Source of the DNA: a virus
Taxonomy: Duplodnaviria > Caudoviricetes
IMG/VR virus record: IMGVR_UViG_3300025389_000010
Coordinates: 1 to 64,000 of that record
Strand: one strand, 5' to 3'
Length of the DNA stretch: 64,000 nt
In this document: positions 1-64,000 of the stretch, piece after piece
Position numbering within the stretch: position 1 is the stretch's first letter
How the letters are laid out: every line of letters starts with the position of its first letter
Made by a program: the position numbers and the translations under genes
The notes under the pieces: model-generated
Databases searched by the model: none
What the model saw: only the letters and a program-made list of their open reading frames with translations
Told to the model about the DNA's origin: nothing

Positions 1-6561: not shown

Positions 6562-6840
6562 TTACCAAAAAAGATTGTGCTTCTTTGCCGCCAGTTCAAA
6601 ACCTTCGTCCTTGATATACTTTTTAAGTATCTCAACTTCCTGCTTATCAACCTTTACGTTTGATTTTGCGCTAACCTTAAACATCTCAAGTGTTACGTTT
6701 TCAATCTTGATATCCCACTTAACACCCTTAAAGACCATTTTAACCTTATAAGGTCCAGCAGGATTGGTTTTTATCTTTTTAACGTCACCCTCAAACTTCA
6801 TTTTCTCTTCATCAAAATCGCTATCATAGTATTCGTCCAT
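6562..6840 (-). CDS. hypothetical protein, 92 aa
   Basis: ORF track; TTGACA-17-TATATT-6nt-ATG. Confidence 0.75.
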   Translation of the reverse strand: MDEYYDSDFDEEKMKFEGDVKKIKTNPAGPYKVKMVFKGVKWDIKIENVTLEMFKVSAKSNVKVDKQEVEILKKYIKDEGFELAAKKHNLFW

Positions 6841-6871
6841 ATCTATAATATATTTTATTTTAGAAAAAATG

Positions 6872-7078
6872 TCAACGGATTCTTTTAATTGGGTTTAGTA
6901 CAAACTCTACGATTGCGTGTGTTGATGATTTGGTTACTGGCTTGTGATCAACGACAGTATAACCTTTTTGATTGTAAGATTCAATTAATCTTTGAATTTC
7001 AAAATTAAGTGTTCTTTCTCTTTCACCAAAAGTTTGATCTTTCGGCTTATAGTTTATTTTGATGTTTTCTTTTATCAT
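6872..7078 (-). CDS. hypothetical protein, 68 aa
   Basis: ORF track; TGA stop inside the next TTGACA; TAAATA 5 nt upstream of ATG. Confidence 0.7.
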   Translation of the reverse strand: MIKENIKINYKPKDQTFGERERTLNFEIQRLIESYNQKGYTVVDHKPVTKSSTHAIVEFVLNPIKRIR

Positions 7079-7086
7079 GTTTATAT

Positions 7087-7884
7087 TTACGGAGAACCGA
7101 ATTTTTTTCTAGCCCATGCTGCGGTTATTGCATCAGATTGTGATTTATTCGCAACATAACCGTCTGCTTCTCTAATCCAAGTTGTTCCATTAAATTTCCA
7201 AGTATTAACAGTTCCATCTTTTTTGGTGTTAATATGTTCATCACCATCTTTGGGTGGTCTTTTTGGTTCAGGTGCTTTACCTGAAACCATTCCTTCTTCG
7301 ATTTCACCTTTATAGAAAAACCACTCTTTAAAAGCTGTACCGTCGCCACCCATTCCTTCAAATGTGATCTGTGGTATATTTTTAGCATCACGGATAATTT
7401 GATCTTTTTTGGGTTTACCCATGTTTGCTTTTAAATCTTTTGCTTCTTCAACAGAAACGATATGCCATTTTGGGTTTTTTAAAGTTTTAACAAAAATTGT
7501 TAAAGATTTATTTGGTTGTTCATGTGCCTTAAGTATACTTCTTCTATTAAAATTAGAAAAAATACCACCAGCATTTACTTTTTTGTATTCGTCAGATGAA
7601 AGAGGTGTCATCCCGACCAATACAACACTAAAGTTAGCACCACCGTTTAAAACCTTAATAACTCTACCAATTGTATTACTTTCATATTGAATATAATCTC
7701 CTTCTTTTGGTGGATTATCTTTACCTATTGCTTTTTCTCCAGCTTTCTTCTTGTTTTCTGCAAATTTTCCTATTAGTTCACCAACATATGTTGGATTTTG
7801 AGCACCTTTGAGAAAGGAACCAACTGTTGAAAATATACCTTCATTTAAAATTTGATCAACTTTTGCGTCAAAATTAACAATCAT
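7087..7884 (-). CDS. hypothetical protein, 265 aa, possibly virion-associated
   Basis: ORF track; TAAGTA 6 nt before ATG; C-terminal PKDGD...WKFNGTTW motif typical of virion proteins. Confidence 0.7.
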   Translation of the reverse strand: MIVNFDAKVDQILNEGIFSTVGSFLKGAQNPTYVGELIGKFAENKKKAGEKAIGKDNPPKEGDYIQYESNTIGRVIKVLNGGANFSVVLVGMTPLSSDEYKKVNAGGIFSNFNRRSILKAHEQPNKSLTIFVKTLKNPKWHIVSVEEAKDLKANMGKPKKDQIIRDAKNIPQITFEGMGGDGTAFKEWFFYKGEIEEGMVSGKAPEPKRPPKDGDEHINTKKDGTVNTWKFNGTTWIREADGYVANKSQSDAITAAWARKKFGSP

Positions 7885-7946
7885 ATTGAATACTTATACA
7901 TATATTGCGGATATTTGTTGTTTTCAAGTAAGTATTTTTGATAAAC

Positions 7947-8102
7947 ATGAATAAACCAATAATTGTAATAACATCTTATACATCATCTACTGGTTACAGA
8001 GTTAAAGGTACTTTTCCTTTTTATGTAGGTGGTATATCACAATGTTGTCTTGATGCATATAATAAACAAACAATAACACCAATAAACTTTATAGTTTCTT
8101 AA
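7947..8102 (+). CDS. 51-aa protein MNKPIIVITSYTSSTGYRVKGTFPFYVGGISQCCLDAYNKQTITPINFIVS
   Basis: Manual translation; TAAGTA at 7929-7934; stop 1 nt before the ATG of the 1508-aa gene; absent from ORF track. Confidence 0.55.
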   Translation: MNKPIIVITSYTSSTGYRVKGTFPFYVGGISQCCLDAYNKQTITPINFIVS

Positions 8103-8103
8103 A

Positions 8104-11100
8104 ATGGATATATCGTTGTCAACACAAACGCCTTTGTCTTATGTGGATTGGTCAAATTCCATAGGAAGCTTTGCTGTTGCATCACAAGAGAAATATCTAT
8201 CTTATCTAAACAATTGGTACAGTTTTAATAGTAATTTAAATTATAAGAATAATTTAAAAAAAACAACAAGAGATCAATACATACAATTAATAAAAGATGT
8301 TAGCTATCTTTTCAATAAAGATGAAAGAGATCTGTTTCTTTCAGATATAGATTATACAAAGGATGAAGATTTAATCTATATCATACCTTATATTGTTCAA
8401 AAATTAAAAGAAATATCACAGATCATATGCGCTAAAAGAGAGCAATTAAAATACACTAATACCAAACAATCCATGATCGGAACCGATCAAGCTTTGGAAA
8501 AAATATTATATGAATATGTTTTAAAGAATTTTACAAAAAAAGAATATTCTTATACTCATGTTCCGATTTCACCTTTACAAAACGTATTTCCAGAGTTATC
8601 AGCCGTTAATGATGGTTTCTTTATAGAAGTAGAAGAACTTTATGATACTAATACATATTTTGATTCCGACCCATCAGTTGATGTTTCAAAATATGTCGAT
8701 ATAACAAAACTAGCATCATATGAACCATTTGCTGATTTATCAGAAGATGAATTAATGGGTCTTCTTGTAACAAGATTTTTACCAAAAGTATCGGAAACAC
8801 CGCTTTCTACCATTTATAATCAATACGTTCAAAGTTTTACAACTACAGCATCCGCTGTTTCCGGATTTGCGTCATCGCAACTTTATAATAGAATAGCGGC
8901 AAATCAAAAATATTTGTCTGAAAATGTATATGCACTAACTGCTGTAAAAAATTCAGAAGTTAACAATCCGGATTTTGTTTTAAATCTATCATTTCAACAA
9001 GGAAACAATTGGTTTTATTGGCCTAGTGGTGATAAAATTACTGACGTTGATACAATAGGTAACATTTATAAAGCAATACCGATAAACCAATCAAACTTAG
9101 TTTTAAACAGAACCGTAACGGGTTCTTCTTATTTTGATTCAGATTTGTTTTTTACCGATAAAAACGGAACAATAGAAGGTGCTTGGTTGCAAGGAGATAG
9201 AATAGAGAAATCATACGATAAGATTAGTTTGCATATAAATGCTGGCGAAAAAAGATATTTCATTTATCCTTTTGTTGGTTTTAATATAGATCCAAAATCT
9301 TTTGAGTTCAGCGGTTATTCCTTAAATGATGATAATAATGAAATTTTTAATTCCTTATATAAGGATACAAAACAAAAAGTTTTAACTGAATATTACAATG
9401 GTACCCTTCCAGTATCTGCATCCTTTGACATATATTTAAATCAAACTAATCTTTTATCTGCTGGGGCATATGCTGGTTATTTTTCCGATCAAGGTGACAC
9501 CATTATAAAAAAGGCAAGTGCGCAAAATTTCAAAGATTTTTCAGATTATCTATATGGTGACGTAGAAGGTGCTTTCCTTTACAAATATGATTATACGGAA
9601 ATTTATGTAGGTTCCGGTGATAATGATATCATATGGCCTTTGGGAACATATAATGCAGCCACATCACTAATACCCATTACAATTAACCAAGAAACTTGCT
9701 TACCTATACCTCTTAATGAAATTGACCCAAGACATTCAATGGTTGGATCTATTGCAGGTACTGATTTTCAATCTGCCGATGTTATCTATAAAATGCAATC
9801 AAGAGGCGGAACCGATGCAATTGAAGCCGCTTGGTTAGGTACAGGTAATATAAGCCAGCTTGATATTATTAAAAACGCAATACAAGTTTATTCAACATCA
9901 GCTGTTAATTGTGCAGATTATATAGATGGACCAATATTATCATCACTTTCATTATTAATAAATCCGGGTGATAAAGTATCGTTTGTTTGGATGGACAGAG
10001 ACACGCCAGCAGATGAAGTTTTCTCATTTAAACAACATGCTGCCGGTTGTCCATTTGGTAAAACATTCCCTCATGATTTTTATGAAAACCAAGATTATTT
10101 GAACAATAATCCTTTAAACGGGGCAGAGGATTTCCCATTAACCAAAAATCCTTGCACGTGTAGATCAGTTTATTATTCACCAATAGGTTGCCAAGGTAAT
10201 TCACCTAGTGATTATAATGGTATAATGGATTATCTTTTCGCAGATCCTCAAGGTGTAGGTTCAAACTTAAATCTTAAAACTTGGGTTGATACAAGAAACT
10301 TCAATGCTTTTAATAGTCCACAATTTGCTTTCTATAAATTAGATGGAACATTAGATCAGGAAGTTGGTTTCGGAACAGGTAAATGGCAAACTGGTGATGG
10401 TCAGCCCATGATATTAAAGACCGGAAGAAGATATACCTATTCAAGAACCAATCTTAGAAAGACAAGTTCAAATGCTGCGGTTGTTCCATATCTTCTTGTA
10501 AATTATCCATATAAACAAATAACAGTTAATTGTCCAAAAGGATATACAAACCAAACAGATTTGGTTGTTCTCCTAGATCATAGTAGAACAGAAACAAGAT
10601 CTGTTGATTTTATCAAAAACATAGCATCTGATTTATGTTCTAAAATTTTAAGTAACAACGCTGATGTTAAGTTATCTTTAATTTCTTTTGCCTTTAAACC
10701 AGAAGTTAAAAATTATCTAAATAATTCTTTAGGTTTAATTTTACAAAATATTGCAAGTATACAACCATATAGAAATGCTGTTGCTGATTATCCTGCATTT
10801 TTAACTGATATTTATTCAGCATTAAATTCAGCAAACGATGTTCTATTTAACAATAAACCATATGATAATATATGTGACGAGAATGACGTAACAGCACTTT
10901 GTAATAACGTATCAACTCAAATAATAGATAATAGCGGTGTTGCACTTAGAGACAGTAACGGAGTTACTTTAGAATTAAATTGTCCAAGAAAAAATGCAGC
11001 AAAGAAAATAGTAATAATAAGTGATGGTCAAGAAACGGTTAATATAGATAAAGCTGTTCCATATGCAAAAACATTAAAAGATAAAGGTGTTGAAATAACA

Positions 11101-12630
11101 TGTATGGATATCGGTTTATTCTCGCCTGATAATCAAGTCATGGAACAGATGGCTTCCGATGGTCATTATTACGATTTACAAAAATTATCATCAATGACCG
11201 ATTTTGATGAATATTCTTTGAATCAATATATTTCATTAAGATTAATTGGTTGTTTCCCAGCCGTACCCACATGGTGTAAAGCTATAAAAACCGCAGGAGG
11301 TGTATGGGTTTCGTCAAATGAACCCACTGATATGATTTTAAATCCCGGTGATTATATTGTTTATAATCATCAATCATCTGCAAATTATACAACACAAAAT
11401 AATAATAACTTTTCGGTAAATGCAATATCTTTTACAATTAATAAAAAATTAAACGGTTGGGATTATGATACAAATTCATTTTCTCTTTCTGCCATAGGTG
11501 ATTCATATGGCGCAAAACCTTATTGGGGTAAAATGTATGCAAAGGATGAAACAGATTTTGTTAAAAAGACACTATACTTTGGTGGTCAAATAAGATTTTT
11601 AAATGGTTATGTTCCTGTTCATCAACCTGTAGTTTCTGATATGAAACTATCAAATGGTGGTTTTTTTGAATATACAAGCAGAGGCAATAAAAATTTAAAT
11701 TGGATACAACCTGTTTCGTTCAATGTACATTTAACATCTCAACAATGGAATAAACTAATTGTGAGTGAAGATTTTTCAAATTTATCTTTTGCATTACAGA
11801 CTAACAATTTATTAGATTTGATAACAGATTACACTTACGAACCTAGTGATATTGTTCTTGAAAGTTATTCACAATTTAGTCCAGCCCTTTATAATTTATA
11901 TTTAAGAAATCCAAGTTTTATATATAATGAAAATTTATATTATTTAAATTCTTGTAGCGAATCCTATTATATTTTTACATCTGGTGTTGTTCTGTCCGTA
12001 TCAGAACCGTACATGAATTTGGAAAACGTACATTATCCTTCAGTTGCAACTGTTGATTTCCCATCAAATATGGTGTCTAAAAATAAAATAAATTTTTATA
12101 TGACACCAGATAAATTAGGTGTTTCTTTTTATAGAGGAAAAGGATATAGTATTAATCTTGATCCAAATTCTTTATCTTATGTAAATTCAATAAGTGCAGA
12201 AAGATTATTTTTGGATATTAATAAATATGGACCAAGAAACAGAGGATTGACTAAAAAAGATCAAATTTCACCGGTTGTTATATCTGATATTGATAATAGA
12301 TGGATTTATGAACCATTTACATCATCATCAATGGCTGGTAAAATCAGAGATACGGTTCAAAATCAAAAAATGACACCATATATGTCAAATTTTGAATCTG
12401 ATTTATACAATAATATTGGTTTATCTTTACAAAATGATAATTTTAATTTCTGGAATGTTGATTATAATAATGAATGGAATGATAATAAAAATTATCCATT
12501 GACACTCAGAAAAGAAATAGCCACATCATCTTATAATAAGAGAATAGAAACACTCTTGGTAAATAAAGGAACATTAACAGAATGGAAAACCGATATATAC
12601 GGTAATAACTTTGGATTATTTAAAAATTAA
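8104..12630 (+). CDS. large putative virion protein with internal vWA domain, 1508 aa
   Basis: LVVLLDHSRT (MIDAS-like, about 10560), KKIVIISDG, ITCMDIG..MEQMAS; rest unassigned. Confidence 0.8.
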   Translation: MDISLSTQTPLSYVDWSNSIGSFAVASQEKYLSYLNNWYSFNSNLNYKNNLKKTTRDQYIQLIKDVSYLFNKDERDLFLSDIDYTKDEDLIYIIPYIVQKLKEISQIICAKREQLKYTNTKQSMIGTDQALEKILYEYVLKNFTKKEYSYTHVPISPLQNVFPELSAVNDGFFIEVEELYDTNTYFDSDPSVDVSKYVDITKLASYEPFADLSEDELMGLLVTRFLPKVSETPLSTIYNQYVQSFTTTASAVSGFASSQLYNRIAANQKYLSENVYALTAVKNSEVNNPDFVLNLSFQQGNNWFYWPSGDKITDVDTIGNIYKAIPINQSNLVLNRTVTGSSYFDSDLFFTDKNGTIEGAWLQGDRIEKSYDKISLHINAGEKRYFIYPFVGFNIDPKSFEFSGYSLNDDNNEIFNSLYKDTKQKVLTEYYNGTLPVSASFDIYLNQTNLLSAGAYAGYFSDQGDTIIKKASAQNFKDFSDYLYGDVEGAFLYKYDYTEIYVGSGDNDIIWPLGTYNAATSLIPITINQETCLPIPLNEIDPRHSMVGSIAGTDFQSADVIYKMQSRGGTDAIEAAWLGTGNISQLDIIKNAIQVYSTSAVNCADYIDGPILSSLSLLINPGDKVSFVWMDRDTPADEVFSFKQHAAGCPFGKTFPHDFYENQDYLNNNPLNGAEDFPLTKNPCTCRSVYYSPIGCQGNSPSDYNGIMDYLFADPQGVGSNLNLKTWVDTRNFNAFNSPQFAFYKLDGTLDQEVGFGTGKWQTGDGQPMILKTGRRYTYSRTNLRKTSSNAAVVPYLLVNYPYKQITVNCPKGYTNQTDLVVLLDHSRTETRSVDFIKNIASDLCSKILSNNADVKLSLISFAFKPEVKNYLNNSLGLILQNIASIQPYRNAVADYPAFLTDIYSALNSANDVLFNNKPYDNICDENDVTALCNNVSTQIIDNSGVALRDSNGVTLELNCPRKNAAKKIVIISDGQETVNIDKAVPYAKTLKDKGVEITCMDIGLFSPDNQVMEQMASDGHYYDLQKLSSMTDFDEYSLNQYISLRLIGCFPAVPTWCKAIKTAGGVWVSSNEPTDMILNPGDYIVYNHQSSANYTTQNNNNFSVNAISFTINKKLNGWDYDTNSFSLSAIGDSYGAKPYWGKMYAKDETDFVKKTLYFGGQIRFLNGYVPVHQPVVSDMKLSNGGFFEYTSRGNKNLNWIQPVSFNVHLTSQQWNKLIVSEDFSNLSFALQTNNLLDLITDYTYEPSDIVLESYSQFSPALYNLYLRNPSFIYNENLYYLNSCSESYYIFTSGVVLSVSEPYMNLENVHYPSVATVDFPSNMVSKNKINFYMTPDKLGVSFYRGKGYSINLDPNSLSYVNSISAERLFLDINKYGPRNRGLTKKDQISPVVISDIDNRWIYEPFTSSSMAGKIRDTVQNQKMTPYMSNFESDLYNNIGLSLQNDNFNFWNVDYNNEWNDNKNYPLTLRKEIATSSYNKRIETLLVNKGTLTEWKTDIYGNNFGLFKN

Positions 12631-14948
12631 CTTTCTTTTCTTTCCTGTGGTGTATAATGGAAAAACCTGTTGTGTTCAGTTGGAGTAGCAAGTAATATTG
12701 CAGTTACAATTTTATCTTTTAATGTTTCTTGATAGATATAAGACATCCATGTTTGCTCATATGGATATGCCCATTTTGTTTCTAAAAACATCTTTTTGTT
12801 TCCTTCTCTGGATACGACTTGAGGCCAATTACAGTAGTATATTTCACCAGTTGCATAAGGTAAACCATTAAACGATTTAATGTTTTTATATTTTAAGAAC
12901 GGTGCTTTGTTTGTGTCATCACTTGTCTTATTAGGTCTTTCTGGAAAGAACTTTTCTCTTATATCTTGCGGTACATTATGCCAAGCCCATTGTCTGGAAT
13001 TATCACCGAAGAACTCTGTAAAGTTCCATTTAAGATAATCAAATTTTTCATTCCAAATGATATTCATGACTTTATCATAAAGGTTATCAACCTTTCTCAT
13101 GAAACCATTTTTACAGAAGTTATCTTCACCGAGATAAAAGAACATATCATCTTCAAAAAAGAAATGATAATCAAAATTATTTTCATCTGCATGTTCAGAT
13201 ATATATTGGCGACCACCACATATACCAAGATTTTCTTTCATCTTTAAATGAGTAAAATCATATTTTTCACATAACTTTTTATAATCATCATATGTTTTTG
13301 AATCTGTGGAATTATCAATCAAAAACTTCTTTGGTTTATTTAAGAAGTTTTTATCATATTGTTCAAATGACTGACAAAGTTTTGAAAATTGTTCTGGAGA
13401 ATTATATGTTAATACATATAAAGCTGCATTTTTAATATCCATCTTATTAACAAGTGATATTATGTTTTTCTTATAATTTTTATCTTTTAAGTCCTCAAAG
13501 AAAGGCCATATTAAACCGTTGTCTTCTATAAGATACTGTGTTACTAATTCGGGATTATTATAAAGTATTATACTAAAGATACTTTCTTCTGTACCCATGT
13601 ATCCTTCCGATAAACTATTCTTTAAATGTCTATAGTAATGTGAATTGATTTCATTTATTCTCTCTTTCTTGCCACCAAAGAAACCTCCTCGACAAACATA
13701 TTTCACATAGTCTGTATTGGCATAATTTGCAATAGCACCTCTTTCAAATCCATGTATTTCTCCACCGCCCACATATGGATATGTCAAGAAAACAAATTCA
13801 TTATTCGCATCAATGAAATCAGGAAGGTTATTAAAAACCTTATCATGTGTGAAATAACCATAATGAACCGTATTTGCTATACCGGCATCTATCCAGAAAA
13901 AATATTCGCTTTCAAATGGGTTCCATATGGTAACGTTGTTTACCATAAACATTTTACTCATTACCACTGGATTATAACCTTCTAATGTAGCCTGTGGTGA
14001 TTCTCTTAACCAACTTGCCTGTGATAACCATTTCTCGTCTTTTCTTATTTCATTTACTTTATCTGTAAACTCAAACCATTCTTTCATGTCATCCAGACTC
14101 ATGAAGTTAAGAACAGTGTTTTCCTTCTTTCTATGTTTCCATATAAACTCTTCGTCAGCTTTATCAATGAAGATATACATTGGAACATCTGTTGCTAACA
14201 AAAGTGCCATCTTGTCCAAATAATCACTATAGCTACGCTTGAATGATTCGTTTATATCACCTCTTCCCATGTTCCATAATCCAGTAACAATCGTTACTTT
14301 ATTCTTTTCAAGTTTTGTTACTTGTGTTTTTGATGCTTTTTCTATATCTTTCATAGTAAATTCAGGAAATTTATTTTCAATTTCCTTTATAAAAATATCA
14401 GGTAATGGGTGTTCATTAATTTCAATATTTATTGTTAATTTTTCAGGTTTTTCTTTTATGAAAATACAATAATTGTGTCTTAAACACAATGGATAATATT
14501 CTCCATAACGTTCAAAGAAATTACTAAATGTTAAATCTTCTTGCTGGTGTGTTTCGTGTATATTATCAAATTGTGTGGTTTGTGATGGTAAGAAAGGTAC
14601 ACCAATTATAACATTTTTATTAATTTTTGATAATAATGTTTGTGCATCGAAAACAGATGTATGTTCTAACACATCACCTAATATTATAAGATCATATTGA
14701 TTGAAATCTATATTTAAAGAATTTATATCGCCAATATATAAATTTTTATATTTTTCTTTTAAGTTAAATTTAGTAACATAATCATAGAAAACTTCTACAC
14801 CATCAATATTTTCGTAACCTTCTGGTTTTAATAAATCCGAGTATGTTCCGCATCCAGCACTAATATCTAAAATTTTACAATTCTTATTGTAATTTTCTAA
14901 AATATATTCTTTTGTTTGTTGTTTAAAATATCCTGTGCTAAATGGCAT
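12627..14948 (-). CDS. fusion of SAM methyltransferase, HtrL/YibB-like glycosyltransferase and GT-A domain
   Basis: ILDISAGCG and IILGDVLEH; VTIVTGLWNMGR, SKMFMV, YFFWIDAG, RGGFFGG, GTEESIF; YVLTYNSP, NLGICGGRQ, FFEDDM. Confidence 0.75.
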   Translation of the reverse strand: MPFSTGYFKQQTKEYILENYNKNCKILDISAGCGTYSDLLKPEGYENIDGVEVFYDYVTKFNLKEKYKNLYIGDINSLNIDFNQYDLIILGDVLEHTSVFDAQTLLSKINKNVIIGVPFLPSQTTQFDNIHETHQQEDLTFSNFFERYGEYYPLCLRHNYCIFIKEKPEKLTINIEINEHPLPDIFIKEIENKFPEFTMKDIEKASKTQVTKLEKNKVTIVTGLWNMGRGDINESFKRSYSDYLDKMALLLATDVPMYIFIDKADEEFIWKHRKKENTVLNFMSLDDMKEWFEFTDKVNEIRKDEKWLSQASWLRESPQATLEGYNPVVMSKMFMVNNVTIWNPFESEYFFWIDAGIANTVHYGYFTHDKVFNNLPDFIDANNEFVFLTYPYVGGGEIHGFERGAIANYANTDYVKYVCRGGFFGGKKERINEINSHYYRHLKNSLSEGYMGTEESIFSIILYNNPELVTQYLIEDNGLIWPFFEDLKDKNYKKNIISLVNKMDIKNAALYVLTYNSPEQFSKLCQSFEQYDKNFLNKPKKFLIDNSTDSKTYDDYKKLCEKYDFTHLKMKENLGICGGRQYISEHADENNFDYHFFFEDDMFFYLGEDNFCKNGFMRKVDNLYDKVMNIIWNEKFDYLKWNFTEFFGDNSRQWAWHNVPQDIREKFFPERPNKTSDDTNKAPFLKYKNIKSFNGLPYATGEIYYCNWPQVVSREGNKKMFLETKWAYPYEQTWMSYIYQETLKDKIVTAILLATPTEHNRFFHYTPQERKES

Positions 14949-14984
14949 ACTTTATTTAATAAATTTTTTATTTATTCAAGAGTT

Positions 14985-15707
14985 TTATTCCTCAAATCTT
15001 TGAGAGTAAAGCTTGCTATTGTAATCGCTAAAGTGTGGCAAGTGAAAAGCTGCAAAATTACTTGTCGGTTTTATTTTTTTAACACCATTATAAGAAAATA
15101 TTCTATCCATCATATCACCATCTTCACCACCCCAACCTACATATTTTTCATTAAACCCACCAATATCCAACAATAAATAAGTATCGCAAATATAAACGCC
15201 ACCTAATCCACCAACATGACCATTACCAAATGGGCCGTTTTTTCTATTACCGGAATATGCATAAGACCAATCGGCTTTATCTAATATAAATTCATCATTT
15301 GCCAAATATTGATCTATTAGTGTATGATCAAGTTTAGCTAAATCAAAAGTTATAACATTTCCTTTTTCTAAACTTTTTATAAGATTCAAGAAATTATTAT
15401 AATCACTTTTATCAAAAAAAGCATCACAATCAATCATCATAAAAAAATCAGAGTTTGCGTTTTCTTTTAAAATAATATTTGTTTTTTCTGCTTTTTTATA
15501 TACACCCAGTGGATATGAAATATGAATAGCTTCATCTATAACTTTTTCCGGAGAAAAATCATAAAGTTTTACAAAAGAATTAATCCCATTTTCAAGTAAA
15601 AAAGAATTTAATTTTTTTAATTCTTTCCAAGCGAAATTTACATTTCTAACTCTTGTTGAATCTTCTTGACCATCATGCCAAAATTTCATGTTAATTGATA
15701 ATCTCAT
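14985..15707 (-). CDS. GT-A glycosyltransferase with GT7/GT2 C-terminal signature
   Basis: MMIDCDAFF (DxD) and GGFNEKYVGWGGEDGDM. Confidence 0.75.
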   Translation of the reverse strand: MRLSINMKFWHDGQEDSTRVRNVNFAWKELKKLNSFLLENGINSFVKLYDFSPEKVIDEAIHISYPLGVYKKAEKTNIILKENANSDFFMMIDCDAFFDKSDYNNFLNLIKSLEKGNVITFDLAKLDHTLIDQYLANDEFILDKADWSYAYSGNRKNGPFGNGHVGGLGGVYICDTYLLLDIGGFNEKYVGWGGEDGDMMDRIFSYNGVKKIKPTSNFAAFHLPHFSDYNSKLYSQRFEE

Positions 15708-16585
15708 GCGAATTCCTCCAATACTTTATAAAAACTTTTATTTATTTTTGTGTATTCTATCATATCCAAACCTTCAATGCTTAAGCCTTCATGCCACCAA
15801 ATTTCAAAATATTTTGGTTTGAATAAATAATTATGATTGAAATATATCACGGTCATTATATTTTCTTCAGCGTAAAGAACAGTTTCATTATCCAATAATT
15901 TATTTAAATAGTCAAAGAATAAATTACAGTATTTTTTCATTTGATCAATTTTGCCACCAAAAAATCCACCAATTATATGAAATACGTTATCATAATCTTT
16001 ATAATAAGATGAAGGGACCGTTCCCATCCAAAAGTTTTTTTGATTCTCTTTTAGACATATTACAAGTCCATCATCAGAATATTTTGCCATATTATTGATA
16101 AATTTATTATCGAATATTGTGGATTCGTAATATGTTTCCCAATAACCAGTGGTAAAAGGTCTGTATTTTGGAGGTATAATACCACAATGTGAAAGACCAG
16201 CATCAAACCAAAAAACATAATCGTATGATTCATCTTTGCATTCTTCCATACACCATATGAATTTAGAATATTGTATTTCAGAACACCTATCTGATTTTTT
16301 TACTTCATCTATGTTTTTTATTTTTTTTATTTTTTCTGAAAATTCAAAATTATAAAGATCATAAAGTTTAAATTTTATTTTATCTTCGGTAAAATTATGT
16401 TCTTCGTAAAAGAAATGTTTAAGATCTTCTATTTCATCCTCCTTTGTATAACAAACAAAATCAGCATCGGACATTTTAAGCAAAGATTTTAAAGAATGCC
16501 TATAATGTCCGCCTCTATTCATTCTGCCTCCCAAATCTGTACCAAAAAGATTTGAAAATATAGCTGTTACTATTTTAATTTTCAT
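15704..16585 (-). CDS. HtrL/YibB-like glycosyltransferase
   Basis: YSKFIW, YVFWFDAG, IIGGFFGG, AEENIM; resembles the middle domain of 12627..14948. Confidence 0.65.
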   Translation of the reverse strand: MKIKIVTAIFSNLFGTDLGGRMNRGGHYRHSLKSLLKMSDADFVCYTKEDEIEDLKHFFYEEHNFTEDKIKFKLYDLYNFEFSEKIKKIKNIDEVKKSDRCSEIQYSKFIWCMEECKDESYDYVFWFDAGLSHCGIIPPKYRPFTTGYWETYYESTIFDNKFINNMAKYSDDGLVICLKENQKNFWMGTVPSSYYKDYDNVFHIIGGFFGGKIDQMKKYCNLFFDYLNKLLDNETVLYAEENIMTVIYFNHNYLFKPKYFEIWWHEGLSIEGLDMIEYTKINKSFYKVLEEFA

Positions 16586-17513
16586 TTATTTCCTTTTTAA
16601 TTTTCTCCCAAAGGTTATATTTATAATTAGTTAAAAATTCATTTTTTAAATCCTTTATGGGTTTTTTATATTTTTCATATAGAGAATCTGCATTTTTATT
16701 TATTTCAGATATGAAATCTACCATTTCAGAAATAGATTTATTGTTTAAATAAAGAAAGCATTCTTCTGGTATATAATCTTTTATATTTTCACAACCGAGA
16801 TATATAGGAACAGTATCGGTTAAAATAACATCCCAAAATTTCTCACTTAAATAATTTTTCTGTATACAATTTTCAGAACATATTGAAAACTTATAGTTAT
16901 TTAATGCTACATGTTTATTCCAAATTTCACCTATAATATTTTTCCCATTTGGTTCCCAAAAAAGACCATAAATATCAACAAAATCATATTCACATAAATC
17001 TATTCCAAGGTCCGTTCTTTTTTTATTGTTTATTTTAAAAATATTAGGAACTTCTAGATTATCATAATGAGAAGAATAATCTTTTCTTACAATATAAGAA
17101 ATATTTTTACTTTTTTCAAAACTTCTATCAATGATATCAATGTTCCAACTAAATTCATTTCTATTATCATTTTCACCAGAACCACCGTAAAACATAGGGA
17201 CCATCCCTTCGATATATTCAGGAGAATTTGGATACATTCTTTTATCTGCTATAAAAACTTTTGAACAATATTTATGTAATATATCTCTATTTTCATTTGG
17301 TGACCATAATGGTTCCTGTGTAAAAAAGAAAGTTCTTTCCTTTGGTGTTTGAATTTTAGTCCAATCAGTTTTACCAAAAATAATCGTAAAATCTGGATTT
17401 TCTGTTACTAAATTAAAACCATCATGGTTAAAATCATTTAAAAATTGATTTCTGAATCTTTGATTTAAACTATAAGAATCTGTCCACCAACATTCTAATT
17501 TTATATTTTTCAT
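16575..17513 (-). CDS. GT10 alpha-1,3-fucosyltransferase-like protein
   Basis: YKFSICSENCIQKNYLSEKFWDVILTDTVPIYLG matches the alpha-1,3-FucT motif. Confidence 0.8.
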   Translation of the reverse strand: MKNIKLECWWTDSYSLNQRFRNQFLNDFNHDGFNLVTENPDFTIIFGKTDWTKIQTPKERTFFFTQEPLWSPNENRDILHKYCSKVFIADKRMYPNSPEYIEGMVPMFYGGSGENDNRNEFSWNIDIIDRSFEKSKNISYIVRKDYSSHYDNLEVPNIFKINNKKRTDLGIDLCEYDFVDIYGLFWEPNGKNIIGEIWNKHVALNNYKFSICSENCIQKNYLSEKFWDVILTDTVPIYLGCENIKDYIPEECFLYLNNKSISEMVDFISEINKNADSLYEKYKKPIKDLKNEFLTNYKYNLWEKIKKEINEN

Positions 17514-18112
17514 GTTATTTCTAAACCAAGAGCATTATATCTCGTATAACGATCTATTATGTATTTATAATTATATCCTTTTTTATCTTTCATTGCTCTT
17601 AATTGATCAGCATAATGACCGTCTGCGTTTCTGTGATCAATATATGGGATTATAGTGTTTTTCATTATTCTCCATCTTATCATAAAAGAACCAATATCAG
17701 CATGTCCTAATTGTAATCTGTAATCTTCACCGTAAAGTCTTATTTGTTCAGTAAGACCTTTTTTTTGAGAAAATAAAACTAAGTCTGTATCAGTGTTTTT
17801 TTCTTCATTAAAAGTTAATATGAGATCATGAGTAACGATATTGTCATCATCTAAAAAATAACACCAATCGTTATCATTTGCCATGATATCTGTTATAAAA
17901 TAGTTTCTTTGTTCGTGACCCCAAGCATAATTTGTTTTTATTTTATGATAGATAATTCTTTCATCTAAAAGAATATCTGTAAGATCATAATCTCCAGTTT
18001 TTTTACTACCTTCTATTAAATGCCAATTGAAATCGGTAACTTGATTTTTTATTGTAGAGTAAATAATAGGTACATAATTATACCGATACAATGGTGTTAT
18101 AAAATGTATCAT
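17510..18112 (-). CDS. GT2-like glycosyltransferase
   Basis: HFITPLYR, YFLDDDN, ADIGSF, ADGHY. Confidence 0.7.
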   Translation of the reverse strand: MIHFITPLYRYNYVPIIYSTIKNQVTDFNWHLIEGSKKTGDYDLTDILLDERIIYHKIKTNYAWGHEQRNYFITDIMANDNDWCYFLDDDNIVTHDLILTFNEEKNTDTDLVLFSQKKGLTEQIRLYGEDYRLQLGHADIGSFMIRWRIMKNTIIPYIDHRNADGHYADQLRAMKDKKGYNYKYIIDRYTRYNALGLEIT

Positions 18113-18147
18113 TACTTTATTTGGATCTACATTCTTTTTTTTATCAG

Positions 18148-19854
18148 TTAAATTTTTTTTTTATACGTTTGGAAAAAAGGTTCATATGGATATTGTTTTT
18201 CATCCTGAATAACTTTTTTCATTGGTGCTCCAAATAAACCACATATTCCACTACTATCATGAACATATTTCGGATTTTCTCCATCTAATGCGAAATCCCG
18301 ATTAAATTTCGTATATTTGCCTATTCCGGGTTTTATTTTTTCATCTCTTATGTTAATAACAAGATTATTGACATTTTGTACATTTAATTCGGGTACATCT
18401 TTATTATATTTTTCAAAATATCTATATGCAATATCTCCATCTTCCTCTCCAAAACCAAGAAGCCTTTCATCAAAGTAATTAATTTCATCTATTATTTGTT
18501 TATTTATGAGGAAATGTGAATAAGATCTGTTTATTCTATAAAGATCTGGTTGCTTCTTTATATATTGCGATACTACTTCAAATAAGTTATTAGATTCTAT
18601 AGTTAAATCGTCGTTTAAAACTAAATTCCAATTTGTTTTGCTATGTATTATTCCTGTATTCCACATTTTAGCCAAACCTCTTTGTTGTGGGAAGAAAATA
18701 GGAAATATATTATCAAAATTATAACATAACTCTAAAACTTTTTTCCTATATTCATTCTGAAAAGGAGATTTATAATCACCATTTACTAATATTAATATAT
18801 CTTTTTCTGTAAAAGATCTTATTTGTTCTATTAAATTTTTTAAATAATCAAATCTTTTTGAAAAAGTAGTTATACAAATTGAAAAATCATCTTCGTCTTC
18901 ATCATATAACGGTTGATCATTTTCTTCTTTTGTTTCAATTTCAATTTCAACATTAGCTTGTGTTTCAACACTAACAGATATTTCTTCTTCTTTTATCGAA
19001 ACAATATCTTTTATTTTTTGATTCAAAGACTTCTTAAAATCATCATACCACTCTTTGACACTGATAGCGATATCATTATATTCTTCAGGTGATAAACTTG
19101 CATAATATTCAAGTTGATTCCAGTTTTCTATTTTGATGATAGGTGCATTACCCCAAACTTTGTCGAAATAATCATAATTATCATACTTTTTAATGATAGG
19201 AACGCAACCCCATTCTAAAGTTTCCATGATTCTGAAGCTATCGGGGTGTGCCCATCCACGTGGACATGGTGTGAATTTTGTTTTCTTATAGATGTCTGAA
19301 CATCTTCTTGGTGACAAAGATGTTGGACAATCCCAGTTATGTATACCATAAAAGAAAGAATCATCTCTCTCTTTTAAAAATTCTAAAACTTCCATTCTAT
19401 CTAATCTTTTAAATTGACCTATAAAAGAAAAATTAAATTTCTTTTGATTTAAATCGAAATTTTCATTTTTATTAACAAATCCAGATTTAACACCAACAGG
19501 AATATATGTAACATTATCTGATTTAATATTTGGGTTAAAATATCCTCTAAATACATGTTTTGCTTTCTCATAATAAGAACAATTATGTCTTAATTGTTCA
19601 TCTGAAAGATGAAGAAGATAATACGTATAACCATTATCATCAAATTTTTTTAAATATTCTTTAAATGAATCTGAAATATTGATGTCATCATTTGAATATA
19701 TAATGACTGAATTATCAAGAATCGTTTGATATTTACCATTATCGAAATAACGATCATGTTCAATATCTTTGAATAATATTTCGGTTATATATTCAAACTC
19801 AAAATCAGTTTGACCACCATTAGTTGTTTGCCATATTAGATTAATTTTTTTCAT
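18148..19854 (-). CDS. two-domain glycosyltransferase: exostosin/GT47-like plus GT2-like
   Basis: FSFIGQ..KFTPCPRGWAHPDSFRIMETLEWGCVPII; ICITTF, LVLNDD, FDERLLGFGEEDGD. Confidence 0.75.
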   Translation of the reverse strand: MKKINLIWQTTNGGQTDFEFEYITEILFKDIEHDRYFDNGKYQTILDNSVIIYSNDDINISDSFKEYLKKFDDNGYTYYLLHLSDEQLRHNCSYYEKAKHVFRGYFNPNIKSDNVTYIPVGVKSGFVNKNENFDLNQKKFNFSFIGQFKRLDRMEVLEFLKERDDSFFYGIHNWDCPTSLSPRRCSDIYKKTKFTPCPRGWAHPDSFRIMETLEWGCVPIIKKYDNYDYFDKVWGNAPIIKIENWNQLEYYASLSPEEYNDIAISVKEWYDDFKKSLNQKIKDIVSIKEEEISVSVETQANVEIEIETKEENDQPLYDEDEDDFSICITTFSKRFDYLKNLIEQIRSFTEKDILILVNGDYKSPFQNEYRKKVLELCYNFDNIFPIFFPQQRGLAKMWNTGIIHSKTNWNLVLNDDLTIESNNLFEVVSQYIKKQPDLYRINRSYSHFLINKQIIDEINYFDERLLGFGEEDGDIAYRYFEKYNKDVPELNVQNVNNLVINIRDEKIKPGIGKYTKFNRDFALDGENPKYVHDSSGICGLFGAPMKKVIQDEKQYPYEPFFQTYKKKI

Positions 19855-19861
19855 AAATTTA

Positions 19862-21151
19862 TTAACTTAAATAACCGACAATTCTTTCTTCCCACCCATT
19901 AGATGCAGAATGAGGCCACACGACCCAATATTTGGGTGGCTTTTCACATTGGAATTCCCTCCAAACCTTACAATATCCATCTGGATCAGCAAACATCCTT
20001 GCAATTTCTTCAGGATCTGCATCTTTTCTAAATACTGTTTCATCTTTTTCATTGTGGAAAGCAACACACCAGAAGTCATAGTCTTTTGACTTAACCTGTT
20101 CATAACCAATGTCAATACAATGTTTAAATATTTTCAAGAATGAATTTTCGTACTCAACAGGATCTTCAATAACAGGATTCGGTGCTATGTTATTGTCAAG
20201 AGTAAATCTCTGAACTGCTCTTTTCTTAAAACAAAGACCTGAGTATGCTTCATATTGTTCCAAAGTTCTCACTGTACCAAATCCATAAATGCCAAAATCA
20301 ATATCTCTCTTTTCACCGTCCATCTCAAACAGTTTTCTGTTCTTTAAATGGCATGCATTGTTTCTTTGTACCCAAATCTTATCGTCATCCCATTGCTTTG
20401 GTCTGCCTTTTCTTGTATACTCATGCCAAGCTATGACTTTATGAGAATGAAATAAATCGTAACCCCAAGTAAAGGCTCTTACTGCGATTGAAATTTCTTC
20501 TCCATGAAAATAATATTCGGGATCATGTGGGACTTCTTTACAGAACTGTCCCAAAGTGAAACAAAAATGTGCCGAATAAAACCTTGCAGGAATTGGTTCA
20601 TTAAGTTCTCTCCAGTTATCAATCGTAGCCGGTAAGAAGAAAACAGCACCTTCTGGAATGAACCTGTCAAAATTCATTTTCCAAGGTTCATCTATTCTAG
20701 CTGCTGGATCATTATCGGGATCAAAACTAGGAATATAACCGGTAATTAATGGTTTTTTATGACCTTTCTTCTGAAGATCCTTGACCATTTTTATAAGCTC
20801 GTAATCCCAATCTTTAACAAACCTATGATGACTGTCTAACTGCAATGTATATTCTTCACCATCATATCTTTGTTGAATTTCATTTCTAGCCCAGCATGCA
20901 CCCTTACTTTCAAGATATGGTATTTCTATAATTTTAAATCTTGGATCGTTTTTATACCCATCAAGATTTTCAGTTTCATCATATTGCCAAGCAATACAGA
21001 ATACAAGATTTTCCGGATTTTTTGCATTATCCAAACAATCCTTTATGGTAAAAGGTAATTGTGGATCTCTATAAGATGCAATCTGTATAAAGATTTTTTC
21101 TGCTTTTTTCTTTGTGCTTTTCTTCTTTGTTTTTGTATTATTCGTTGCCAT
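19862..21151 (-). CDS. GT60 / Gnt1-like polypeptide alpha-GlcNAc transferase
   Basis: IFIQIASYRD, GACWAR, YTLQLDSHHRF..WD, ITGY, VPHDP, FHGEEISIAVRAFTWGYDLF, WHEY. Confidence 0.8.
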   Translation of the reverse strand: MATNNTKTKKKSTKKKAEKIFIQIASYRDPQLPFTIKDCLDNAKNPENLVFCIAWQYDETENLDGYKNDPRFKIIEIPYLESKGACWARNEIQQRYDGEEYTLQLDSHHRFVKDWDYELIKMVKDLQKKGHKKPLITGYIPSFDPDNDPAARIDEPWKMNFDRFIPEGAVFFLPATIDNWRELNEPIPARFYSAHFCFTLGQFCKEVPHDPEYYFHGEEISIAVRAFTWGYDLFHSHKVIAWHEYTRKGRPKQWDDDKIWVQRNNACHLKNRKLFEMDGEKRDIDFGIYGFGTVRTLEQYEAYSGLCFKKRAVQRFTLDNNIAPNPVIEDPVEYENSFLKIFKHCIDIGYEQVKSKDYDFWCVAFHNEKDETVFRKDADPEEIARMFADPDGYCKVWREFQCEKPPKYWVVWPHSASNGWEERIVGYLS

Positions 21152-21153
21152 AA

Positions 21154-21612
21154 TTAAATTTTTACCATTGAGAGTAGATAGTTTGCTTTGTTTATCCTTG
21201 AAAGAATATCTTCTTTCGTATTGTTTAAACCGGATTTTACATTTGCTATGTAACCATTAAATTCTATTGAAGTCAATATCGTCTTAATATCATCAACTGT
21301 TTTTTTATAATATGACATTATTGTTTCATTGTCACGATAATCGTCAATATTTTCTAATTGAAATAAAGTTGAGTTAAAAAGTGGAAAATTTTCATTATAT
21401 TCTTTTGATGTGCCAATTATTTCTTCTTGAAGTTTATCAAAAAGATCGGTTAGATCATCATAAAGATCTCCCAAAATTACATGAATATTATGATCACAAA
21501 CATACCAATGTAGCATCTTTATGACAGAAACGGCTTTATTAAGCTGTATTGCAAAATTTCTGGAAGAATCCAGAGGATCATTAATTTGTCTTTTAATTAT
21601 TTCAATTTCCAT
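21154..21612 (-). CDS. ferritin/Dps-like four-helix bundle protein
   Basis: KMLHWY..HVILGDLYDDLTDLFDKLQEEIIG. Confidence 0.65.
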   Translation of the reverse strand: MEIEIIKRQINDPLDSSRNFAIQLNKAVSVIKMLHWYVCDHNIHVILGDLYDDLTDLFDKLQEEIIGTSKEYNENFPLFNSTLFQLENIDDYRDNETIMSYYKKTVDDIKTILTSIEFNGYIANVKSGLNNTKEDILSRINKANYLLSMVKI

Positions 21613-21615
21613 ATT

Positions 21616-22047
21616 TTATATTTTCTTTCTAAAAACCTGTACTTTGATTAGAATATTATCTCTTTCTGTTTCACTGTCATTCACAAGAAGATAATTTTCT
21701 TTATTTGAATCAAAAAAATTGAAATGTTTTTTTTCTTCTTCTAAAACATTATATTTAACTATGGAATTTGTTTTCTCGTCAAATTCTATTTCCTGATTGT
21801 TTTCTTTATGGTTCTTAACCATATCACCAAATGCTTCTTTTTCGTCTTTAAAAAATAATCGCCAAAAAGGAATAGGAAAAATAACATTCAGTGCATGTCT
21901 TCTGATCGAACACATCTGACAAGGTTTATCTGTTCCGGTAATAAAATGTGTTAACCACCCAATATATCTGGAGTGTAAAAAACATGCTACTGCATCACCT
22001 AATCCTCTTGCATATCTAAACATCAGATCTGGATCTTTTTTTGTCAT
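21616..22047 (-). CDS. conserved phage protein with RGLGD..CxxC motif
   Basis: ARGLGDAVA..KPCQMCSIRRHALNVIFP. Confidence 0.7.
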   Translation of the reverse strand: MTKKDPDLMFRYARGLGDAVACFLHSRYIGWLTHFITGTDKPCQMCSIRRHALNVIFPIPFWRLFFKDEKEAFGDMVKNHKENNQEIEFDEKTNSIVKYNVLEEEKKHFNFFDSNKENYLLVNDSETERDNILIKVQVFRKKI

Positions 22048-22061
22048 TGAATAAATTTACT

Positions 22062-22424
22062 TCAATTTTTTGTTTTTTCAACAACTTTTAAGATTAAATT
22101 TGACATTTTTTTAAATTCTTCAGATGTGCAATTCAATTTATCCGCAATATACCTTAGTTGGTCCATCATTATTACAATCTGTAAATCGATAGGGTATTCG
22201 TTGTATATTTTTTGAAAAAGAAAAATATCATCAGTTTGATCTTCTTGTGGAACCAAACTTATCATTTTACCATCATCATAGTTTCCCGACCATGCCCATT
22301 TGCTAAAATCGGTTTTATCATCTGGTATTTCTTTAAAAGAAACAGTTTTTAAAAAATCTTCAGGAATTGTTTTTTCACTATAACCTATAAATTCTTTTGT
22401 ATTTTTATTAAAAAGAGCATACAT
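22062..22424 (-). CDS. hypothetical protein, 120 aa (possible fibre assembly factor)
   Basis: ORF track; function inferred from position only. Confidence 0.6.
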   Translation of the reverse strand: MYALFNKNTKEFIGYSEKTIPEDFLKTVSFKEIPDDKTDFSKWAWSGNYDDGKMISLVPQEDQTDDIFLFQKIYNEYPIDLQIVIMMDQLRYIADKLNCTSEEFKKMSNLILKVVEKTKN

Positions 22425-22433
22425 ATTGATATA

Positions 22434-23132
22434 TCATATCAAACTACCCACAAAATTCCAACTATTATTTTGGTTTATGAAACCCAAAATAACATTTCTT
22501 GTTAAATATATATTACTTCTTGTAAAAGATGCATACATTTTTCTATTTAAATATGTAAAAGAATCGGAAATGGTAGAACTTATTAATGGTGAATTTGGAC
22601 TACTATCGCTTGTTGTTGGAGTAATATTAAAAATAGAAAAAATAATGTTTATTACTGTGTTTTCTTTATAATATGCTGGATTAAAATTTGTAGTAATATA
22701 ACTTTTTGCCAAATTTTTAAGATTTCTATCTATTAGATTTATAATACTTTGATTATCATTTTTTAATGATGATATTACGTTTACTCTATTATTTGTAGCT
22801 CCTTCCACGATATGACCATTAATTGGATAAACAACAGAAAAAGTATTTCTTTCCCAAAAAGCACTTAATTGGTTAACAGTTGTTGCCGCTATGGAATATT
22901 GGTCTAATAAAACATTATCAAAAAAATTAGAAAGAATTGGTTGTTCATAAATATCATGTATATTTTTTAATTGATTATATACAAAATCAAAATTAACCAC
23001 ACTATTAAAATAAAATGACATTAGATTACAAATCTTTGTGTCTAATAACATCATATTGTAATTGTGTTTAGCCAAAGAATCACCCAGACAATCTTCTTTA
23101 TTTATTTCTAATATTGGTATTTGGCATGTCAT
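22434..23132 (-). CDS. hypothetical structural protein, paralog 3 of a triad
   Basis: Shared [LS]SA.W...T..YP and F.P..Y.EN motifs with the two neighbours. Confidence 0.75.
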   Translation of the reverse strand: MTCQIPILEINKEDCLGDSLAKHNYNMMLLDTKICNLMSFYFNSVVNFDFVYNQLKNIHDIYEQPILSNFFDNVLLDQYSIAATTVNQLSAFWERNTFSVVYPINGHIVEGATNNRVNVISSLKNDNQSIINLIDRNLKNLAKSYITTNFNPAYYKENTVINIIFSIFNITPTTSDSSPNSPLISSTISDSFTYLNRKMYASFTRSNIYLTRNVILGFINQNNSWNFVGSLI

Positions 23133-23959
23133 ACTGTTATATAATTATTAAATTTCCATTTACAGTTTTGTACTAAGAAAGATAAAGTTTTTATATTGTT
23201 ATCTTCGTGTATATCTTGATAAGTTAATTTTACATATGCTTCTATTCTTGCATACGCTTCTAACCCATCGCTTGTTATTGGTATAAACGGTGGAGATGAA
23301 AATCCACAATGCGTAGGAGCACAAGATGGACAACCTGAATTATAAGTACAATTAAAAAGTCCTTGGTGGCACCCAACTAATCCTCCGAAATTTGTAGTAC
23401 AATCAATACAAATTGTAGGTTGAGATGTTACACAAATTGTTTGATCCATCAAATATTGATTTATTATTGTTTTTGGTTCACTATAAGACAAATAACAACT
23501 TACAATTGCTTGTTGGTTTTCGACAAACAACAATTCATTCGTATTTTGATCAATTATTGGAAATTTCGCATTTAACCAATTTTCAATTTCTGATATGTAT
23601 GAATTAACAAAAGGAGAATTGTTTATTTTTGGGTATATCAAAGTTAAAGGTTGTAACCAATTTGCACTATTACTTTGAACTATTGTATAAAAATTTGCCC
23701 AATCACTACTAGCATTTTGATAAATTGTTATAGCATCTGTTATGTCACTAATATATAGATTATAATAATCTATCATAGATTGATATTTAGAATCAACCAT
23801 ATTTTGCAATTGTTCTATAATTGTATTTAAACCAGAATAATTACTATTAATTTGATAAAGATCGTTTATTTGATCATAATCGTGGATAAAGGATATACCA
23901 AGACTAAGATCATTAATTGCCTGTTCTAATTCATTATCTGTCATGATACGGCCTCCCAA
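23129..23959 (-). CDS. hypothetical structural protein with Cys-rich loop, paralog 2
   Basis: SANWLQPLTLIYP; Cys-rich segment CVTSQPTICIDC..C..C..CPSCAPTHC. Confidence 0.75.
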   Translation of the reverse strand: MGGRIMTDNELEQAINDLSLGISFIHDYDQINDLYQINSNYSGLNTIIEQLQNMVDSKYQSMIDYYNLYISDITDAITIYQNASSDWANFYTIVQSNSANWLQPLTLIYPKINNSPFVNSYISEIENWLNAKFPIIDQNTNELLFVENQQAIVSCYLSYSEPKTIINQYLMDQTICVTSQPTICIDCTTNFGGLVGCHQGLFNCTYNSGCPSCAPTHCGFSSPPFIPITSDGLEAYARIEAYVKLTYQDIHEDNNIKTLSFLVQNCKWKFNNYITV

Positions 23960-24729
23960 TATATATCACCTTGTGAATCATTATATAACTTAAAATTATA
24001 AAAAAATGTATTTGCAAAATGTTTATCTTTAAAAGGAATAGTGGGTAATGTGACTGATAAAATTCTACCACCAGCACCAGTACACTTATATGTTTTAGTA
24101 AGAGGTGCGGTTGTTGGAACACAATAAGACCATGCATTTCTACAACCAAGTCCTGTTATATTACATTGTTGAAAAGGTCTGTTATCGGGGCATGGTGCAC
24201 ATGCAACTGTGTTATTACCACTAACATTTGGTCCACATGATTCATTGTAACTTCTTGAAAATACAAAGTTAAAACTTACTGTTTGTGTGGTCATTACATA
24301 AATTTTAACAGTTTGATTATTTTGATAATTTTGTGGATCAAAATTTTGAGTTAACCATTTTAATAAAAGTGTTTGTATATCAGAATTTTGTATACTCTGC
24401 CAATAATCTATATCTTGAAACTGTGGATAAAAAAGAGTGATTGGTTTTAACCAATCTGCACTCAATGCTTTCACTGTTGATATTGGTGATGAGGTTTTAT
24501 TATTTATAGTTTTTATATTATATGCTGCTATTAAATAGTTAGAACTAATAGATTGAAAAACTGAATATAAATTATCATAATTATTCAATTTGGATTTTAT
24601 ACTATTTATTTTATTTCCAATATTCAAAAAATTATTCATCATGACGGTTCTAGATGATGAAATACATTTATTTTCATCTATCAAGTCAACATTTGAACAA
24701 GTTGTATCTATTTTTTGAAAGTTTATCAT
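23941..24729 (-). CDS. hypothetical structural protein with Cys-rich loop, paralog 1
   Basis: SADWLKPITLFYP; Cys-rich segment with 7 Cys. Confidence 0.75.
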   Translation of the reverse strand: MINFQKIDTTCSNVDLIDENKCISSSRTVMMNNFLNIGNKINSIKSKLNNYDNLYSVFQSISSNYLIAAYNIKTINNKTSSPISTVKALSADWLKPITLFYPQFQDIDYWQSIQNSDIQTLLLKWLTQNFDPQNYQNNQTVKIYVMTTQTVSFNFVFSRSYNESCGPNVSGNNTVACAPCPDNRPFQQCNITGLGCRNAWSYCVPTTAPLTKTYKCTGAGGRILSVTLPTIPFKDKHFANTFFYNFKLYNDSQGDIYWEAVS

Positions 24730-24730
24730 T

Positions 24731-27700
24731 TTATTTCCAATTTATTTTATATAAATCCGTATAAGCGGGTGAAATTTTCTTAATAATATTTTTTATTGCA
24801 TTCTCTATATTTATTTTTAGATCATCGTTCACCTTCAAATTATGTAAATTTATATTAAAATATTTACTTTTATTGCTTGGTAACTGAAACTTAAACCAGT
24901 GTTTGATTTGTTCGATATAATTTCTAGTTCCTACTTGCATATTCCAATTTAAGGGATTAATTTCTGGTATAAGATTGGATGAAAGATAAATTTGTTTTAT
25001 CTCATCGTTATTTAGTGCTATATTATACATTTTCAATTCTGATATAGAACCTATAAAATTATAGCCATTATATACGTTTAGAATATTATTTAATATGTTA
25101 TATTTAACTGTTGCTGTTCCTATTAATAATGATGAAGCGTAAGGATATATAATAGTATGCTTATCTAAAGTATATCCTGTATATGAACCGACAATTTGAG
25201 AATCGATATAACAAGAAACTGATCTGTTTTTTTGGTCAAAAACCATTGTAAAATTGTGCCATCCTTTTGGTAAATTTGAAACATCAAATGGTATATTTAT
25301 ATAATCTGTTTTTAACCCATTTTTTATATTTAAATTCCAAGAAAGTATACCCTTTTTATTTTGATATTTTCTTAAATATTGATATCCGGTAAAATCACCA
25401 TCTGTTGCAATTGATGCTGTTTTTGAAGGACCAACCAAATTGTTTAAATCAATTTTAAACAACGGTTCACCTAATTGGTTAAAAACATATGCCATGTTAT
25501 CAACTTCATCAATTAAAACCAATTGATCTTCTCCGGGTGTACCTCTACCACCACAAGAACTTGAAAATGTAGAAACGGGAGAAGAAACAAAGTTTGCTCT
25601 TCTTTTTCTTTGATATGGTGTCAGCGATTGTATAGCATATCTTTTTGGCGGATAATCAACTAATATTTCTTCATATCTATTATCTAAAATATATTGATAA
25701 TCTGTCGTTGATAAAAACGGTAAATCTTCAATTAAATCATAGTTTGTTTCTATAATCAATGGCGGTGGTGTAGGACAATCAGAAATAATCTTTACTGGTG
25801 TTTTACTAAACTGTTGTGTGAATACAATATTTCTATCAGTATCTATTTTTGAAAATTTAATATCATCAAAAAATATCCATATATTATTGTATATATCACA
25901 TGTAATCTGGTTAACATTTCCAAAGATACCATATAAAGTTTTGTTGTTTCTATTATTAGGATCGGGTGCAAAATAAACGTTTTGTCCTATTGCTTCCCAT
26001 AAAACATTATCATTATCAATTACAGAAGCATTTCCTATAATATGTATTATATTATCATTTAAATCTATTTCTATTCTATTTGTGGTATTTTCTACGACAC
26101 CGTAATCTGTTACGATATCATTATCTACAAAATAAAAAATCATATATGATTTGTTTATGTTATCGTAAACATATATTTTATTTTGTGAATCTATTTCCAC
26201 TTGAGAAATATTACTAATTGATAGTGGTACACTGATAACAAAATTATCATCAGCTGAATAATAACGAGCAATTAAATTAACATAATCAAAAATCCAATAT
26301 GAATAATCTTTTAATCTTTGTATAAAATTTATTTTAGATCTTGAATCTAGAATTGCTCTTTTTGATATTTGTGAAAACCTATAATTAAAATTATATAAAA
26401 CATTATTATTGTTTTCAAATATAGTTATAAACGGTGCAATAAAACTAGATTCGTTTATTAATCCAAAACCACTATCGTAATAATTTCCAAATATTTGTGT
26501 ACCGGTAATATTTTTCCAATCTGATACATTTAACCATAATGATACTGTTAGGTTATCTTCAGGTAATATGCTTTTGTTTGCGGGGAAAATTGCATAATTT
26601 GTACCATCCATCTTCCATTCGGTTCCATTAAAAGATGTTACATCTGTAAAATAAGATATTCCATTATTCTGATAAGTCGATTCATCTATTAGCGTACCGG
26701 ATGTCCAATTTGTAATACTAAGAACAAGTGTATTTTCTATTATGCCATTATTATCTTTATAATTAAAAAGATTTATAAAATTCTTTATATCTTTTTTACC
26801 AACTCTATAATATTCATATTCAACTGCCGGTTGTAATAACATTTTCGACGGTACATCAAATGTAAAATTTTGCGTTGGATCAAATTTTTGATTATAAACT
26901 ATGCTTGTTGCAGAAAGCGCAGAATCTAAAGAATAATAAGCTGAATTATAATATCTATCGTACCAAGCTTGACCATTAAACCACGAACAAAGATACTGAT
27001 ATGTTTGTTCATGTATTTTTAAATTTGGATTTTCATCAAGTTTATTTTTTGTTTTTGTATAAATTCTATCAGATATTAAAGGATGAAAAGATCCTATTGC
27101 GCCACTTTCTAATAATTTAGAATTATTTAAATCAATTGATGTTACTGTTGGTGTAAAATAAAATTTGGTATATAAACCAGATTCAAATTTTATGGAAACA
27201 GAATTAGTTTGATATCCAAGATGGATCAAATCATACCCTTTTGATTGATTTGATCCTGTAAATATTTTTTTATAAATACGATTTATATTATTTGAATCAA
27301 ATGTATAACTTACAGTTTGGTAATTCTTTAAAGAAGAAATATCTAATTCAAATGTTGCTGAATCTGTAGCAATAGTATAATTTTTAATTGAAAAAATACC
27401 AAGATAATTTTGTAGTAAAGAATCTTTTTGAGCTATACTCAGTTTTTTTTGATTTAGAAGAGGGTTTGCATCATATGTTACCAAAAAGCTATCTTTTATA
27501 TCATTATATTGTTTTTGTTGTCTTGTATACGAAACAAAAGAAAAAATAGAATTTGATAAATCATTAGAATAAGGTGTTACTGTGATTTTGTTATTTGTTT
27601 TTGATAAAACATAAGAATAATTCGTATTGTTTACAAATAAAACAATTGAATCATCACCTAAAAAATAATCAAAATATTGAATATTCTCATTAAATGGTAT

Positions 27701-28177
27701 AGTTTGTGGCAAAAACTTGACACTACTTATACCATTAATTAAAGTTAATGTTAAGTATAAATTTTTATAATCTTTTACTAATACTTTGTTATTTTCAAAA
27801 ATAAAACTCAGACTATCATTTACGTTTAAATTAAAAAGTGAATTAAAACTAATCAAAAAATCATTGTCATCTTTTTTAAAAAGATTACCGCTTAAATCTG
27901 TTATCGGTGTATCGATTTGTTGATAATCATATATATTATCAGGAAATTGATTTTCATCAAAAATATCTGTATTTTTACTTAAATTTGATAAAATATTAAA
28001 ACTATCATTATTTATACTAAAATCGTTTATATTTTGTAAAAAATCAAAATAATTAAATTTTATACCCGAATCGAAAATAAGTGGATATGATTTGATCTTA
28101 AATTGATCTCCTTTTAAATTAAAATCAACTTTTTTCCAATCAATTTCCGTATTTTTATAGACATTAATAGTTGCCAT
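24731..28177 (-). CDS. large virion protein with split LamG/concanavalin-like fold and beta-propeller-like repeats
   Basis: LTVSLWLN; GWHNFTMVFD..YIDSQ..FIGSISELKMYNIALNNDEI. Confidence 0.75.
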   Translation of the reverse strand: MATINVYKNTEIDWKKVDFNLKGDQFKIKSYPLIFDSGIKFNYFDFLQNINDFSINNDSFNILSNLSKNTDIFDENQFPDNIYDYQQIDTPITDLSGNLFKKDDNDFLISFNSLFNLNVNDSLSFIFENNKVLVKDYKNLYLTLTLINGISSVKFLPQTIPFNENIQYFDYFLGDDSIVLFVNNTNYSYVLSKTNNKITVTPYSNDLSNSIFSFVSYTRQQKQYNDIKDSFLVTYDANPLLNQKKLSIAQKDSLLQNYLGIFSIKNYTIATDSATFELDISSLKNYQTVSYTFDSNNINRIYKKIFTGSNQSKGYDLIHLGYQTNSVSIKFESGLYTKFYFTPTVTSIDLNNSKLLESGAIGSFHPLISDRIYTKTKNKLDENPNLKIHEQTYQYLCSWFNGQAWYDRYYNSAYYSLDSALSATSIVYNQKFDPTQNFTFDVPSKMLLQPAVEYEYYRVGKKDIKNFINLFNYKDNNGIIENTLVLSITNWTSGTLIDESTYQNNGISYFTDVTSFNGTEWKMDGTNYAIFPANKSILPEDNLTVSLWLNVSDWKNITGTQIFGNYYDSGFGLINESSFIAPFITIFENNNNVLYNFNYRFSQISKRAILDSRSKINFIQRLKDYSYWIFDYVNLIARYYSADDNFVISVPLSISNISQVEIDSQNKIYVYDNINKSYMIFYFVDNDIVTDYGVVENTTNRIEIDLNDNIIHIIGNASVIDNDNVLWEAIGQNVYFAPDPNNRNNKTLYGIFGNVNQITCDIYNNIWIFFDDIKFSKIDTDRNIVFTQQFSKTPVKIISDCPTPPPLIIETNYDLIEDLPFLSTTDYQYILDNRYEEILVDYPPKRYAIQSLTPYQRKRRANFVSSPVSTFSSSCGGRGTPGEDQLVLIDEVDNMAYVFNQLGEPLFKIDLNNLVGPSKTASIATDGDFTGYQYLRKYQNKKGILSWNLNIKNGLKTDYINIPFDVSNLPKGWHNFTMVFDQKNRSVSCYIDSQIVGSYTGYTLDKHTIIYPYASSLLIGTATVKYNILNNILNVYNGYNFIGSISELKMYNIALNNDEIKQIYLSSNLIPEINPLNWNMQVGTRNYIEQIKHWFKFQLPSNKSKYFNINLHNLKVNDDLKINIENAIKNIIKKISPAYTDLYKINWK

Positions 28178-28218
28178 TTGGTTTACTATTAATACTTATA
28201 GTAAAAAATAAAATTTAA

Positions 28219-28641
28219 TTATGCAAAAAAGACATAAACTATGTCTCCTAAAACAGATGTTGATATGTGATTATAATGATATCCACTATCATTTAAATTT
28301 TTTATAAAACTACCCCAATCTTTAATATTAGTTGTTGCCACTTTACCCACTATTGATTGCGAACCTAAAGTTTTAAAAAGATTTTCAACTAGTTCTTTTA
28401 TGTCTTCATGCTCATTAATATAATTGTATATTAAATTACCGATATTTGCAGTATTATTTATAACATATTTTTTAACTTTACCGATACATGTGCAATTTGG
28501 ATTAACTGAAGCACTTTCTATATCAAGTGCAATCTCTTGAATTTGTTTTTTTGAAATATTTTTAAAATCTTCATTTTCTCTTATATAAGACAAAAAAACT
28601 TCAGGTAAATTTTGAGCTTGTATTATTTCATTAAGTGTCAT
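28219..28641 (-). CDS. hypothetical protein, 140 aa
   Basis: ORF track; NPNCTC motif. Confidence 0.7.
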   Translation of the reverse strand: MTLNEIIQAQNLPEVFLSYIRENEDFKNISKKQIQEIALDIESASVNPNCTCIGKVKKYVINNTANIGNLIYNYINEHEDIKELVENLFKTLGSQSIVGKVATTNIKDWGSFIKNLNDSGYHYNHISTSVLGDIVYVFFA

Positions 28642-28648
28642 ATGTTTT

Positions 28649-28960
28649 TTAATTTAAGAATTCTATATTATTTTGATTTGCAATTTTCTTATAAAGAAAA
28701 GATGCAAATAGGTGTGTTATTAATCCACAAAAAATGTTAGTAATGATTAAAAAATTATAATCTAATACTATTGGATTATATAAAAAAGAAACTAATAACC
28801 CAAACCAAAAAGAAGCACATTCTGGACAAGATAACGGTCTTTTTATATACGGTATAAAAGAAATTTTATTTCTTATATGTTTAAAAATATCTGAAAAACT
28901 ATACATATAAGAAACGCTTAAACTTAAACACAAATAATAAAAAATGTTTAATAAATTCAT
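28649..28960 (-). CDS. small membrane protein with CxxC-x-x-W motif (DUF1360-like)
   Basis: LSCPECASFWFG between hydrophobic helices. Confidence 0.6.
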   Translation of the reverse strand: MNLLNIFYYLCLSLSVSYMYSFSDIFKHIRNKISFIPYIKRPLSCPECASFWFGLLVSFLYNPIVLDYNFLIITNIFCGLITHLFASFLYKKIANQNNIEFLN

Positions 28961-28961
28961 T

Positions 28962-29336
28962 TTATAAAAATTTTATATTTTTCTTATCGACATTAAAAGA
29001 AAGAAGTTTTGTTGATAAAGTAACAGGTGTATTTAATTTAGTTTTCATAATTTCAACCAAACCATCATAATTACCACTTTCTCTTATTAAGACTTCTTTT
29101 ATATATCCCAAACACATTCTTCCTATTTGAACATTTAAATCTATTTGCGGATCAAGATTGCAAAGACTAAAAATTAAAGGATTATATGAAGATATCGGGT
29201 TTTTAAAAGTTGAACACCATGTTCTAATTGTAAATGCGCCTCTGTCTGTATCCACATTTAAAATTTCAAAAGAAACATCGTCGAAATTTTCACTATTCAT
29301 ATGTAATAAATTTATAACAATAAATTTAAATGTCAA
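28962..29336 (-). CDS. hypothetical protein, 124 aa
   Basis: ORF track; overlaps the fibre gene stop. Confidence 0.65.
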   Translation of the reverse strand: MTFKFIVINLLHMNSENFDDVSFEILNVDTDRGAFTIRTWCSTFKNPISSYNPLIFSLCNLDPQIDLNVQIGRMCLGYIKEVLIRESGNYDGLVEIMKTKLNTPVTLSTKLLSFNVDKKNIKFL

Positions 29337-32300
29337 TTATTATGTCCATATGTCAAACCAGATGGACCAGAATAGTAACTTTGAACGTTTCCATATGAAA
29401 CAATATCGTAACCATAAGAACCACCACCGGCACCAGCATCACCGGAATTCCCTTGTTTTCCACCACCAGTTGCACCAGTTGCACCAGTTGCACCAGTTGT
29501 ATCAACATTAACACTATAACTACATGTATATTGTGTATAACATACTTGATGGCTAACATGCCAATCACCTTGAACGCAATTTGAAGTTATTCTTGTTTTT
29601 CCACAATCATCGCTTGTAGCAGGTGTTGGACAAAAACTATATTGTTGACTCCAATATGTTTTTCCATCACAATAAATACCATTTTTACTAACTGATGTTG
29701 TTCCGCCTTTATTTCCGCCATCACCACCACTTCCACCTGCAATAAGACCATTATTGTTTATAACAAAACCATAATAAGAACCAGTTAAATCAAGAGCGGG
29801 ACCGCCGGGATATCCTTGTGATCCGATTTGATATGGTCCAGTTCCACCCGGTCCACCGTTACCACCTTTACCGATTATTTTTGCTCCACCATTTACTACA
29901 ATTTTAATTTTATCTCTTCCAGATTGAATAGAGCTTCCTCTACTTTTATCAAAAGTCATTGCAGCACTAGATGTGCTAGTAGAACCAACCGTAACACTAG
30001 AATTGATTATTACTGTTAGCTCTAGAGGATGTGTAGTGTCCCAATAATTGCTTCTTGTAACACCAGCGGGTAATAATCCGGTAGTAAGAAGAGTCCAAAT
30101 ATCAATATTGTTTATATTTTGTCCAATTGTAATGGATACTTTGGAAAACACAGGAGATTTTGTTGGAGTATGTGTTGGTGTCTGTGTTCCTGTTCTTGTA
30201 TATGTTGGGGTACGTGTCGGTGTTCTCGTCTGTGTTCTTGTATGAGAAGGTGTTACCGGTGGTGTTTTTGGTGGTGTAGATGGTGGAGTTACTGGTGGTG
30301 TTGGTGGTGGTGTTGATTTTGGTGTTCTTGTAAATGTATGAGAAGGAGTTTGCGTTTTTGTTGGAGTATGTGTTGGATAAGGTGTTGCATTATTTGATAA
30401 TGTAGGCGTATTTGTAGGTGTTTGTGTATTTGTTGGAGTTTGAGTAAATGTATTAGATGGCGATACAGATGGTGTATATGATGGACTATACGTAGGAGTA
30501 TTAGTATATGTATGTGTTGGTGTGTAAGTTGGAGTTACCGTTGGTGTTTGTGTTGGTGTTTGAGTTTGTGTAGGAGTTTGTGTAAACGATGGTGAAACTG
30601 TTTGTGTATTAGTAACCGTTGGTGTTGTTGTTTGAGACTGTGTAGGAGTATTAGTAGGCGTAAGAGACGGTGTTTGTGTTGGTGTTACGCTTGGCGAAGG
30701 ATCTGGTGTTTCGACATTTTTATAATAATAAGAATAACTACTGTAATAATTTAAAACATAAGATGAATTATTGTAATCAAACGGTGTGTTTATTTTATAA
30801 TATGCATGATTATATAATGTTAAATCCTTATCACCTACAATATAAAATAAATTTGAATTATTGCTCACATTTTGAATAACTTCTATATTATTCCTTGCAG
30901 ATATTGAATTTACAATATTTGTCATGTCAACAGACCGTAAACTAGAATTAAATATATAATTTGGATCATTATAGTTTCCAAATTTTATCGCTAAATTTGG
31001 ATCATTTGTTATCGTTCTACTTAAATTCTGTGTTACATCTATTGTCCAAGGAGTTAAACCATAATTATTAGGAGTATAAATGTTATAAGAATTAGTAAGT
31101 TTTACATTATAAAAATTATTATTTCCATTTGAATTATTAAAAGAATGTATATATGTTGTATTATCGTAAGTACTCGTTTGCGAACTTAAAGAAAAATTAT
31201 TACTCCTAAAGAGATAATTTGATGATATCAAATGACATTTTTTATTCAAATTATATAAAGACCCTGAATTAAAATGACCGTCAACAATTATACCGGAATT
31301 TAATAAAGAAGATCTACCAATTTCTCTATTTGTAGTTTCATCGAAAACTTCAACTATTGCACCACCAGCCATATTAAAAACAAGAGGATCAACCCAAGAT
31401 CTTCTTGCATTTATATTCTGCTGTCCAACTACTGCAATACCCCAACCCGGATAGTAATCTGGTCCTGTTGCTCCTTGTATTGATTTCCATGCATTTGACC
31501 ATGTCAAAGGTGTTAAAAAATAAGGATCTATTTGGTTTGTTCCTTTTACTTTTACATAGGCAGAATCCCCACCAACATATATAGGTCCGTCATATAAAGA
31601 ACTTCCCAAAAGAGCAACCGTTAAATTTCCTATTGTTGTTTTACCTTTAAAAACAAGACAATTTGCTTCATTAGTATTTAGATAAAATTCAAAACATAAA
31701 TTTTGTAAATTTACCCTAGCTTTATTATTGGTAAAATAAATACCATGATAATTTGCTGGCATGTTTGATTTAATACATGTCCAATCGTTTATATTAAAAG
31801 GTTTTCCTGTTTCAGAAAAATTTCCATTTGCTATATTTTTATTACGACAAACATAATTTCTTAATGAAATTTTATGAGGAGATGCATTAAATGGTTTTTG
31901 TTTGACATATTGTTTAACTGGTGGTGAATATATCAAAGATCCAATTTCATAAACACCGGAAATGTTTATATTGATAAAATCAATATCCGGAATAGTTAAA
32001 TTTGAAAAACCTATCGGTGTAGTATTAGCGGTTGAAGTATTCCATATAAAAATACCACCACTTAATCCTGCTGTTAATACTTCAGGATGGTTTGTTTTTA
32101 AATCATTCGTGTCATGAAATTGATAAGATAAAGGTCCAGTAATACTAGTAAGTGTACCGGTTTCAACATCTTCATATATATAAACGTTTATTTGATTACC
32201 TCTTATATTATTCGTAATAATATAATCAAAAACAGAATTTAAATTTTTAAAAAATGGTTTTGAAACTTCGTTTTTTGTAAAACTTTCATTACTATCGTTA

Positions 32301-33172
32301 TTCCAGTTACCATTAATTGTTCTTTTTACTGATGAACTATCAGTTGAATAAGAATCACTAGGTTTTACACCAAAAGAAAAGTTTTGTGTATTATCAATAC
32401 TTAAAGCATTGTAACTATTATAATTTAATACCGTGTTGTCTATGTCTATTATACCATGAATAGATGATGCTGAGATTTGATCAGTAATCGTATTTTTTAT
32501 TATATTAGAATCTGATGATAAATTTTTTATTATTGTATTAAATGAACTTAAACTATAAAGGTTTGTTTTATTTGAAATTAAATTTTTTGCTGATGTTTTA
32601 ACTGTTGATGTTACATTCTCTATTTTTATAGTACCATTTGCTATTTGTTGTGCAATAATATCTGTCATTATAACCGGATTATTGACAGACGAAAACGATG
32701 TTAAATTTGTAACATTTATATTATTTGCTGTTAAATTATTAAAAGTTGTATTATTATCAAATTCAGTTTTGCTTTTAAAATAAATGTTATTGTTTATTGC
32801 AAGTTTATCAATTCCTGTTAATTTATTAGTTGATAATGTTGGTAAAAAAGAAAAAACAGAATGTAGAGATCCATTTATATCAAATTCAAAAATTGGAGAA
32901 GTATTATTATAACCTAATTTTTTACCTTTAATTGTTAAAGAAGAATTATTTGTAAATGTTCTAGAAGATGAATAAGATGAATTTTGAGTTATTAAAGGGA
33001 AATAATAATATTTTAAAATATCAGTAGTCGAATAACCCGGCGGGAGACCTAAACTAGGTTCAAGAACTTTTAAATTTACAAAATCCGGTAATTTAAGTTT
33101 AAATGAATTAACAGCGGTTAAATTAACCATAACTGTAGTTTCACTTATTGAAATTGGGTCTGTGTAATTCAT
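29333..33172 (-). CDS. putative tail fibre/adhesin with mucin-like Thr/Pro stalk and Gly-rich tip
   Basis: N-terminal part paralogous to 33186..35663; TPT-rich tract about 30155-30715; C-terminal GKGGNGGPGG, Cys-rich insert, GAT repeats. Confidence 0.75.
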   Translation of the reverse strand: MNYTDPISISETTVMVNLTAVNSFKLKLPDFVNLKVLEPSLGLPPGYSTTDILKYYYFPLITQNSSYSSSRTFTNNSSLTIKGKKLGYNNTSPIFEFDINGSLHSVFSFLPTLSTNKLTGIDKLAINNNIYFKSKTEFDNNTTFNNLTANNINVTNLTSFSSVNNPVIMTDIIAQQIANGTIKIENVTSTVKTSAKNLISNKTNLYSLSSFNTIIKNLSSDSNIIKNTITDQISASSIHGIIDIDNTVLNYNSYNALSIDNTQNFSFGVKPSDSYSTDSSSVKRTINGNWNNDSNESFTKNEVSKPFFKNLNSVFDYIITNNIRGNQINVYIYEDVETGTLTSITGPLSYQFHDTNDLKTNHPEVLTAGLSGGIFIWNTSTANTTPIGFSNLTIPDIDFININISGVYEIGSLIYSPPVKQYVKQKPFNASPHKISLRNYVCRNKNIANGNFSETGKPFNINDWTCIKSNMPANYHGIYFTNNKARVNLQNLCFEFYLNTNEANCLVFKGKTTIGNLTVALLGSSLYDGPIYVGGDSAYVKVKGTNQIDPYFLTPLTWSNAWKSIQGATGPDYYPGWGIAVVGQQNINARRSWVDPLVFNMAGGAIVEVFDETTNREIGRSSLLNSGIIVDGHFNSGSLYNLNKKCHLISSNYLFRSNNFSLSSQTSTYDNTTYIHSFNNSNGNNNFYNVKLTNSYNIYTPNNYGLTPWTIDVTQNLSRTITNDPNLAIKFGNYNDPNYIFNSSLRSVDMTNIVNSISARNNIEVIQNVSNNSNLFYIVGDKDLTLYNHAYYKINTPFDYNNSSYVLNYYSSYSYYYKNVETPDPSPSVTPTQTPSLTPTNTPTQSQTTTPTVTNTQTVSPSFTQTPTQTQTPTQTPTVTPTYTPTHTYTNTPTYSPSYTPSVSPSNTFTQTPTNTQTPTNTPTLSNNATPYPTHTPTKTQTPSHTFTRTPKSTPPPTPPVTPPSTPPKTPPVTPSHTRTQTRTPTRTPTYTRTGTQTPTHTPTKSPVFSKVSITIGQNINNIDIWTLLTTGLLPAGVTRSNYWDTTHPLELTVIINSSVTVGSTSTSSAAMTFDKSRGSSIQSGRDKIKIVVNGGAKIIGKGGNGGPGGTGPYQIGSQGYPGGPALDLTGSYYGFVINNNGLIAGGSGGDGGNKGGTTSVSKNGIYCDGKTYWSQQYSFCPTPATSDDCGKTRITSNCVQGDWHVSHQVCYTQYTCSYSVNVDTTGATGATGATGGGKQGNSGDAGAGGGSYGYDIVSYGNVQSYYSGPSGLTYGHNN
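29464..29499. repeat. perfect 9-bp tandem repeat (caccagttg)x4 encoding (Gly-Ala-Thr)n
   Basis: Direct reading of the sequence. Confidence 0.85.
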
Positions 33173-33185
33173 TTTATTATACTAT

Positions 33186-35663
33186 TTACAATATACTCGG
33201 AATATAAAAGTTTAAAGTATAATAAGGTGAAGACGGTACGGGTGATTTTATATGATAAACGGCATCACCAGTTATTTGATCATATACTTTTAATGAATAT
33301 GGATTTACATAGTATATTAAACTGCTGGTATTGTTTGATCTTATTTGGTTTGAAGCATTTAATAAATTTATATAACCAGTAGCATTTAAAGAATTTGTAT
33401 AATCTATACTACCATTTTTAGTAGAGTTTAAAACTGCTGGATTTGGATTAAAAGTAACCAAATTTTCATATTTTCCATTATATACCGATATATTTGAATT
33501 ATATCTATTCCAACTTATATTTTTTGAATTATATTCTTCTATACTAAAAGTCCAAGTTGCAAATCCATCTGAATTAAAATTAAAACTATTAAATGAATTT
33601 TTTATATTTAAAAATTTAAAATTTAAAAGATTTAAATTATCAGTATAAACTGACATTATATTTGTATTATAAGCATTATAATTATTATTTTTTGTAGTGT
33701 TGGAACTTAATATAAAACTATTTGTTATAAAAACATTATCACTATGTGTAATTTCAGAAGAATCTGCGATTGAATAAAAAGAATAACCATTTATAAAACC
33801 ATCTAACAATATGCTGGAATGATATCCTGTTTTATTACCAGAATAATTGGAATCATAAAGTTCAAAACTTGATTTTTTATCAATTGTTATTAAACTATCA
33901 CCTAAAACCGTTGGTGTGTTATTTTTATTACCAATTAATGCCAAGCCATAACCCGGAAAATTTTGTCCTGTAGTATAACCATAAGTTGCCCATGTATTCC
34001 ATGTTGTTGGTGTTAAATAATAAGGGTCATATAAAGTACTACCTACTACTGTTATTGATGAATTTTCAGTTGCATATATATAACCGGTAGTGTATTTAGC
34101 ATTTCCTAATAATGATATTGTTATATTACCAATATAATAGTTTCCATTTTTAAACACTAAAGGTTTTGTGTTGAAACTATTTGAAACAAATTCAAAACAT
34201 AAATTGCTTATATAAGTTGTGGTAAGATTTGAACAGTTAAAAACTATAGGAGTTGAATCAACTACATTTTTAGTATCAACGCTATTCCATATAACCGCAT
34301 CTCCTCCAAAATTATTAAAACCTAGTGTTGATAACGTAGAAAAATAAGTTCTTGCTATTATTTTTCTAGGTGCATCTTGAAATCCTCTGCTTGTACTATA
34401 ATAGGTTTTATTACTAGTTCTGGAACCTATATCATATCTTCCTTTTATAACCAAATTAATAAACCTTAAAGGCGGAATTGTTAAAACATTTACATTACCA
34501 TTAGTATTAGCATTGTGATTTTTATTCCAGAAAAATAAACCACCAAGCGTATTATTCAAACTAGGTTGTACTTGTGACGTAGTATAAAAATTTCCAGAAA
34601 TATTACCAGTATATGTATATTGATTATTTTGACCTAAAATTATATCTTCGTCTATATATATTGTAAGTCCAGAACCTTCCAATTGATTTGCACTTACATA
34701 ATCAAAAACAGACTGAATACTTTTAAAGTATGGTCTTAATACACTTGAATCTTCTGTTTTATTTAATGAATCCCATGCACCATTTGCATCTCTATTTATT
34801 GTCAAAGAATCAGTAGAATATGAATCAGACGGTCTAACCGCAAAAGAATAAGAAGATTGTCTTGGTGAATAACTTAATTGATTATTTTGATTGTAGTATA
34901 ATGGTGAAAAAGGATCTACGTCTATTTTACCATGAATATTATTTGCAAATATTTGATCCGCACTAATATATTGGTTAACTGTTAAATTATTTGATGTTAA
35001 ATTATTAACATATGAAGAAACAGCTGACAAACTAGCAGTGCTTAATGTACTTGAAAACACAGAATTTGCACTCAATGAGCCAATATTTAAATTTCCATAA
35101 ATCGTTAGATTTGACGAATAATAATTTGTATAATTTGATACAATTAAATTATAATTTGTTGGATAAATATTATTTACTGTTATGTTATTAGCTGTTAAAT
35201 TTGCAAAATTAACATCTTTATCGAAAAATGCATTCGATTTAATAAAGATACCGTTTGGGAAAATGGCAGATAATGCATCATTGTTTGAATTAGGTACAAT
35301 ACTAACAGCGGATAATTGATTTATAAAAGCGGAATTTGCTTTTAATGACCCGTTAATATCAAAATTAAAAACAGGATTTGTATTATTATAACCAATGTTA
35401 TTGTTTTTAAAAATTAAACTATCATCACCCGTAAATCTTCTAGAGGTTTGATACGTTGCGGTATTTGAGCCATCATCTCCACCAAATACGGGAAAGTAAT
35501 AAGTTGCACCAGTTGCTGTCGTATTATAACCTGTTGGTAAACCTAAACTTGGTTCCGCAAAAGGTAAGCTTATAAAATTATTAGCATAAGCATTATAATT
35601 TATATAAGGCGATAATGGTCGTAATTTTACATTATTGGCTAATGATGGTGGAGATGTCTGCAT
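33186..35663 (-). CDS. putative tail fibre protein, paralog of the N-terminal part of 29333..33172
   Basis: EPSLGLP.GY.TT, F.V.PSDSYSTDS, PYFKSIQSVFDY vs PFFKNLNSVFDY, NLCFEF, DPY.LTP.TW. Confidence 0.75.
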   Translation of the reverse strand: MQTSPPSLANNVKLRPLSPYINYNAYANNFISLPFAEPSLGLPTGYNTTATGATYYFPVFGGDDGSNTATYQTSRRFTGDDSLIFKNNNIGYNNTNPVFNFDINGSLKANSAFINQLSAVSIVPNSNNDALSAIFPNGIFIKSNAFFDKDVNFANLTANNITVNNIYPTNYNLIVSNYTNYYSSNLTIYGNLNIGSLSANSVFSSTLSTASLSAVSSYVNNLTSNNLTVNQYISADQIFANNIHGKIDVDPFSPLYYNQNNQLSYSPRQSSYSFAVRPSDSYSTDSLTINRDANGAWDSLNKTEDSSVLRPYFKSIQSVFDYVSANQLEGSGLTIYIDEDIILGQNNQYTYTGNISGNFYTTSQVQPSLNNTLGGLFFWNKNHNANTNGNVNVLTIPPLRFINLVIKGRYDIGSRTSNKTYYSTSRGFQDAPRKIIARTYFSTLSTLGFNNFGGDAVIWNSVDTKNVVDSTPIVFNCSNLTTTYISNLCFEFVSNSFNTKPLVFKNGNYYIGNITISLLGNAKYTTGYIYATENSSITVVGSTLYDPYYLTPTTWNTWATYGYTTGQNFPGYGLALIGNKNNTPTVLGDSLITIDKKSSFELYDSNYSGNKTGYHSSILLDGFINGYSFYSIADSSEITHSDNVFITNSFILSSNTTKNNNYNAYNTNIMSVYTDNLNLLNFKFLNIKNSFNSFNFNSDGFATWTFSIEEYNSKNISWNRYNSNISVYNGKYENLVTFNPNPAVLNSTKNGSIDYTNSLNATGYINLLNASNQIRSNNTSSLIYYVNPYSLKVYDQITGDAVYHIKSPVPSSPYYTLNFYIPSIL

Positions 35664-35672
35664 TATTTCTCA

Positions 35673-36050
35673 TTATTGATCATTTCTGGTCTCTAAGATG
35701 GACAATGTTAGATTGACATCACCTTGATTGCTGCTTCCACTGGAAATAATAAAGTTATCACCATCTTGTAAAACAAGTTTATTGACCACGATATTAACTG
35801 CATCTTTAGGTGCAATTGCAAAATCTTTTATGAAATTTATAGGAGTATAATTGTTTTGTGCAAAACTATTTGATACTGTTGAAGAAATCGCTCCTGTCAC
35901 AGTTTGAACGCTATTTGTATTATTGTTAACTAAAGCAGAAATAATAATTGCTGCTCTGTGTGGTGGTGCAATATAAACACTTAAAGGTGTTGAATTCACC
36001 AAGTCGGTTTGTACTCTTACGAATTTATTTAATTGAATTCTAGGTGCCAT
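35673..36050 (-). CDS. small T4-like tail-associated protein
   Basis: VYIAP..AAIIISALVNN..KLVLQDGD; TATAAATA upstream at 36066-36059. Confidence 0.65.
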   Translation of the reverse strand: MAPRIQLNKFVRVQTDLVNSTPLSVYIAPPHRAAIIISALVNNNTNSVQTVTGAISSTVSNSFAQNNYTPINFIKDFAIAPKDAVNIVVNKLVLQDGDNFIISSGSSNQGDVNLTLSILETRNDQ

Positions 36051-36067
36051 AATTTATATATTTATAC

Positions 36068-38080
36068 TTACTCCAAAACTAGGTTCAATGGTGTAACTAA
36101 TGTCATAATTGCACGTTTGAAGGTATCTCCTTCAATAGTACCCGTGCTTTGAACAATTTTAAAATTAGGTCCAACTTTAAAGTCACCCAATTCATTGGAA
36201 CTTGTAAAGTATACAACGCCCGGTGCATTAGTATCATATAAACCATCGAAAACAGCTTCGTTTTCGTTTATGGCTACACCACCGTATGCTGGAACAGCAC
36301 TAACCATTCTTGTACCGGTTCCCATGTATTCAAAGGTATGAGATCCTGTTTCCACCATGCTTCTTGCAAAGAAGTAAACCCATGCGCTTGAAAAATCTCT
36401 ACCTCTTAAATTTCTAATATTTAAATATGGTGTATTATATGTAAGTTGAATGTCATAAGCATTGGTATTATTTATACCATATTGTCCTGTAGAATTGTTT
36501 TTAACTACTGATAAATCAACCGTGAAAATTTTTGGTCTGTTGTTGAGCGGTAATGTTGGGTCTATATCACTTTCCATGATATAATCTGCATTACTTGTTG
36601 GATTAGGAACCGAAACCGTAAAACAAAGATTTGTATATGGAACCGTAGCGATAATATCGGGATGTGGATCATTCTTGGGGAATGGTACATATGCCATATC
36701 TTTAATTGTGAAAGTATCACCACCACTTAAATATCCATATTGATAATTATAACCAGTATTTGAGGTCGGGTCTACTCTGAAATCTTGTGGCATTACTGTA
36801 AATGTTCCACTTAAAATCGGCGTACCTAAATTAAAATAATTGGATAGATTTACAGGTGTACCATTAACGGTGCTTAGAGTTGGATAATTTGCCAATCCAG
36901 ACATTCCTCTTCCAATAAGACCAGAAAGACCAAATGTAGAATTTGATGTACTGATTGAACAACTTCCACCACTTTCACACACTATACCTTCATATGTCGC
37001 AACTGTGAAAATACTAACCAGCTGCGCATAACCATGATTTAAAATATGAAGACCTCTACCGCCTTGATTAACTTGTGTAAACGAATCAAGAACCATGCTT
37101 CTGAATTTACCAGTAACGAGAGATCCATCTATTCGCATACCAACACCAGCATCGTTTAAATTTTTGTCATCAAAAACCGTAGGTAATGCATATGATGTAC
37201 AACCTTGAACATATGGACTTACTTTTATATCAGGTCTTCCTACTGGAATGCTAAATAATGGTGTTAACCCCGAAGAATTCGTGCTTCCATAATATGCCAA
37301 ATTATATGCATTTATATTTTTGTTAGCATTTTGCGTATTTAAAGGATATGCAATAGCAGCAGGTGGTGATATATCTGTTAATCGATTTGCTGTTGTATAA
37401 TAACTTGGATCGCTTGGATCTACACCATTTTCTGTTAATTTTCTATGCCCTCTGAATGTGAAACCCCAAACGTAACATGCGCTGTTTACCCACAAAATAT
37501 CTTTATCTACATTTAATGGGCTTATTGTAGTTCTTCTTAAATTATCTCCAATCAAAGAAGTATTGGGTGGAAGATATACTGGATTATTTTCAACATAATT
37601 ACCACTTCTTACTAAGATAGACCATTGTTTTGGACGAGATGCTGGATTTGGATCGTTTACATCAACTAAACCGGCATTTAAAGCTGCTTGTTCATTTGCA
37701 ATACGTGCAGCTGCATATTTAATTGTACGATATGGTAATTCTTCGTTTCTTCCTCTTTCTGGATAATCATTAGCATCAACACCACTCATGGATACGTAAA
37801 ACGTATTTGCCATTGGATTTTGGTGTGTGTTAATATAATCTAAAAATGAATCTACCGTAACTTGACGAGTTACAACATCAGTATTGGTTAAAACTAAAGT
37901 TTCTTTACCTACTATAGGACTACCTTGAATATCTAATTGACCAATCGAATTTGATAAAAAAGAATATGGTGATACTTTTCTAGTTATATCCTGCTCTATA
38001 ACTAATAAATCATTATTTATATCTATTGGTTGGATCGGGGGTCCACCTGATGGTAATTCTGGAATTCTTGTATATGACAT
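36068..38080 (-). CDS. putative tail fibre/baseplate protein with beta-helix-like region
   Basis: FYVSMSGVD..PYRTIKYA..ILVRSGNYVENNP..SLIGDNLRRTTI..SPYVQGCTS, as in T4-like cyanophage-type structural proteins. Confidence 0.7.
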   Translation of the reverse strand: MSYTRIPELPSGGPPIQPIDINNDLLVIEQDITRKVSPYSFLSNSIGQLDIQGSPIVGKETLVLTNTDVVTRQVTVDSFLDYINTHQNPMANTFYVSMSGVDANDYPERGRNEELPYRTIKYAAARIANEQAALNAGLVDVNDPNPASRPKQWSILVRSGNYVENNPVYLPPNTSLIGDNLRRTTISPLNVDKDILWVNSACYVWGFTFRGHRKLTENGVDPSDPSYYTTANRLTDISPPAAIAYPLNTQNANKNINAYNLAYYGSTNSSGLTPLFSIPVGRPDIKVSPYVQGCTSYALPTVFDDKNLNDAGVGMRIDGSLVTGKFRSMVLDSFTQVNQGGRGLHILNHGYAQLVSIFTVATYEGIVCESGGSCSISTSNSTFGLSGLIGRGMSGLANYPTLSTVNGTPVNLSNYFNLGTPILSGTFTVMPQDFRVDPTSNTGYNYQYGYLSGGDTFTIKDMAYVPFPKNDPHPDIIATVPYTNLCFTVSVPNPTSNADYIMESDIDPTLPLNNRPKIFTVDLSVVKNNSTGQYGINNTNAYDIQLTYNTPYLNIRNLRGRDFSSAWVYFFARSMVETGSHTFEYMGTGTRMVSAVPAYGGVAINENEAVFDGLYDTNAPGVVYFTSSNELGDFKVGPNFKIVQSTGTIEGDTFKRAIMTLVTPLNLVLE

Positions 38081-38133
38081 TATATATATTTATGTTTGAG
38101 ATTAATATTTTTTTAATTTTTTTTTATTAAAAA

Positions 38134-39501
38134 TTACATAGATGTTGGTGAATGTGTTGGTCTTGGCGTTCTTGGTGGATAATACGTTGGAGTTCTTTGT
38201 GGTGTTCTGGTTACTCTTGGTGTTTTTGTGTTGGTTATAGTAGCTGTCGGAGTTTGCGTATTTGTAGGTGTTGGTGGTATTGTCGGTGTTACAGTTGGTG
38301 TTTCGGTGTTTGCTGGTGTAGCGGTTGGTGTTGGTGTGTTTGTCGGTGTTTCCGTATTTGATGGTGTATTCGATGGTGTATTCGACGGTGTTGCTGTATT
38401 CGATGGTGTTAAACTGCTTGTCGGTGTATTTGTACTTGTTGATGTAGTTGTTGGTGTAATTGAAGACGTTGGTGTTTGTGATGAAGTAATAGACGGTGTC
38501 GGTGTGTGAGTTGGTGTTCTTGTTGGTGTAGTTGTTTTTCTGGGTGTTTTTGTGTTCGTATTTGAAACCGTAAGATGTGGTGTTCTTGTTGCTGATGGTG
38601 TTGTTGTTGGTGTTGCCGTGTGAGAAGTTTGTGTGAAAGATGCAGTAACAGTTCTTGTTGGAGTTTGAGTTACCTTTGCAGTACGTGTTGGTGTCTTCGT
38701 AGGTGTAACCGTTTTTGTAACTATAGGCGTTCTTGATTGTGTTAAAGTTTGTGTTCTTGTAATAGTATTTGTGGGTGTATTTGTTGGAGTTGTTGTAATT
38801 GTATAAGAAGGTGTAACTGAAGGTGTTGGTGAAGGAACTGGATTTAAATCACCATATGGTATATAAAAATTAATTTCATCTACTTTTTCTTTTGTTAGAT
38901 TTAAACTTATTATACCCAAGTCATTAATATCATTCTTCATCAAGAATGATATATTGAATTTTTTTGTATCTGGATTATATGTAAGTTTTGGATCTTCTTT
39001 ATTGCCGTTAGAATTTGACCAATTACTAACAGTATTAAAATCTAAATTTACATTTTCAGTTATAAGATTTTTAATGTTATTTGTATGTAAATCAACAACA
39101 TTAAAAAATAAAGAAAAGGTTATTTTTGGTTGATTTACACCAACAGTTTCATTAAAACCACAATAATATATTTTGTTTTCAGATTCATCAAACCAATAAT
39201 CTATATTCGTACTTGATAATTGTGTAAAAAAATCAAACTTACTATAAGGTTGAATATTTGAATTTTCATCTAAAAAGTATTTTTCAAAAATATATCCACT
39301 TGTTGTTTGGATATAAAGAGTATCATAAAAAACATCTATTTTTGTTATTTGATTGGAAGATAAATCATAAAAAAAATTAGGTTCTAATTCTTGATATTTT
39401 AAATATATCGAAGATAAAACAAGAGGAGCAGATAAGGTGTTATTATTAGCATCCCTTAACCAAAATTCACCAACATTGTTCTTATCGTTATAATGATCCA
39501 T
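38134..39501 (-). CDS. protein with globular N-domain and about 235-aa C-terminal mucin-like Thr/Pro/Ser tract
   Basis: From [13 protein letters not shown] (about 38840) to the stop the sequence is almost all T/P/S/N repeats. Confidence 0.8.
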
Positions 39502-39506
39502 TTTAA

Positions 39507-40193
39507 TTAATAATTAACCTTTTTATAATTTACAGTTGTTGCATCTAAATTATTATTCAATTGACTCAAAAATGGCAATTCAAATGAATAATCTCTATTT
39601 AAATCAAAAAGTTTAACGGGTGATGGTATTTTTTTCTTCCAATCAACTAAAGATAAAAAAAGACCAGTTTGGTTACTGGCTAAATTTGTAATTTCAAAAA
39701 CATAAAGCATATGATTTTCAGGGCCAATCATTTTGGTTTTAACCAAATGTATGTCAGAATAAGCACTTTTAATAAGTAGTGGACCTGAATTATCCGCAAC
39801 AAAATTTTCAGGAAATAAATTTAAAAATATAGTGTATATATCTGGATTGTTGATATTTTTATTAGTATAAACAGTTATTTGTATTGTATAATAACATCTA
39901 TATTCATATTTTCCACTTATTTGATTTTTAACAAAATTTTTTTCAGGATCTATTGAAAAAACATGGGTTTGTGGAAAATTTCTTGGATCTCCAACATCAT
40001 TCGATTTAGTATAATTATTACTAGGTTTATATAAAACAGTATTTGTTGTTCCATCACCCCAAGAATATTCTATTTTAAAAATTCTTGAATTCTTATCAAA
40101 ATATGTCGAAGGATCAACAATTATTTTGCACGTTGAATTACCAGCTATATTTTGTATATTGTTATCTAAATAAACTGTTTTGGTAAAAGCCAT
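39507..40193 (-). CDS. hypothetical protein with PKD/Ig-like motif
   Basis: IEYSWGDGT; TAAATA 6 nt before ATG. Confidence 0.65.
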
Positions 40194-40238
40194 TAATAAT
40201 ATTTAATGGAAAAGTACAAAAAATATACTATTTTTATA

Positions 40239-42353
40239 TTAATCTATTCTTCTGGCAACTATATAACCACCATAATTTTGTATAGTACCGTTTGTACCTG
40301 CAACATATTTTGTAGTATAAAGATTTAAGTTACCAGCACCAGTTGCGTTCATGATACCTTTAATTGTAACATAAAAATAATTCGATGATGTAATATCGGT
40401 TGTAATACCTATAATGACATTTCTACCGTTAGATGATGTTGTGCTTGTTGTGAAAACCACATATCTATTACTTGCGCTACCATTAGATGGTGAAGTGTTT
40501 GATGTCGGAGCGGATGGAACGGTTGAATAAACACCTTCAAAATCAAATAAATTTGCATTTCCACTAAAAGACAAATACGATTTAAAACCTTCATGTGCTC
40601 CTGTTGATTGTGTATAATTAATAACCATTACAGCATCAATCATATATAATCCACCAGATGTCAATGACGCTGATACAGCTTCATATATGGTAGTTGTGTT
40701 ATTATCCTTATGCGAAGAACCATCGATTAATGATGTGCTATATATAGGCTTATAAGCATAAACAGAATCAGATATAGACCTCGTTAAGATAGATTTATTA
40801 TCAACATAAGTGGAATTCGGTGCCTTTAAATTTCCGTTTAAATCAGATGTTAAAATTTGTTTATTTGCTTGATCAACAAACGCAGTATTGAAGATCAAAT
40901 TGTTTGATGTTTCATCATAATATATATTATATCCTGTGGTATAACCATTTATAGTTCCGGATGACCCATCTCCCTGTTCGCCTATAAACAAAAGAGGATT
41001 ATTAGCATCGTTAGGTTTACCACGTAATAAGTTAATCTGATATGCAGATACTGTTTGTAAAATTGTATTTTCACCTGAACTTAATTGTTTATGCAATGTT
41101 ACGTAATCTGATGATATTGCAATATCAGCTATACTTGAACCTGTTTTTGAAATATTTAAACTGGTATTATATGTTAAATTTTTATCAAGATAAACAGTAT
41201 TGTTGGTACTTATGGCACCAAAAACAGTAAGAGGAGATATCGGAACAATAGTTCCAATTCCAACGTTTCCGTTAGATGATATGAACATGGTATTGGTTGT
41301 TGTACCGTTACTATAAAATGCAAGATTATCTGCACCACCCGCACTACCAACAATTATTCTTCCTGTTTCGTTAATATTGTCATAATCTAATACAATTCCA
41401 TCACCCTTTCCTGAATATGGTCCTGTTGAATAGAAACCATTAGTCGCTTTAATACCGGATGCGGATATATTAGCTGAATAGATACCATTGGTTGCATATA
41501 AATCGTTTGATGCACTTATTGAACCATTAACTGTTAATTCCTTATTGGGTGTTAATGTTTTAACACCAACATATCCCGGTCTTGCTGTGTGTCCATCTAC
41601 GTGCAGAGATATTGTGCTATCATCATAAAAATCAACAATCGATTGATCGCCTGTTTGCGTTACACTCAAAGCAGGTCCGGTTCCAACATTGGTAACAGTA
41701 ACGGCACTTGTTTCCTGAACAAGTGTGTCCAAATATGTCATATTTCCCAATACCGACAAATTGCCCATTATTGTGGTATCTTGAGATACATATAAATTTC
41801 CATTTATATTTGTATCGGCATCAAATATCACATCTCCACCACCACCAGCATAGAGCACCAAAGTTGGGCTATAAAAAACACCACCAGCAGAAAGACCCGT
41901 CATGTTTATACCCGTTAAAGAACTATAACCGCTTAATGCATAATTTTGTGATTTTGAAAGGATTCCAAAATTTTTACCGTTTGCGTTTATTGCGGTTCCT
42001 GCGTTTGATGTTGCTAAAATAGCGGTGTTTGGACTATCTACCGATATACCCGTGTTTGTAGCATATGCTTGTATTGCAACTTTAGGGGATGTTGCGCTTA
42101 ATGCTAAATTATCGGAATAAACCGATATGCCCAATTTATCCGAAATTGCAGATATTGCATTATTTGTGCTATAAAAATAGCCAGCATATGAACTTAAAGG
42201 AGCAACACAACTAAGAGATCCATTTAAAACAAATTCACCCATGAATGGTTGATCCCGACTTGCTATTGGATCATGACCAGCATCTGGATTTGTTGCCCTA
42301 TTATAGGTATGATGATTTGCCCTGTGAAATTTTGAATGAAAACGATTACTCAT
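40239..42353 (-). CDS. putative tail fibre protein, 704 aa
   Basis: Ala/Ser/Gly-rich beta repeats, GNVGIGT, VNGSISAS. Confidence 0.7.
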   Translation of the reverse strand: MSNRFHSKFHRANHHTYNRATNPDAGHDPIASRDQPFMGEFVLNGSLSCVAPLSSYAGYFYSTNNAISAISDKLGISVYSDNLALSATSPKVAIQAYATNTGISVDSPNTAILATSNAGTAINANGKNFGILSKSQNYALSGYSSLTGINMTGLSAGGVFYSPTLVLYAGGGGDVIFDADTNINGNLYVSQDTTIMGNLSVLGNMTYLDTLVQETSAVTVTNVGTGPALSVTQTGDQSIVDFYDDSTISLHVDGHTARPGYVGVKTLTPNKELTVNGSISASNDLYATNGIYSANISASGIKATNGFYSTGPYSGKGDGIVLDYDNINETGRIIVGSAGGADNLAFYSNGTTTNTMFISSNGNVGIGTIVPISPLTVFGAISTNNTVYLDKNLTYNTSLNISKTGSSIADIAISSDYVTLHKQLSSGENTILQTVSAYQINLLRGKPNDANNPLLFIGEQGDGSSGTINGYTTGYNIYYDETSNNLIFNTAFVDQANKQILTSDLNGNLKAPNSTYVDNKSILTRSISDSVYAYKPIYSTSLIDGSSHKDNNTTTIYEAVSASLTSGGLYMIDAVMVINYTQSTGAHEGFKSYLSFSGNANLFDFEGVYSTVPSAPTSNTSPSNGSASNRYVVFTTSTTSSNGRNVIIGITTDITSSNYFYVTIKGIMNATGAGNLNLYTTKYVAGTNGTIQNYGGYIVARRID

Positions 42354-42374
42354 GTTTATTATTAATATTTATAT

Positions 42375-44456
42375 TTATTCTACACAATAAGAAGAAGCCT
42401 GTGCCCAAGTTGTTGTTGGATTTGGTGCATATAAATATACAACATTAGCATCAAGTTCTGCGAATGAAATTGGATTTATACCGCATATTTTAATTATGGG
42501 TTTTACTAAATTATAACAAGCGGTTGCTTTCCATGACCAAGAAAACGATTTAGTACAATCATTTTTTATAGTGTTAACATTTTTTATACTTAAGAAATCA
42601 CGCAGTAAATCCAATGCATTATAAAGTTTAAGGAGTTCTTTATTTAAAACTTCCGGTATATGTAATTCGTTTACACCAACACCCAATGTTTCGTTTTCGA
42701 TATCTGCGTCAAATACAGGTAAATCGTTTTTGGTTACGGGTAAAAGTGTAAAAACAGAAGTTGAACCATTAGCAGTAGGTTCTGTCAATATTCCGAACTT
42801 AAAGTTTATAGTTTCTCTTAAAGTTTTTATATTTTGTGCCACTCTTACAAGAGATCTGTTATAAACAATATCACTTGCAAATTCATCTTCTGATACCATT
42901 AATTGATCAAGAGACCAATATTTATAAGATAAACCTTTTCCTATTCTATATATATTCAATATATCTTGACATCTAAATATGCAATTATTTGAACTTATTA
43001 TAATACCCTTTTGATCAGCTTTTTTGATATTATTATAATTTATTGTTGATCCTTTTGGAATATTAAAAGTATTAATAAAATATCCGAAAGCTGAATATTT
43101 ATACACATTTTTTTCAGTTAAAATGTACATAAAATCACCATTATCATCAAAAATTAATTTTAAAACTAGCGAACCATCTGAAATTTCATTGAGTGTTATT
43201 GTTTCATATAATATATTTGATTGATTATCATATATGTATACTGTATTATTGCCAGCTAATACATATACAAGTGATGTTGTTGGGTGTATATCAAACCCAA
43301 ATATTCCATTTTTTTCCAAATCATCATTAAAATATGTAAAAAGCCAATTTAGTGTTTTATTATATTGTTTTATACATTTATTATTATAATCTAAAACATA
43401 AACATTTTCATTAAAATATCTGATTTCATTTGGTGCATTAAACTTGTTATTATCCTTATAATTTCCAAATCCACCCAAATTAAGATTTAAATTAAGAACT
43501 AAGTTTTCAAAATCAATGTATACGTTATATATCCTATTTGAAACTGAATCACAGATATACATGTTTTGACCACTATCATCAATATCAAAAGCAGTTGGAA
43601 ATTTTATTATATCATTTATTTCTAATCTATTTTTGAAAATTATATCTTGTGGATTTTGTGAATTATTTAGAAATCTAATATTGTTTCCATCTATAATGTA
43701 AAAAATATCATTAATTTGTGTCGCATCTTTAACATTACTAAAAAAAGTAAAACCTGTATTTGTTGCTATTTCCGGTGTTTCAAAGTAAAAATTATTACTA
43801 CTTTTTGTTATCCATTTTATACCTGATGAATGGGAAGGTGAATTATTACCCATCCATCCGAAATATACAGTAGGCGTAGTCGTATCAATTGTTTGTAAAT
43901 TTGAATTTAAATAATCTAAATTATTCTGAAGTCTTTCAATTGCCGTGTTAAAAATATCAGAAACGCCCCATTCATTTGGTTGTATTTTTACTTGATCTAG
44001 CGAATAAGGAAAAGATAAAATAATTTCATTATTTAATCTTATATTATTTTGATCAAAAACGCTCCATTTTGACTTAACATTAATCGGAAAATCTAATAAA
44101 TTAAAAGGATCTGCTGTTTCTTCATTTGTCGTAGACGAAACATACATAGCGGAATATGATATATAATATGTGCCTTCTTGTGAATAATTGTGATATGCAT
44201 TTAAATTTGGATCTATTCTAGCTGTAAAACCATCTCCAAAATCAACATTATAATTCGTAACATTTGTCCCATCGGATTTTTTATATGTTTGAAAAGATAT
44301 AAAAAATGGATTTGGATTCGGATTATTATTATCTGCGGTTAATGTATAATAATTTGATAAAAAAACCTGAACCGGAACACTATCAGTATATGCAGTAAAA
44401 TTTAATGGGTTTGAAACAAATAAGCTCATGGTGATTTTAATGTTACTATTTCCCAA
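42375..44456 (-). CDS. PKD plus NHL/beta-propeller virion protein
   Basis: VDFGDG; FPTAFDIDDSGQNMYICDS, FNAPNEI..VYVLDYNNKCIKQY; true start may be the ATG near 44429. Confidence 0.7.
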   Translation of the reverse strand: MGNSNIKITMSLFVSNPLNFTAYTDSVPVQVFLSNYYTLTADNNNPNPNPFFISFQTYKKSDGTNVTNYNVDFGDGFTARIDPNLNAYHNYSQEGTYYISYSAMYVSSTTNEETADPFNLLDFPINVKSKWSVFDQNNIRLNNEIILSFPYSLDQVKIQPNEWGVSDIFNTAIERLQNNLDYLNSNLQTIDTTTPTVYFGWMGNNSPSHSSGIKWITKSSNNFYFETPEIATNTGFTFFSNVKDATQINDIFYIIDGNNIRFLNNSQNPQDIIFKNRLEINDIIKFPTAFDIDDSGQNMYICDSVSNRIYNVYIDFENLVLNLNLNLGGFGNYKDNNKFNAPNEIRYFNENVYVLDYNNKCIKQYNKTLNWLFTYFNDDLEKNGIFGFDIHPTTSLVYVLAGNNTVYIYDNQSNILYETITLNEISDGSLVLKLIFDDNGDFMYILTEKNVYKYSAFGYFINTFNIPKGSTINYNNIKKADQKGIIISSNNCIFRCQDILNIYRIGKGLSYKYWSLDQLMVSEDEFASDIVYNRSLVRVAQNIKTLRETINFKFGILTEPTANGSTSVFTLLPVTKNDLPVFDADIENETLGVGVNELHIPEVLNKELLKLYNALDLLRDFLSIKNVNTIKNDCTKSFSWSWKATACYNLVKPIIKICGINPISFAELDANVVYLYAPNPTTTWAQASSYCVE

Positions 44457-47400
44457 AGATCCGGATCTTTGGGATATTGTGGTAGATTCTTATAATTATT
44501 AAAAGTGCTTGGTGGTATTTGGATATTTATTACTGGACTAGCGGAAATTGTGAATGAATCTTCACCATTTTCTCCTGTATTTAATAATACGGCAGGATCG
44601 CCAGTTTTTAAAGTAAATGGTGTACCTCTTAAAGCTTTTATATCAAGGTATGAATCTGTAGACCAATACTCATTTGAGAGTGTATATTTAACATAACCAC
44701 TTACGATTTGTACAGGTGTAAAATATTGTGATGGATTTGTCTGTTGATCTACTCTTACTGTAGAATCAATATCCAAATTTATCCTATCTTGTTGTTCTAA
44801 AATAAAGGAAAAATTAAAATCAGGATATGATTTTATAACAGGTGACATTTTAAACAAATTATCACCATCGACGAGATCAACTTGATTTATAGTATATGCA
44901 TAATTGTTAAAATATCCTGTTAAAAGTTTATTTGTAATACCATCAGAATATAGATACATATTACCAACACTTTGTGGAAAATATGTATCGTTAAAGGCGG
45001 ATAAGGTTATGTTAATACCAAGATAAATTGCAGGATCAACTCTATTGTATGTTATGGGTAATAAATCAAAAGCAGATGCAGTTAAGACTGTGTCGCCGGT
45101 ACTATCGTTTTGATAATAATATTTATTAAAAACACCATCGCCGTTTGCAGATAGCCAATAATTATAGCTGTCTGATTTTTTATGCTCATATCCTGATGGA
45201 CAATAGCTTTGTGTATAATTACTTGTTGTCGTAAAAGTAACAAATCCTGTACTATCCCAATAGTATTCTGGATAAATGATAAAATCAAGAGGTCTAAAGA
45301 AAATAAGTGGGTCTATTTTATAGAAAACAGCTGATGTTATAAAATTATGAGGATAAGACCATCCGGGTGCCGTTGCAGAAATTAAACAAAGATTTAAATA
45401 AAACGCAGAAGCCGGTAAATGTGTTAAATCGTATGAATATCCAACATTAAAACCATCTGTGTTTAAATATTGTTTAATAACAGGTGTTGAATTATTGCTA
45501 TCTTTAAGTTCCCAATATATATTATCATAATAATAACCTGTAAAAGTATTTGTTGCTACAAAATCAAAATAAAAATCATAATTACTAGGTCTTGTTATTA
45601 TTGCACTTCCTGTATCTTTAGTATTTGCTATACCATATTGTTGAAATTTATTATAATAAATATCAAAACCATAATTTAAAACAGATATTGCTGGAAAATC
45701 ATCAACATATACATCATATGTGCCTATTATAAATGGATCTTTTATGTTTGTATATGCACTGATAGTAACTTTATTTGTTCTTGGATTCGATTGAACTATA
45801 TCTGGTAATATATTTAAGGATATTGCGCTTAAATTTATTATAGAATCATAAAAACCATACTGATATTCATTACCATTAATATACGTAGCCGTTATAGGTT
45901 GTTGCAAGGGATCTGTTATATCATTATATTGCCATTCCCAAAATACAGGAATATCAACAGGAATATCGTACAAATAATTTTCAAAAGGAACTTGAACCTT
46001 CAAGGTTATTGTTCTTATTTGGTTAAAATTATTTAAGTCAACTATTGGTGTTATGACAAATTTGTTTTCTGTAAAATAATCAAAAAGATAAGGATTTGTT
46101 CCTATGTAATTATATTCACCTGTTTTTGCCGATGATAAATAAACATTTATTTGAGATGGACCATATCCTTTTACATTTACTGTCCAAGAACTAGAATCAA
46201 AATTAACAACAGAATTTGGAGTTATGGTTTGTAATACATTATTGTTACTATCAATTGCATTGATAACGACATTTGATAATAATGCTGGATCAATTGTGCT
46301 TTGCTCTACACCGTTTTTTACTTCGGTAAAATACCAAGAAATATCAGTATTTGTTAAATCTCTATAAGGCCATGCATTATCATTTGTATTTTTTGATGCA
46401 TCTATTACTATAGAATTCGATTGTTCGGACAGTGTGTTTAAAAATAAACCATTTCCTAAAGATTGAGAATCAAAAAAACCTTGCCCTAATGGTATTTCTA
46501 ATAATTCATGAGAATCGGATTGTTGTGTTGTATCAGTCTTGCATCTTAATGTAGTTTTGAGATATAAAGTAACTGATCCTAAATTAACGCTTGGGTAAGA
46601 TATCCATAAATTTCTGGCAAGTATTGCATCTTGCCATGCGCCATATCCTAAATCATAATGTACCCAAGTTCCAGTATCGGATGGATTAAACGGCGAAGGT
46701 GGAATATAATATCCAGCTGAAAGGCTCTTTACGATATTATCAATTCCAACATTCGGTTTTACCCCAACAATCGTATATTTTATATCATCATTTGAACCAC
46801 CATCTTCTAAAGAATATGTTAATATATTATGATCAGAAGCAATATAAGAACTAACCGTAACGCTTGTTGTATCTGAAGATTTGGCTATTATTTTATTTTT
46901 TACATAAAAATTCAAATAAAATTGATCTTGATATGTACCATCAGATGTTTTTTTTAAATCCACTTTATAACTATAAAAATGTGGTGCATTTGGTGTATTA
47001 AATTTTACTATATTATTATTAGTTGATATAACAGTTTGTGGATAAGCGGTAGATGTTGTAACTGATGTTGCAGGATCTCCCAAAGCTGATGATGTTTTTG
47101 TGCCTATATAACTCACACCAATTACAGTGTTTGGTATAAAAGTTATTTTTCCACTTTTAGCATAAAAATTAAAAGTCGTATCATCTAAATCCAAAGTGGA
47201 ACTTAAAATGCAAAACTGTGTATTATTTAGTGTTTGTAATATAGCAGGATCAGTTGAATTTGAATCAATATTCTGTATCAACTGAAATTTTTGAATATTA
47301 TTTATGGAATCAAAACCTAAAATATAATTCGATGCTATTGTTTTTGATAAAATATCTATTGATTCTTGTTCAACAATATGATGACTTGAATTAAAATCAG

Positions 47401-48205
47401 TATAGACTGCGCTATATGTTACATATGTAGAATCTGCAATAATTTTAGGAAAAATATAATCAAGTTTACCAGACGATGTGGTTCCACTAAAAGTATTAAA
47501 ATCTATAGCTGTTTTATTGTTAACAACAATAGTGCGATAAAGATCGAAACTTAAAGTATAAGAATTATTACCTATAAAAGTCAATGCGTCGGCATTACTG
47601 TAAAACACAGGAGGGTTTGATAAAAAAGTTTTATTTAAATTTGCAATATATTGGTTTGGATTATTATCTTCAAATGTTATAAATTGTGTAGATAATAATT
47701 TTACATTAGTACTTAATGACCAATTACCCGTAATAGGATCATGTGTAAACCCAGCAGGATTTAAAAATAAACGAGTTGGATATACAACATAACCAAAACT
47801 ATCATTAGTAGTCGCATCAATTTGTGAATAAGATGCGTTAAATTCTCTTGGTAATTTAAATGTTGTTCTTAACTTCTCAGCATCATATACTATATATGTA
47901 TTATTATAACCATCAGCAACATAAGAAACTTGACTTACTAATTCTATATATTGTGTTGTTGCAGTAGTAGGATATGCTCCATATTGGACAAATCCACCAA
48001 TTCCCAAATTATTATAAGCAACATATGTTTGGAAAGTACTGAAATCAAAAGATTTAATTACATCATTAATATAATTTTTTTGAAATTTTAAAACATTAAC
48101 AGTTGGAAGACCAAAATTTGTATAAACATAGTTATTAGACAATGTTATTGTATAAACATTGTTTGGATAATCAGCTTGACTTGTTAATATAAAAGGAACC
48201 GCCAT
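44426..48205 (-). CDS. large hypothetical structural protein, 1259 aa
   Basis: Intact long ORF in the tail cluster; TAAATA 9 nt upstream. Confidence 0.75.
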   Translation of the reverse strand: MAVPFILTSQADYPNNVYTITLSNNYVYTNFGLPTVNVLKFQKNYINDVIKSFDFSTFQTYVAYNNLGIGGFVQYGAYPTTATTQYIELVSQVSYVADGYNNTYIVYDAEKLRTTFKLPREFNASYSQIDATTNDSFGYVVYPTRLFLNPAGFTHDPITGNWSLSTNVKLLSTQFITFEDNNPNQYIANLNKTFLSNPPVFYSNADALTFIGNNSYTLSFDLYRTIVVNNKTAIDFNTFSGTTSSGKLDYIFPKIIADSTYVTYSAVYTDFNSSHHIVEQESIDILSKTIASNYILGFDSINNIQKFQLIQNIDSNSTDPAILQTLNNTQFCILSSTLDLDDTTFNFYAKSGKITFIPNTVIGVSYIGTKTSSALGDPATSVTTSTAYPQTVISTNNNIVKFNTPNAPHFYSYKVDLKKTSDGTYQDQFYLNFYVKNKIIAKSSDTTSVTVSSYIASDHNILTYSLEDGGSNDDIKYTIVGVKPNVGIDNIVKSLSAGYYIPPSPFNPSDTGTWVHYDLGYGAWQDAILARNLWISYPSVNLGSVTLYLKTTLRCKTDTTQQSDSHELLEIPLGQGFFDSQSLGNGLFLNTLSEQSNSIVIDASKNTNDNAWPYRDLTNTDISWYFTEVKNGVEQSTIDPALLSNVVINAIDSNNNVLQTITPNSVVNFDSSSWTVNVKGYGPSQINVYLSSAKTGEYNYIGTNPYLFDYFTENKFVITPIVDLNNFNQIRTITLKVQVPFENYLYDIPVDIPVFWEWQYNDITDPLQQPITATYINGNEYQYGFYDSIINLSAISLNILPDIVQSNPRTNKVTISAYTNIKDPFIIGTYDVYVDDFPAISVLNYGFDIYYNKFQQYGIANTKDTGSAIITRPSNYDFYFDFVATNTFTGYYYDNIYWELKDSNNSTPVIKQYLNTDGFNVGYSYDLTHLPASAFYLNLCLISATAPGWSYPHNFITSAVFYKIDPLIFFRPLDFIIYPEYYWDSTGFVTFTTTSNYTQSYCPSGYEHKKSDSYNYWLSANGDGVFNKYYYQNDSTGDTVLTASAFDLLPITYNRVDPAIYLGINITLSAFNDTYFPQSVGNMYLYSDGITNKLLTGYFNNYAYTINQVDLVDGDNLFKMSPVIKSYPDFNFSFILEQQDRINLDIDSTVRVDQQTNPSQYFTPVQIVSGYVKYTLSNEYWSTDSYLDIKALRGTPFTLKTGDPAVLLNTGENGEDSFTISASPVINIQIPPSTFNNYKNLPQYPKDPDLWEIVTLKSP

Positions 48206-48236
48206 AAGATTATATATTTATTACATTGTTAAAAAG

Positions 48237-51200
48237 TTACAATAAGCCTAAACCATGATAAATGTCATATGACAAGATTCTATCAATCATTTGTTCATTT
48301 CCAACCCATTGTAAATAACTTGATAAGTTTTTATTTAACGTAGTAAGATCGTTTTGCCAATCTATAATACCGTCAATTTGTTTTTGATCATTACCGGGAA
48401 TGAATTCATAAAATTCATAAAAATCATTCCATGCGCTACCGGTCGATTGGTTTAATTTTAAGAAAATTACAAGTTCTTCTAAAGGATATTGCATTATTTT
48501 TATATTATTTCCAACGTAAGATAATAATCTTGGATCTAATTTTATTAGATAGTTATTCAAGAAGTTTATAGTGTCTATTGTATTTTTTATCTGATCTGGC
48601 AAAATATTTTGTGGTAATCTGCTTGTACTACCTTGCCAATAAGCTAAAGCATATTGAATTGTTCGTGAATTAACACCTGTTATCAAATCGTTTGCAACAG
48701 CATCAACCATATATCCAACATCTCTCTTACACTTTGCGCTAAGAGCACCAGAAGCATCAGGAGAAACACTGTATTGTGTTACCAAATAATCATTGTCATA
48801 AACATACTGTGCGACAGTTTGTCGAATAATGTCTCTATTTAAATCAATTGCATCAGCAAGAAGTCTATCCTCTGTTTTTGGATATCCGTTTGGAATGTAT
48901 GGTTTTAATGCACCTTGATTTTGTAGAGGGAATATAATATCGTCTATTCTATTTAAAACATCTTGGTTTCTATCGGAACCCATTTTTGTACTAGAAAGAA
49001 TACCTGTTAATGTAAACGTTGGCACATTTTTAGGGATGTCTTTTCCGGTAATATAATAACCCAACGCTTGAATTGCAGCAATTGTAGGTGCCACTTCATC
49101 TGACGGTAATGTTGGTACACTGCTGTTATAATTAGGTGCTTTTGTTAAAGTTCCCTTGAAATATAGATTTCCTACTTCAATTGATCTGTGGTTTGTATTA
49201 TTTGCAATGTCCGCAGCTATGGCATCAATAATGTATCCGGTATCTCTGTAACATTTCAGAGAAAGAGCGGTATTTGTTAATACACTTGGAAAGTTATATT
49301 TTACAAAATTTACTATTTGATCTTGTAAATTTGATTTGTATTTTAAAATATTTGCACTTGCATTTTTATATGCATCAGAATTGATGGCACCACCGGGTGT
49401 GGTTCTTGGTACATTGTTTATGCTTAAAATAATTTTATTAAAGTTTTCAAGAATATTTGAAATTTTACTTTTTTGAATTGAACTTAAATTATAAGAATTT
49501 TTTTGTAAAACATTTATTATTGTTTTCTTTAAATAATTGATAGTATCAATAGTTTTTTGTTTTTGATTTGGTATAGCCGTTTCGGGTAATCTACTTGTGC
49601 TTCCTTCCCAATAAGCCAAAGCATATTCGATTGAACGTGCAACAACACCAGTTCTTATATCACTTATCACTGCATCAAGCATTAAACCAACATCTCTGTT
49701 GCATTTTGCGGTTAATACTGGATCAGGATATATTTTTGTCAAATATTGTTTAACTTTTACATAATCAGCAACAGCGTTTTGTATTTCTTCTTTTCTTGTC
49801 AATAATTCTTGTCCAAGTTGGATGTCATTTTTTAAGGGATTACCTTGTGGTAAATAAACTTTTGTTTGACCGTTATTTTCAAGTGTGTATATTATATCTT
49901 TTAATCTATATGTTACATCTTGTGCTCTATTTACCATATCATCTCCGGAGAGAACACCTGTTGTTGTAAAGGGAGTTGGATATTCGGGTATACCTTTACC
50001 TGTTATATAAAAATTTATAGCACTTATTGCAGCTATTGTTGCTGTTATCTGATCTGATGGTAATGATGGAATGCTGCTATCCGGATATGTTAGTTGTGTT
50101 CCTAATGTTCCATTAAAATAAATATAAGATACGTCTATGGATCTATGATTTGCATTGTTAGCAATATCCGCAGCAATAGCATCAAGAATAAAACCAACAT
50201 CTCTATAACATTTTGCAGAAAGTGTTGGGAAAAGAGGATCATCTTGTAAATAACCCGACTGTACAACATAAGCAGACATATAATTTTGAATCGCTGCTCT
50301 GTTTTGTATTAAAAATTGACTTGTTTCTATATCTTGTTGAGTTGGGCTACCAGCAGGAACATAGCTATTAAGTTGTCCGTTATTTTGTAAAGGATAAACA
50401 ACATCGTCTACCCTATTTGATAAATCTGTTTGTCTATTGATTAGATTACCGCTTGATAAGATTCCAGTATATGTAAAAGAAGGAATACCTGTCGGTATAT
50501 TTGTACCATTGATATAATTCTTTAACATGCTAATTGCATCTATTGTGACTAAAATCTGATCTGATGGTAAAGTTGGTACACTACTATCATAGTTTGGAAG
50601 GCCCATCAAGGTACCTTTAAAATAAATGTTTCCTACTTCAATTGATCTGTGGTTTGCATTATTTGCAATGTCAGCAGCTATGGCATCAATAATGTATCCG
50701 GTATCTCTATAGCATTTTGCTGATAAAGTGCTATTACTTAAAGTTGTAGGATATTGATAATATACATAGTCTACAATTTGCTGTTGTAATTGAGATTTAA
50801 ACTGAAGAATTGCATTAGAAGCATTTGCATAAGAATCATCACTAACAATACCAGATGGTGTGGTAACAGGAACATTATTTTGATCTAAGATGATATTAAT
50901 AAAATTTTGTAAACTATTTTTTATTTCATCGTATTGTGTTTGTGAAAAATCTTGAATATTAGTTTGACATAAATTTTCTATATAATTTCTAAGTTCCGCT
51001 ATCGTATCAGTTGTGTTTTGTATTTGATTGGGTATAAGATTTTCTGGTAGTCTGCTTGTGCTTCCTTCCCAATAAGCCAAAGCATATTGAATTGTTCTGG
51101 AAACAACACCAGAAGATAAATCATTTGCAAGAGCATCAATCATTAAACCTATATCTCTTTTGCATTTTAAAAGATTTGCACCGTTTTTATCTAAAGCTGC

Positions 51201-54200
51201 TGGAAAATAATAATCGGCATAATCAACAATTTGTTGTTGTATTTGTGGTTTAAAGTACAATATTTTTTGACTAGCTATTTGATAGGATGAATCTGTAATG
51301 TTACCACTTGGTGATGTTTTTGGTGTGTTTGTGTTGTCTAAAATAATATTTCTAAAATTATCTAAACTTATTGTTATTTTATCAGGTGGAAGTTGAAACA
51401 ATGGACCAGTTTGTATTAATTCATATTTGTTTAATGATTTTGTTTTTAAAACAACTGGTGTACCAGCACTTACTTGATAGTTTATTGTTAATAATTTTCC
51501 TTTATTTAAAACACCTTCATTACTTTGATTTATAAAATTATTTTGGTTCATTGCTGATGAACCCCATAATCTAGATTGGTTAATTGAAACCAAATCCATT
51601 ATTCTCTTTGTATTGCTTGGATAATTTATTCTATAATCATTTGTGTTTTCATCCAATATGTCGGACATGTCATAAACATGGTTTATATTTGCAGTATCTA
51701 TGTCCTTTGTGTTTTTTATAAAATTTGATATTTTTTCATATGGAAAAATACCGAGATCAAAATGTGAAAAAGGATATGTTCCAAAAATAGAAGGTATAAA
51801 TGAATTTAAAAGAACCTCGCTTTCATATAAAGAAGGTATAAAAGAAAAAGATTTAATCTGTGCAGCAAAATCAAAATTTTCATTGATCTTAAAAAGATCT
51901 ATTTTATTATCCAAATATAAAGGAACTGGTGACAGTACATTGTCAACTGTTATATCCAAACCATAATTTGTTTCTATTAATCTATTATAATTTGTTACAA
52001 GTAATGATTGGCTTTGTTGCAATGAAGAAGAATTAGATTGAAACACATCAAGTGTTCTGGAAACACCGCTTAAATTTAAAAAAAGAGTTGAACTGTTATA
52101 GTTGGCACGATAAACATATTTGTTAAGCCATTTGAAACCTGTCCAATCACCATAGGCTTGTGCTGATTTTTGCCATTGATTATATTCTTTTAATGTTCTT
52201 GTATATTCCCCGTTTGTGTAAAAAGTAAAACCTTGTGGGTTTATATAAAATTTTTCTGAAAAATCTACTATTTTTGAATCAAACACATAAATTTGATTTT
52301 CTATTGAATTTATAACATATATGTTTCCTTTTAAATCACAGGCTATACCTTCAATTGCAGTTTCTGATGTGTTTTTGGATGGTGTTGTTAAATAACTATC
52401 AACACCAAGTGATGCATCGGTATAAGAAGATAACGAAAAGGTTACATTTCTTGCATTTTGATTATTAAGATAACCTATTTCATTATATCCAAACGTATAC
52501 CATAAATTTTGATTGATATCCAAAGCAAGATTATTAACACCTTTTATTGGTCCAAAACTACTCAAAAGAATACCATCTGTATTTCTTTTTTCAATGTAGC
52601 CGTCTGTATCCCAAATTGTATTTGATAATGCAATCCAAACATTGTTTTCACTGTCAACAATTATATCTTGTGGACATGATTCTGGATCATATGTTATTGT
52701 GTTTAGTAAATTACCATCTGTATCAAATTTAATTAAAATACCACTTGCATAATTTGAATAACTAACCCATATATTATTATCAATATCTGTTTCAATAAAA
52801 GTAGGTTGTATTAAGTTTTCTGTTATTGTATTTGGATAATCAAAGTTATCTTTATACCAATTTAAATCTATATTCGGAGGATCTTGATAATTAATGAAAA
52901 GATTAGTATCTATAGTGTTTAAATAGTTTCCTTCTGCATCAAATTTTAAAACTGATGTGGTGTCATATAATGTCATCCATATGTTTTTATTACCATCTAA
53001 TGATATCGATGCAGGAGAAGGATATGGTAAAGTTTCATACTGTCTACTTGTTGTTTTTGGTAAACCAGTAACTGAATATATATCTATAGCACATAGGATT
53101 TGACCATTTGTTGCAAACTTATAAAGATAATTTAAATCACCATCACATGCCCATGCATTAAATTCAGGAAAAGGTAATACCGCAATACTGTTTATATCAT
53201 GATGACCAGAAGTTGCATATGTTCCCGCTAAAAAATCTTGATTAATAACAGGAACATCAAAATTATAAATTTGTGCTTTTAATAAATTTCTAGAATCTTC
53301 TAAAAAGGAATATTGTGAATTATATTCAACAATTGACACGCAACCAGCATTTGGATTTGATATCCAAAGTTTAGGTGAATAATCATTTCCAAACAAATTA
53401 GGTGTGCTTAAAGATGTACTTGCTGTTATAGCACACCCTAAGGTTGTTTTCATATAAAAGTCAAAATGGTTTTTATTATATCCGGTTGTTAAATAACCAT
53501 TTTCATCATTATAATATATATTTAAATCATTTAAAAATATCGCACTAACCGCTGTTGTTTTTATAAAATGTGTTCCACTTAATAATACAATATCTGTATT
53601 AATAGCTATTGTATTATCACTTTCAGAAAAAGGATGTGTTTTACAAAAATTTGAGTGTGTGTTTATTGGTGTTATCTGGTTACCTGATGGTATATAATAA
53701 TCATATTTGCTATTCCAGTTTAATGTATATACAATTGGTTGTGTAGCAGCAATCCATCTTGGGTTTATAAAATCACGAATTCCATTTTCTGAAATTTTAA
53801 TATACTCCGGTGGTCTATAATGAAAAATATGAGGTTGTATAGCAACTGCAAAACTATTGCTTTCCTTCGATGCTCCTATATAATTTAAATTAGGATCATA
53901 ATAGTTTATAGCACTTGTTTGTAATGTTGCAACAATACAAGTATAAGGACCATTGTCCATAGCTAAATCAAAATTATACCAATCATCGACGAAATAAAAC
54001 TCAGCGTACCCACTGACACCTATAAAATTTCCAGTTACTGTGCTTACTAAGCCATTTTTATCCAAATATAAAGGAGTATCAATTGTTTTAATTGCACTTA
54101 TTTTGTTTCCACTTAAATCTAAAAATCTGAATTCTGATCTTAAAAATGACCATTTATTTAAAATATCCTGTGGATGATAAGATCTTGAATATTTTGAATC

Positions 54201-54347
54201 TAAAAAAACATAATGGTCATCATCATTTGATGATGATATTACAATACGAAATGGATATCTATTAATATGACCGGCTAAAGTAGGAGGCGGTGCATAATCA
54301 AAGTATATAGATTCATTTAAAATTGATGGTATTGAATATGATTGCAT
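48237..54347 (-). CDS. 2036-aa baseplate/tail-associated protein with beta-propeller and six KCxRD helical repeats
   Basis: Propeller motifs SISLDGNKNIW, IETDIDNNIW, IVDSENNVW; six KC.RD.G...DA...D repeats at about 48640-51170; adjacent to gp6. Confidence 0.75.
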   Translation of the reverse strand: MQSYSIPSILNESIYFDYAPPPTLAGHINRYPFRIVISSSNDDDHYVFLDSKYSRSYHPQDILNKWSFLRSEFRFLDLSGNKISAIKTIDTPLYLDKNGLVSTVTGNFIGVSGYAEFYFVDDWYNFDLAMDNGPYTCIVATLQTSAINYYDPNLNYIGASKESNSFAVAIQPHIFHYRPPEYIKISENGIRDFINPRWIAATQPIVYTLNWNSKYDYYIPSGNQITPINTHSNFCKTHPFSESDNTIAINTDIVLLSGTHFIKTTAVSAIFLNDLNIYYNDENGYLTTGYNKNHFDFYMKTTLGCAITASTSLSTPNLFGNDYSPKLWISNPNAGCVSIVEYNSQYSFLEDSRNLLKAQIYNFDVPVINQDFLAGTYATSGHHDINSIAVLPFPEFNAWACDGDLNYLYKFATNGQILCAIDIYSVTGLPKTTSRQYETLPYPSPASISLDGNKNIWMTLYDTTSVLKFDAEGNYLNTIDTNLFINYQDPPNIDLNWYKDNFDYPNTITENLIQPTFIETDIDNNIWVSYSNYASGILIKFDTDGNLLNTITYDPESCPQDIIVDSENNVWIALSNTIWDTDGYIEKRNTDGILLSSFGPIKGVNNLALDINQNLWYTFGYNEIGYLNNQNARNVTFSLSSYTDASLGVDSYLTTPSKNTSETAIEGIACDLKGNIYVINSIENQIYVFDSKIVDFSEKFYINPQGFTFYTNGEYTRTLKEYNQWQKSAQAYGDWTGFKWLNKYVYRANYNSSTLFLNLSGVSRTLDVFQSNSSSLQQSQSLLVTNYNRLIETNYGLDITVDNVLSPVPLYLDNKIDLFKINENFDFAAQIKSFSFIPSLYESEVLLNSFIPSIFGTYPFSHFDLGIFPYEKISNFIKNTKDIDTANINHVYDMSDILDENTNDYRINYPSNTKRIMDLVSINQSRLWGSSAMNQNNFINQSNEGVLNKGKLLTINYQVSAGTPVVLKTKSLNKYELIQTGPLFQLPPDKITISLDNFRNIILDNTNTPKTSPSGNITDSSYQIASQKILYFKPQIQQQIVDYADYYFPAALDKNGANLLKCKRDIGLMIDALANDLSSGVVSRTIQYALAYWEGSTSRLPENLIPNQIQNTTDTIAELRNYIENLCQTNIQDFSQTQYDEIKNSLQNFINIILDQNNVPVTTPSGIVSDDSYANASNAILQFKSQLQQQIVDYVYYQYPTTLSNSTLSAKCYRDTGYIIDAIAADIANNANHRSIEVGNIYFKGTLMGLPNYDSSVPTLPSDQILVTIDAISMLKNYINGTNIPTGIPSFTYTGILSSGNLINRQTDLSNRVDDVVYPLQNNGQLNSYVPAGSPTQQDIETSQFLIQNRAAIQNYMSAYVVQSGYLQDDPLFPTLSAKCYRDVGFILDAIAADIANNANHRSIDVSYIYFNGTLGTQLTYPDSSIPSLPSDQITATIAAISAINFYITGKGIPEYPTPFTTTGVLSGDDMVNRAQDVTYRLKDIIYTLENNGQTKVYLPQGNPLKNDIQLGQELLTRKEEIQNAVADYVKVKQYLTKIYPDPVLTAKCNRDVGLMLDAVISDIRTGVVARSIEYALAYWEGSTSRLPETAIPNQKQKTIDTINYLKKTIINVLQKNSYNLSSIQKSKISNILENFNKIILSINNVPRTTPGGAINSDAYKNASANILKYKSNLQDQIVNFVKYNFPSVLTNTALSLKCYRDTGYIIDAIAADIANNTNHRSIEVGNLYFKGTLTKAPNYNSSVPTLPSDEVAPTIAAIQALGYYITGKDIPKNVPTFTLTGILSSTKMGSDRNQDVLNRIDDIIFPLQNQGALKPYIPNGYPKTEDRLLADAIDLNRDIIRQTVAQYVYDNDYLVTQYSVSPDASGALSAKCKRDVGYMVDAVANDLITGVNSRTIQYALAYWQGSTSRLPQNILPDQIKNTIDTINFLNNYLIKLDPRLLSYVGNNIKIMQYPLEELVIFLKLNQSTGSAWNDFYEFYEFIPGNDQKQIDGIIDWQNDLTTLNKNLSSYLQWVGNEQMIDRILSYDIYHGLGLL

Positions 54348-54349
54348 TT

Positions 54350-56167
54350 TTAGTAATCAGTTATTTGGATAACACCTGTTTGCTCAATAACGGATATTCT
54401 ATTCATCAAATCATTTATCGTATTGAAAATAGGATATTGAAAATATTGAAGCTGTACATTTTGTGCATAAACGTTTATGTCTAATGTTGGATAACTTTCA
54501 TTCCACACTAAAAAGGAAATACCATTAGTGTACAAATTAAGATCACTTCTATATGTTTTGATATGATCAACACCTTCAATATTAAGAATATCAGATGCGA
54601 TTTGATTTGTATTAACAAGTTGCCCTAAAGACATATTAGCTTTTGAAAAAGCATTTGTTATGACAGCTTCTACTTCTGCTAATATACCGGATGATGTTTT
54701 ATTTGAATTTGCTTTCTTATAAATTAAAAGTTTACTATTTGCTATATCGTTTATATTTGGTGTATTGTTTGGATCTCTTACATAAAAATCAAAATACATA
54801 TAAACTGGATCAATTGGCACAAGTTCTGAAGTAAGAATTTTCATGCTTTCTATTGAATTTAAAACATATTCTTTTTGTGCAACCGTTACATATTTCTGAA
54901 CGGCATTAATAGGAACCATATACACATATATGTTGTTAAAATTACAAGATGTTGCAAATTTTATTTGATTAAATAAAACTCTATTTTCAAGCTGTGGCGA
55001 TTTCAATCCGATATCATATAGATATTTTATATGCCCCTTTAAATAATCAGTATTATTTACAACCTTAGCATCAGCCAGTATGTTGTTATAATTGTCTATA
55101 ATATAATTTTGAAAATCATTGGTGGTAACTAATCTTTGTTGAAAGGTAAATTTTTTAGCTGCATTTTTTCTTATAGAATCAACACTTTCTTCGGACAAAT
55201 ATGGATTTGACGGATAATCGTTTGATAAAGTAATGTAATTAATATTTGTTGTGTTTAACAATAAATCCGTATTAAAAATAGAATTTGTTTGAATTTCCTG
55301 ATAATTCAAACTATTGTAAAAAACAATTCCACTAGATTGACTTAAACCGTTCGCACCAATAGTTAATGCATTTGTATCTATTTCTAAATAAAAAACCAAA
55401 ACTTGATCATTGGGTGATAATTTCATACCATTGATATCATCACCAAATTTAATTTCATAATTTTGATTGGGGTTGTATCTAATTTCAAAAACTTTATCTG
55501 TTTTGTTATTTAAAAATAAATTTTCAGTTTTTGTCCATTGTTCCCATGTATTTGTAATTGAATTTTTCACATATACATGAATATTAAAATGATCTATTGC
55601 AACAGAATTTCCTAAATTTAAATATACCACTTCATTATCATTTCCAAAAGCATTATAAATAGGATATTCAGAAAAAACACCTTGGTATAAAAATAAATCT
55701 TGTTTTGAATTTTGAATCAACGATATATTCTGCTGTGAATTTGTAAAATAGATATCAGTATTAAATGAAAATTTTGTTCCTCCTACATTAACATAACTGT
55801 ATCTTGGTATTATAAAATTACCATCTGGTAAATCGCTTGTTGCTGAAATATTATAAGAAAGGGTTTGTGCAAATTTTCCTTTTGGATTATAGTTAATTAA
55901 TTTAACAATCCTATTCATGTTTTCATAAATTTGAGCTTCTGAAAACATTGATTCAGATGATGTTTTATTTAAATAATATAACAGTGTACTGAAACAATAA
56001 CTTATTACATCTATAAATGCAGAAAAATTAGATCCTTCATAATTTTGATCAGTAAAAACCTGACCTTGATTTAAACGGTCTATAATTAAATTTTTAACGC
56101 TCGTAGCATCAAAAGATATATACGAGTTTACATTAAAAAAAGGATCGTTGTTATTGTTATTAGCCAT
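54350..56167 (-). CDS. gp6: T4 gp6-like baseplate wedge subunit
   Basis: FDATSVKNLI..FTDQNYEGSNFSAFIDVISY..ESMFSEAQIYEN; ESVDSIRKNA..QQRLVTTNDF. Confidence 0.85.
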   Translation of the reverse strand: MANNNNNDPFFNVNSYISFDATSVKNLIIDRLNQGQVFTDQNYEGSNFSAFIDVISYCFSTLLYYLNKTSSESMFSEAQIYENMNRIVKLINYNPKGKFAQTLSYNISATSDLPDGNFIIPRYSYVNVGGTKFSFNTDIYFTNSQQNISLIQNSKQDLFLYQGVFSEYPIYNAFGNDNEVVYLNLGNSVAIDHFNIHVYVKNSITNTWEQWTKTENLFLNNKTDKVFEIRYNPNQNYEIKFGDDINGMKLSPNDQVLVFYLEIDTNALTIGANGLSQSSGIVFYNSLNYQEIQTNSIFNTDLLLNTTNINYITLSNDYPSNPYLSEESVDSIRKNAAKKFTFQQRLVTTNDFQNYIIDNYNNILADAKVVNNTDYLKGHIKYLYDIGLKSPQLENRVLFNQIKFATSCNFNNIYVYMVPINAVQKYVTVAQKEYVLNSIESMKILTSELVPIDPVYMYFDFYVRDPNNTPNINDIANSKLLIYKKANSNKTSSGILAEVEAVITNAFSKANMSLGQLVNTNQIASDILNIEGVDHIKTYRSDLNLYTNGISFLVWNESYPTLDINVYAQNVQLQYFQYPIFNTINDLMNRISVIEQTGVIQITDY

Positions 56168-56180
56168 TGTAATAATTATC

Positions 56181-56687
56181 TTAAACTAAGATTTGTCCTC
56201 CTATTTGTGCTATTAAATTTAATATTGATTGCTTCTGTATTTCTAATAATGTATATGAACATATAATATAATATTGATTTAAATCCGGTTGTGGTAATAC
56301 TGATATATTATTAACCTTTATTCTAGGTTCAAATGTTTCAATATTATATAATATATCATCACCTATTGCCTTCGCATAAGCTGTATTAACCGGTTCAAAT
56401 AAATATTGCTCTAGTGAACATCCGAATTGTGGGTTCAAAAGCTTTTGACCTTTTTTAGTTGTAAAAATATTTCTTATTGAATTTTTAATAGCATCTATAT
56501 CATTATCTACTATCATATCAGTAGAAACAACAGGATTTACACCTAAACCTATGTTTTTACCTATAGTTAAATCTAAATGCAAATCTGTATATACAGACGT
56601 AGATGTTGTTACGACAGAATTAAGTTGTGTTTTTTGATTTGCCGTCTGTTTTGGTCTTACTAAATTGTTTAAATCGATGATAGCCAC
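56181..56687 (-). CDS. gp25: T4 gp25-like baseplate wedge subunit
   Basis: AIKNSIRNIFTTKKGQKLLNPQFGCSLEQYLFEP..IETFEPRI; GTG start. Confidence 0.9.
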   Translation of the reverse strand: MAIIDLNNLVRPKQTANQKTQLNSVVTTSTSVYTDLHLDLTIGKNIGLGVNPVVSTDMIVDNDIDAIKNSIRNIFTTKKGQKLLNPQFGCSLEQYLFEPVNTAYAKAIGDDILYNIETFEPRIKVNNISVLPQPDLNQYYIICSYTLLEIQKQSILNLIAQIGGQILV

Positions 56688-56767
56688 GTTATATATACTT
56701 ATTTCAAAAGTTCATTTAATTCTTTTTATGATTTTGTATGTTTTGGAAGTAAATATTGATATACACC

Positions 56768-57298
56768 ATGTCAAAATTTAACAAATACAACACATTATTG
56801 GAAACTGCATTTGCTCACTATTCAAACGGTGGATTTCGTGAAGGCACACCAGTTAAATTAAAAAAGAGCTTTCTTTCTAGCCCTTACTGTAAAATGCATT
56901 ATAGTGGAGACGAGCATTTTATGGCTTTCTTGCAAGATTTGATTGAAAGGGAATATTTTTTCTTTATCAAAAGAGTTGTAGGTTATTCTGCATTACAGAA
57001 TCCTAAAGATTCCAACGATAATGAAGGTGCTGGTGACTGTTTCTTGGTTTTAAGAATGGACCCAAGAACAGTTCAGGTTCCAACTGAACTTGGTGAATTC
57101 ACTGTTCCCGGTGATTGGAACTATGTTGAAGTCCTTAAATTTGGTAATAACCTTCCTCCGGTACAAGGTGTTCCTAATAGATACGAACACCCCATTGGTA
57201 CAAGACCAGAAGTATTACCAAGCGATTCATTAGGTGTTGGAAATCAACCAACAGACAATACTTTACCAAAAGTAAACGTTAATATTAGCGTTAAGTAA
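56768..57298 (+). CDS. hypothetical protein, about 176 aa
   Basis: ORF track 56756; probable ATG at 56768 (MSKFNKY) after TAAATA at 56750-56755. Confidence 0.7.
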   Translation: MSKFNKYNTLLETAFAHYSNGGFREGTPVKLKKSFLSSPYCKMHYSGDEHFMAFLQDLIEREYFFFIKRVVGYSALQNPKDSNDNEGAGDCFLVLRMDPRTVQVPTELGEFTVPGDWNYVEVLKFGNNLPPVQGVPNRYEHPIGTRPEVLPSDSLGVGNQPTDNTLPKVNVNISVK

Positions 57299-58220
57299 GG
57301 ATATTCGTTATCCCAATCGCACAACAGAAGAAGTTGATTTCGTGGTCAACTACAAAATTGTCTCTGTACATATGCTCACCTATTTCGAGCATTAATTGTT
57401 TCTTTTTGGTTTCGGGATAAGAAGAGCCATAAAATAGATCAAAAAGATTCTTAAGTAATGTTTGATAATCAGCATTGAAGTTTTTCTCTTCATCTATAAC
57501 TTTCTTTCTGATTACGTTTATATCTGTCTTATTTTTAAACATATCATATAGTTCTTTAGACAAGTCTCTTACGAGATCATATGATTTTACAATTAAAGCT
57601 CCTGATAATGAAAACTTTTGAAGATCATTTACAATCCTTCTTATATCAGGAAAATTAGAATTTACATGCTTTACAAGCTTTCCATTTTCTTCGTCTGATA
57701 CTGTAATGTTTTCCTTCTTTAAAATTTGATGACATCTCTTTACTGTATCAAACAATTCAGGGACTATATTAAATAGCAAACACCTTGAACATATTGGCTC
57801 AATAATCTTGTTAATATAGTTAGCAGTAAGAATAAAACGAGTGGTAGAAGCATATTCTTCCATTACGTTTCTTAAAATTCTCTGTGCTTCCGGTGTAGTT
57901 CCGCAAAACTCATCCAAAATGATAACTTTCTTTTTACCATCAATTGATCTTGTTTGAGAGAACGAGATAACTTTGTTTCTTATAGTATCTACACCATTCT
58001 CGTCAGAAGCATTGATATAAAGATACTGACACTTGAGAATATCTTTGACTAAAATCTTTGCCAAAGTAGTTTTACCGGTACCTGCATTCCCATAAAGAAG
58101 CAGATGTGGCGTATCTTCTGTAATCTTTGAAAAGAAATCACGGTTTTCCTGACTCAGGACGATTTCATCCAAATGTTTGGGTGCATACTTCTGTACCCAT
58201 AAATCCTGATAATTGCTCAT
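57291..58220 (-). CDS. gp44: sliding-clamp loader large subunit (T4 gp44 / RFC-like AAA+)
   Basis: LWVQKYAP, GNAGTGKTT, INASDENG, IILDE, SRC, PDIRRIVNDLQ; TTGACA-17-TAGTAT-6nt-ATG. Confidence 0.92.
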   Translation of the reverse strand: MSNYQDLWVQKYAPKHLDEIVLSQENRDFFSKITEDTPHLLLYGNAGTGKTTLAKILVKDILKCQYLYINASDENGVDTIRNKVISFSQTRSIDGKKKVIILDEFCGTTPEAQRILRNVMEEYASTTRFILTANYINKIIEPICSRCLLFNIVPELFDTVKRCHQILKKENITVSDEENGKLVKHVNSNFPDIRRIVNDLQKFSLSGALIVKSYDLVRDLSKELYDMFKNKTDINVIRKKVIDEEKNFNADYQTLLKNLFDLFYGSSYPETKKKQLMLEIGEHMYRDNFVVDHEINFFCCAIGITNILT

Positions 58221-58251
58221 CAGAAAATACTAAACGTAATAATGTCTTTTG

Positions 58252-58422
58252 TCAACCGTTTATTAAGGATCTACCGTCTTGTGGAACATGGCTTACAACT
58301 TCTCTGACTTGACTATGTGATGTATCAACTATCTTATATGCCTCCAAAAGAGACACAATATGTTGTATTTTGTCATTTGGAATAACGTAAGTTTTGCCCA
58401 AAAAATTAATTGTTGTTGTCAT
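58252..58422 (-). CDS. 56-aa protein MTTTINFLGKTYVIPNDKIQHIVSLLEAYKIVDTSHSQVREVVSHVPQDGRSLING
   Basis: Manual translation; TGA inside the TTGACA of the gp44 promoter; absent from ORF track. Confidence 0.65.
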   Translation of the reverse strand: MTTTINFLGKTYVIPNDKIQHIVSLLEAYKIVDTSHSQVREVVSHVPQDGRSLING

Positions 58423-58451
58423 ATGCTATATTATTAGTAAATATATTTACA

Positions 58452-58943
58452 ATGTCAACTGATAATAACAATCAAGAAATTGAATCTATAATTGAAGAAT
58501 TAAAAGCGGATGAAATTAATACTCCCGTTAGACCAAAACCAGTAGAAGTACAAAAAATCGATGATGAGAATGTTGGTGAGTATGTTTACAAGAAGTCTTC
58601 TGAACTTGTTGAATCAACACTTGGTGCAATTCAATCATTAAAAGATAATGTTTTAACCGGAAGCGACCCAAAAGAGATTGCAGCACTTTCACAGCTTATA
58701 GGTGCAGCTACAAAAGCTTTAGATCAGTTAAATAAGATTAATTTACAAAACAAACAATCAAAGAATAATGTAGAAATTAAGAAAATGGAAATCGAAGCGA
58801 ATGCGAATCGTCCGCTTATTCCAAACACTACAAATGTTATGATCGCAACAAGAGATCAAGTCTTAGCTCAAATTTTTGATAAAACATCAGATAAAAAACA
58901 AGATAAACTTGAGTATATAGAAGGAGAATTCTCAAAAGAATAA
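58452..58943 (+). CDS. probable terminase small subunit (T4 gp16-like)
   Basis: Helical core ending in NTTNVMIATRDQVLAQI, like the NN..F.GST..L tail of T4-like gp16; start moved from 58410 to ATG 58452 after TAAATA. Confidence 0.55.
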   Translation: MSTDNNNQEIESIIEELKADEINTPVRPKPVEVQKIDDENVGEYVYKKSSELVESTLGAIQSLKDNVLTGSDPKEIAALSQLIGAATKALDQLNKINLQNKQSKNNVEIKKMEIEANANRPLIPNTTNVMIATRDQVLAQIFDKTSDKKQDKLEYIEGEFSKE

Positions 58944-58990
58944 CAGTTTACTCAATATACTGAGTATTTTTATTCAATTGTTTTAAATAT

Positions 58991-59032
58991 AAAAAAAGAA
59001 ACCCATCCCCTTTCGAGGATGGGTTCTTTTTT
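58991..59032 (-). terminator. intrinsic terminator after the major capsid gene, probably bidirectional
   Basis: gaacccatcctc-GAAA-ggggatgggttt hairpin with T-tracts on both strands, between convergent genes. Confidence 0.88.
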
Positions 59033-59048
59033 GATTGGTTGTTGTTGC

Positions 59049-60560
59049 TTAGAGATAAGCGACCTGACCGTAAGCTCCGCCTTGGAATGCGTTGTTATAG
59101 CCGAGACCCTTAACTATGATGAGGTGGTAGTATAAGTTAGCACCAAAGATATGATCGACAACGCCATAACGGGTCATAAGACCTACTCTTGGAGCAAAGT
59201 CATTAGGACCAACTGTACGTTGAATCATAACTGGGATGTATGGGCAGTATACAATACCTGTGTCATAGTATTCAGATCCTTTATAGCCTAACAATGCATA
59301 TTCAATTGCGTTAGCTCTCTGACCTGCGAGATACTGTGCATCAGTACGGGTGTCACGATAAACTTGGAAACGACCACCGAGTGTTCCAACCTTGGCAATG
59401 CCGGTTGGCTGGGTGTTAACGTTACCGTTTACGGGCATCCACTGATACTCTGGAAGCATTTCGAGAATTGCGCAAACACGTGGTGTAGCGATAATAAAAT
59501 TAGCACTACCTCTACGGTTACGAATTGCGATACGGTTAGCTTCAACGATGATCTTGGAATAGAAATCACGATTTCTTTCTCCGAGCCAACGTGCGTCAGC
59601 TGACTGTGCATACCAGAATGTGTATCCGGGGCCATTGTAGTGATTAGCATCACTTGGACCGCCAGCGTTTAAGCAAACTTGGATCATACGGATAACCATT
59701 TCACGGTCGATTTCGGACTGAATTTCATAGCTCATGGCGTTTGTTAATTCAGAATCGATGTCGAGACCGTTCATGTTCTTAAGATCCTGTTCGAGTTCAA
59801 CAGACCAACGAGCAGCGAGGCGGCGTGTGCCAGCTTCGACAGCTGTTTTGCTGAATTCGACAGTAACCTGTGGGATGTTACCGGTTAATTCAAACTGGGA
59901 GAGAAGGGCGGCTACGCCACCATCAGATCCGACGAAGTCGAAGTCTGAATTGTCTACTCCACTAGCACCGAGACCTGAAAGGGCTGCGGAGCTAGAACCA
60001 GTGAATCTTGTGTCCAAGTATTGATACCCGATTTCGGGGCGTTTACCATTATCAGGTGTGCCGAGTTCTATGCTGCGGTTAATACCGTCAGTGCCAGTGT
60101 ACTGGCTTGCAACAGAACCATCGAGCTTACCGTCAGTGTAACCGAGAGCCGTTGGCTCATAACGATAGCGGAGAGCAAAAGCTAAACCTACTGGTCCACT
60201 CATTGGCTGAACACCGACGATTTCGTTGGTGATGAGTTCGGGGAATGTACGACGTACCATTGGGATAAGAATCTTAGGTAAACGTGCGTCATTCTGTGCA
60301 TATCTGTCACCAGAGAATGCACCAGCAACATTACCTGCTGCTGAACCGAAAACACCTGAACCGCCACCAGAAACGTTAGCTTCTTCAAGACACCATCTCT
60401 CTTGGTTTTCCATGAGAATGGCGGTTGAAAGACGCTGATGTTCGTCTTCGATTGCGGAAACCTTGTCGCTTGAATAATCAAGAACAGGTGCCCACTTCTC
60501 TACTAACTGCTGTGCACGGCTTCTATCGATGTAGCCTGTGGAAGGGTTAACATTTTTCAT
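59049..60560 (-). CDS. gp23: major capsid protein, T4 gp23-like
   Basis: VEKWAPVLD, VGVQPMSGPVGLAFALRYRY, RRLAARWSVELEQDLKNMNGLDIDSEL, YCPYIP, FAPRVGLMTRYG; SD AGGAGG upstream. Confidence 0.97.
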   Translation of the reverse strand: MKNVNPSTGYIDRSRAQQLVEKWAPVLDYSSDKVSAIEDEHQRLSTAILMENQERWCLEEANVSGGGSGVFGSAAGNVAGAFSGDRYAQNDARLPKILIPMVRRTFPELITNEIVGVQPMSGPVGLAFALRYRYEPTALGYTDGKLDGSVASQYTGTDGINRSIELGTPDNGKRPEIGYQYLDTRFTGSSSAALSGLGASGVDNSDFDFVGSDGGVAALLSQFELTGNIPQVTVEFSKTAVEAGTRRLAARWSVELEQDLKNMNGLDIDSELTNAMSYEIQSEIDREMVIRMIQVCLNAGGPSDANHYNGPGYTFWYAQSADARWLGERNRDFYSKIIVEANRIAIRNRRGSANFIIATPRVCAILEMLPEYQWMPVNGNVNTQPTGIAKVGTLGGRFQVYRDTRTDAQYLAGQRANAIEYALLGYKGSEYYDTGIVYCPYIPVMIQRTVGPNDFAPRVGLMTRYGVVDHIFGANLYYHLIIVKGLGYNNAFQGGAYGQVAYL

Positions 60561-60604
60561 ATATATTTGTCCTCCTATTGGATAGAATACAAATTAAAAA
60601 GGAA

Positions 60605-61495
60605 TTACTTCCTCTTTAATTCAGTCAGATATTCGCTGACAACACCGTTGTCAGTACCAACAGTTGAAGATTCAGTGACAACAGAAGTGGCGGGAATCTT
60701 AGCAGTGCGTGTTACGGCTTTCTGCTTTGCTTCTTTTACCAGTTCTGTCGCAGCTTCTTCCTCACTGCGCTCGAACATCTCAACAACGTAGCTAAAGTTC
60801 TCTTGAATATAGGAACTGTCCTTGTCGTTCAATAATTTAAAAATAAAATCTTTTTTGGCGGAAGGCATGCCCTGTGTTTTTTCATTAAGGATTGCCTTTG
60901 ATTCGATTGTTTTGATCTTTTCGAGAAGAACTTCGTTATCTCTATAAGATTCATTGAGCTTTTCTGCAAGCTCATCGATCTTGCCTTTACCTTGGGAGAT
61001 TGTACCCTTGATTGATTCATTGATATGTTCAGGGTCAATTCCGATAAGGTTACGGATTGAATCAAGCTGCTTACGAGCATATGTGTTCGTAACAGCTTCT
61101 GCTAATTGTTCCTTTGGAACTAATTTCTCAAGTGTGATATCAAGGAAATTACTAACTTCATCAATCATCTTGTTTGAAAATTCTTGCGCATTTTCGTTTA
61201 ATGCCTTGCGATAAAAACTTACAAGATTGTTTAATTTGTTTGCGTGATCTTCGTTAATCGCATTAACAACTTTTTCGAGTTTGCCTGTATGATCGACATC
61301 AATAGCCTCTAAAAGATTTTGTAATTTTGTAGCATGATCTTCGTCGATTTTTGAAAGAGCATTTTCAACTTCGAGTTTGAGTCTGGAATCAACTTTTTCG
61401 TTGACTGCTGTTTCAAAAGCTTCGGCAATTGCTGAAGCTTCCTGTTCACTAAGAACATCTTTATCGAATTTTTCTAAAAGAGCTTTGATATTCAT
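60605..61495 (-). CDS. gp22: prohead core scaffolding protein, T4 gp22-like
   Basis: AFETAVNEKV, acidic coiled coil, position just upstream of gp23. Confidence 0.85.
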   Translation of the reverse strand: MNIKALLEKFDKDVLSEQEASAIAEAFETAVNEKVDSRLKLEVENALSKIDEDHATKLQNLLEAIDVDHTGKLEKVVNAINEDHANKLNNLVSFYRKALNENAQEFSNKMIDEVSNFLDITLEKLVPKEQLAEAVTNTYARKQLDSIRNLIGIDPEHINESIKGTISQGKGKIDELAEKLNESYRDNEVLLEKIKTIESKAILNEKTQGMPSAKKDFIFKLLNDKDSSYIQENFSYVVEMFERSEEEAATELVKEAKQKAVTRTAKIPATSVVTESSTVGTDNGVVSEYLTELKRK

Positions 61496-61523
61496 ATTTT
61501 GCTATATAATAACTTATCCTTGT

Positions 61524-61805
61524 TTATTTCCTTTTTGAGGACTTTTTTTTATTTTTTACCATTTCAAGAAAACGCTTTTTGTTTTCTTCTTTAGATAATT
61601 TCTTTTTTGCACCTGCTTTTGCTGGTGTTTTTTCTTTTGTCTTTTTAGCAAAAGGATTTTCCTTTTTTTCTTTTGCTTCGACTAAAGCTGAAACACGTGT
61701 TTTAATCTTGGCTTCAACAATTTCTTTTAATTGTTCGTTAGCTTGTGAATAATTTTTTTCACAAAGATTGGTTAAGAATTTTGAAATGAGTTTACGTATA
61801 TCCAT
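61524..61805 (-). CDS. small prohead core protein candidate (gp67/gp68-like position), Lys-rich C-terminus
   Basis: Between gp21 and gp22; short helical N-terminus. Confidence 0.55.
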   Translation of the reverse strand: MDIRKLISKFLTNLCEKNYSQANEQLKEIVEAKIKTRVSALVEAKEKKENPFAKKTKEKTPAKAGAKKKLSKEENKKRFLEMVKNKKKSSKRK

Positions 61806-61832
61806 AATATTACTTATCTTTATTTATTTCAA

Positions 61833-62501
61833 TTAAACAGATTTAAGAGCATTAATGAATGCTATAATATTTTCTTTCAAATATTGTTTCTTGTTTGTTT
61901 TTGGTAATGATGCTATATTCTTTTCAAATCTTTCATAGAAAGGTTCAAACTTTCCATCATCGGCAAGAACCCATTGTTTGGATTCGAGAATACCATTTAC
62001 AAATGCTGTTGGAACCGAAGGATCGGCAACAACATCAATTGCAACAAGTCTGAAATCACTAACTTTATTATAACCTTTTTCAGCTTCAAGTCTTCCAAGT
62101 GCACGAGAAGAAACACCGAGCTTAACGCCATCTAAAATTAAAGAACGAACAACTTGTCCCATTGGGGTTGAAAGAACTTTTGATTTACCATGAAAAATAT
62201 TTCCATCTTGTTTAAGTTCAGTTACCATGTGACATGCTCTTTCCAAATTAACTTCTGGTGATGTTGGGTGATTAAGTTCACCCGTTGAACGGTTGTTTGC
62301 AATAATTTCTGTTGAATAACGGTTAACCTCTTCTACCATTGTGTCAAGAGGATAAACTCTATTATTTCTGTTAGGCTTTCCACCTAATAAAAAATGTCCT
62401 GATAAAATCAGGCTGGATGGTGAATTTCTGTTTTGCTCATCAATTAAGCATTTGATATCGTAGCTTGGTGATTCAACTAAAAGACTATAAGTATTACTCA
62501 T
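61833..62501 (-). CDS. gp21: prohead core protease, T4 gp21-like
   Basis: NRNNRVYP, GELNHP, LERACH, TPMGQVV, LGVSSRALG, DVVADPSVPTAFVNGILE. Confidence 0.95.
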   Translation of the reverse strand: MSNTYSLLVESPSYDIKCLIDEQNRNSPSSLILSGHFLLGGKPNRNNRVYPLDTMVEEVNRYSTEIIANNRSTGELNHPTSPEVNLERACHMVTELKQDGNIFHGKSKVLSTPMGQVVRSLILDGVKLGVSSRALGRLEAEKGYNKVSDFRLVAIDVVADPSVPTAFVNGILESKQWVLADDGKFEPFYERFEKNIASLPKTNKKQYLKENIIAFINALKSV

Positions 62502-62527
62502 CTTAATATTACTTACACATTACATTA

Positions 62528-62974
62528 TCATTTTAAATGATTTTCATTTAAAATAATGAAAGTATATCCGTTTGTCTTGCACCATGCTCTTGCAGCTTCC
62601 CATTTTTTAGTGTTAACAGCAAACTGATATTTTTCGTATAATATTGTTTTTTGTTTTTTTCTTGATGTTATTTCAGGTGGTCTTGTTTGTCTTTCAGGTT
62701 TTACTTCTATCAATAATTTTTTAATCGTACCGTCTTTTGAATTTAGTTTTGCAACAAGATCAACAAAATAACGATGTATTTTTCCATCAACCGGAGATTG
62801 ATATGGTATAACAACGGATTCTGAACCCCATGTTAAAACATTTGGATTATTATCCAAATATCTAAATGCTTTTAATTCAAGCATTGAACGATATACGATA
62901 GGATATGTGCCTGAATATTTTTTAGGATTTTTTGGACTATATATTCCTTGTGTATATCGTTTATCTTTTTTCAC
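62528..62974 (-). CDS. gp4: head completion nuclease, T4 gp4-like (TnsA-type fold)
   Basis: PKNPKKY, YRSMLE, WGSESVVIPY, HRYFVD, LIEVKP, NTKKWEAA. Confidence 0.9.
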   Translation of the reverse strand: MKKDKRYTQGIYSPKNPKKYSGTYPIVYRSMLELKAFRYLDNNPNVLTWGSESVVIPYQSPVDGKIHRYFVDLVAKLNSKDGTIKKLLIEVKPERQTRPPEITSRKKQKTILYEKYQFAVNTKKWEAARAWCKTNGYTFIILNENHLK

Positions 62975-62976
62975 TT

Positions 62977-63858
62977 TTATCCAAGGAAAAATCTTGTAGG
63001 GTGTCTATCTATCATGTCAGTCTCAAGTTCCTTTTCAAGATCATCTTTTTCTTTTAATCCTTGACTCATCAAGTCTGCTGAATTTACAGTTTGTCCTCCA
63101 AATAAATTTGTACCTTGATATTTTCCTCTAACGTGCGCAATTGCAATTTTAGCTTGAGCTAGTGTGTATCTGTAAACCCAAAGTTGTGATATTAAATCTT
63201 TAATTGGTTTTTGAACTTTGCATCCCAATAAACCATAATATATATTATTATATGTTGGTTCTGGTATAATTTTTAAAATTTGATTATCAGCATCAAAACG
63301 TATATAAGGCATAAGACCTAATAATTTTTCTCTAGTATCTAACCATGTTTTTAACGTCTGCCATGTTATCAAATCATAACCAACATTACCAAGTAAGTGA
63401 CCAAAATAAGCTTGTTGTGCAATTGTATTTTCAATTGTAAACAATGTGTTTACACCTGAATTATTACCTTGATCGAATGAAAACACATCAACGACTCTTC
63501 TGAAATCACCAAGATCATAATCAAAGCATGCACTTAATCCAACAGTTGTAGTATCCGCTGGATTAATTGGGTTATACATGTCAGGTGATGTGCTGAACAT
63601 TCTTGCAATTGGAAGACCAACCTTTGGTATATAAAGATCAGATCTAAAAATAAGGTATTCTTCGGTTTCACCTGCAAACTTTGTAAAGAACTCAAGTGAA
63701 ATATCGATTAATTCGTATATCTGTTCACTGCTTATTTCAATATCAATCAAAGGTGCACCTAAAGTTCTTTTAATTCTTTGTGCTAAATGATCATAAGTTT
63801 TAACCTTTGAATTAAAGGTTACGCTTCCGTGAAATCTGTTTGGTACAACGCTATCCAT
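62977..63858 (-). CDS. gp13: neck/head-tail adaptor protein, T4 gp13-like
   Basis: IKRTLGAPLIDIEIS.EQI; WVYRYTLAQAK..RGKYQGTNLFGGQTVN. Confidence 0.8.
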   Translation of the reverse strand: MDSVVPNRFHGSVTFNSKVKTYDHLAQRIKRTLGAPLIDIEISSEQIYELIDISLEFFTKFAGETEEYLIFRSDLYIPKVGLPIARMFSTSPDMYNPINPADTTTVGLSACFDYDLGDFRRVVDVFSFDQGNNSGVNTLFTIENTIAQQAYFGHLLGNVGYDLITWQTLKTWLDTREKLLGLMPYIRFDADNQILKIIPEPTYNNIYYGLLGCKVQKPIKDLISQLWVYRYTLAQAKIAIAHVRGKYQGTNLFGGQTVNSADLMSQGLKEKDDLEKELETDMIDRHPTRFFLG

Positions 63859-63914
63859 CGATTATACTTATCATTATAGATTTGACTTTAACTGATATTA
63901 TTATAATATAGTGT

Positions 63915-64000
63915 ATGAACTTTGACCAAGATATCGTTTCAGTAAAAAATAAAGATTTAAGTCCAGATGTAAATGAAATTACCGAAGATGTACAAGTTAC
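63915..64000 (+). CDS. 5' end of an ORF (MNFDQDIVSVKNK...), cut by the window edge
   Basis: Open frame to the window end; TTGACT and TATAAT boxes just upstream. Confidence 0.5.
   Translation, partial: MNFDQDIVSVKNKDLSPDVNEITEDVQV

Follow-up and report, generated by a model that had tools for sequence, protein, structure and literature searches.

The window analysed here, a stretch of 64,000 nucleotides, is part of the 226 kb genome of an uncultured T4-like phage. Seven contiguous ORFs on its minus strand (12627-21151) code for nine glycosyltransferase (GT) domains and one methyltransferase, while the genes of two proteins with long Thr/Pro (T/P) tracts, P0001 and P0002, lie within a co-oriented baseplate and fibre block (Table 1). 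Seven of the nine GT domains were assigned by Pfam or fold searches and two by Atlas leads. The gene number and the count of about nine GT domains plus a methyltransferase agree with a preliminary description of this DNA, and the GT60-like, GT47-like, GT2, GT10, HtrL-like and GT7C-like domains named there were matched in Pfam. Membrane segments were looked for in the cassette proteins, including the GT60 protein, and none was found in any of them. Sugar-nucleotide enzymes were also looked for, and because none is encoded in the genome, the donor sugars are not readable from it.

Table 1. Positions of the cassette and fibre-block features in the window
Feature	Position	Strand	Basis
Three-domain enzyme, 773 aa: methyltransferase, HtrL-type GT-A, second GT-A	12627..14948	-	
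Second GT-A of 773-aa protein	12630-13436; invariant E-D-D 13146-13154	-	
HtrL-type GT-A of 773-aa protein	13542-14300	-	HtrL_YibB PF09612, 2e-19
Methyltransferase domain of 773-aa protein	14616-14906	-	Methyltransf_23, 1e-5
GT2/GT7C-like glycosyltransferase, 240 aa, variable cassette	14985..15707	-	Pfam
HtrL/WlaTC-type glycosyltransferase, 293 aa, semi-conserved	15704..16585	-	Atlas structure lead
GT10-family (fucosyltransferase-type) glycosyltransferase, 312 aa, variable cassette	16575..17513	-	Pfam PF00852
Small GT2-type glycosyltransferase, 200 aa, variable cassette	17510..18112	-	Atlas structure lead
Two-domain glycosyltransferase, 568 aa, variable cassette	18148..19854	-	Pfam
GT2 domain of 568-aa protein	18403-18882	-	PF00535, 1e-7
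RXYLT1_C/GT47-like domain of 568-aa protein	18997-19470	-	PF24785, 6e-9; PF03016, 3e-4
GT60-family polypeptide HexNAc-transferase, 429 aa, putative initiating enzyme	19862..21151	-	Pfam PF11397
C-terminal beta domain of GT60 protein, phage-specific	19865-20140	-	
Catalytic GT-A domain of GT60 protein	20147-21100	-	
D-S-H metal motif of GT60 protein, invariant	20828-20836	-	
P0001, fibre-block protein, 1279 aa, putative acceptor	29333..33172	-	Translation, tract statistics, gene context
Tail-fibre protein without T/P tract, between P0001 and P0002 genes	36068..38080	-	PHROG
P0002, 455 aa, putative acceptor	38134..39501	-	Translation, orthologue comparison

The product of 19862..21151 matched the PF11397 (GlcNAc/GT60) profile with 229 bits against a cut-off of 21 bits (E 1e-67), and the match was reproduced in a six-frame search of the whole genome. 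The predicted metal site D106-S107-H108 is invariant across 25 phage homologues. The best Swiss-Prot fold match of the AF2 model (pLDDT 89) was Dictyostelium Gnt1 (Q8T1C6; E 8e-24, TM 0.62), which beats the next family by 13 orders of magnitude. A PDB sequence search with the protein gave no match, and the best 45 PDB fold matches of the model were all GT27 ppGalNAc-transferases (45/45). Membership in GT27 was rejected, the likeness being one of fold only at 10-16% identity and Pfam assigning the protein to GT60. A ricin-type lectin domain was rejected as well, the C-terminal domain of about 90 aa being too small for a beta-trefoil. Taken together, the product is predicted to be a polypeptide-modifying enzyme of the GT60 type, with α-GlcNAc transfer to Thr/Hyp as its putative reaction. 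Characterised GT60 enzymes need Mn2+, as the family does in general (PMC3769586), and glycosylate Thr-rich mucin domains (PMC3769586, PMC8724618).

The GT60 gene and that of the 773-aa enzyme bracket a variable set of GTs, and these two, GT60 and a two-domain GT, form a core across more than 100 viral contigs. Conservation was counted over 80 related loci (62 non-redundant clusters). Homologues were present in 6 of them for the 568-aa two-domain GT, in 8 for the GT10-type protein (PF00852 C-terminal domain, E 1.2e-13, 51.6 bits against a cut-off of 23.9) and in 6 for the 240-aa protein (PF02709, Glyco_transf_7C, E 5e-10; PF10111, 1.5e-3). The 200-aa ORF, with homologues at 2/80 loci, had no Pfam match and resembled GT2 clusters in the Atlas (structure TM 0.77-0.82, feature score 0.98; a lead only). 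The 293-aa ORF, also left blank by Pfam, resembled HtrL_YibB families (Atlas structure TM 0.72-0.74, again a lead only); it has homologues at 19 loci, and its counterparts in the phages XacN1 (ORF332) and RAS14 share 27-29% identity with it (tblastn). A genome search for GDP-fucose synthesis genes found none.

In the 773-aa protein, PF09612 matched aa 217-469 with 70.7 bits (cut-off 24.1 bits), and the C-terminal third, blank in Pfam, forms another GT-A domain, in which an EDD motif is invariant. The double-GT part (aa ~215-773) is the partner of GT60 that is kept at 67 of the 80 loci. The top fold matches of the AF2 model (pLDDT 86) were bifunctional two-GT enzymes: LARGE1, LH3, K4CP, Mimivirus R699, ColGalT1 and PmHS2. 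The tandem GT-A architecture is shared with LARGE1 (matriglycan), K4CP, PmHS2 and LH3/ColGalT1 (Foldseek E 3e-10 to 1e-6), although the TM is only 0.23-0.27, because the domain orientation differs, and sequence-level family membership is limited to HtrL_YibB in the first domain. A polymerase activity of the partner is speculative.

The translations confirmed the two mucin-like tracts described earlier, of about 185 and 235 aa, together with their PxPSP[ST] openings (PDPSPS and PVPSPT). P0001 consists of an N-terminal region of about 815 aa, a T/P tract of 187 aa (30155-30715) and a distal Gly-rich domain of 273 aa, and P0002 of a 212-aa N-terminal domain followed by a 235-aa T/P tail that runs to the C-terminus (38137-38841). 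The P0001 paralogue in the relative G008 lies in a frame of 2540 aa, whose T/P tract covers 490 aa or more. Thr makes up 36-43% of the tracts and Pro 15-22%, whereas the genome-wide values are 7.3% and 4.3%, and Ser/Thr occupies every second residue in runs of up to 51 dipeptides. The codon pattern of TPTxTPT was counted from tens to more than 100 times in each GT60-positive record, while a reversed-pattern control gave 0-2 occurrences; the tracts are not due to chance. Instead of the two T/P proteins first described, the genome has four, two of them outside the window (genome positions 72436-73851 and 162411-172424). The third, with a T/P-Gly-rich-T/P layout, sits between the portal gp20 and gp15 genes, and another is a 3337-aa LamG giant outside the structural module.

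The genes of GT60 and of the T/P proteins are linked across phages. At 22 of the 80 loci, no more than 150 nt separate GT60 from a T/P ORF upstream of it; a T/P ORF is equally close downstream of the partner gene at 20 of 67, and at least one adjoins the cassette at 29 loci (21/62 non-redundant clusters). Tracts were present in 21/23 GT60-positive records and in 0/11 GT60-negative records of the same capsid clade (Fisher p = 3e-7, phylogeny not corrected for), statistics that are inflated by shared ancestry and fragmentary contigs. The search of GT60-positive fragments showed two with no tract. Complete genomes alone gave 7/7 against 0/2. On the capsid tree, both traits switch together in 3/3 supported-branch contrasts and 5/5 overall, the sign test on independent contrasts being not significant. 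In the reverse direction, GT60 was found in 15 of 39 T/P-bearing contigs picked blind, compared with 4 of 50,697 GenBank phage records, and five of eight near-complete records in this reverse sample had tracts without GT60. The preliminary description had named this co-occurrence beforehand as a point on which its reading could fail, and it proved strong in both directions.

The P0002 gene itself follows the same pattern. Its orthologue in the GT60-positive G008 (574 aa) has a T/P tract, whereas those in the complete GT60-negative genomes G022 and G023 are bare proteins of 242 and 252 aa; a search for the partner GT in these two genomes found it absent. The orthologue in one GT60-positive fragment (G031) is also without the tail. 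Cassette and tracts occur together in lineages whose capsids share 33-35% identity or show no detectable relationship, and the cassette moves between phage lineages. Because the GT60 block is almost confined to phages with T/P stalks, we consider it probable that these phages sugar-coat their own particle proteins, the cassette being a cytoplasmic mucin-type O-glycosylation system that acts on the T/P proteins of the virion.

Mobility could also be read as hitch-hiking, the T/P link being a by-product of a mobile region while GT60 acts on one regulatory target of host or phage. The nearest characterised relative, Gnt1, is indeed a soluble cytoplasmic enzyme, and its target is hydroxyproline on one specific protein (Skp1), not Thr of mucin-like tracts. 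However, no prolyl-hydroxylase-type 2OG oxygenase was found in the genome, and for one regulatory sugar, eight more GT domains plus a methyltransferase would be superfluous. Hitch-hiking also cannot account for T/P tracts at several distant loci of each GT60-positive genome or for an orthologous gene that has lost its tail in place, so a regulatory role is very unlikely.

The location of the T/P proteins rests on gene position. The preliminary description called P0001 and P0002 putative virion proteins, which stands as far as gene context in the structural block is concerned: the product of 36068..38080, which marks this block, matched PHROG tail fibre families (E 3e-52 and 5e-44). A search for a named virion family gave no match for P0001 or P0002, or for the T/P proteins flanking the cassette in relatives. 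These proteins carry lectin-like, P-domain, RCC1 and LamG modules, which are generic adhesin parts, and the giant of 3337 aa is encoded away from the structural module. These features would also suit glycosylated proteins that are secreted, intracellular or exposed on the cell surface, for example as a coat on the infected cell or as a matrix. We regard this as improbable: three of the four putative acceptors are in structural gene blocks, strongly hydrophobic segments, N-terminal or internal, are absent from every protein checked, and the neck or connector-like protein of the window has a homologue in L079 that bears a T/P tract.

The cultured phage XacN1 bears on the same question. It holds the core of GT60 and dual GT, its ORF330 being a homologue of the double-GT part (41% identity), and has TPTxTPT motifs in ORFs adjoining baseplate and sheath genes; both XacN1 and RAS14 infect Gram-negative hosts. 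Further cultured carriers are Xoo-sp13 and CM1. Purified XacN1 virions gave at least two Schiff-positive glycoprotein bands, the proteins being neither named nor tied to ORFs 334/330, and the authors likened its glycosylation to that of PBCV-1 (PMC5852040). These virion glycoproteins argue against T/P proteins outside the particle, and also against a role of the cassette in remodelling glycans of the host surface (LPS, capsule or S-layer) during infection, for example in superinfection block or progeny release, with the T/P tracts as ordinary flexible linkers without glycans. HtrL/WlaTC, GT2, GT10 and GT47-like domains are typically found in enzymes of polysaccharide synthesis, the partner resembles the polysaccharide polymerases K4CP and PmHS2, and the cassette is strain-variable like O-antigen loci. 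Large marine T4-like phages, moreover, often have GT and LPS-type genes whose role is unknown. However, both sequence and fold place GT60 in a polypeptide-modifying family, and host-glycan remodelling leaves the two-way co-occurrence, the adjacency and the loss of the T/P tail unexplained; we therefore give it little credence.

A third possible target is phage DNA, glycosylated as a hypermodified base for restriction evasion. T4-type phages classically glucosylate hmC DNA, and the second GT-A of the 773-aa protein has a weak, sub-threshold Pfam match to TET-associated glycosyltransferase (E 0.017). This is extremely unlikely here, because the genome was found to have no hydroxymethylase gene of the thymidylate-synthase family (PF00303); the preliminary description had listed DNA as an alternative target, and this result disfavours it. 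A Tet_JBP search of the genome gave no match, its control being likewise silent. We know of no DNA glycosyltransferases in the GT60, GT10 or GT47-like families, and DNA as the target would leave the T/P association unexplained.

For glycosylation of the phage's own proteins, which is supported by co-occurrence, adjacency, tail loss, fold and XacN1, we infer the sugars, the Thr acceptor and the stalk role. Soluble GT60 would initiate by adding, through its D-x-H metal site, a first HexNAc to Thr/Ser of the (T-x)n tracts; by family analogy this may be α-GlcNAc from host UDP-GlcNAc. The HtrL-type domain and its EDD GT-A neighbour would then add two different sugars, or possibly a repeating disaccharide, after which the lineage-variable GT47-like plus GT2, small GT2, GT10-type, HtrL-like and GT2/7C-like enzymes may decorate the chain and the N-terminal methyltransferase of the 773-aa protein may methylate its end. 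Candidate acceptors are P0001, P0002, the T/P-Gly-rich-T/P protein encoded between portal and gp15, and the LamG giant. The tract would form a terminal brush in P0002 and elsewhere a stalk that joins an anchoring domain to distal domains of binding type, and the glycans might stiffen, solubilise and protect the stalks on the virion against proteases. The two further acceptors, the conserved dual-GT partner and the mobility of the cassette go beyond the preliminary description.

In a more far-reaching and rather unlikely version, GT60 and its partner would be a portable "proteoglycan kit" that passes horizontally between large phages of no relation to each other. Once GT60 had primed the (T-x)n stalks, the double GT, resembling LARGE1 or chondroitin polymerase, would extend them by polymerising a repeating disaccharide, so that virions would bear glycosaminoglycan- or matriglycan-like brushes whose composition varies with the variable GT set. 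If so, a mucin/proteoglycan pathway regarded as a eukaryotic invention would also exist in phages, and viruses of prokaryotes would be a large reservoir of GT60.

A literature search found no paper on a phage system of GT60 and T/P tracts, and the closest parallels come from other systems. The phage enzyme shares its family and the D-x-H motif with the protist GT60 proteins (Dictyostelium Gnt2/pp-alphaGlcNAcT2 and Gnt1, Trypanosoma cruzi TcOGNT), the acceptors of the protist enzymes and the phage tracts are alike Thr-dense with Pro, and like Gnt1 it is predicted to be soluble and cytoplasmic. In contrast to the protist enzymes, it would act in bacterial cytoplasm, without a Golgi or a signal anchor; its C-terminal beta domain is an addition that lies beyond the part covered by Gnt1, and the conserved double enzyme beside it is not part of the protist pathways. 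Animal GT27 enzymes similarly have a GT-A catalytic domain followed by an accessory C-terminal domain, and their substrates are T/P-rich tracts, the mucin tandem repeats.

The chlorovirus PBCV-1 and Mimivirus, whose R699 is among the fold matches of the partner, glycosylate virion proteins with virus-encoded cytoplasmic multi-domain GT and methyltransferase enzymes. Unlike the phage described here, both are giant viruses of eukaryotes. PBCV-1 carries its glycans in N-linkage on the capsid protein, and to our knowledge this virus has neither mucin-like acceptor tracts nor GT60 initiation. The phage fucosyltransferase-type enzyme is reminiscent of Dictyostelium, for which capping by fucose has been reported (PMC8724618). 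According to the account of Freeman et al. (2023) in PMC12363180, the GTs encoded by the mycobacteriophages Che8, Corndog and Myrna modify the phages' own structural proteins in the host cytoplasm, and the glycans coat the particle on capsid and tail-tube subunits. Here too, GTs and putative acceptors share one genome. The system differs from that of the mycobacteriophages in that its putative acceptors are (T-x)n stalks of 120-500 aa in modular, fibre- or adhesin-like proteins, and in that a far larger cassette, with nine GT domains and a methyltransferase, is found in T4-like and jumbo phages.

The cassette of seven contiguous minus-strand genes probably glycosylates the Thr/Pro-rich (T/P) tracts of virion-associated phage proteins. 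The extent of the cassette was as the preliminary description had claimed, and its count of nine glycosyltransferase (GT) domains and one methyltransferase was borne out by Pfam and fold searches, two of the domains being Atlas leads. Pfam identified GT60 (PF11397) with an E value of 1e-67, and the other matches were GT47-like/RXYLT1_C with GT2, GT10, GT7C/GT2-like, and a protein combining a methyltransferase with HtrL_YibB. The Pfam-blank C-terminal 270 aa of this 773-aa protein constitute a further GT-A domain, in which an EDD motif is invariant, while the 293-aa and 200-aa ORFs are the Atlas leads, with an HtrL-type and a GT2-type fold, respectively. No membrane segment was found in any of the seven proteins, and the host cytoplasm, the site of virion protein synthesis, is thus their expected place of action. 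Elsewhere in the genome, the only other PF00535 (GT2-type) signal was sub-threshold (22 bits) in a 428-aa ORF outside the window. Six small ORFs upstream of the GT60 gene were rejected as parts of the system, being conserved in one related locus only; the 152-aa ORF directly upstream has a below-threshold match to DUF5856 (E 1e-6).

Coordinates of the features discussed (window positions unless marked otherwise)
Feature	Coordinates	Strand	Size	Remark
VWA-domain giant	8104-12630	+	1508 aa	convergent with the cassette
GT cassette	12627-21151	-	seven genes	
Dual-GT partner protein	12627-14948	-	773 aa	best fold match LARGE1
HtrL-type ORF	15704-16585	-	293 aa	
GT2-type ORF	17510-18112	-	200 aa	
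Enzyme with RXYLT1_C match	18148-19854	-		
GT60	19862-21151	-		
GT60 C-terminal beta-rich domain	19865-20140	-	~90 aa	aa 338-429
ORF with DUF5856 match	21154-21612	-	152 aa	
Six small ORFs	21154-24729			
LamG/ConA-like protein	24731-28177	-	1148 aa	
P0001, putative acceptor	29333-33172			
P0001 T/P tract	30155-30715			
P0002, putative acceptor	38134-39501			
P0002 T/P tract	38137-38841			
gp23 capsid	59049-60560			
Neck/connector-like protein	62977-63858			PHROG 211
LamG/ConA-like protein	genome 65798-66517 (L163, same genome, 1798-2517)		239 aa	
PF00535 signal	genome 95909-96115	+		
Third T/P protein	between portal and gp15 genes		471 aa	T/P-Gly-rich-T/P
Fourth T/P protein			3337 aa	three LamG domains
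Neck protein homologue in L079	L079 5066-6436	-		
Carbamoyltransferase gene (ORF333)	XacN1 (L182) 219791-222088			

In protists, GT60 enzymes initiate mucin-type glycans on Thr-rich domains, acting as Mn2+-dependent polypeptide alpha-GlcNAc-transferases (PMC3769586, PMC8724618). In the phage enzyme, D106-S107-H108 was invariant among 25 homologues. Searched by sequence against the PDB, GT60 alone gave no match, and the relation emerged from the fold search: the nearest fold to its AF2 model (pLDDT 89) was Dictyostelium Gnt1 (E 8e-24, TM 0.62), and beyond Gnt1 the matches were only GT27 polypeptide GalNAc-transferases or GT27-like proteins. The phage enzyme also carries a C-terminal beta-rich domain that is without counterpart in Gnt1 and occupies the place of the GT27 lectin domain; binding of the acceptor or of the growing glycan is a possible function.

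In the 773-aa protein, the conserved part was modeled as two GT-A domains, and the best fold matches of that part were the bifunctional enzymes LARGE1, LH3, K4CP, Mimivirus R699, ColGalT1, and PmHS2. Human RXYLT1 and LARGE1 both belong to the matriglycan pathway, which acts on the mucin-like domain of alpha-dystroglycan; the likeness of two cassette enzymes to this one pathway may be a coincidence.

Translation placed the tracts of P0001 and P0002 where the preliminary description had located them. They contain 36-43% Thr and 15-22% Pro, compared with 7.3 and 4.3% genome-wide, with Ser/Thr at alternate residues in runs of up to 51 dipeptides and acidic and hydrophobic residues nearly absent. 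The DNA repeats beneath them are degenerate, indicating that the pattern is maintained in the protein sequence rather than in the DNA. Hydroxyproline is less likely than Thr as the acceptor, since the genome yielded neither a P4H-type nor a related 2OG oxygenase. A whole-genome scan revealed two further T/P proteins. The Gly-rich C-terminal domain of P0001 showed no significant likeness to the third T/P protein and no Pfam family, and the P0001 N-terminal region gave only weak Atlas beta-helix leads (<0.9).

Other modular proteins of the phage and its relatives carry similar elements. Homologues of the VWA-domain giant (~1280 aa) in the related loci L006, L008, L010, and L011 have a T/P tract, and that of L010 has an internal domain resembling the P0002 N-terminus, which suggests domain shuffling among modular T/P proteins. 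In L079, another GT60-positive phage, a 49%-identity homologue of the neck/connector-like protein has a 120-aa N-terminal T/P tract. Several LamG/ConA-like lectin-fold proteins (1148 and 239 aa) lie in structural blocks, and LamG domains are present in the 3337-aa T/P protein too.

The expected co-occurrence of GT60 and T/P tracts held when a codon-degenerate TPTxTPT pattern was used as the probe and the reversed pattern as the control. Nineteen of 21 GT60-positive records had 2-135 matches versus 0-2 for the control, including all six complete ones. Among 12 long contigs of the phage's own capsid clade, the 11 without GT60 had 0-1 matches (including two complete 211-kb genomes), and the sole GT60-positive contig had 94. 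With the genome under study, T/P tracts occurred in 21/23 GT60-positive versus 0/11 GT60-negative records (Fisher p = 3e-7, ignoring phylogeny), and in 7/7 versus 0/2 complete genomes. On the capsid tree the GT60 trait changed 3-5 times and the T/P trait tracked every change, although several negatives are fragments and a sign test on 3-5 independent contrasts cannot reach significance. In the reverse sampling, GT60 was found in 15 of 39 contigs (>=40 kb, chosen solely by a TPTxTPTxTPT pattern), compared with only 4 of 50,697 GenBank phage records for the family; five of the eight near-complete records of this sample had T/P tracts without GT60. Remodeling of a host glycan by the cassette cannot explain this association with T/P tracts.

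The orthologues of the acceptor proteins provide a natural experiment. The N-domain of P0002 occurs in relatives: in the GT60-positive G008 the orthologue (574 aa) comprises the N-domain, a T/P tract, and a Gly-rich end, whereas in two complete GT60-negative genomes the orthologues (242 and 252 aa) are the N-domain alone, and the partner GT is absent as well. The G008 homologue of the P0001 N-region lies within a frame of 2540 aa whose T/P tract spans at least 490 aa. A counter-example is the GT60-positive fragment G031, where the P0002 orthologue has no tail.

GT60 was detected at 60-78% identity in >100 IMG/VR contigs. Among the 80 loci kept for comparison, 67 had the dual-GT partner, and the GTs between or beside the two vary, a layout like that of a variable glycan locus whose ends are conserved. 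In 22 loci a T/P ORF ended no more than 150 nt upstream of GT60, and in 20 one started no more than 150 nt past the partner gene; one or more T/P genes were direct neighbors in 29/80 loci (21/62 clusters at 90% GT60 identity). These neighboring T/P proteins are modular and adhesin-like, combining a lectin-like N-domain, T/P stalk, and P-domain, an N-domain, T/P stalk, and RCC1 propeller, or DUF5122 propellers and LamG domains. In hhalign comparisons, no relation of their N-domain families A and B to the P0002 N-domain emerged. The cassette is also present, always with T/P tracts, in lineages with capsids of 33-35% identity or with none detected by this search; GT60 is 62-67% identical across these lineages, indicating horizontal transfer.

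GT60 is also encoded, at 46-49% identity, by four cultured phages (XacN1, Xoo-sp13, RAS14, and CM1). After it (ORF334 in XacN1) come, in XacN1 and RAS14, a gene of carbamoyltransferase size, one homologous to the 293-aa ORF, and the dual-GT partner (40-41% identity; ORF330 in XacN1). The carbamoyltransferase annotation comes from XacN1; a gene of this kind directly follows GT60 in both phages (L182, L183) and is missing from the window, which suggests carbamoylated sugars in the glycan version of the cultured jumbo phages. XacN1 and RAS14 contain 51 and 22 TPTxTPT motifs, respectively, versus 0 for the control. Those of XacN1 fall within ORF325 (3313 aa), located after baseplate wedge genes and bordering the cassette, and within ORFs 369-372, beside the tail sheath and sheath stabilizer genes. 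Purified XacN1 virions showed at least two Schiff-positive glycoprotein bands, given as bands without protein names, and the authors proposed the phage GTs as their makers (PMC5852040).

The source IMG/VR virus record (225,756 bp, 32% GC, CheckV 100% complete), whose initial 64 kb make up the window, is a T4-like myovirus. Besides gp23, the window contains scaffold, gp44 clamp loader, gp6 baseplate wedge, and tail-fiber PHROGs, with gp20 portal and gp15 just past its end; the capsid shares no more than ~35% identity with those of cyanomyoviruses. The T4 late-promoter motif TATAAATA occurred 12 times on the coding strand versus ~14 expected by chance, as estimated from base composition, and is thus uninformative on late expression. 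The genome has no sugar-nucleotide genes, so the donors would be host-supplied and cannot be deduced from it. Glycosylation of DNA by the cassette is unlikely, because no hydroxymethylase-family gene was found in the genome; a TET search was silent for target and control alike.

The GT60-led cassette and matching mucin-like stalks are widespread, occurring in >100 viral contigs, several capsid lineages, and four cultured jumbo phages, and the cassette is mobile among lineages and differs between strains. If glycosylation is confirmed, protein sequence alone would be insufficient for modeling phage fibers, and long, stiff, protease-resistant 'hairs' and adhesin stalks would have a mechanistic explanation, with a bearing on host-range prediction, particle adhesion in mucus or aggregates, and how immunogenic therapeutic jumbo phages are. 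Soluble bacterial-cytoplasm enzymes for mucin-type glycoprotein production would also become available. To our knowledge, particle glycosylation by a phage's own enzymes is established in a few mycobacteriophages only. Passages in PMC12363180 and PMC12582341 describe this self-glycosylation in mycobacteriophages (Freeman 2023). GT60 mucin-type initiation has been described as a protist trait (PMC8724618). Our literature search found no description of a phage GT60-led system with mucin-like acceptors, and in one virome preprint GT60 figures only as an entry among auxiliary genes. Phage-encoded glycosylation of virion proteins is of a kind already known, while the initiating family, the acceptor type, and the mobile cassette architecture would be new.

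Follow-up and report, generated by a model that had tools for sequence, protein, structure and literature searches.

GT60 glycosyltransferase genes accompany long Thr/Pro-rich tracts of tail-region proteins across many unrelated phages, and the phages that carry them therefore probably sugar-coat their own appendages. For the phage described here, we consider it likely that a phage-encoded, cytoplasmic system attaches mucin-type O-glycans to the phage's own appendage proteins. The source record is a 225,756-bp IMG/VR phage genome with a CheckV completeness of 100%, and the window, that is, the whole stretch of DNA analysed, is its first 64 kb. The phage is T4-like, as judged by its Gp23 major capsid protein (3.9e-89), gp25, gp6-like protein, gp21 protease and gp44 clamp loader. 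Gene order showed a co-oriented block of 44 kb, which has baseplate wedge genes at its head and a glycosyltransferase (GT) cassette of seven contiguous, co-oriented genes (12627-21151, minus strand) at its end. Both the seven-gene cluster and its placement in one block with two tract genes had been proposed from the sequence alone, and both were confirmed. The features are:

12627..14948, minus strand: three-domain protein, 773 aa (methyltransferase, HtrL_YibB and GT-A-like domains)
14985..15707, minus strand: GT-A protein, 240 aa, with DCD and WGGEDGD motifs, beta-1,4-Gal/GalNAc-transferase-like (Glyco_transf_7C, PF02709, 5e-10)
15704..16585, minus strand: HtrL/WlaTC-like GT, 293 aa (ESM Atlas; blastp to the 773-aa cassette protein)
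16575..17513, minus strand: GT10-type fucosyltransferase, 312 aa (PF00852, 1.2e-13)
17510..18112, minus strand: small GT2-like GT-A protein, 200 aa (ESM Atlas only)
18148..19854, minus strand: two-domain GT, 568 aa, RXYLT1_C/exostosin-like (aa 129-286) and GT2 (aa 325-484)
19862..21151, minus strand: GT60-like polypeptide HexNAc-transferase (predicted), 429 aa, first gene of the cassette (PF11397; phrog_24687, 1e-173)
29333..33172, minus strand: candidate acceptor 1, 1279 aa, with Thr/Pro tract (phrog_10745 on the C-terminal domain)
33186..35663, minus strand: paralog of the N-terminal body of acceptor 1, 825 aa (blastp)
36068..38080, minus strand: tail-fibre protein, 670 aa, flanked by the two tract proteins (phrog_17885, 3e-52; four further tail-fibre PHROGs)
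38134..39501, minus strand: candidate acceptor 2, 455 aa, with Thr/Pro tract to the C-terminus
54350..56687, minus strand: baseplate wedge genes, gp6-like and gp25 (PF04965, 1.4e-14; Gp6-like_1st weak, E 0.0029, below cut-off)

The cassette comprises one GT60 domain, seven further GT domains with family or ESM Atlas matches, a ninth that is GT-A-like by predicted-structure similarity only, and one methyltransferase. The sequence-only reading had counted about nine GT domains plus a methyltransferase. This was a fair estimate, with reservations about the ninth domain and about the one called GT47-like: in the 568-aa protein RXYLT1_C passed its cut-off (36 bits against 27), but the Exostosin/GT47 score (20.6 bits) stayed under its cut-off of 33.4. 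Its proposals of a GT60-like lead enzyme and of GT2, GT10, HtrL-like and GT7C-like domains all held, the first through the PF11397 match and the others through family or ESM Atlas matches. The GT2 domain of the 568-aa protein scored 32.5 bits (cut-off 23.3). For the 200-aa protein a Pfam search gave no match, and the ESM Atlas placed it with viral GT2 clusters (feature score 0.98, structure TM 0.77-0.82). The 312-aa protein matched the GT10 C-terminal catalytic domain (PF00852, 51.6 bits; cut-off 23.9) and carries the motif SENCIQKNYLSEKFWD, which we take to be the conserved GT10 FucT motif. The 773-aa protein is built of a class I SAM methyltransferase (aa 15-110), an HtrL_YibB domain (aa 217-469) and the GT-A-like domain (aa ~500-773). 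It is a conserved partner of GT60, with a homolog in 77 of 80 GT60 loci and 40-42% identity to its counterparts in the isolated jumbo phages XacN1, Xoo-sp13 and RAS14. The 293-aa HtrL-like protein also belongs to the conserved core; it was found in 31 of the 80 loci, and homologs lie beside GT60 in the same three isolates (tblastn, 27-32% identity). HtrL-like and GT2-like clusters related to cassette proteins occur in Nucleocytoviricota too (ESM Atlas).

The 429-aa enzyme scored 229.4 bits against PF11397/GT60 (cut-off 21; E 1.1e-67), and this match was confirmed on the genome DNA. In an alignment with 20 homologs of 60-78% identity, D106-S107-H108 was invariant, and DxH in place of the GT-A DxD is the signature common to GT27 and GT60 (PMC7185993). 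In Dictyostelium and Trypanosoma cruzi, mucin-type O-GlcNAc is started by GT60 enzymes, which are without a C-terminal ricin-like domain (PMC8724618). When an AF2 model of the phage enzyme (pLDDT 89.5) was compared with the folds in the PDB, the top 29 entries were all ppGalNAc-Ts (GT27), with Z of 19.4-23.0, about 275 residues aligned, an rmsd of about 3.5 A and about 12% sequence identity, whereas other GT-A folds reached at most Z 18.2. Hence, as modelled, the fold of the enzyme is closest to the mucin-type polypeptide GalNAc-transferases. Alignment and model also showed a conserved beta-rich C-terminal domain of ~90-110 aa (aa ~320-429). In the fold comparison, made with the model as a whole, no ricin-type lectin domain was recognised, and a transmembrane segment is absent from the sequence of the enzyme.

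The 1279-aa protein consists of an N-terminal body (aa 1-810), a tract (aa 819-1007) and a Gly-rich C-terminal domain. Its tract is 189 aa long (nt 30152-30718; T 37%, P 23%, S 9%). The 825-aa paralog shares 32% identity with it over ~830 aa (E 1e-80), without the tract or the distal domain. In the 455-aa protein an N-terminal domain (aa 1-212), homologous to part of VWA-protein homologs in relatives, is followed by a tract of 237 aa (aa 219-455, nt 38137-38847; T 39%, P 19%, S 10%) that runs up to the C-terminus. By comparison, Thr makes up ~7% of the remaining proteome. The sequence-only reading had put these tracts at ~185 and ~235 aa and had noted that both open with PxPSP[ST], and it was right on both points (PDPSPS and PVPSPT). 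Such an opening is however not a family signal, because among 98 tracts of relatives only 7 start with the strict motif. The whole genome contains four tract-bearing ORFs, two of them beyond the window (72436-73851 and 162411-172424), and the Gp23 major capsid protein is not among the four. The two window tract proteins had no homologs among isolated phages; going by gene position only, they are presumably virion proteins.

To test whether GT60 and the tracts occur together, tracts were scored in DNA as matches to the pattern TPTxTPT. They were present in 22/25 GT60-positive viral records and in 2/19 GT60-negative relatives of the same capsid clade (Fisher p 2.6e-7, with counts taken without phylogenetic correction), so that the co-occurrence across related phages expected from the sequence alone was indeed found. 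Three GT60-positive records with just 0-2 pattern matches had a completeness of 54-66%. Among complete genomes, tracts were found in 7/7 GT60-positive against 0/2 GT60-negative ones; the latter two (211 kb each) showed 1 and 0 pattern matches and HtrL was absent from both. In the reverse direction, GT60 was present in 15 of 39 tract-bearing viral contigs, an arbitrary sample, and in 10 of the 16 that measured at least 100 kb. A tract ORF lies within 10 kb of GT60 in 47/80 loci, and the ORF immediately upstream of GT60 bears a tract in 22/79, compared with 5.9% of all ORFs. In most relatives the cassette lies inside the baseplate/fibre module. The pairing of GT60 and tracts recurs in at least four capsid lineages, in records with close (69-83% identity) or distant (31-37%) T4-like capsids, in complete genomes without a gp23 match, and in Rak2-like phages, and the domains to which tracts near GT60 are joined fall into at least 15 unrelated families, with 49 singletons besides.

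GT60 was found in only 4 of 50,697 records of the isolate collection; the isolated phages that carry the gene are XacN1, Xoo-sp13, RAS14 and CM1. The Rak2-like XacN1, Xoo-sp13 and RAS14 share the core cassette and carry tracts (51, 51 and 22 pattern matches; 0 in the reversed control), and the core cassette of XacN1 is 27-49% identical to that of the window. XacN1 virions contain at least two Schiff-positive glycoproteins, as bands not tied to named proteins (PMC5852040).

The same genes could be read otherwise. The tracts might be plain, unglycosylated flexible linkers, while the cassette builds or alters another glycan: a free or lipid-linked oligosaccharide, or a host envelope polysaccharide or LPS that is altered during infection, blocking superinfection or aiding release. 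Five complete tract-bearing phage genomes carry neither GT60 nor HtrL, so tracts can exist outside the GT60 system, and HtrL/WlaTC, GT2 and GT10 enzymes are characteristic of loci for LPS/LOS and capsules, as would be expected of such linkers and such a cassette. This explanation however leaves the two-way, cross-lineage co-occurrence of GT60 and tracts and their frequent adjacency unexplained, and gives no account of close relatives that miss both cassette and tracts. It also sits poorly with a lead enzyme from a polypeptide-glycosylating family whose predicted fold is ppGalNAc-T-like, and with the cassette itself, in which Pfam and PHROG profile matches revealed no membrane-anchored GT, flippase or polymerase. 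We therefore judge it unlikely.

Two further explanations keep the cassette active but change its target. One is that it glycosylates phage DNA, giving a hypermodified base against restriction, as T-even enzymes or GT-A enzymes linked to C5-MT/5mYOX do. Phage GT-A enzymes do hypermodify DNA (bioRxiv 10.1101/2023.12.21.572611), one domain of the 773-aa protein has a weak PHROG match to DNA beta-glucosyl-HMC alpha-glucosyltransferase (E 5e-4), and XacN1 has its GT60 gene just downstream of the genes for DNA polymerase, RNase H and NUDIX. Known DNA-sugar pathways, on the other hand, cluster with base-making enzymes (bioRxiv 10.1101/2023.12.21.572611), and the complete genome is without known enzymes that make glycosylatable bases: ThyA/dCMP-hydroxymethylase (PF00303) and C5 DNA methyltransferase (PF00145) were absent while their controls worked, and Tet_JBP (PF12851) gave no match, in a search whose positive control matched nowhere either. 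The cassette stands in a baseplate/fibre block in the window and in most relatives, and a DNA target predicts no link to Thr/Pro tracts. To our knowledge, moreover, GT60, GT10 and HtrL are all outside the known DNA glycosyltransferase families. A DNA target thus appears highly improbable. The other explanation, which we find very doubtful, is that the enzyme acts like Skp1 Gnt1, on hydroxyproline or on one specific site of a phage or host protein, the tracts being modified otherwise or not at all. The enzyme is soluble by prediction and would act in the cytoplasm, as Gnt1 does; the tracts are 19-23% proline, and chloroviruses hydroxylate proline in repeat proteins. No P4H-type 2OG-Fe(II) oxygenase (PF13640) was found in the complete genome, however, and GT60 is associated with long, variable, Thr-rich stretches that sit on many unrelated proteins rather than with one conserved acceptor. 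Taken together, the co-occurrence and adjacency, the ppGalNAc-T-like predicted fold, the lack of DNA-base enzymes in the complete genome and the Schiff-positive XacN1 virions favour the idea, already put forward from the sequence, that the GT60-led cluster acts on the phage's own Thr/Pro tracts; the tracts of complete genomes without GT60 speak against it.

For O-glycosylation of the phage's own appendages we propose the following course, in which we infer the acceptor, donor sugar, order of steps, glycan structure, virion location and biological role. The soluble GT60-like enzyme (19862-21151), as a retaining GT-A enzyme with a DxH metal site, would place the first sugar onto hydroxyl groups of Thr and Ser in the disordered (T-P-T-x)n tracts, with host UDP-HexNAc, most likely UDP-GlcNAc, as donor. 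The conserved core, that is, the 293-aa HtrL-like protein together with the HtrL and GT-A domains of the 773-aa protein, would extend the glycan. A variable outer set would finish it, comprising the beta-4-Gal-T-like GT-A protein, the GT10 fucosyltransferase, the GT2-like proteins, the RXYLT1/GT47-like domain and the methyltransferase, so that the tract glycan would presumably be fucosylated and methylated. The product would be dense glycan brushes along tracts of ~190 and ~240 aa, which may serve as a tether for the distal domain in the 1279-aa protein or as a free end in the 455-aa protein, and which the brushes would keep extended, hydrophilic and protease-resistant. As the sequence-only reading suggested, they may form stiff stalks that serve in adhesion or shielding.

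More tentatively, we speculate that GT60-started mucin-type O-glycosylation of virion appendages could be a widespread, so far unrecognised trait of large tailed phages, with a conserved core (GT60 and HtrL-type) and a fast-changing outer set of GTs and methyltransferase. Metagenomes contain at least 7,500 distinct clusters of GT60 proteins, which, together with the at least four capsid lineages, suggests such breadth. If so, modular Thr/Pro "mucin stalks" would carry a glycan coat particular to each phage, as a counterpart in phages to the diversity of O-antigens, and prokaryotic viruses would hold a pool of the family that starts eukaryotic mucin-type glycosylation. Most phage glycosyltransferases are assumed to target DNA or host surface glycans, and we know of very few systems, mainly mycobacteriophages, in which structural proteins of the phage were demonstrated to be glycosylated. 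On the present reading, a second and far more widespread route of virion glycosylation would exist in abundant aquatic T4-like and jumbo phages, recognisable by its acceptor signature (TPTxTPT tracts) and by its initiating enzyme (PF11397), and GT60/GT27 mucin-type chemistry would be placed in bacterial viruses. Thousands of unnamed environmental proteins would gain a function, and the modelling of tail-fibre and decoration proteins of uncultured phages would change, because about a quarter of their length may be glycan brush. The reading would also bear on phage adsorption, stability and the stickiness of particles in water. The hypothesis is directly testable, since four isolated phages carry the GT60 gene.

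Among known systems, the protist GT60 enzymes (Dictyostelium Gnt2, T. cruzi OGNT and Skp1 Gnt1) have PF11397, DxH and a GT-A fold nearest GT27 in common with the phage enzyme. Gnt2 and TcOGNT act on Thr/Pro-rich, mucin-like acceptors, as predicted here, and Gnt1 is soluble and cytoplasmic, as the phage enzyme appears to be from its sequence. Unlike them, the phage enzyme comes from tailed phages and would work in the bacterial cytoplasm without a Golgi anchor, has the extra conserved beta-rich C-terminal domain, and travels with HtrL-type partners absent from protist pathways. The animal GT27 ppGalNAc-Ts are the best structural match of its model and share DxH, and the animal mucin-type pathway likewise involves dense Ser/Thr/Pro tracts and stepwise extension, including beta-4-Gal-T-like and fucosyltransferase families; the phage enzyme differs in its CAZy family, in its low identity, in its place outside the secretory pathway and in that no ricin-type lectin domain was recognised. 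Mycobacteriophages decorate their own structural proteins with their own GTs, which gives the virion a glycan coat, with glycans at the C-termini of capsid and tail-tube subunits (Freeman et al. 2023, Cell Host Microbe, as summarised in PMC12619734 and PMC10568470). The phage here would likewise use its own GTs on its own structural proteins. Its major capsid protein, however, has no tract, and long Thr/Pro stretches in baseplate/fibre-region proteins are the candidate acceptors instead; the lead enzyme is a GT60, the phages are T4-like or jumbo, and the hosts differ. In the self-glycosylation of giant viruses (chlorovirus PBCV-1 Vp54, mimivirus fibrils), virus-encoded multi-GT clusters with methyltransferases make virus-specific virion glycans for which host machinery is not needed (cited in PMC5852040), as we propose for our phage. 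Their hosts are eukaryotic, however, and their linkages other ones (atypical N-glycans in chloroviruses). We know of no GT60 and Thr/Pro-tract pairing described in giant viruses. Finally, secreted bacterial and fungal glycoside hydrolases have O-glycosylated (PT)n linkers between globular domains, which are extended and protease-resistant; these linkers are glycosylated during secretion by membrane-bound mannosyltransferases, whereas the route proposed for the phage would use a cytoplasmic GT60 enzyme.

As the sequence-only reading had described, seven contiguous genes of glycosyltransferase (GT) and methyltransferase type form a cassette at 12627-21151, with the following assignments (from Pfam unless another source is named):

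19862-21151, minus strand: PF11397/GT60, 429 aa (229 bits; phrog_24687, 1e-173)
18148-19854, minus strand: RXYLT1_C plus GT2, 568 aa (Exostosin/GT47 match sub-threshold)
17510-18112, minus strand: GT2-like, 200 aa (ESM Atlas only)
16575-17513, minus strand: GT10 fucosyltransferase, 312 aa (motif SENCIQKNYLSEKFWD)
15704-16585, minus strand: HtrL-like, 293 aa (ESM Atlas and blastp)
14985-15707, minus strand: GT-A, 240 aa (Glyco_transf_7C match; DCD and WGGEDGD motifs)
12627-14948, minus strand: SAM methyltransferase, HtrL_YibB and C-terminal GT-A-like domain, 773 aa (GT-A-like by predicted-structure similarity only)

The count of about nine GT domains stood, one of them by predicted structure only; the match behind the label 'GT47-like' is below threshold. 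The phage is a T4-like myovirus. Its record (225,756 bp, 32% G+C, 100% complete by CheckV), whose first 64 kb make up the window, encodes the major capsid protein Gp23 (E 3.9e-89), the baseplate proteins gp25 and gp6-like, the prohead protease gp21, the clamp loader gp44 and a scaffold protein. The capsid protein reaches only about 35% identity at most with isolated phages, cyanophages being best, and hundreds of viral contigs carry capsids 64-80% identical to it. From 56687 (gp25) to 12627, all genes of at least 100 aa are on the minus strand, with short or overlapping junctions. Matches to the T4 late-promoter motif TATAAATA numbered 15, where chance alone predicts 20, which is uninformative on cassette timing, and scans for promoters and terminators over 12-30 kb gave counts at chance level. 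Elsewhere in the window, an ORF at 62528-62974 (minus strand) with a TnsA-like endonuclease N-terminal domain (E 7e-21) separates the gene for the gp21 prohead protease from the ORF that follows in the head module, and has the appearance of an inserted mobile or homing endonuclease. A gene at 4856-6301 (minus strand) matches DUF2828, DUF7788 and, weakly, VWA_2 (E 0.0029, below the cut-off), and lies under a local G+C peak (4001-6000, 39% vs about 29% in the flanks).

Of 80 viral loci that encode relatives of GT60, 77 contained a homolog of the 773-aa protein and 31 one of the 293-aa HtrL-like protein. In the isolated jumbo phages XacN1, Xoo-sp13 and RAS14, homologs of the GT60, 293-aa and 773-aa proteins adjoin one another, at 46-49%, 27-32% and 40-42% identity, respectively. 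The middle of the cassette is variable: the window holds GT10, GT7C-like, GT2-like and RXYLT1-like genes, and relatives hold GT34, FkbM-type and rhamnosyl-O-methyltransferase-type genes together with unassigned ORFs. In many relatives the cassette lies within the baseplate/fibre module, where the gene order is gp6-like, 2036-aa protein, VWA protein, a protein with a Thr/Pro-rich mucin-like stretch (tract), GT60 ... HtrL protein, tract protein, LamG protein and PKD protein; the window has the same module genes in a changed arrangement, still as one co-oriented block. At 12627-12630, the 1508-aa VWA protein gene (plus strand) and the last cassette gene (minus strand) converge, their 3' ends overlapping by 4 bases. 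Since the VWA homologs of relatives are located upstream of the cassette in the same orientation, a local inversion or rearrangement in the window is indicated. A DUF5856 protein (21154-21612, minus strand), with a PHROG match to a starvation-inducible regulator / DNA-binding protein, is encoded 2 nt upstream of GT60; its homolog adjoins the cassette in only 2 of the 80 relatives.

No transmembrane segment is present in the GT60-like protein, which would therefore act in the cytoplasm. Its D106-S107-H108 motif is invariant across 20 homologs (60-78% identity), and DxH replacing DxD is a signature common to GT27 and GT60 (PMC7185993). In Dictyostelium and T. cruzi, mucin-type O-glycosylation is started by GT60 enzymes with alpha-GlcNAc (PMC8724618). 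Searches of PDB sequences with the protein and with a 20-sequence profile gave no usable match, so a fold search was needed. For the confident AF2 model (pLDDT 89.5), the top 29 PDB entries were all mucin-type polypeptide GalNAc-transferases (GalNAc-T1/2/4/7/10/12, PGANT9 and Toxoplasma GalNAc-T3; Z 19.4-23.0, about 275 residues aligned), and generic GT-A enzymes ranked after them (Z <=18.2). Sequence, motif and modelled fold place the window enzyme in GT60, with its activity predicted. The phage protein ends in a beta-rich, conserved domain (about aa 320-429), and no such domain is described for protist GT60 enzymes. Metagenomes contain the family in great abundance: among 8,000 candidates examined, 7,526 clusters (90% identity) matched at E <=1e-5, with no informative names.

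Position and composition bore out the two long mucin-like tracts reported for the same block. One spans aa 819-1007 of a 1279-aa protein (29333-33172; tract nt 30152-30718; 37% T, 23% P) and the other aa 219-455 of a 455-aa protein (38134-39501; tract nt 38137-38847; 39% T, 19% P), with Thr at about 7% in the rest of the proteome. The PxPSP[ST] opening said to be shared is present in both, but it opens only 7 of 98 tracts in relatives and was rejected as a conserved tract-opening signal. Beyond the window, the genome encodes two further tract proteins: one of 471 aa (72436-73851, minus strand), whose Gly_rich_2 domain is flanked by tracts, and one of 3337 aa (162411-172424, minus strand), with very long TQ/TP linkers between three Laminin_G_3 domains. 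A GGTSAGAP motif in the N-terminal region of the latter recalls S8/S53 peptidases, with no Pfam support. As expected from ACN/CCN codons on the minus strand, G+C skew turns strongly positive over both window tracts (+0.23 at 30001-32000, +0.30 at 38001-40000), and such a flip is a quick compositional flag for these tracts. A perfect 9-bp tandem repeat in four copies (29464-29499) codes for (TGA)n in the Gly-rich C-terminal domain of the 1279-aa protein. BLAST detected no mutual similarity among the Gly-rich domains of three tract proteins, and Pfam and PHROGs searches of the globular parts gave no informative match other than phrog_10745 (no known function) and the Gly_rich_2 domain of the 471-aa protein.

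Gene context suggests that both window tract proteins are candidate virion proteins: they flank a tail-fibre gene (36068-38080; strong PHROG matches, 3e-52) and are located between baseplate genes and a LamG protein. Residues 1-810 of the 1279-aa protein have a tract-less paralog adjoining at 33186-35663 (32% identity over about 830 aa, E 1e-80), such that one gene consists of the paralog body, a Thr/Pro tract and a Gly-rich distal domain and the other of the bare body. The same pairing occurs in the closest relative genome, as an 838-aa ORF without a tract and a long ORF with tracts; no orthologs of the 1279-aa protein were found in the complete relatives lacking GT60. An AF2 prediction of its N-terminal body, built from 4 sequences only, was unusable (pLDDT 43.7). 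The 455-aa protein shares homology, in its N-domain, with part of the VWA-protein homologs of relatives. In tblastn against 50,697 isolated phage records, this domain, the 825-aa paralog and the 1508-aa VWA protein had no match, so that virion status is not transferable from isolates.

The proposed check of whether GT60 and Thr/Pro-rich genes occur together across related phages was positive. A tract ORF lay within 10 kb of GT60 in 47 of the 80 loci, and the ORF directly upstream of GT60 bore a tract in 22 of 79, vs 5.9% of all ORFs of at least 100 aa in these loci. With ACNCCNACNNNNACNCCNACN as the DNA pattern for TPTxTPT, 46 of the 47 tract-positive loci and none of the 33 negative ones were recovered, and the pattern was then applied to whole records. 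Tracts were found in 22/25 GT60-positive records (the three exceptions being 54-66% complete) vs 2/19 GT60-negative records, both of these 10-14% fragments (Fisher's exact test, p = 2.6e-7, on counts uncorrected for relatedness). The negative set had been reached via the capsid gene and comes from the same clade and the same kinds of samples. Among complete genomes, all seven GT60-positive ones carried tracts and neither of two GT60-negative relatives did (211 kb each; 1 and 0 pattern hits; both without HtrL). In the reverse direction, PF11397 was encoded in 15 of 39 records with TPTxTPTxTPT, an arbitrary contig sample, and in 10 of the 16 among these that reach 100 kb. Only 4 of the 50,697 isolated phage records encode a GT60 protein.

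Records with both GT60 and tracts form four groups: phages with capsids 69-83% identical to that of the window, jumbo genomes of about 300 kb with capsids only 31-37% identical, complete genomes without any gp23 match, and the isolated Rak2-like XacN1, Xoo-sp13 and RAS14 (51, 51 and 22 pattern hits; reversed-pattern control 0). The globular domains fused to tracts near GT60 belong to at least 15 unrelated families, with 49 singletons besides, so that the tract itself, rather than one conserved gene, travels with GT60. Five complete or near-complete viral genomes (G044, G048, G055, G065 and G066) have long TPTxTPTxTPT tracts without PF11397 or HtrL. In these genomes, either the tracts bear no glycans or another set of enzymes serves them.

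Purified XacN1 virions were found to contain 'at least two glycoproteins' by Schiff staining, with no band assigned to a protein, and the authors suggested that the phage's two annotated GTs make them (PMC5852040). One of the two, ORF334, is the GT60 homolog. ORF330 and ORF332 ('hypothetical protein', 'predicted ORF'; AP018399.1 216551-219788) are homologous to the HtrL/GT-A and HtrL-like proteins of the window, and so are the corresponding proteins of Xoo-sp13 and RAS14; these three phages thus encode more glycosyltransferases than annotated. A carbamoyltransferase gene lies between GT60 and the HtrL-type genes. The XacN1 tracts lie in ORF369, 370 and 372 beside tail sheath genes and in the paralog family ORF232-237, with pattern hits also inside ORF384.

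We consider it probable that the cassette glycosylates the Thr/Pro tracts. The soluble GT60 enzyme would, at a late stage of infection, prime Thr/Ser of the disordered tracts from host UDP-HexNAc, probably UDP-GlcNAc; the HtrL-type core would then extend the first sugar, and the variable enzymes would complete the glycan, possibly with beta-1,4-Gal, then alpha-1,3-Fuc on GlcNAc, then O-methyl capping. No GDP-mannose dehydratase is encoded in the complete genome; phage-made GDP-fucose was therefore rejected, and donors would come from the host. Mucins and glycosylated PT linkers provide the analogy for the product, which would be an extended, hydrophilic, protease-resistant brush about 50-60 nm long that either spaces a distal domain from the particle or is itself a freely ending tail. 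Which sugars are added, in what order and to what purpose is what we infer from these data.

That the cassette might instead modify a host glycan, with the tracts as unglycosylated linkers, would fit the five complete tract-bearing genomes without GT60 and HtrL, but leaves the two-way, cross-lineage association and the adjacency unexplained, and we regard it as unlikely. Glycosylation of phage DNA is less probable still: a weak PHROG match (E 5e-4) and the DNA-polymerase neighbourhood of the XacN1 cassette point towards it, whereas the complete genome has neither a ThyA/dCMP-hydroxymethylase homolog nor a C5 DNA methyltransferase, in searches whose controls worked, nor a Tet_JBP match, in a search without a positive control, and known DNA-sugar GTs cluster with base-making enzymes (bioRxiv 10.1101/2023.12.21.572611). 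Hydroxyproline as the acceptor in place of Thr/Ser is also improbable: the P4H-type oxygenase PF13640 was not found in the genome, and this route was rejected.

Our literature search returned nothing linking GT60/PF11397 to phages or to Thr/Pro tracts. The GT60/tract system is widespread, unannotated and directly testable in isolated phages. Glycosylation of the tracts by the cassette, as we propose it, would work like mucin-type O-glycosylation and like mycobacteriophage virion glycosylation as described in papers citing Freeman et al. (2023). The latter involves another enzyme family and another phage type, and its acceptors are capsid and tail-tube C-termini, unlike those proposed for the window.
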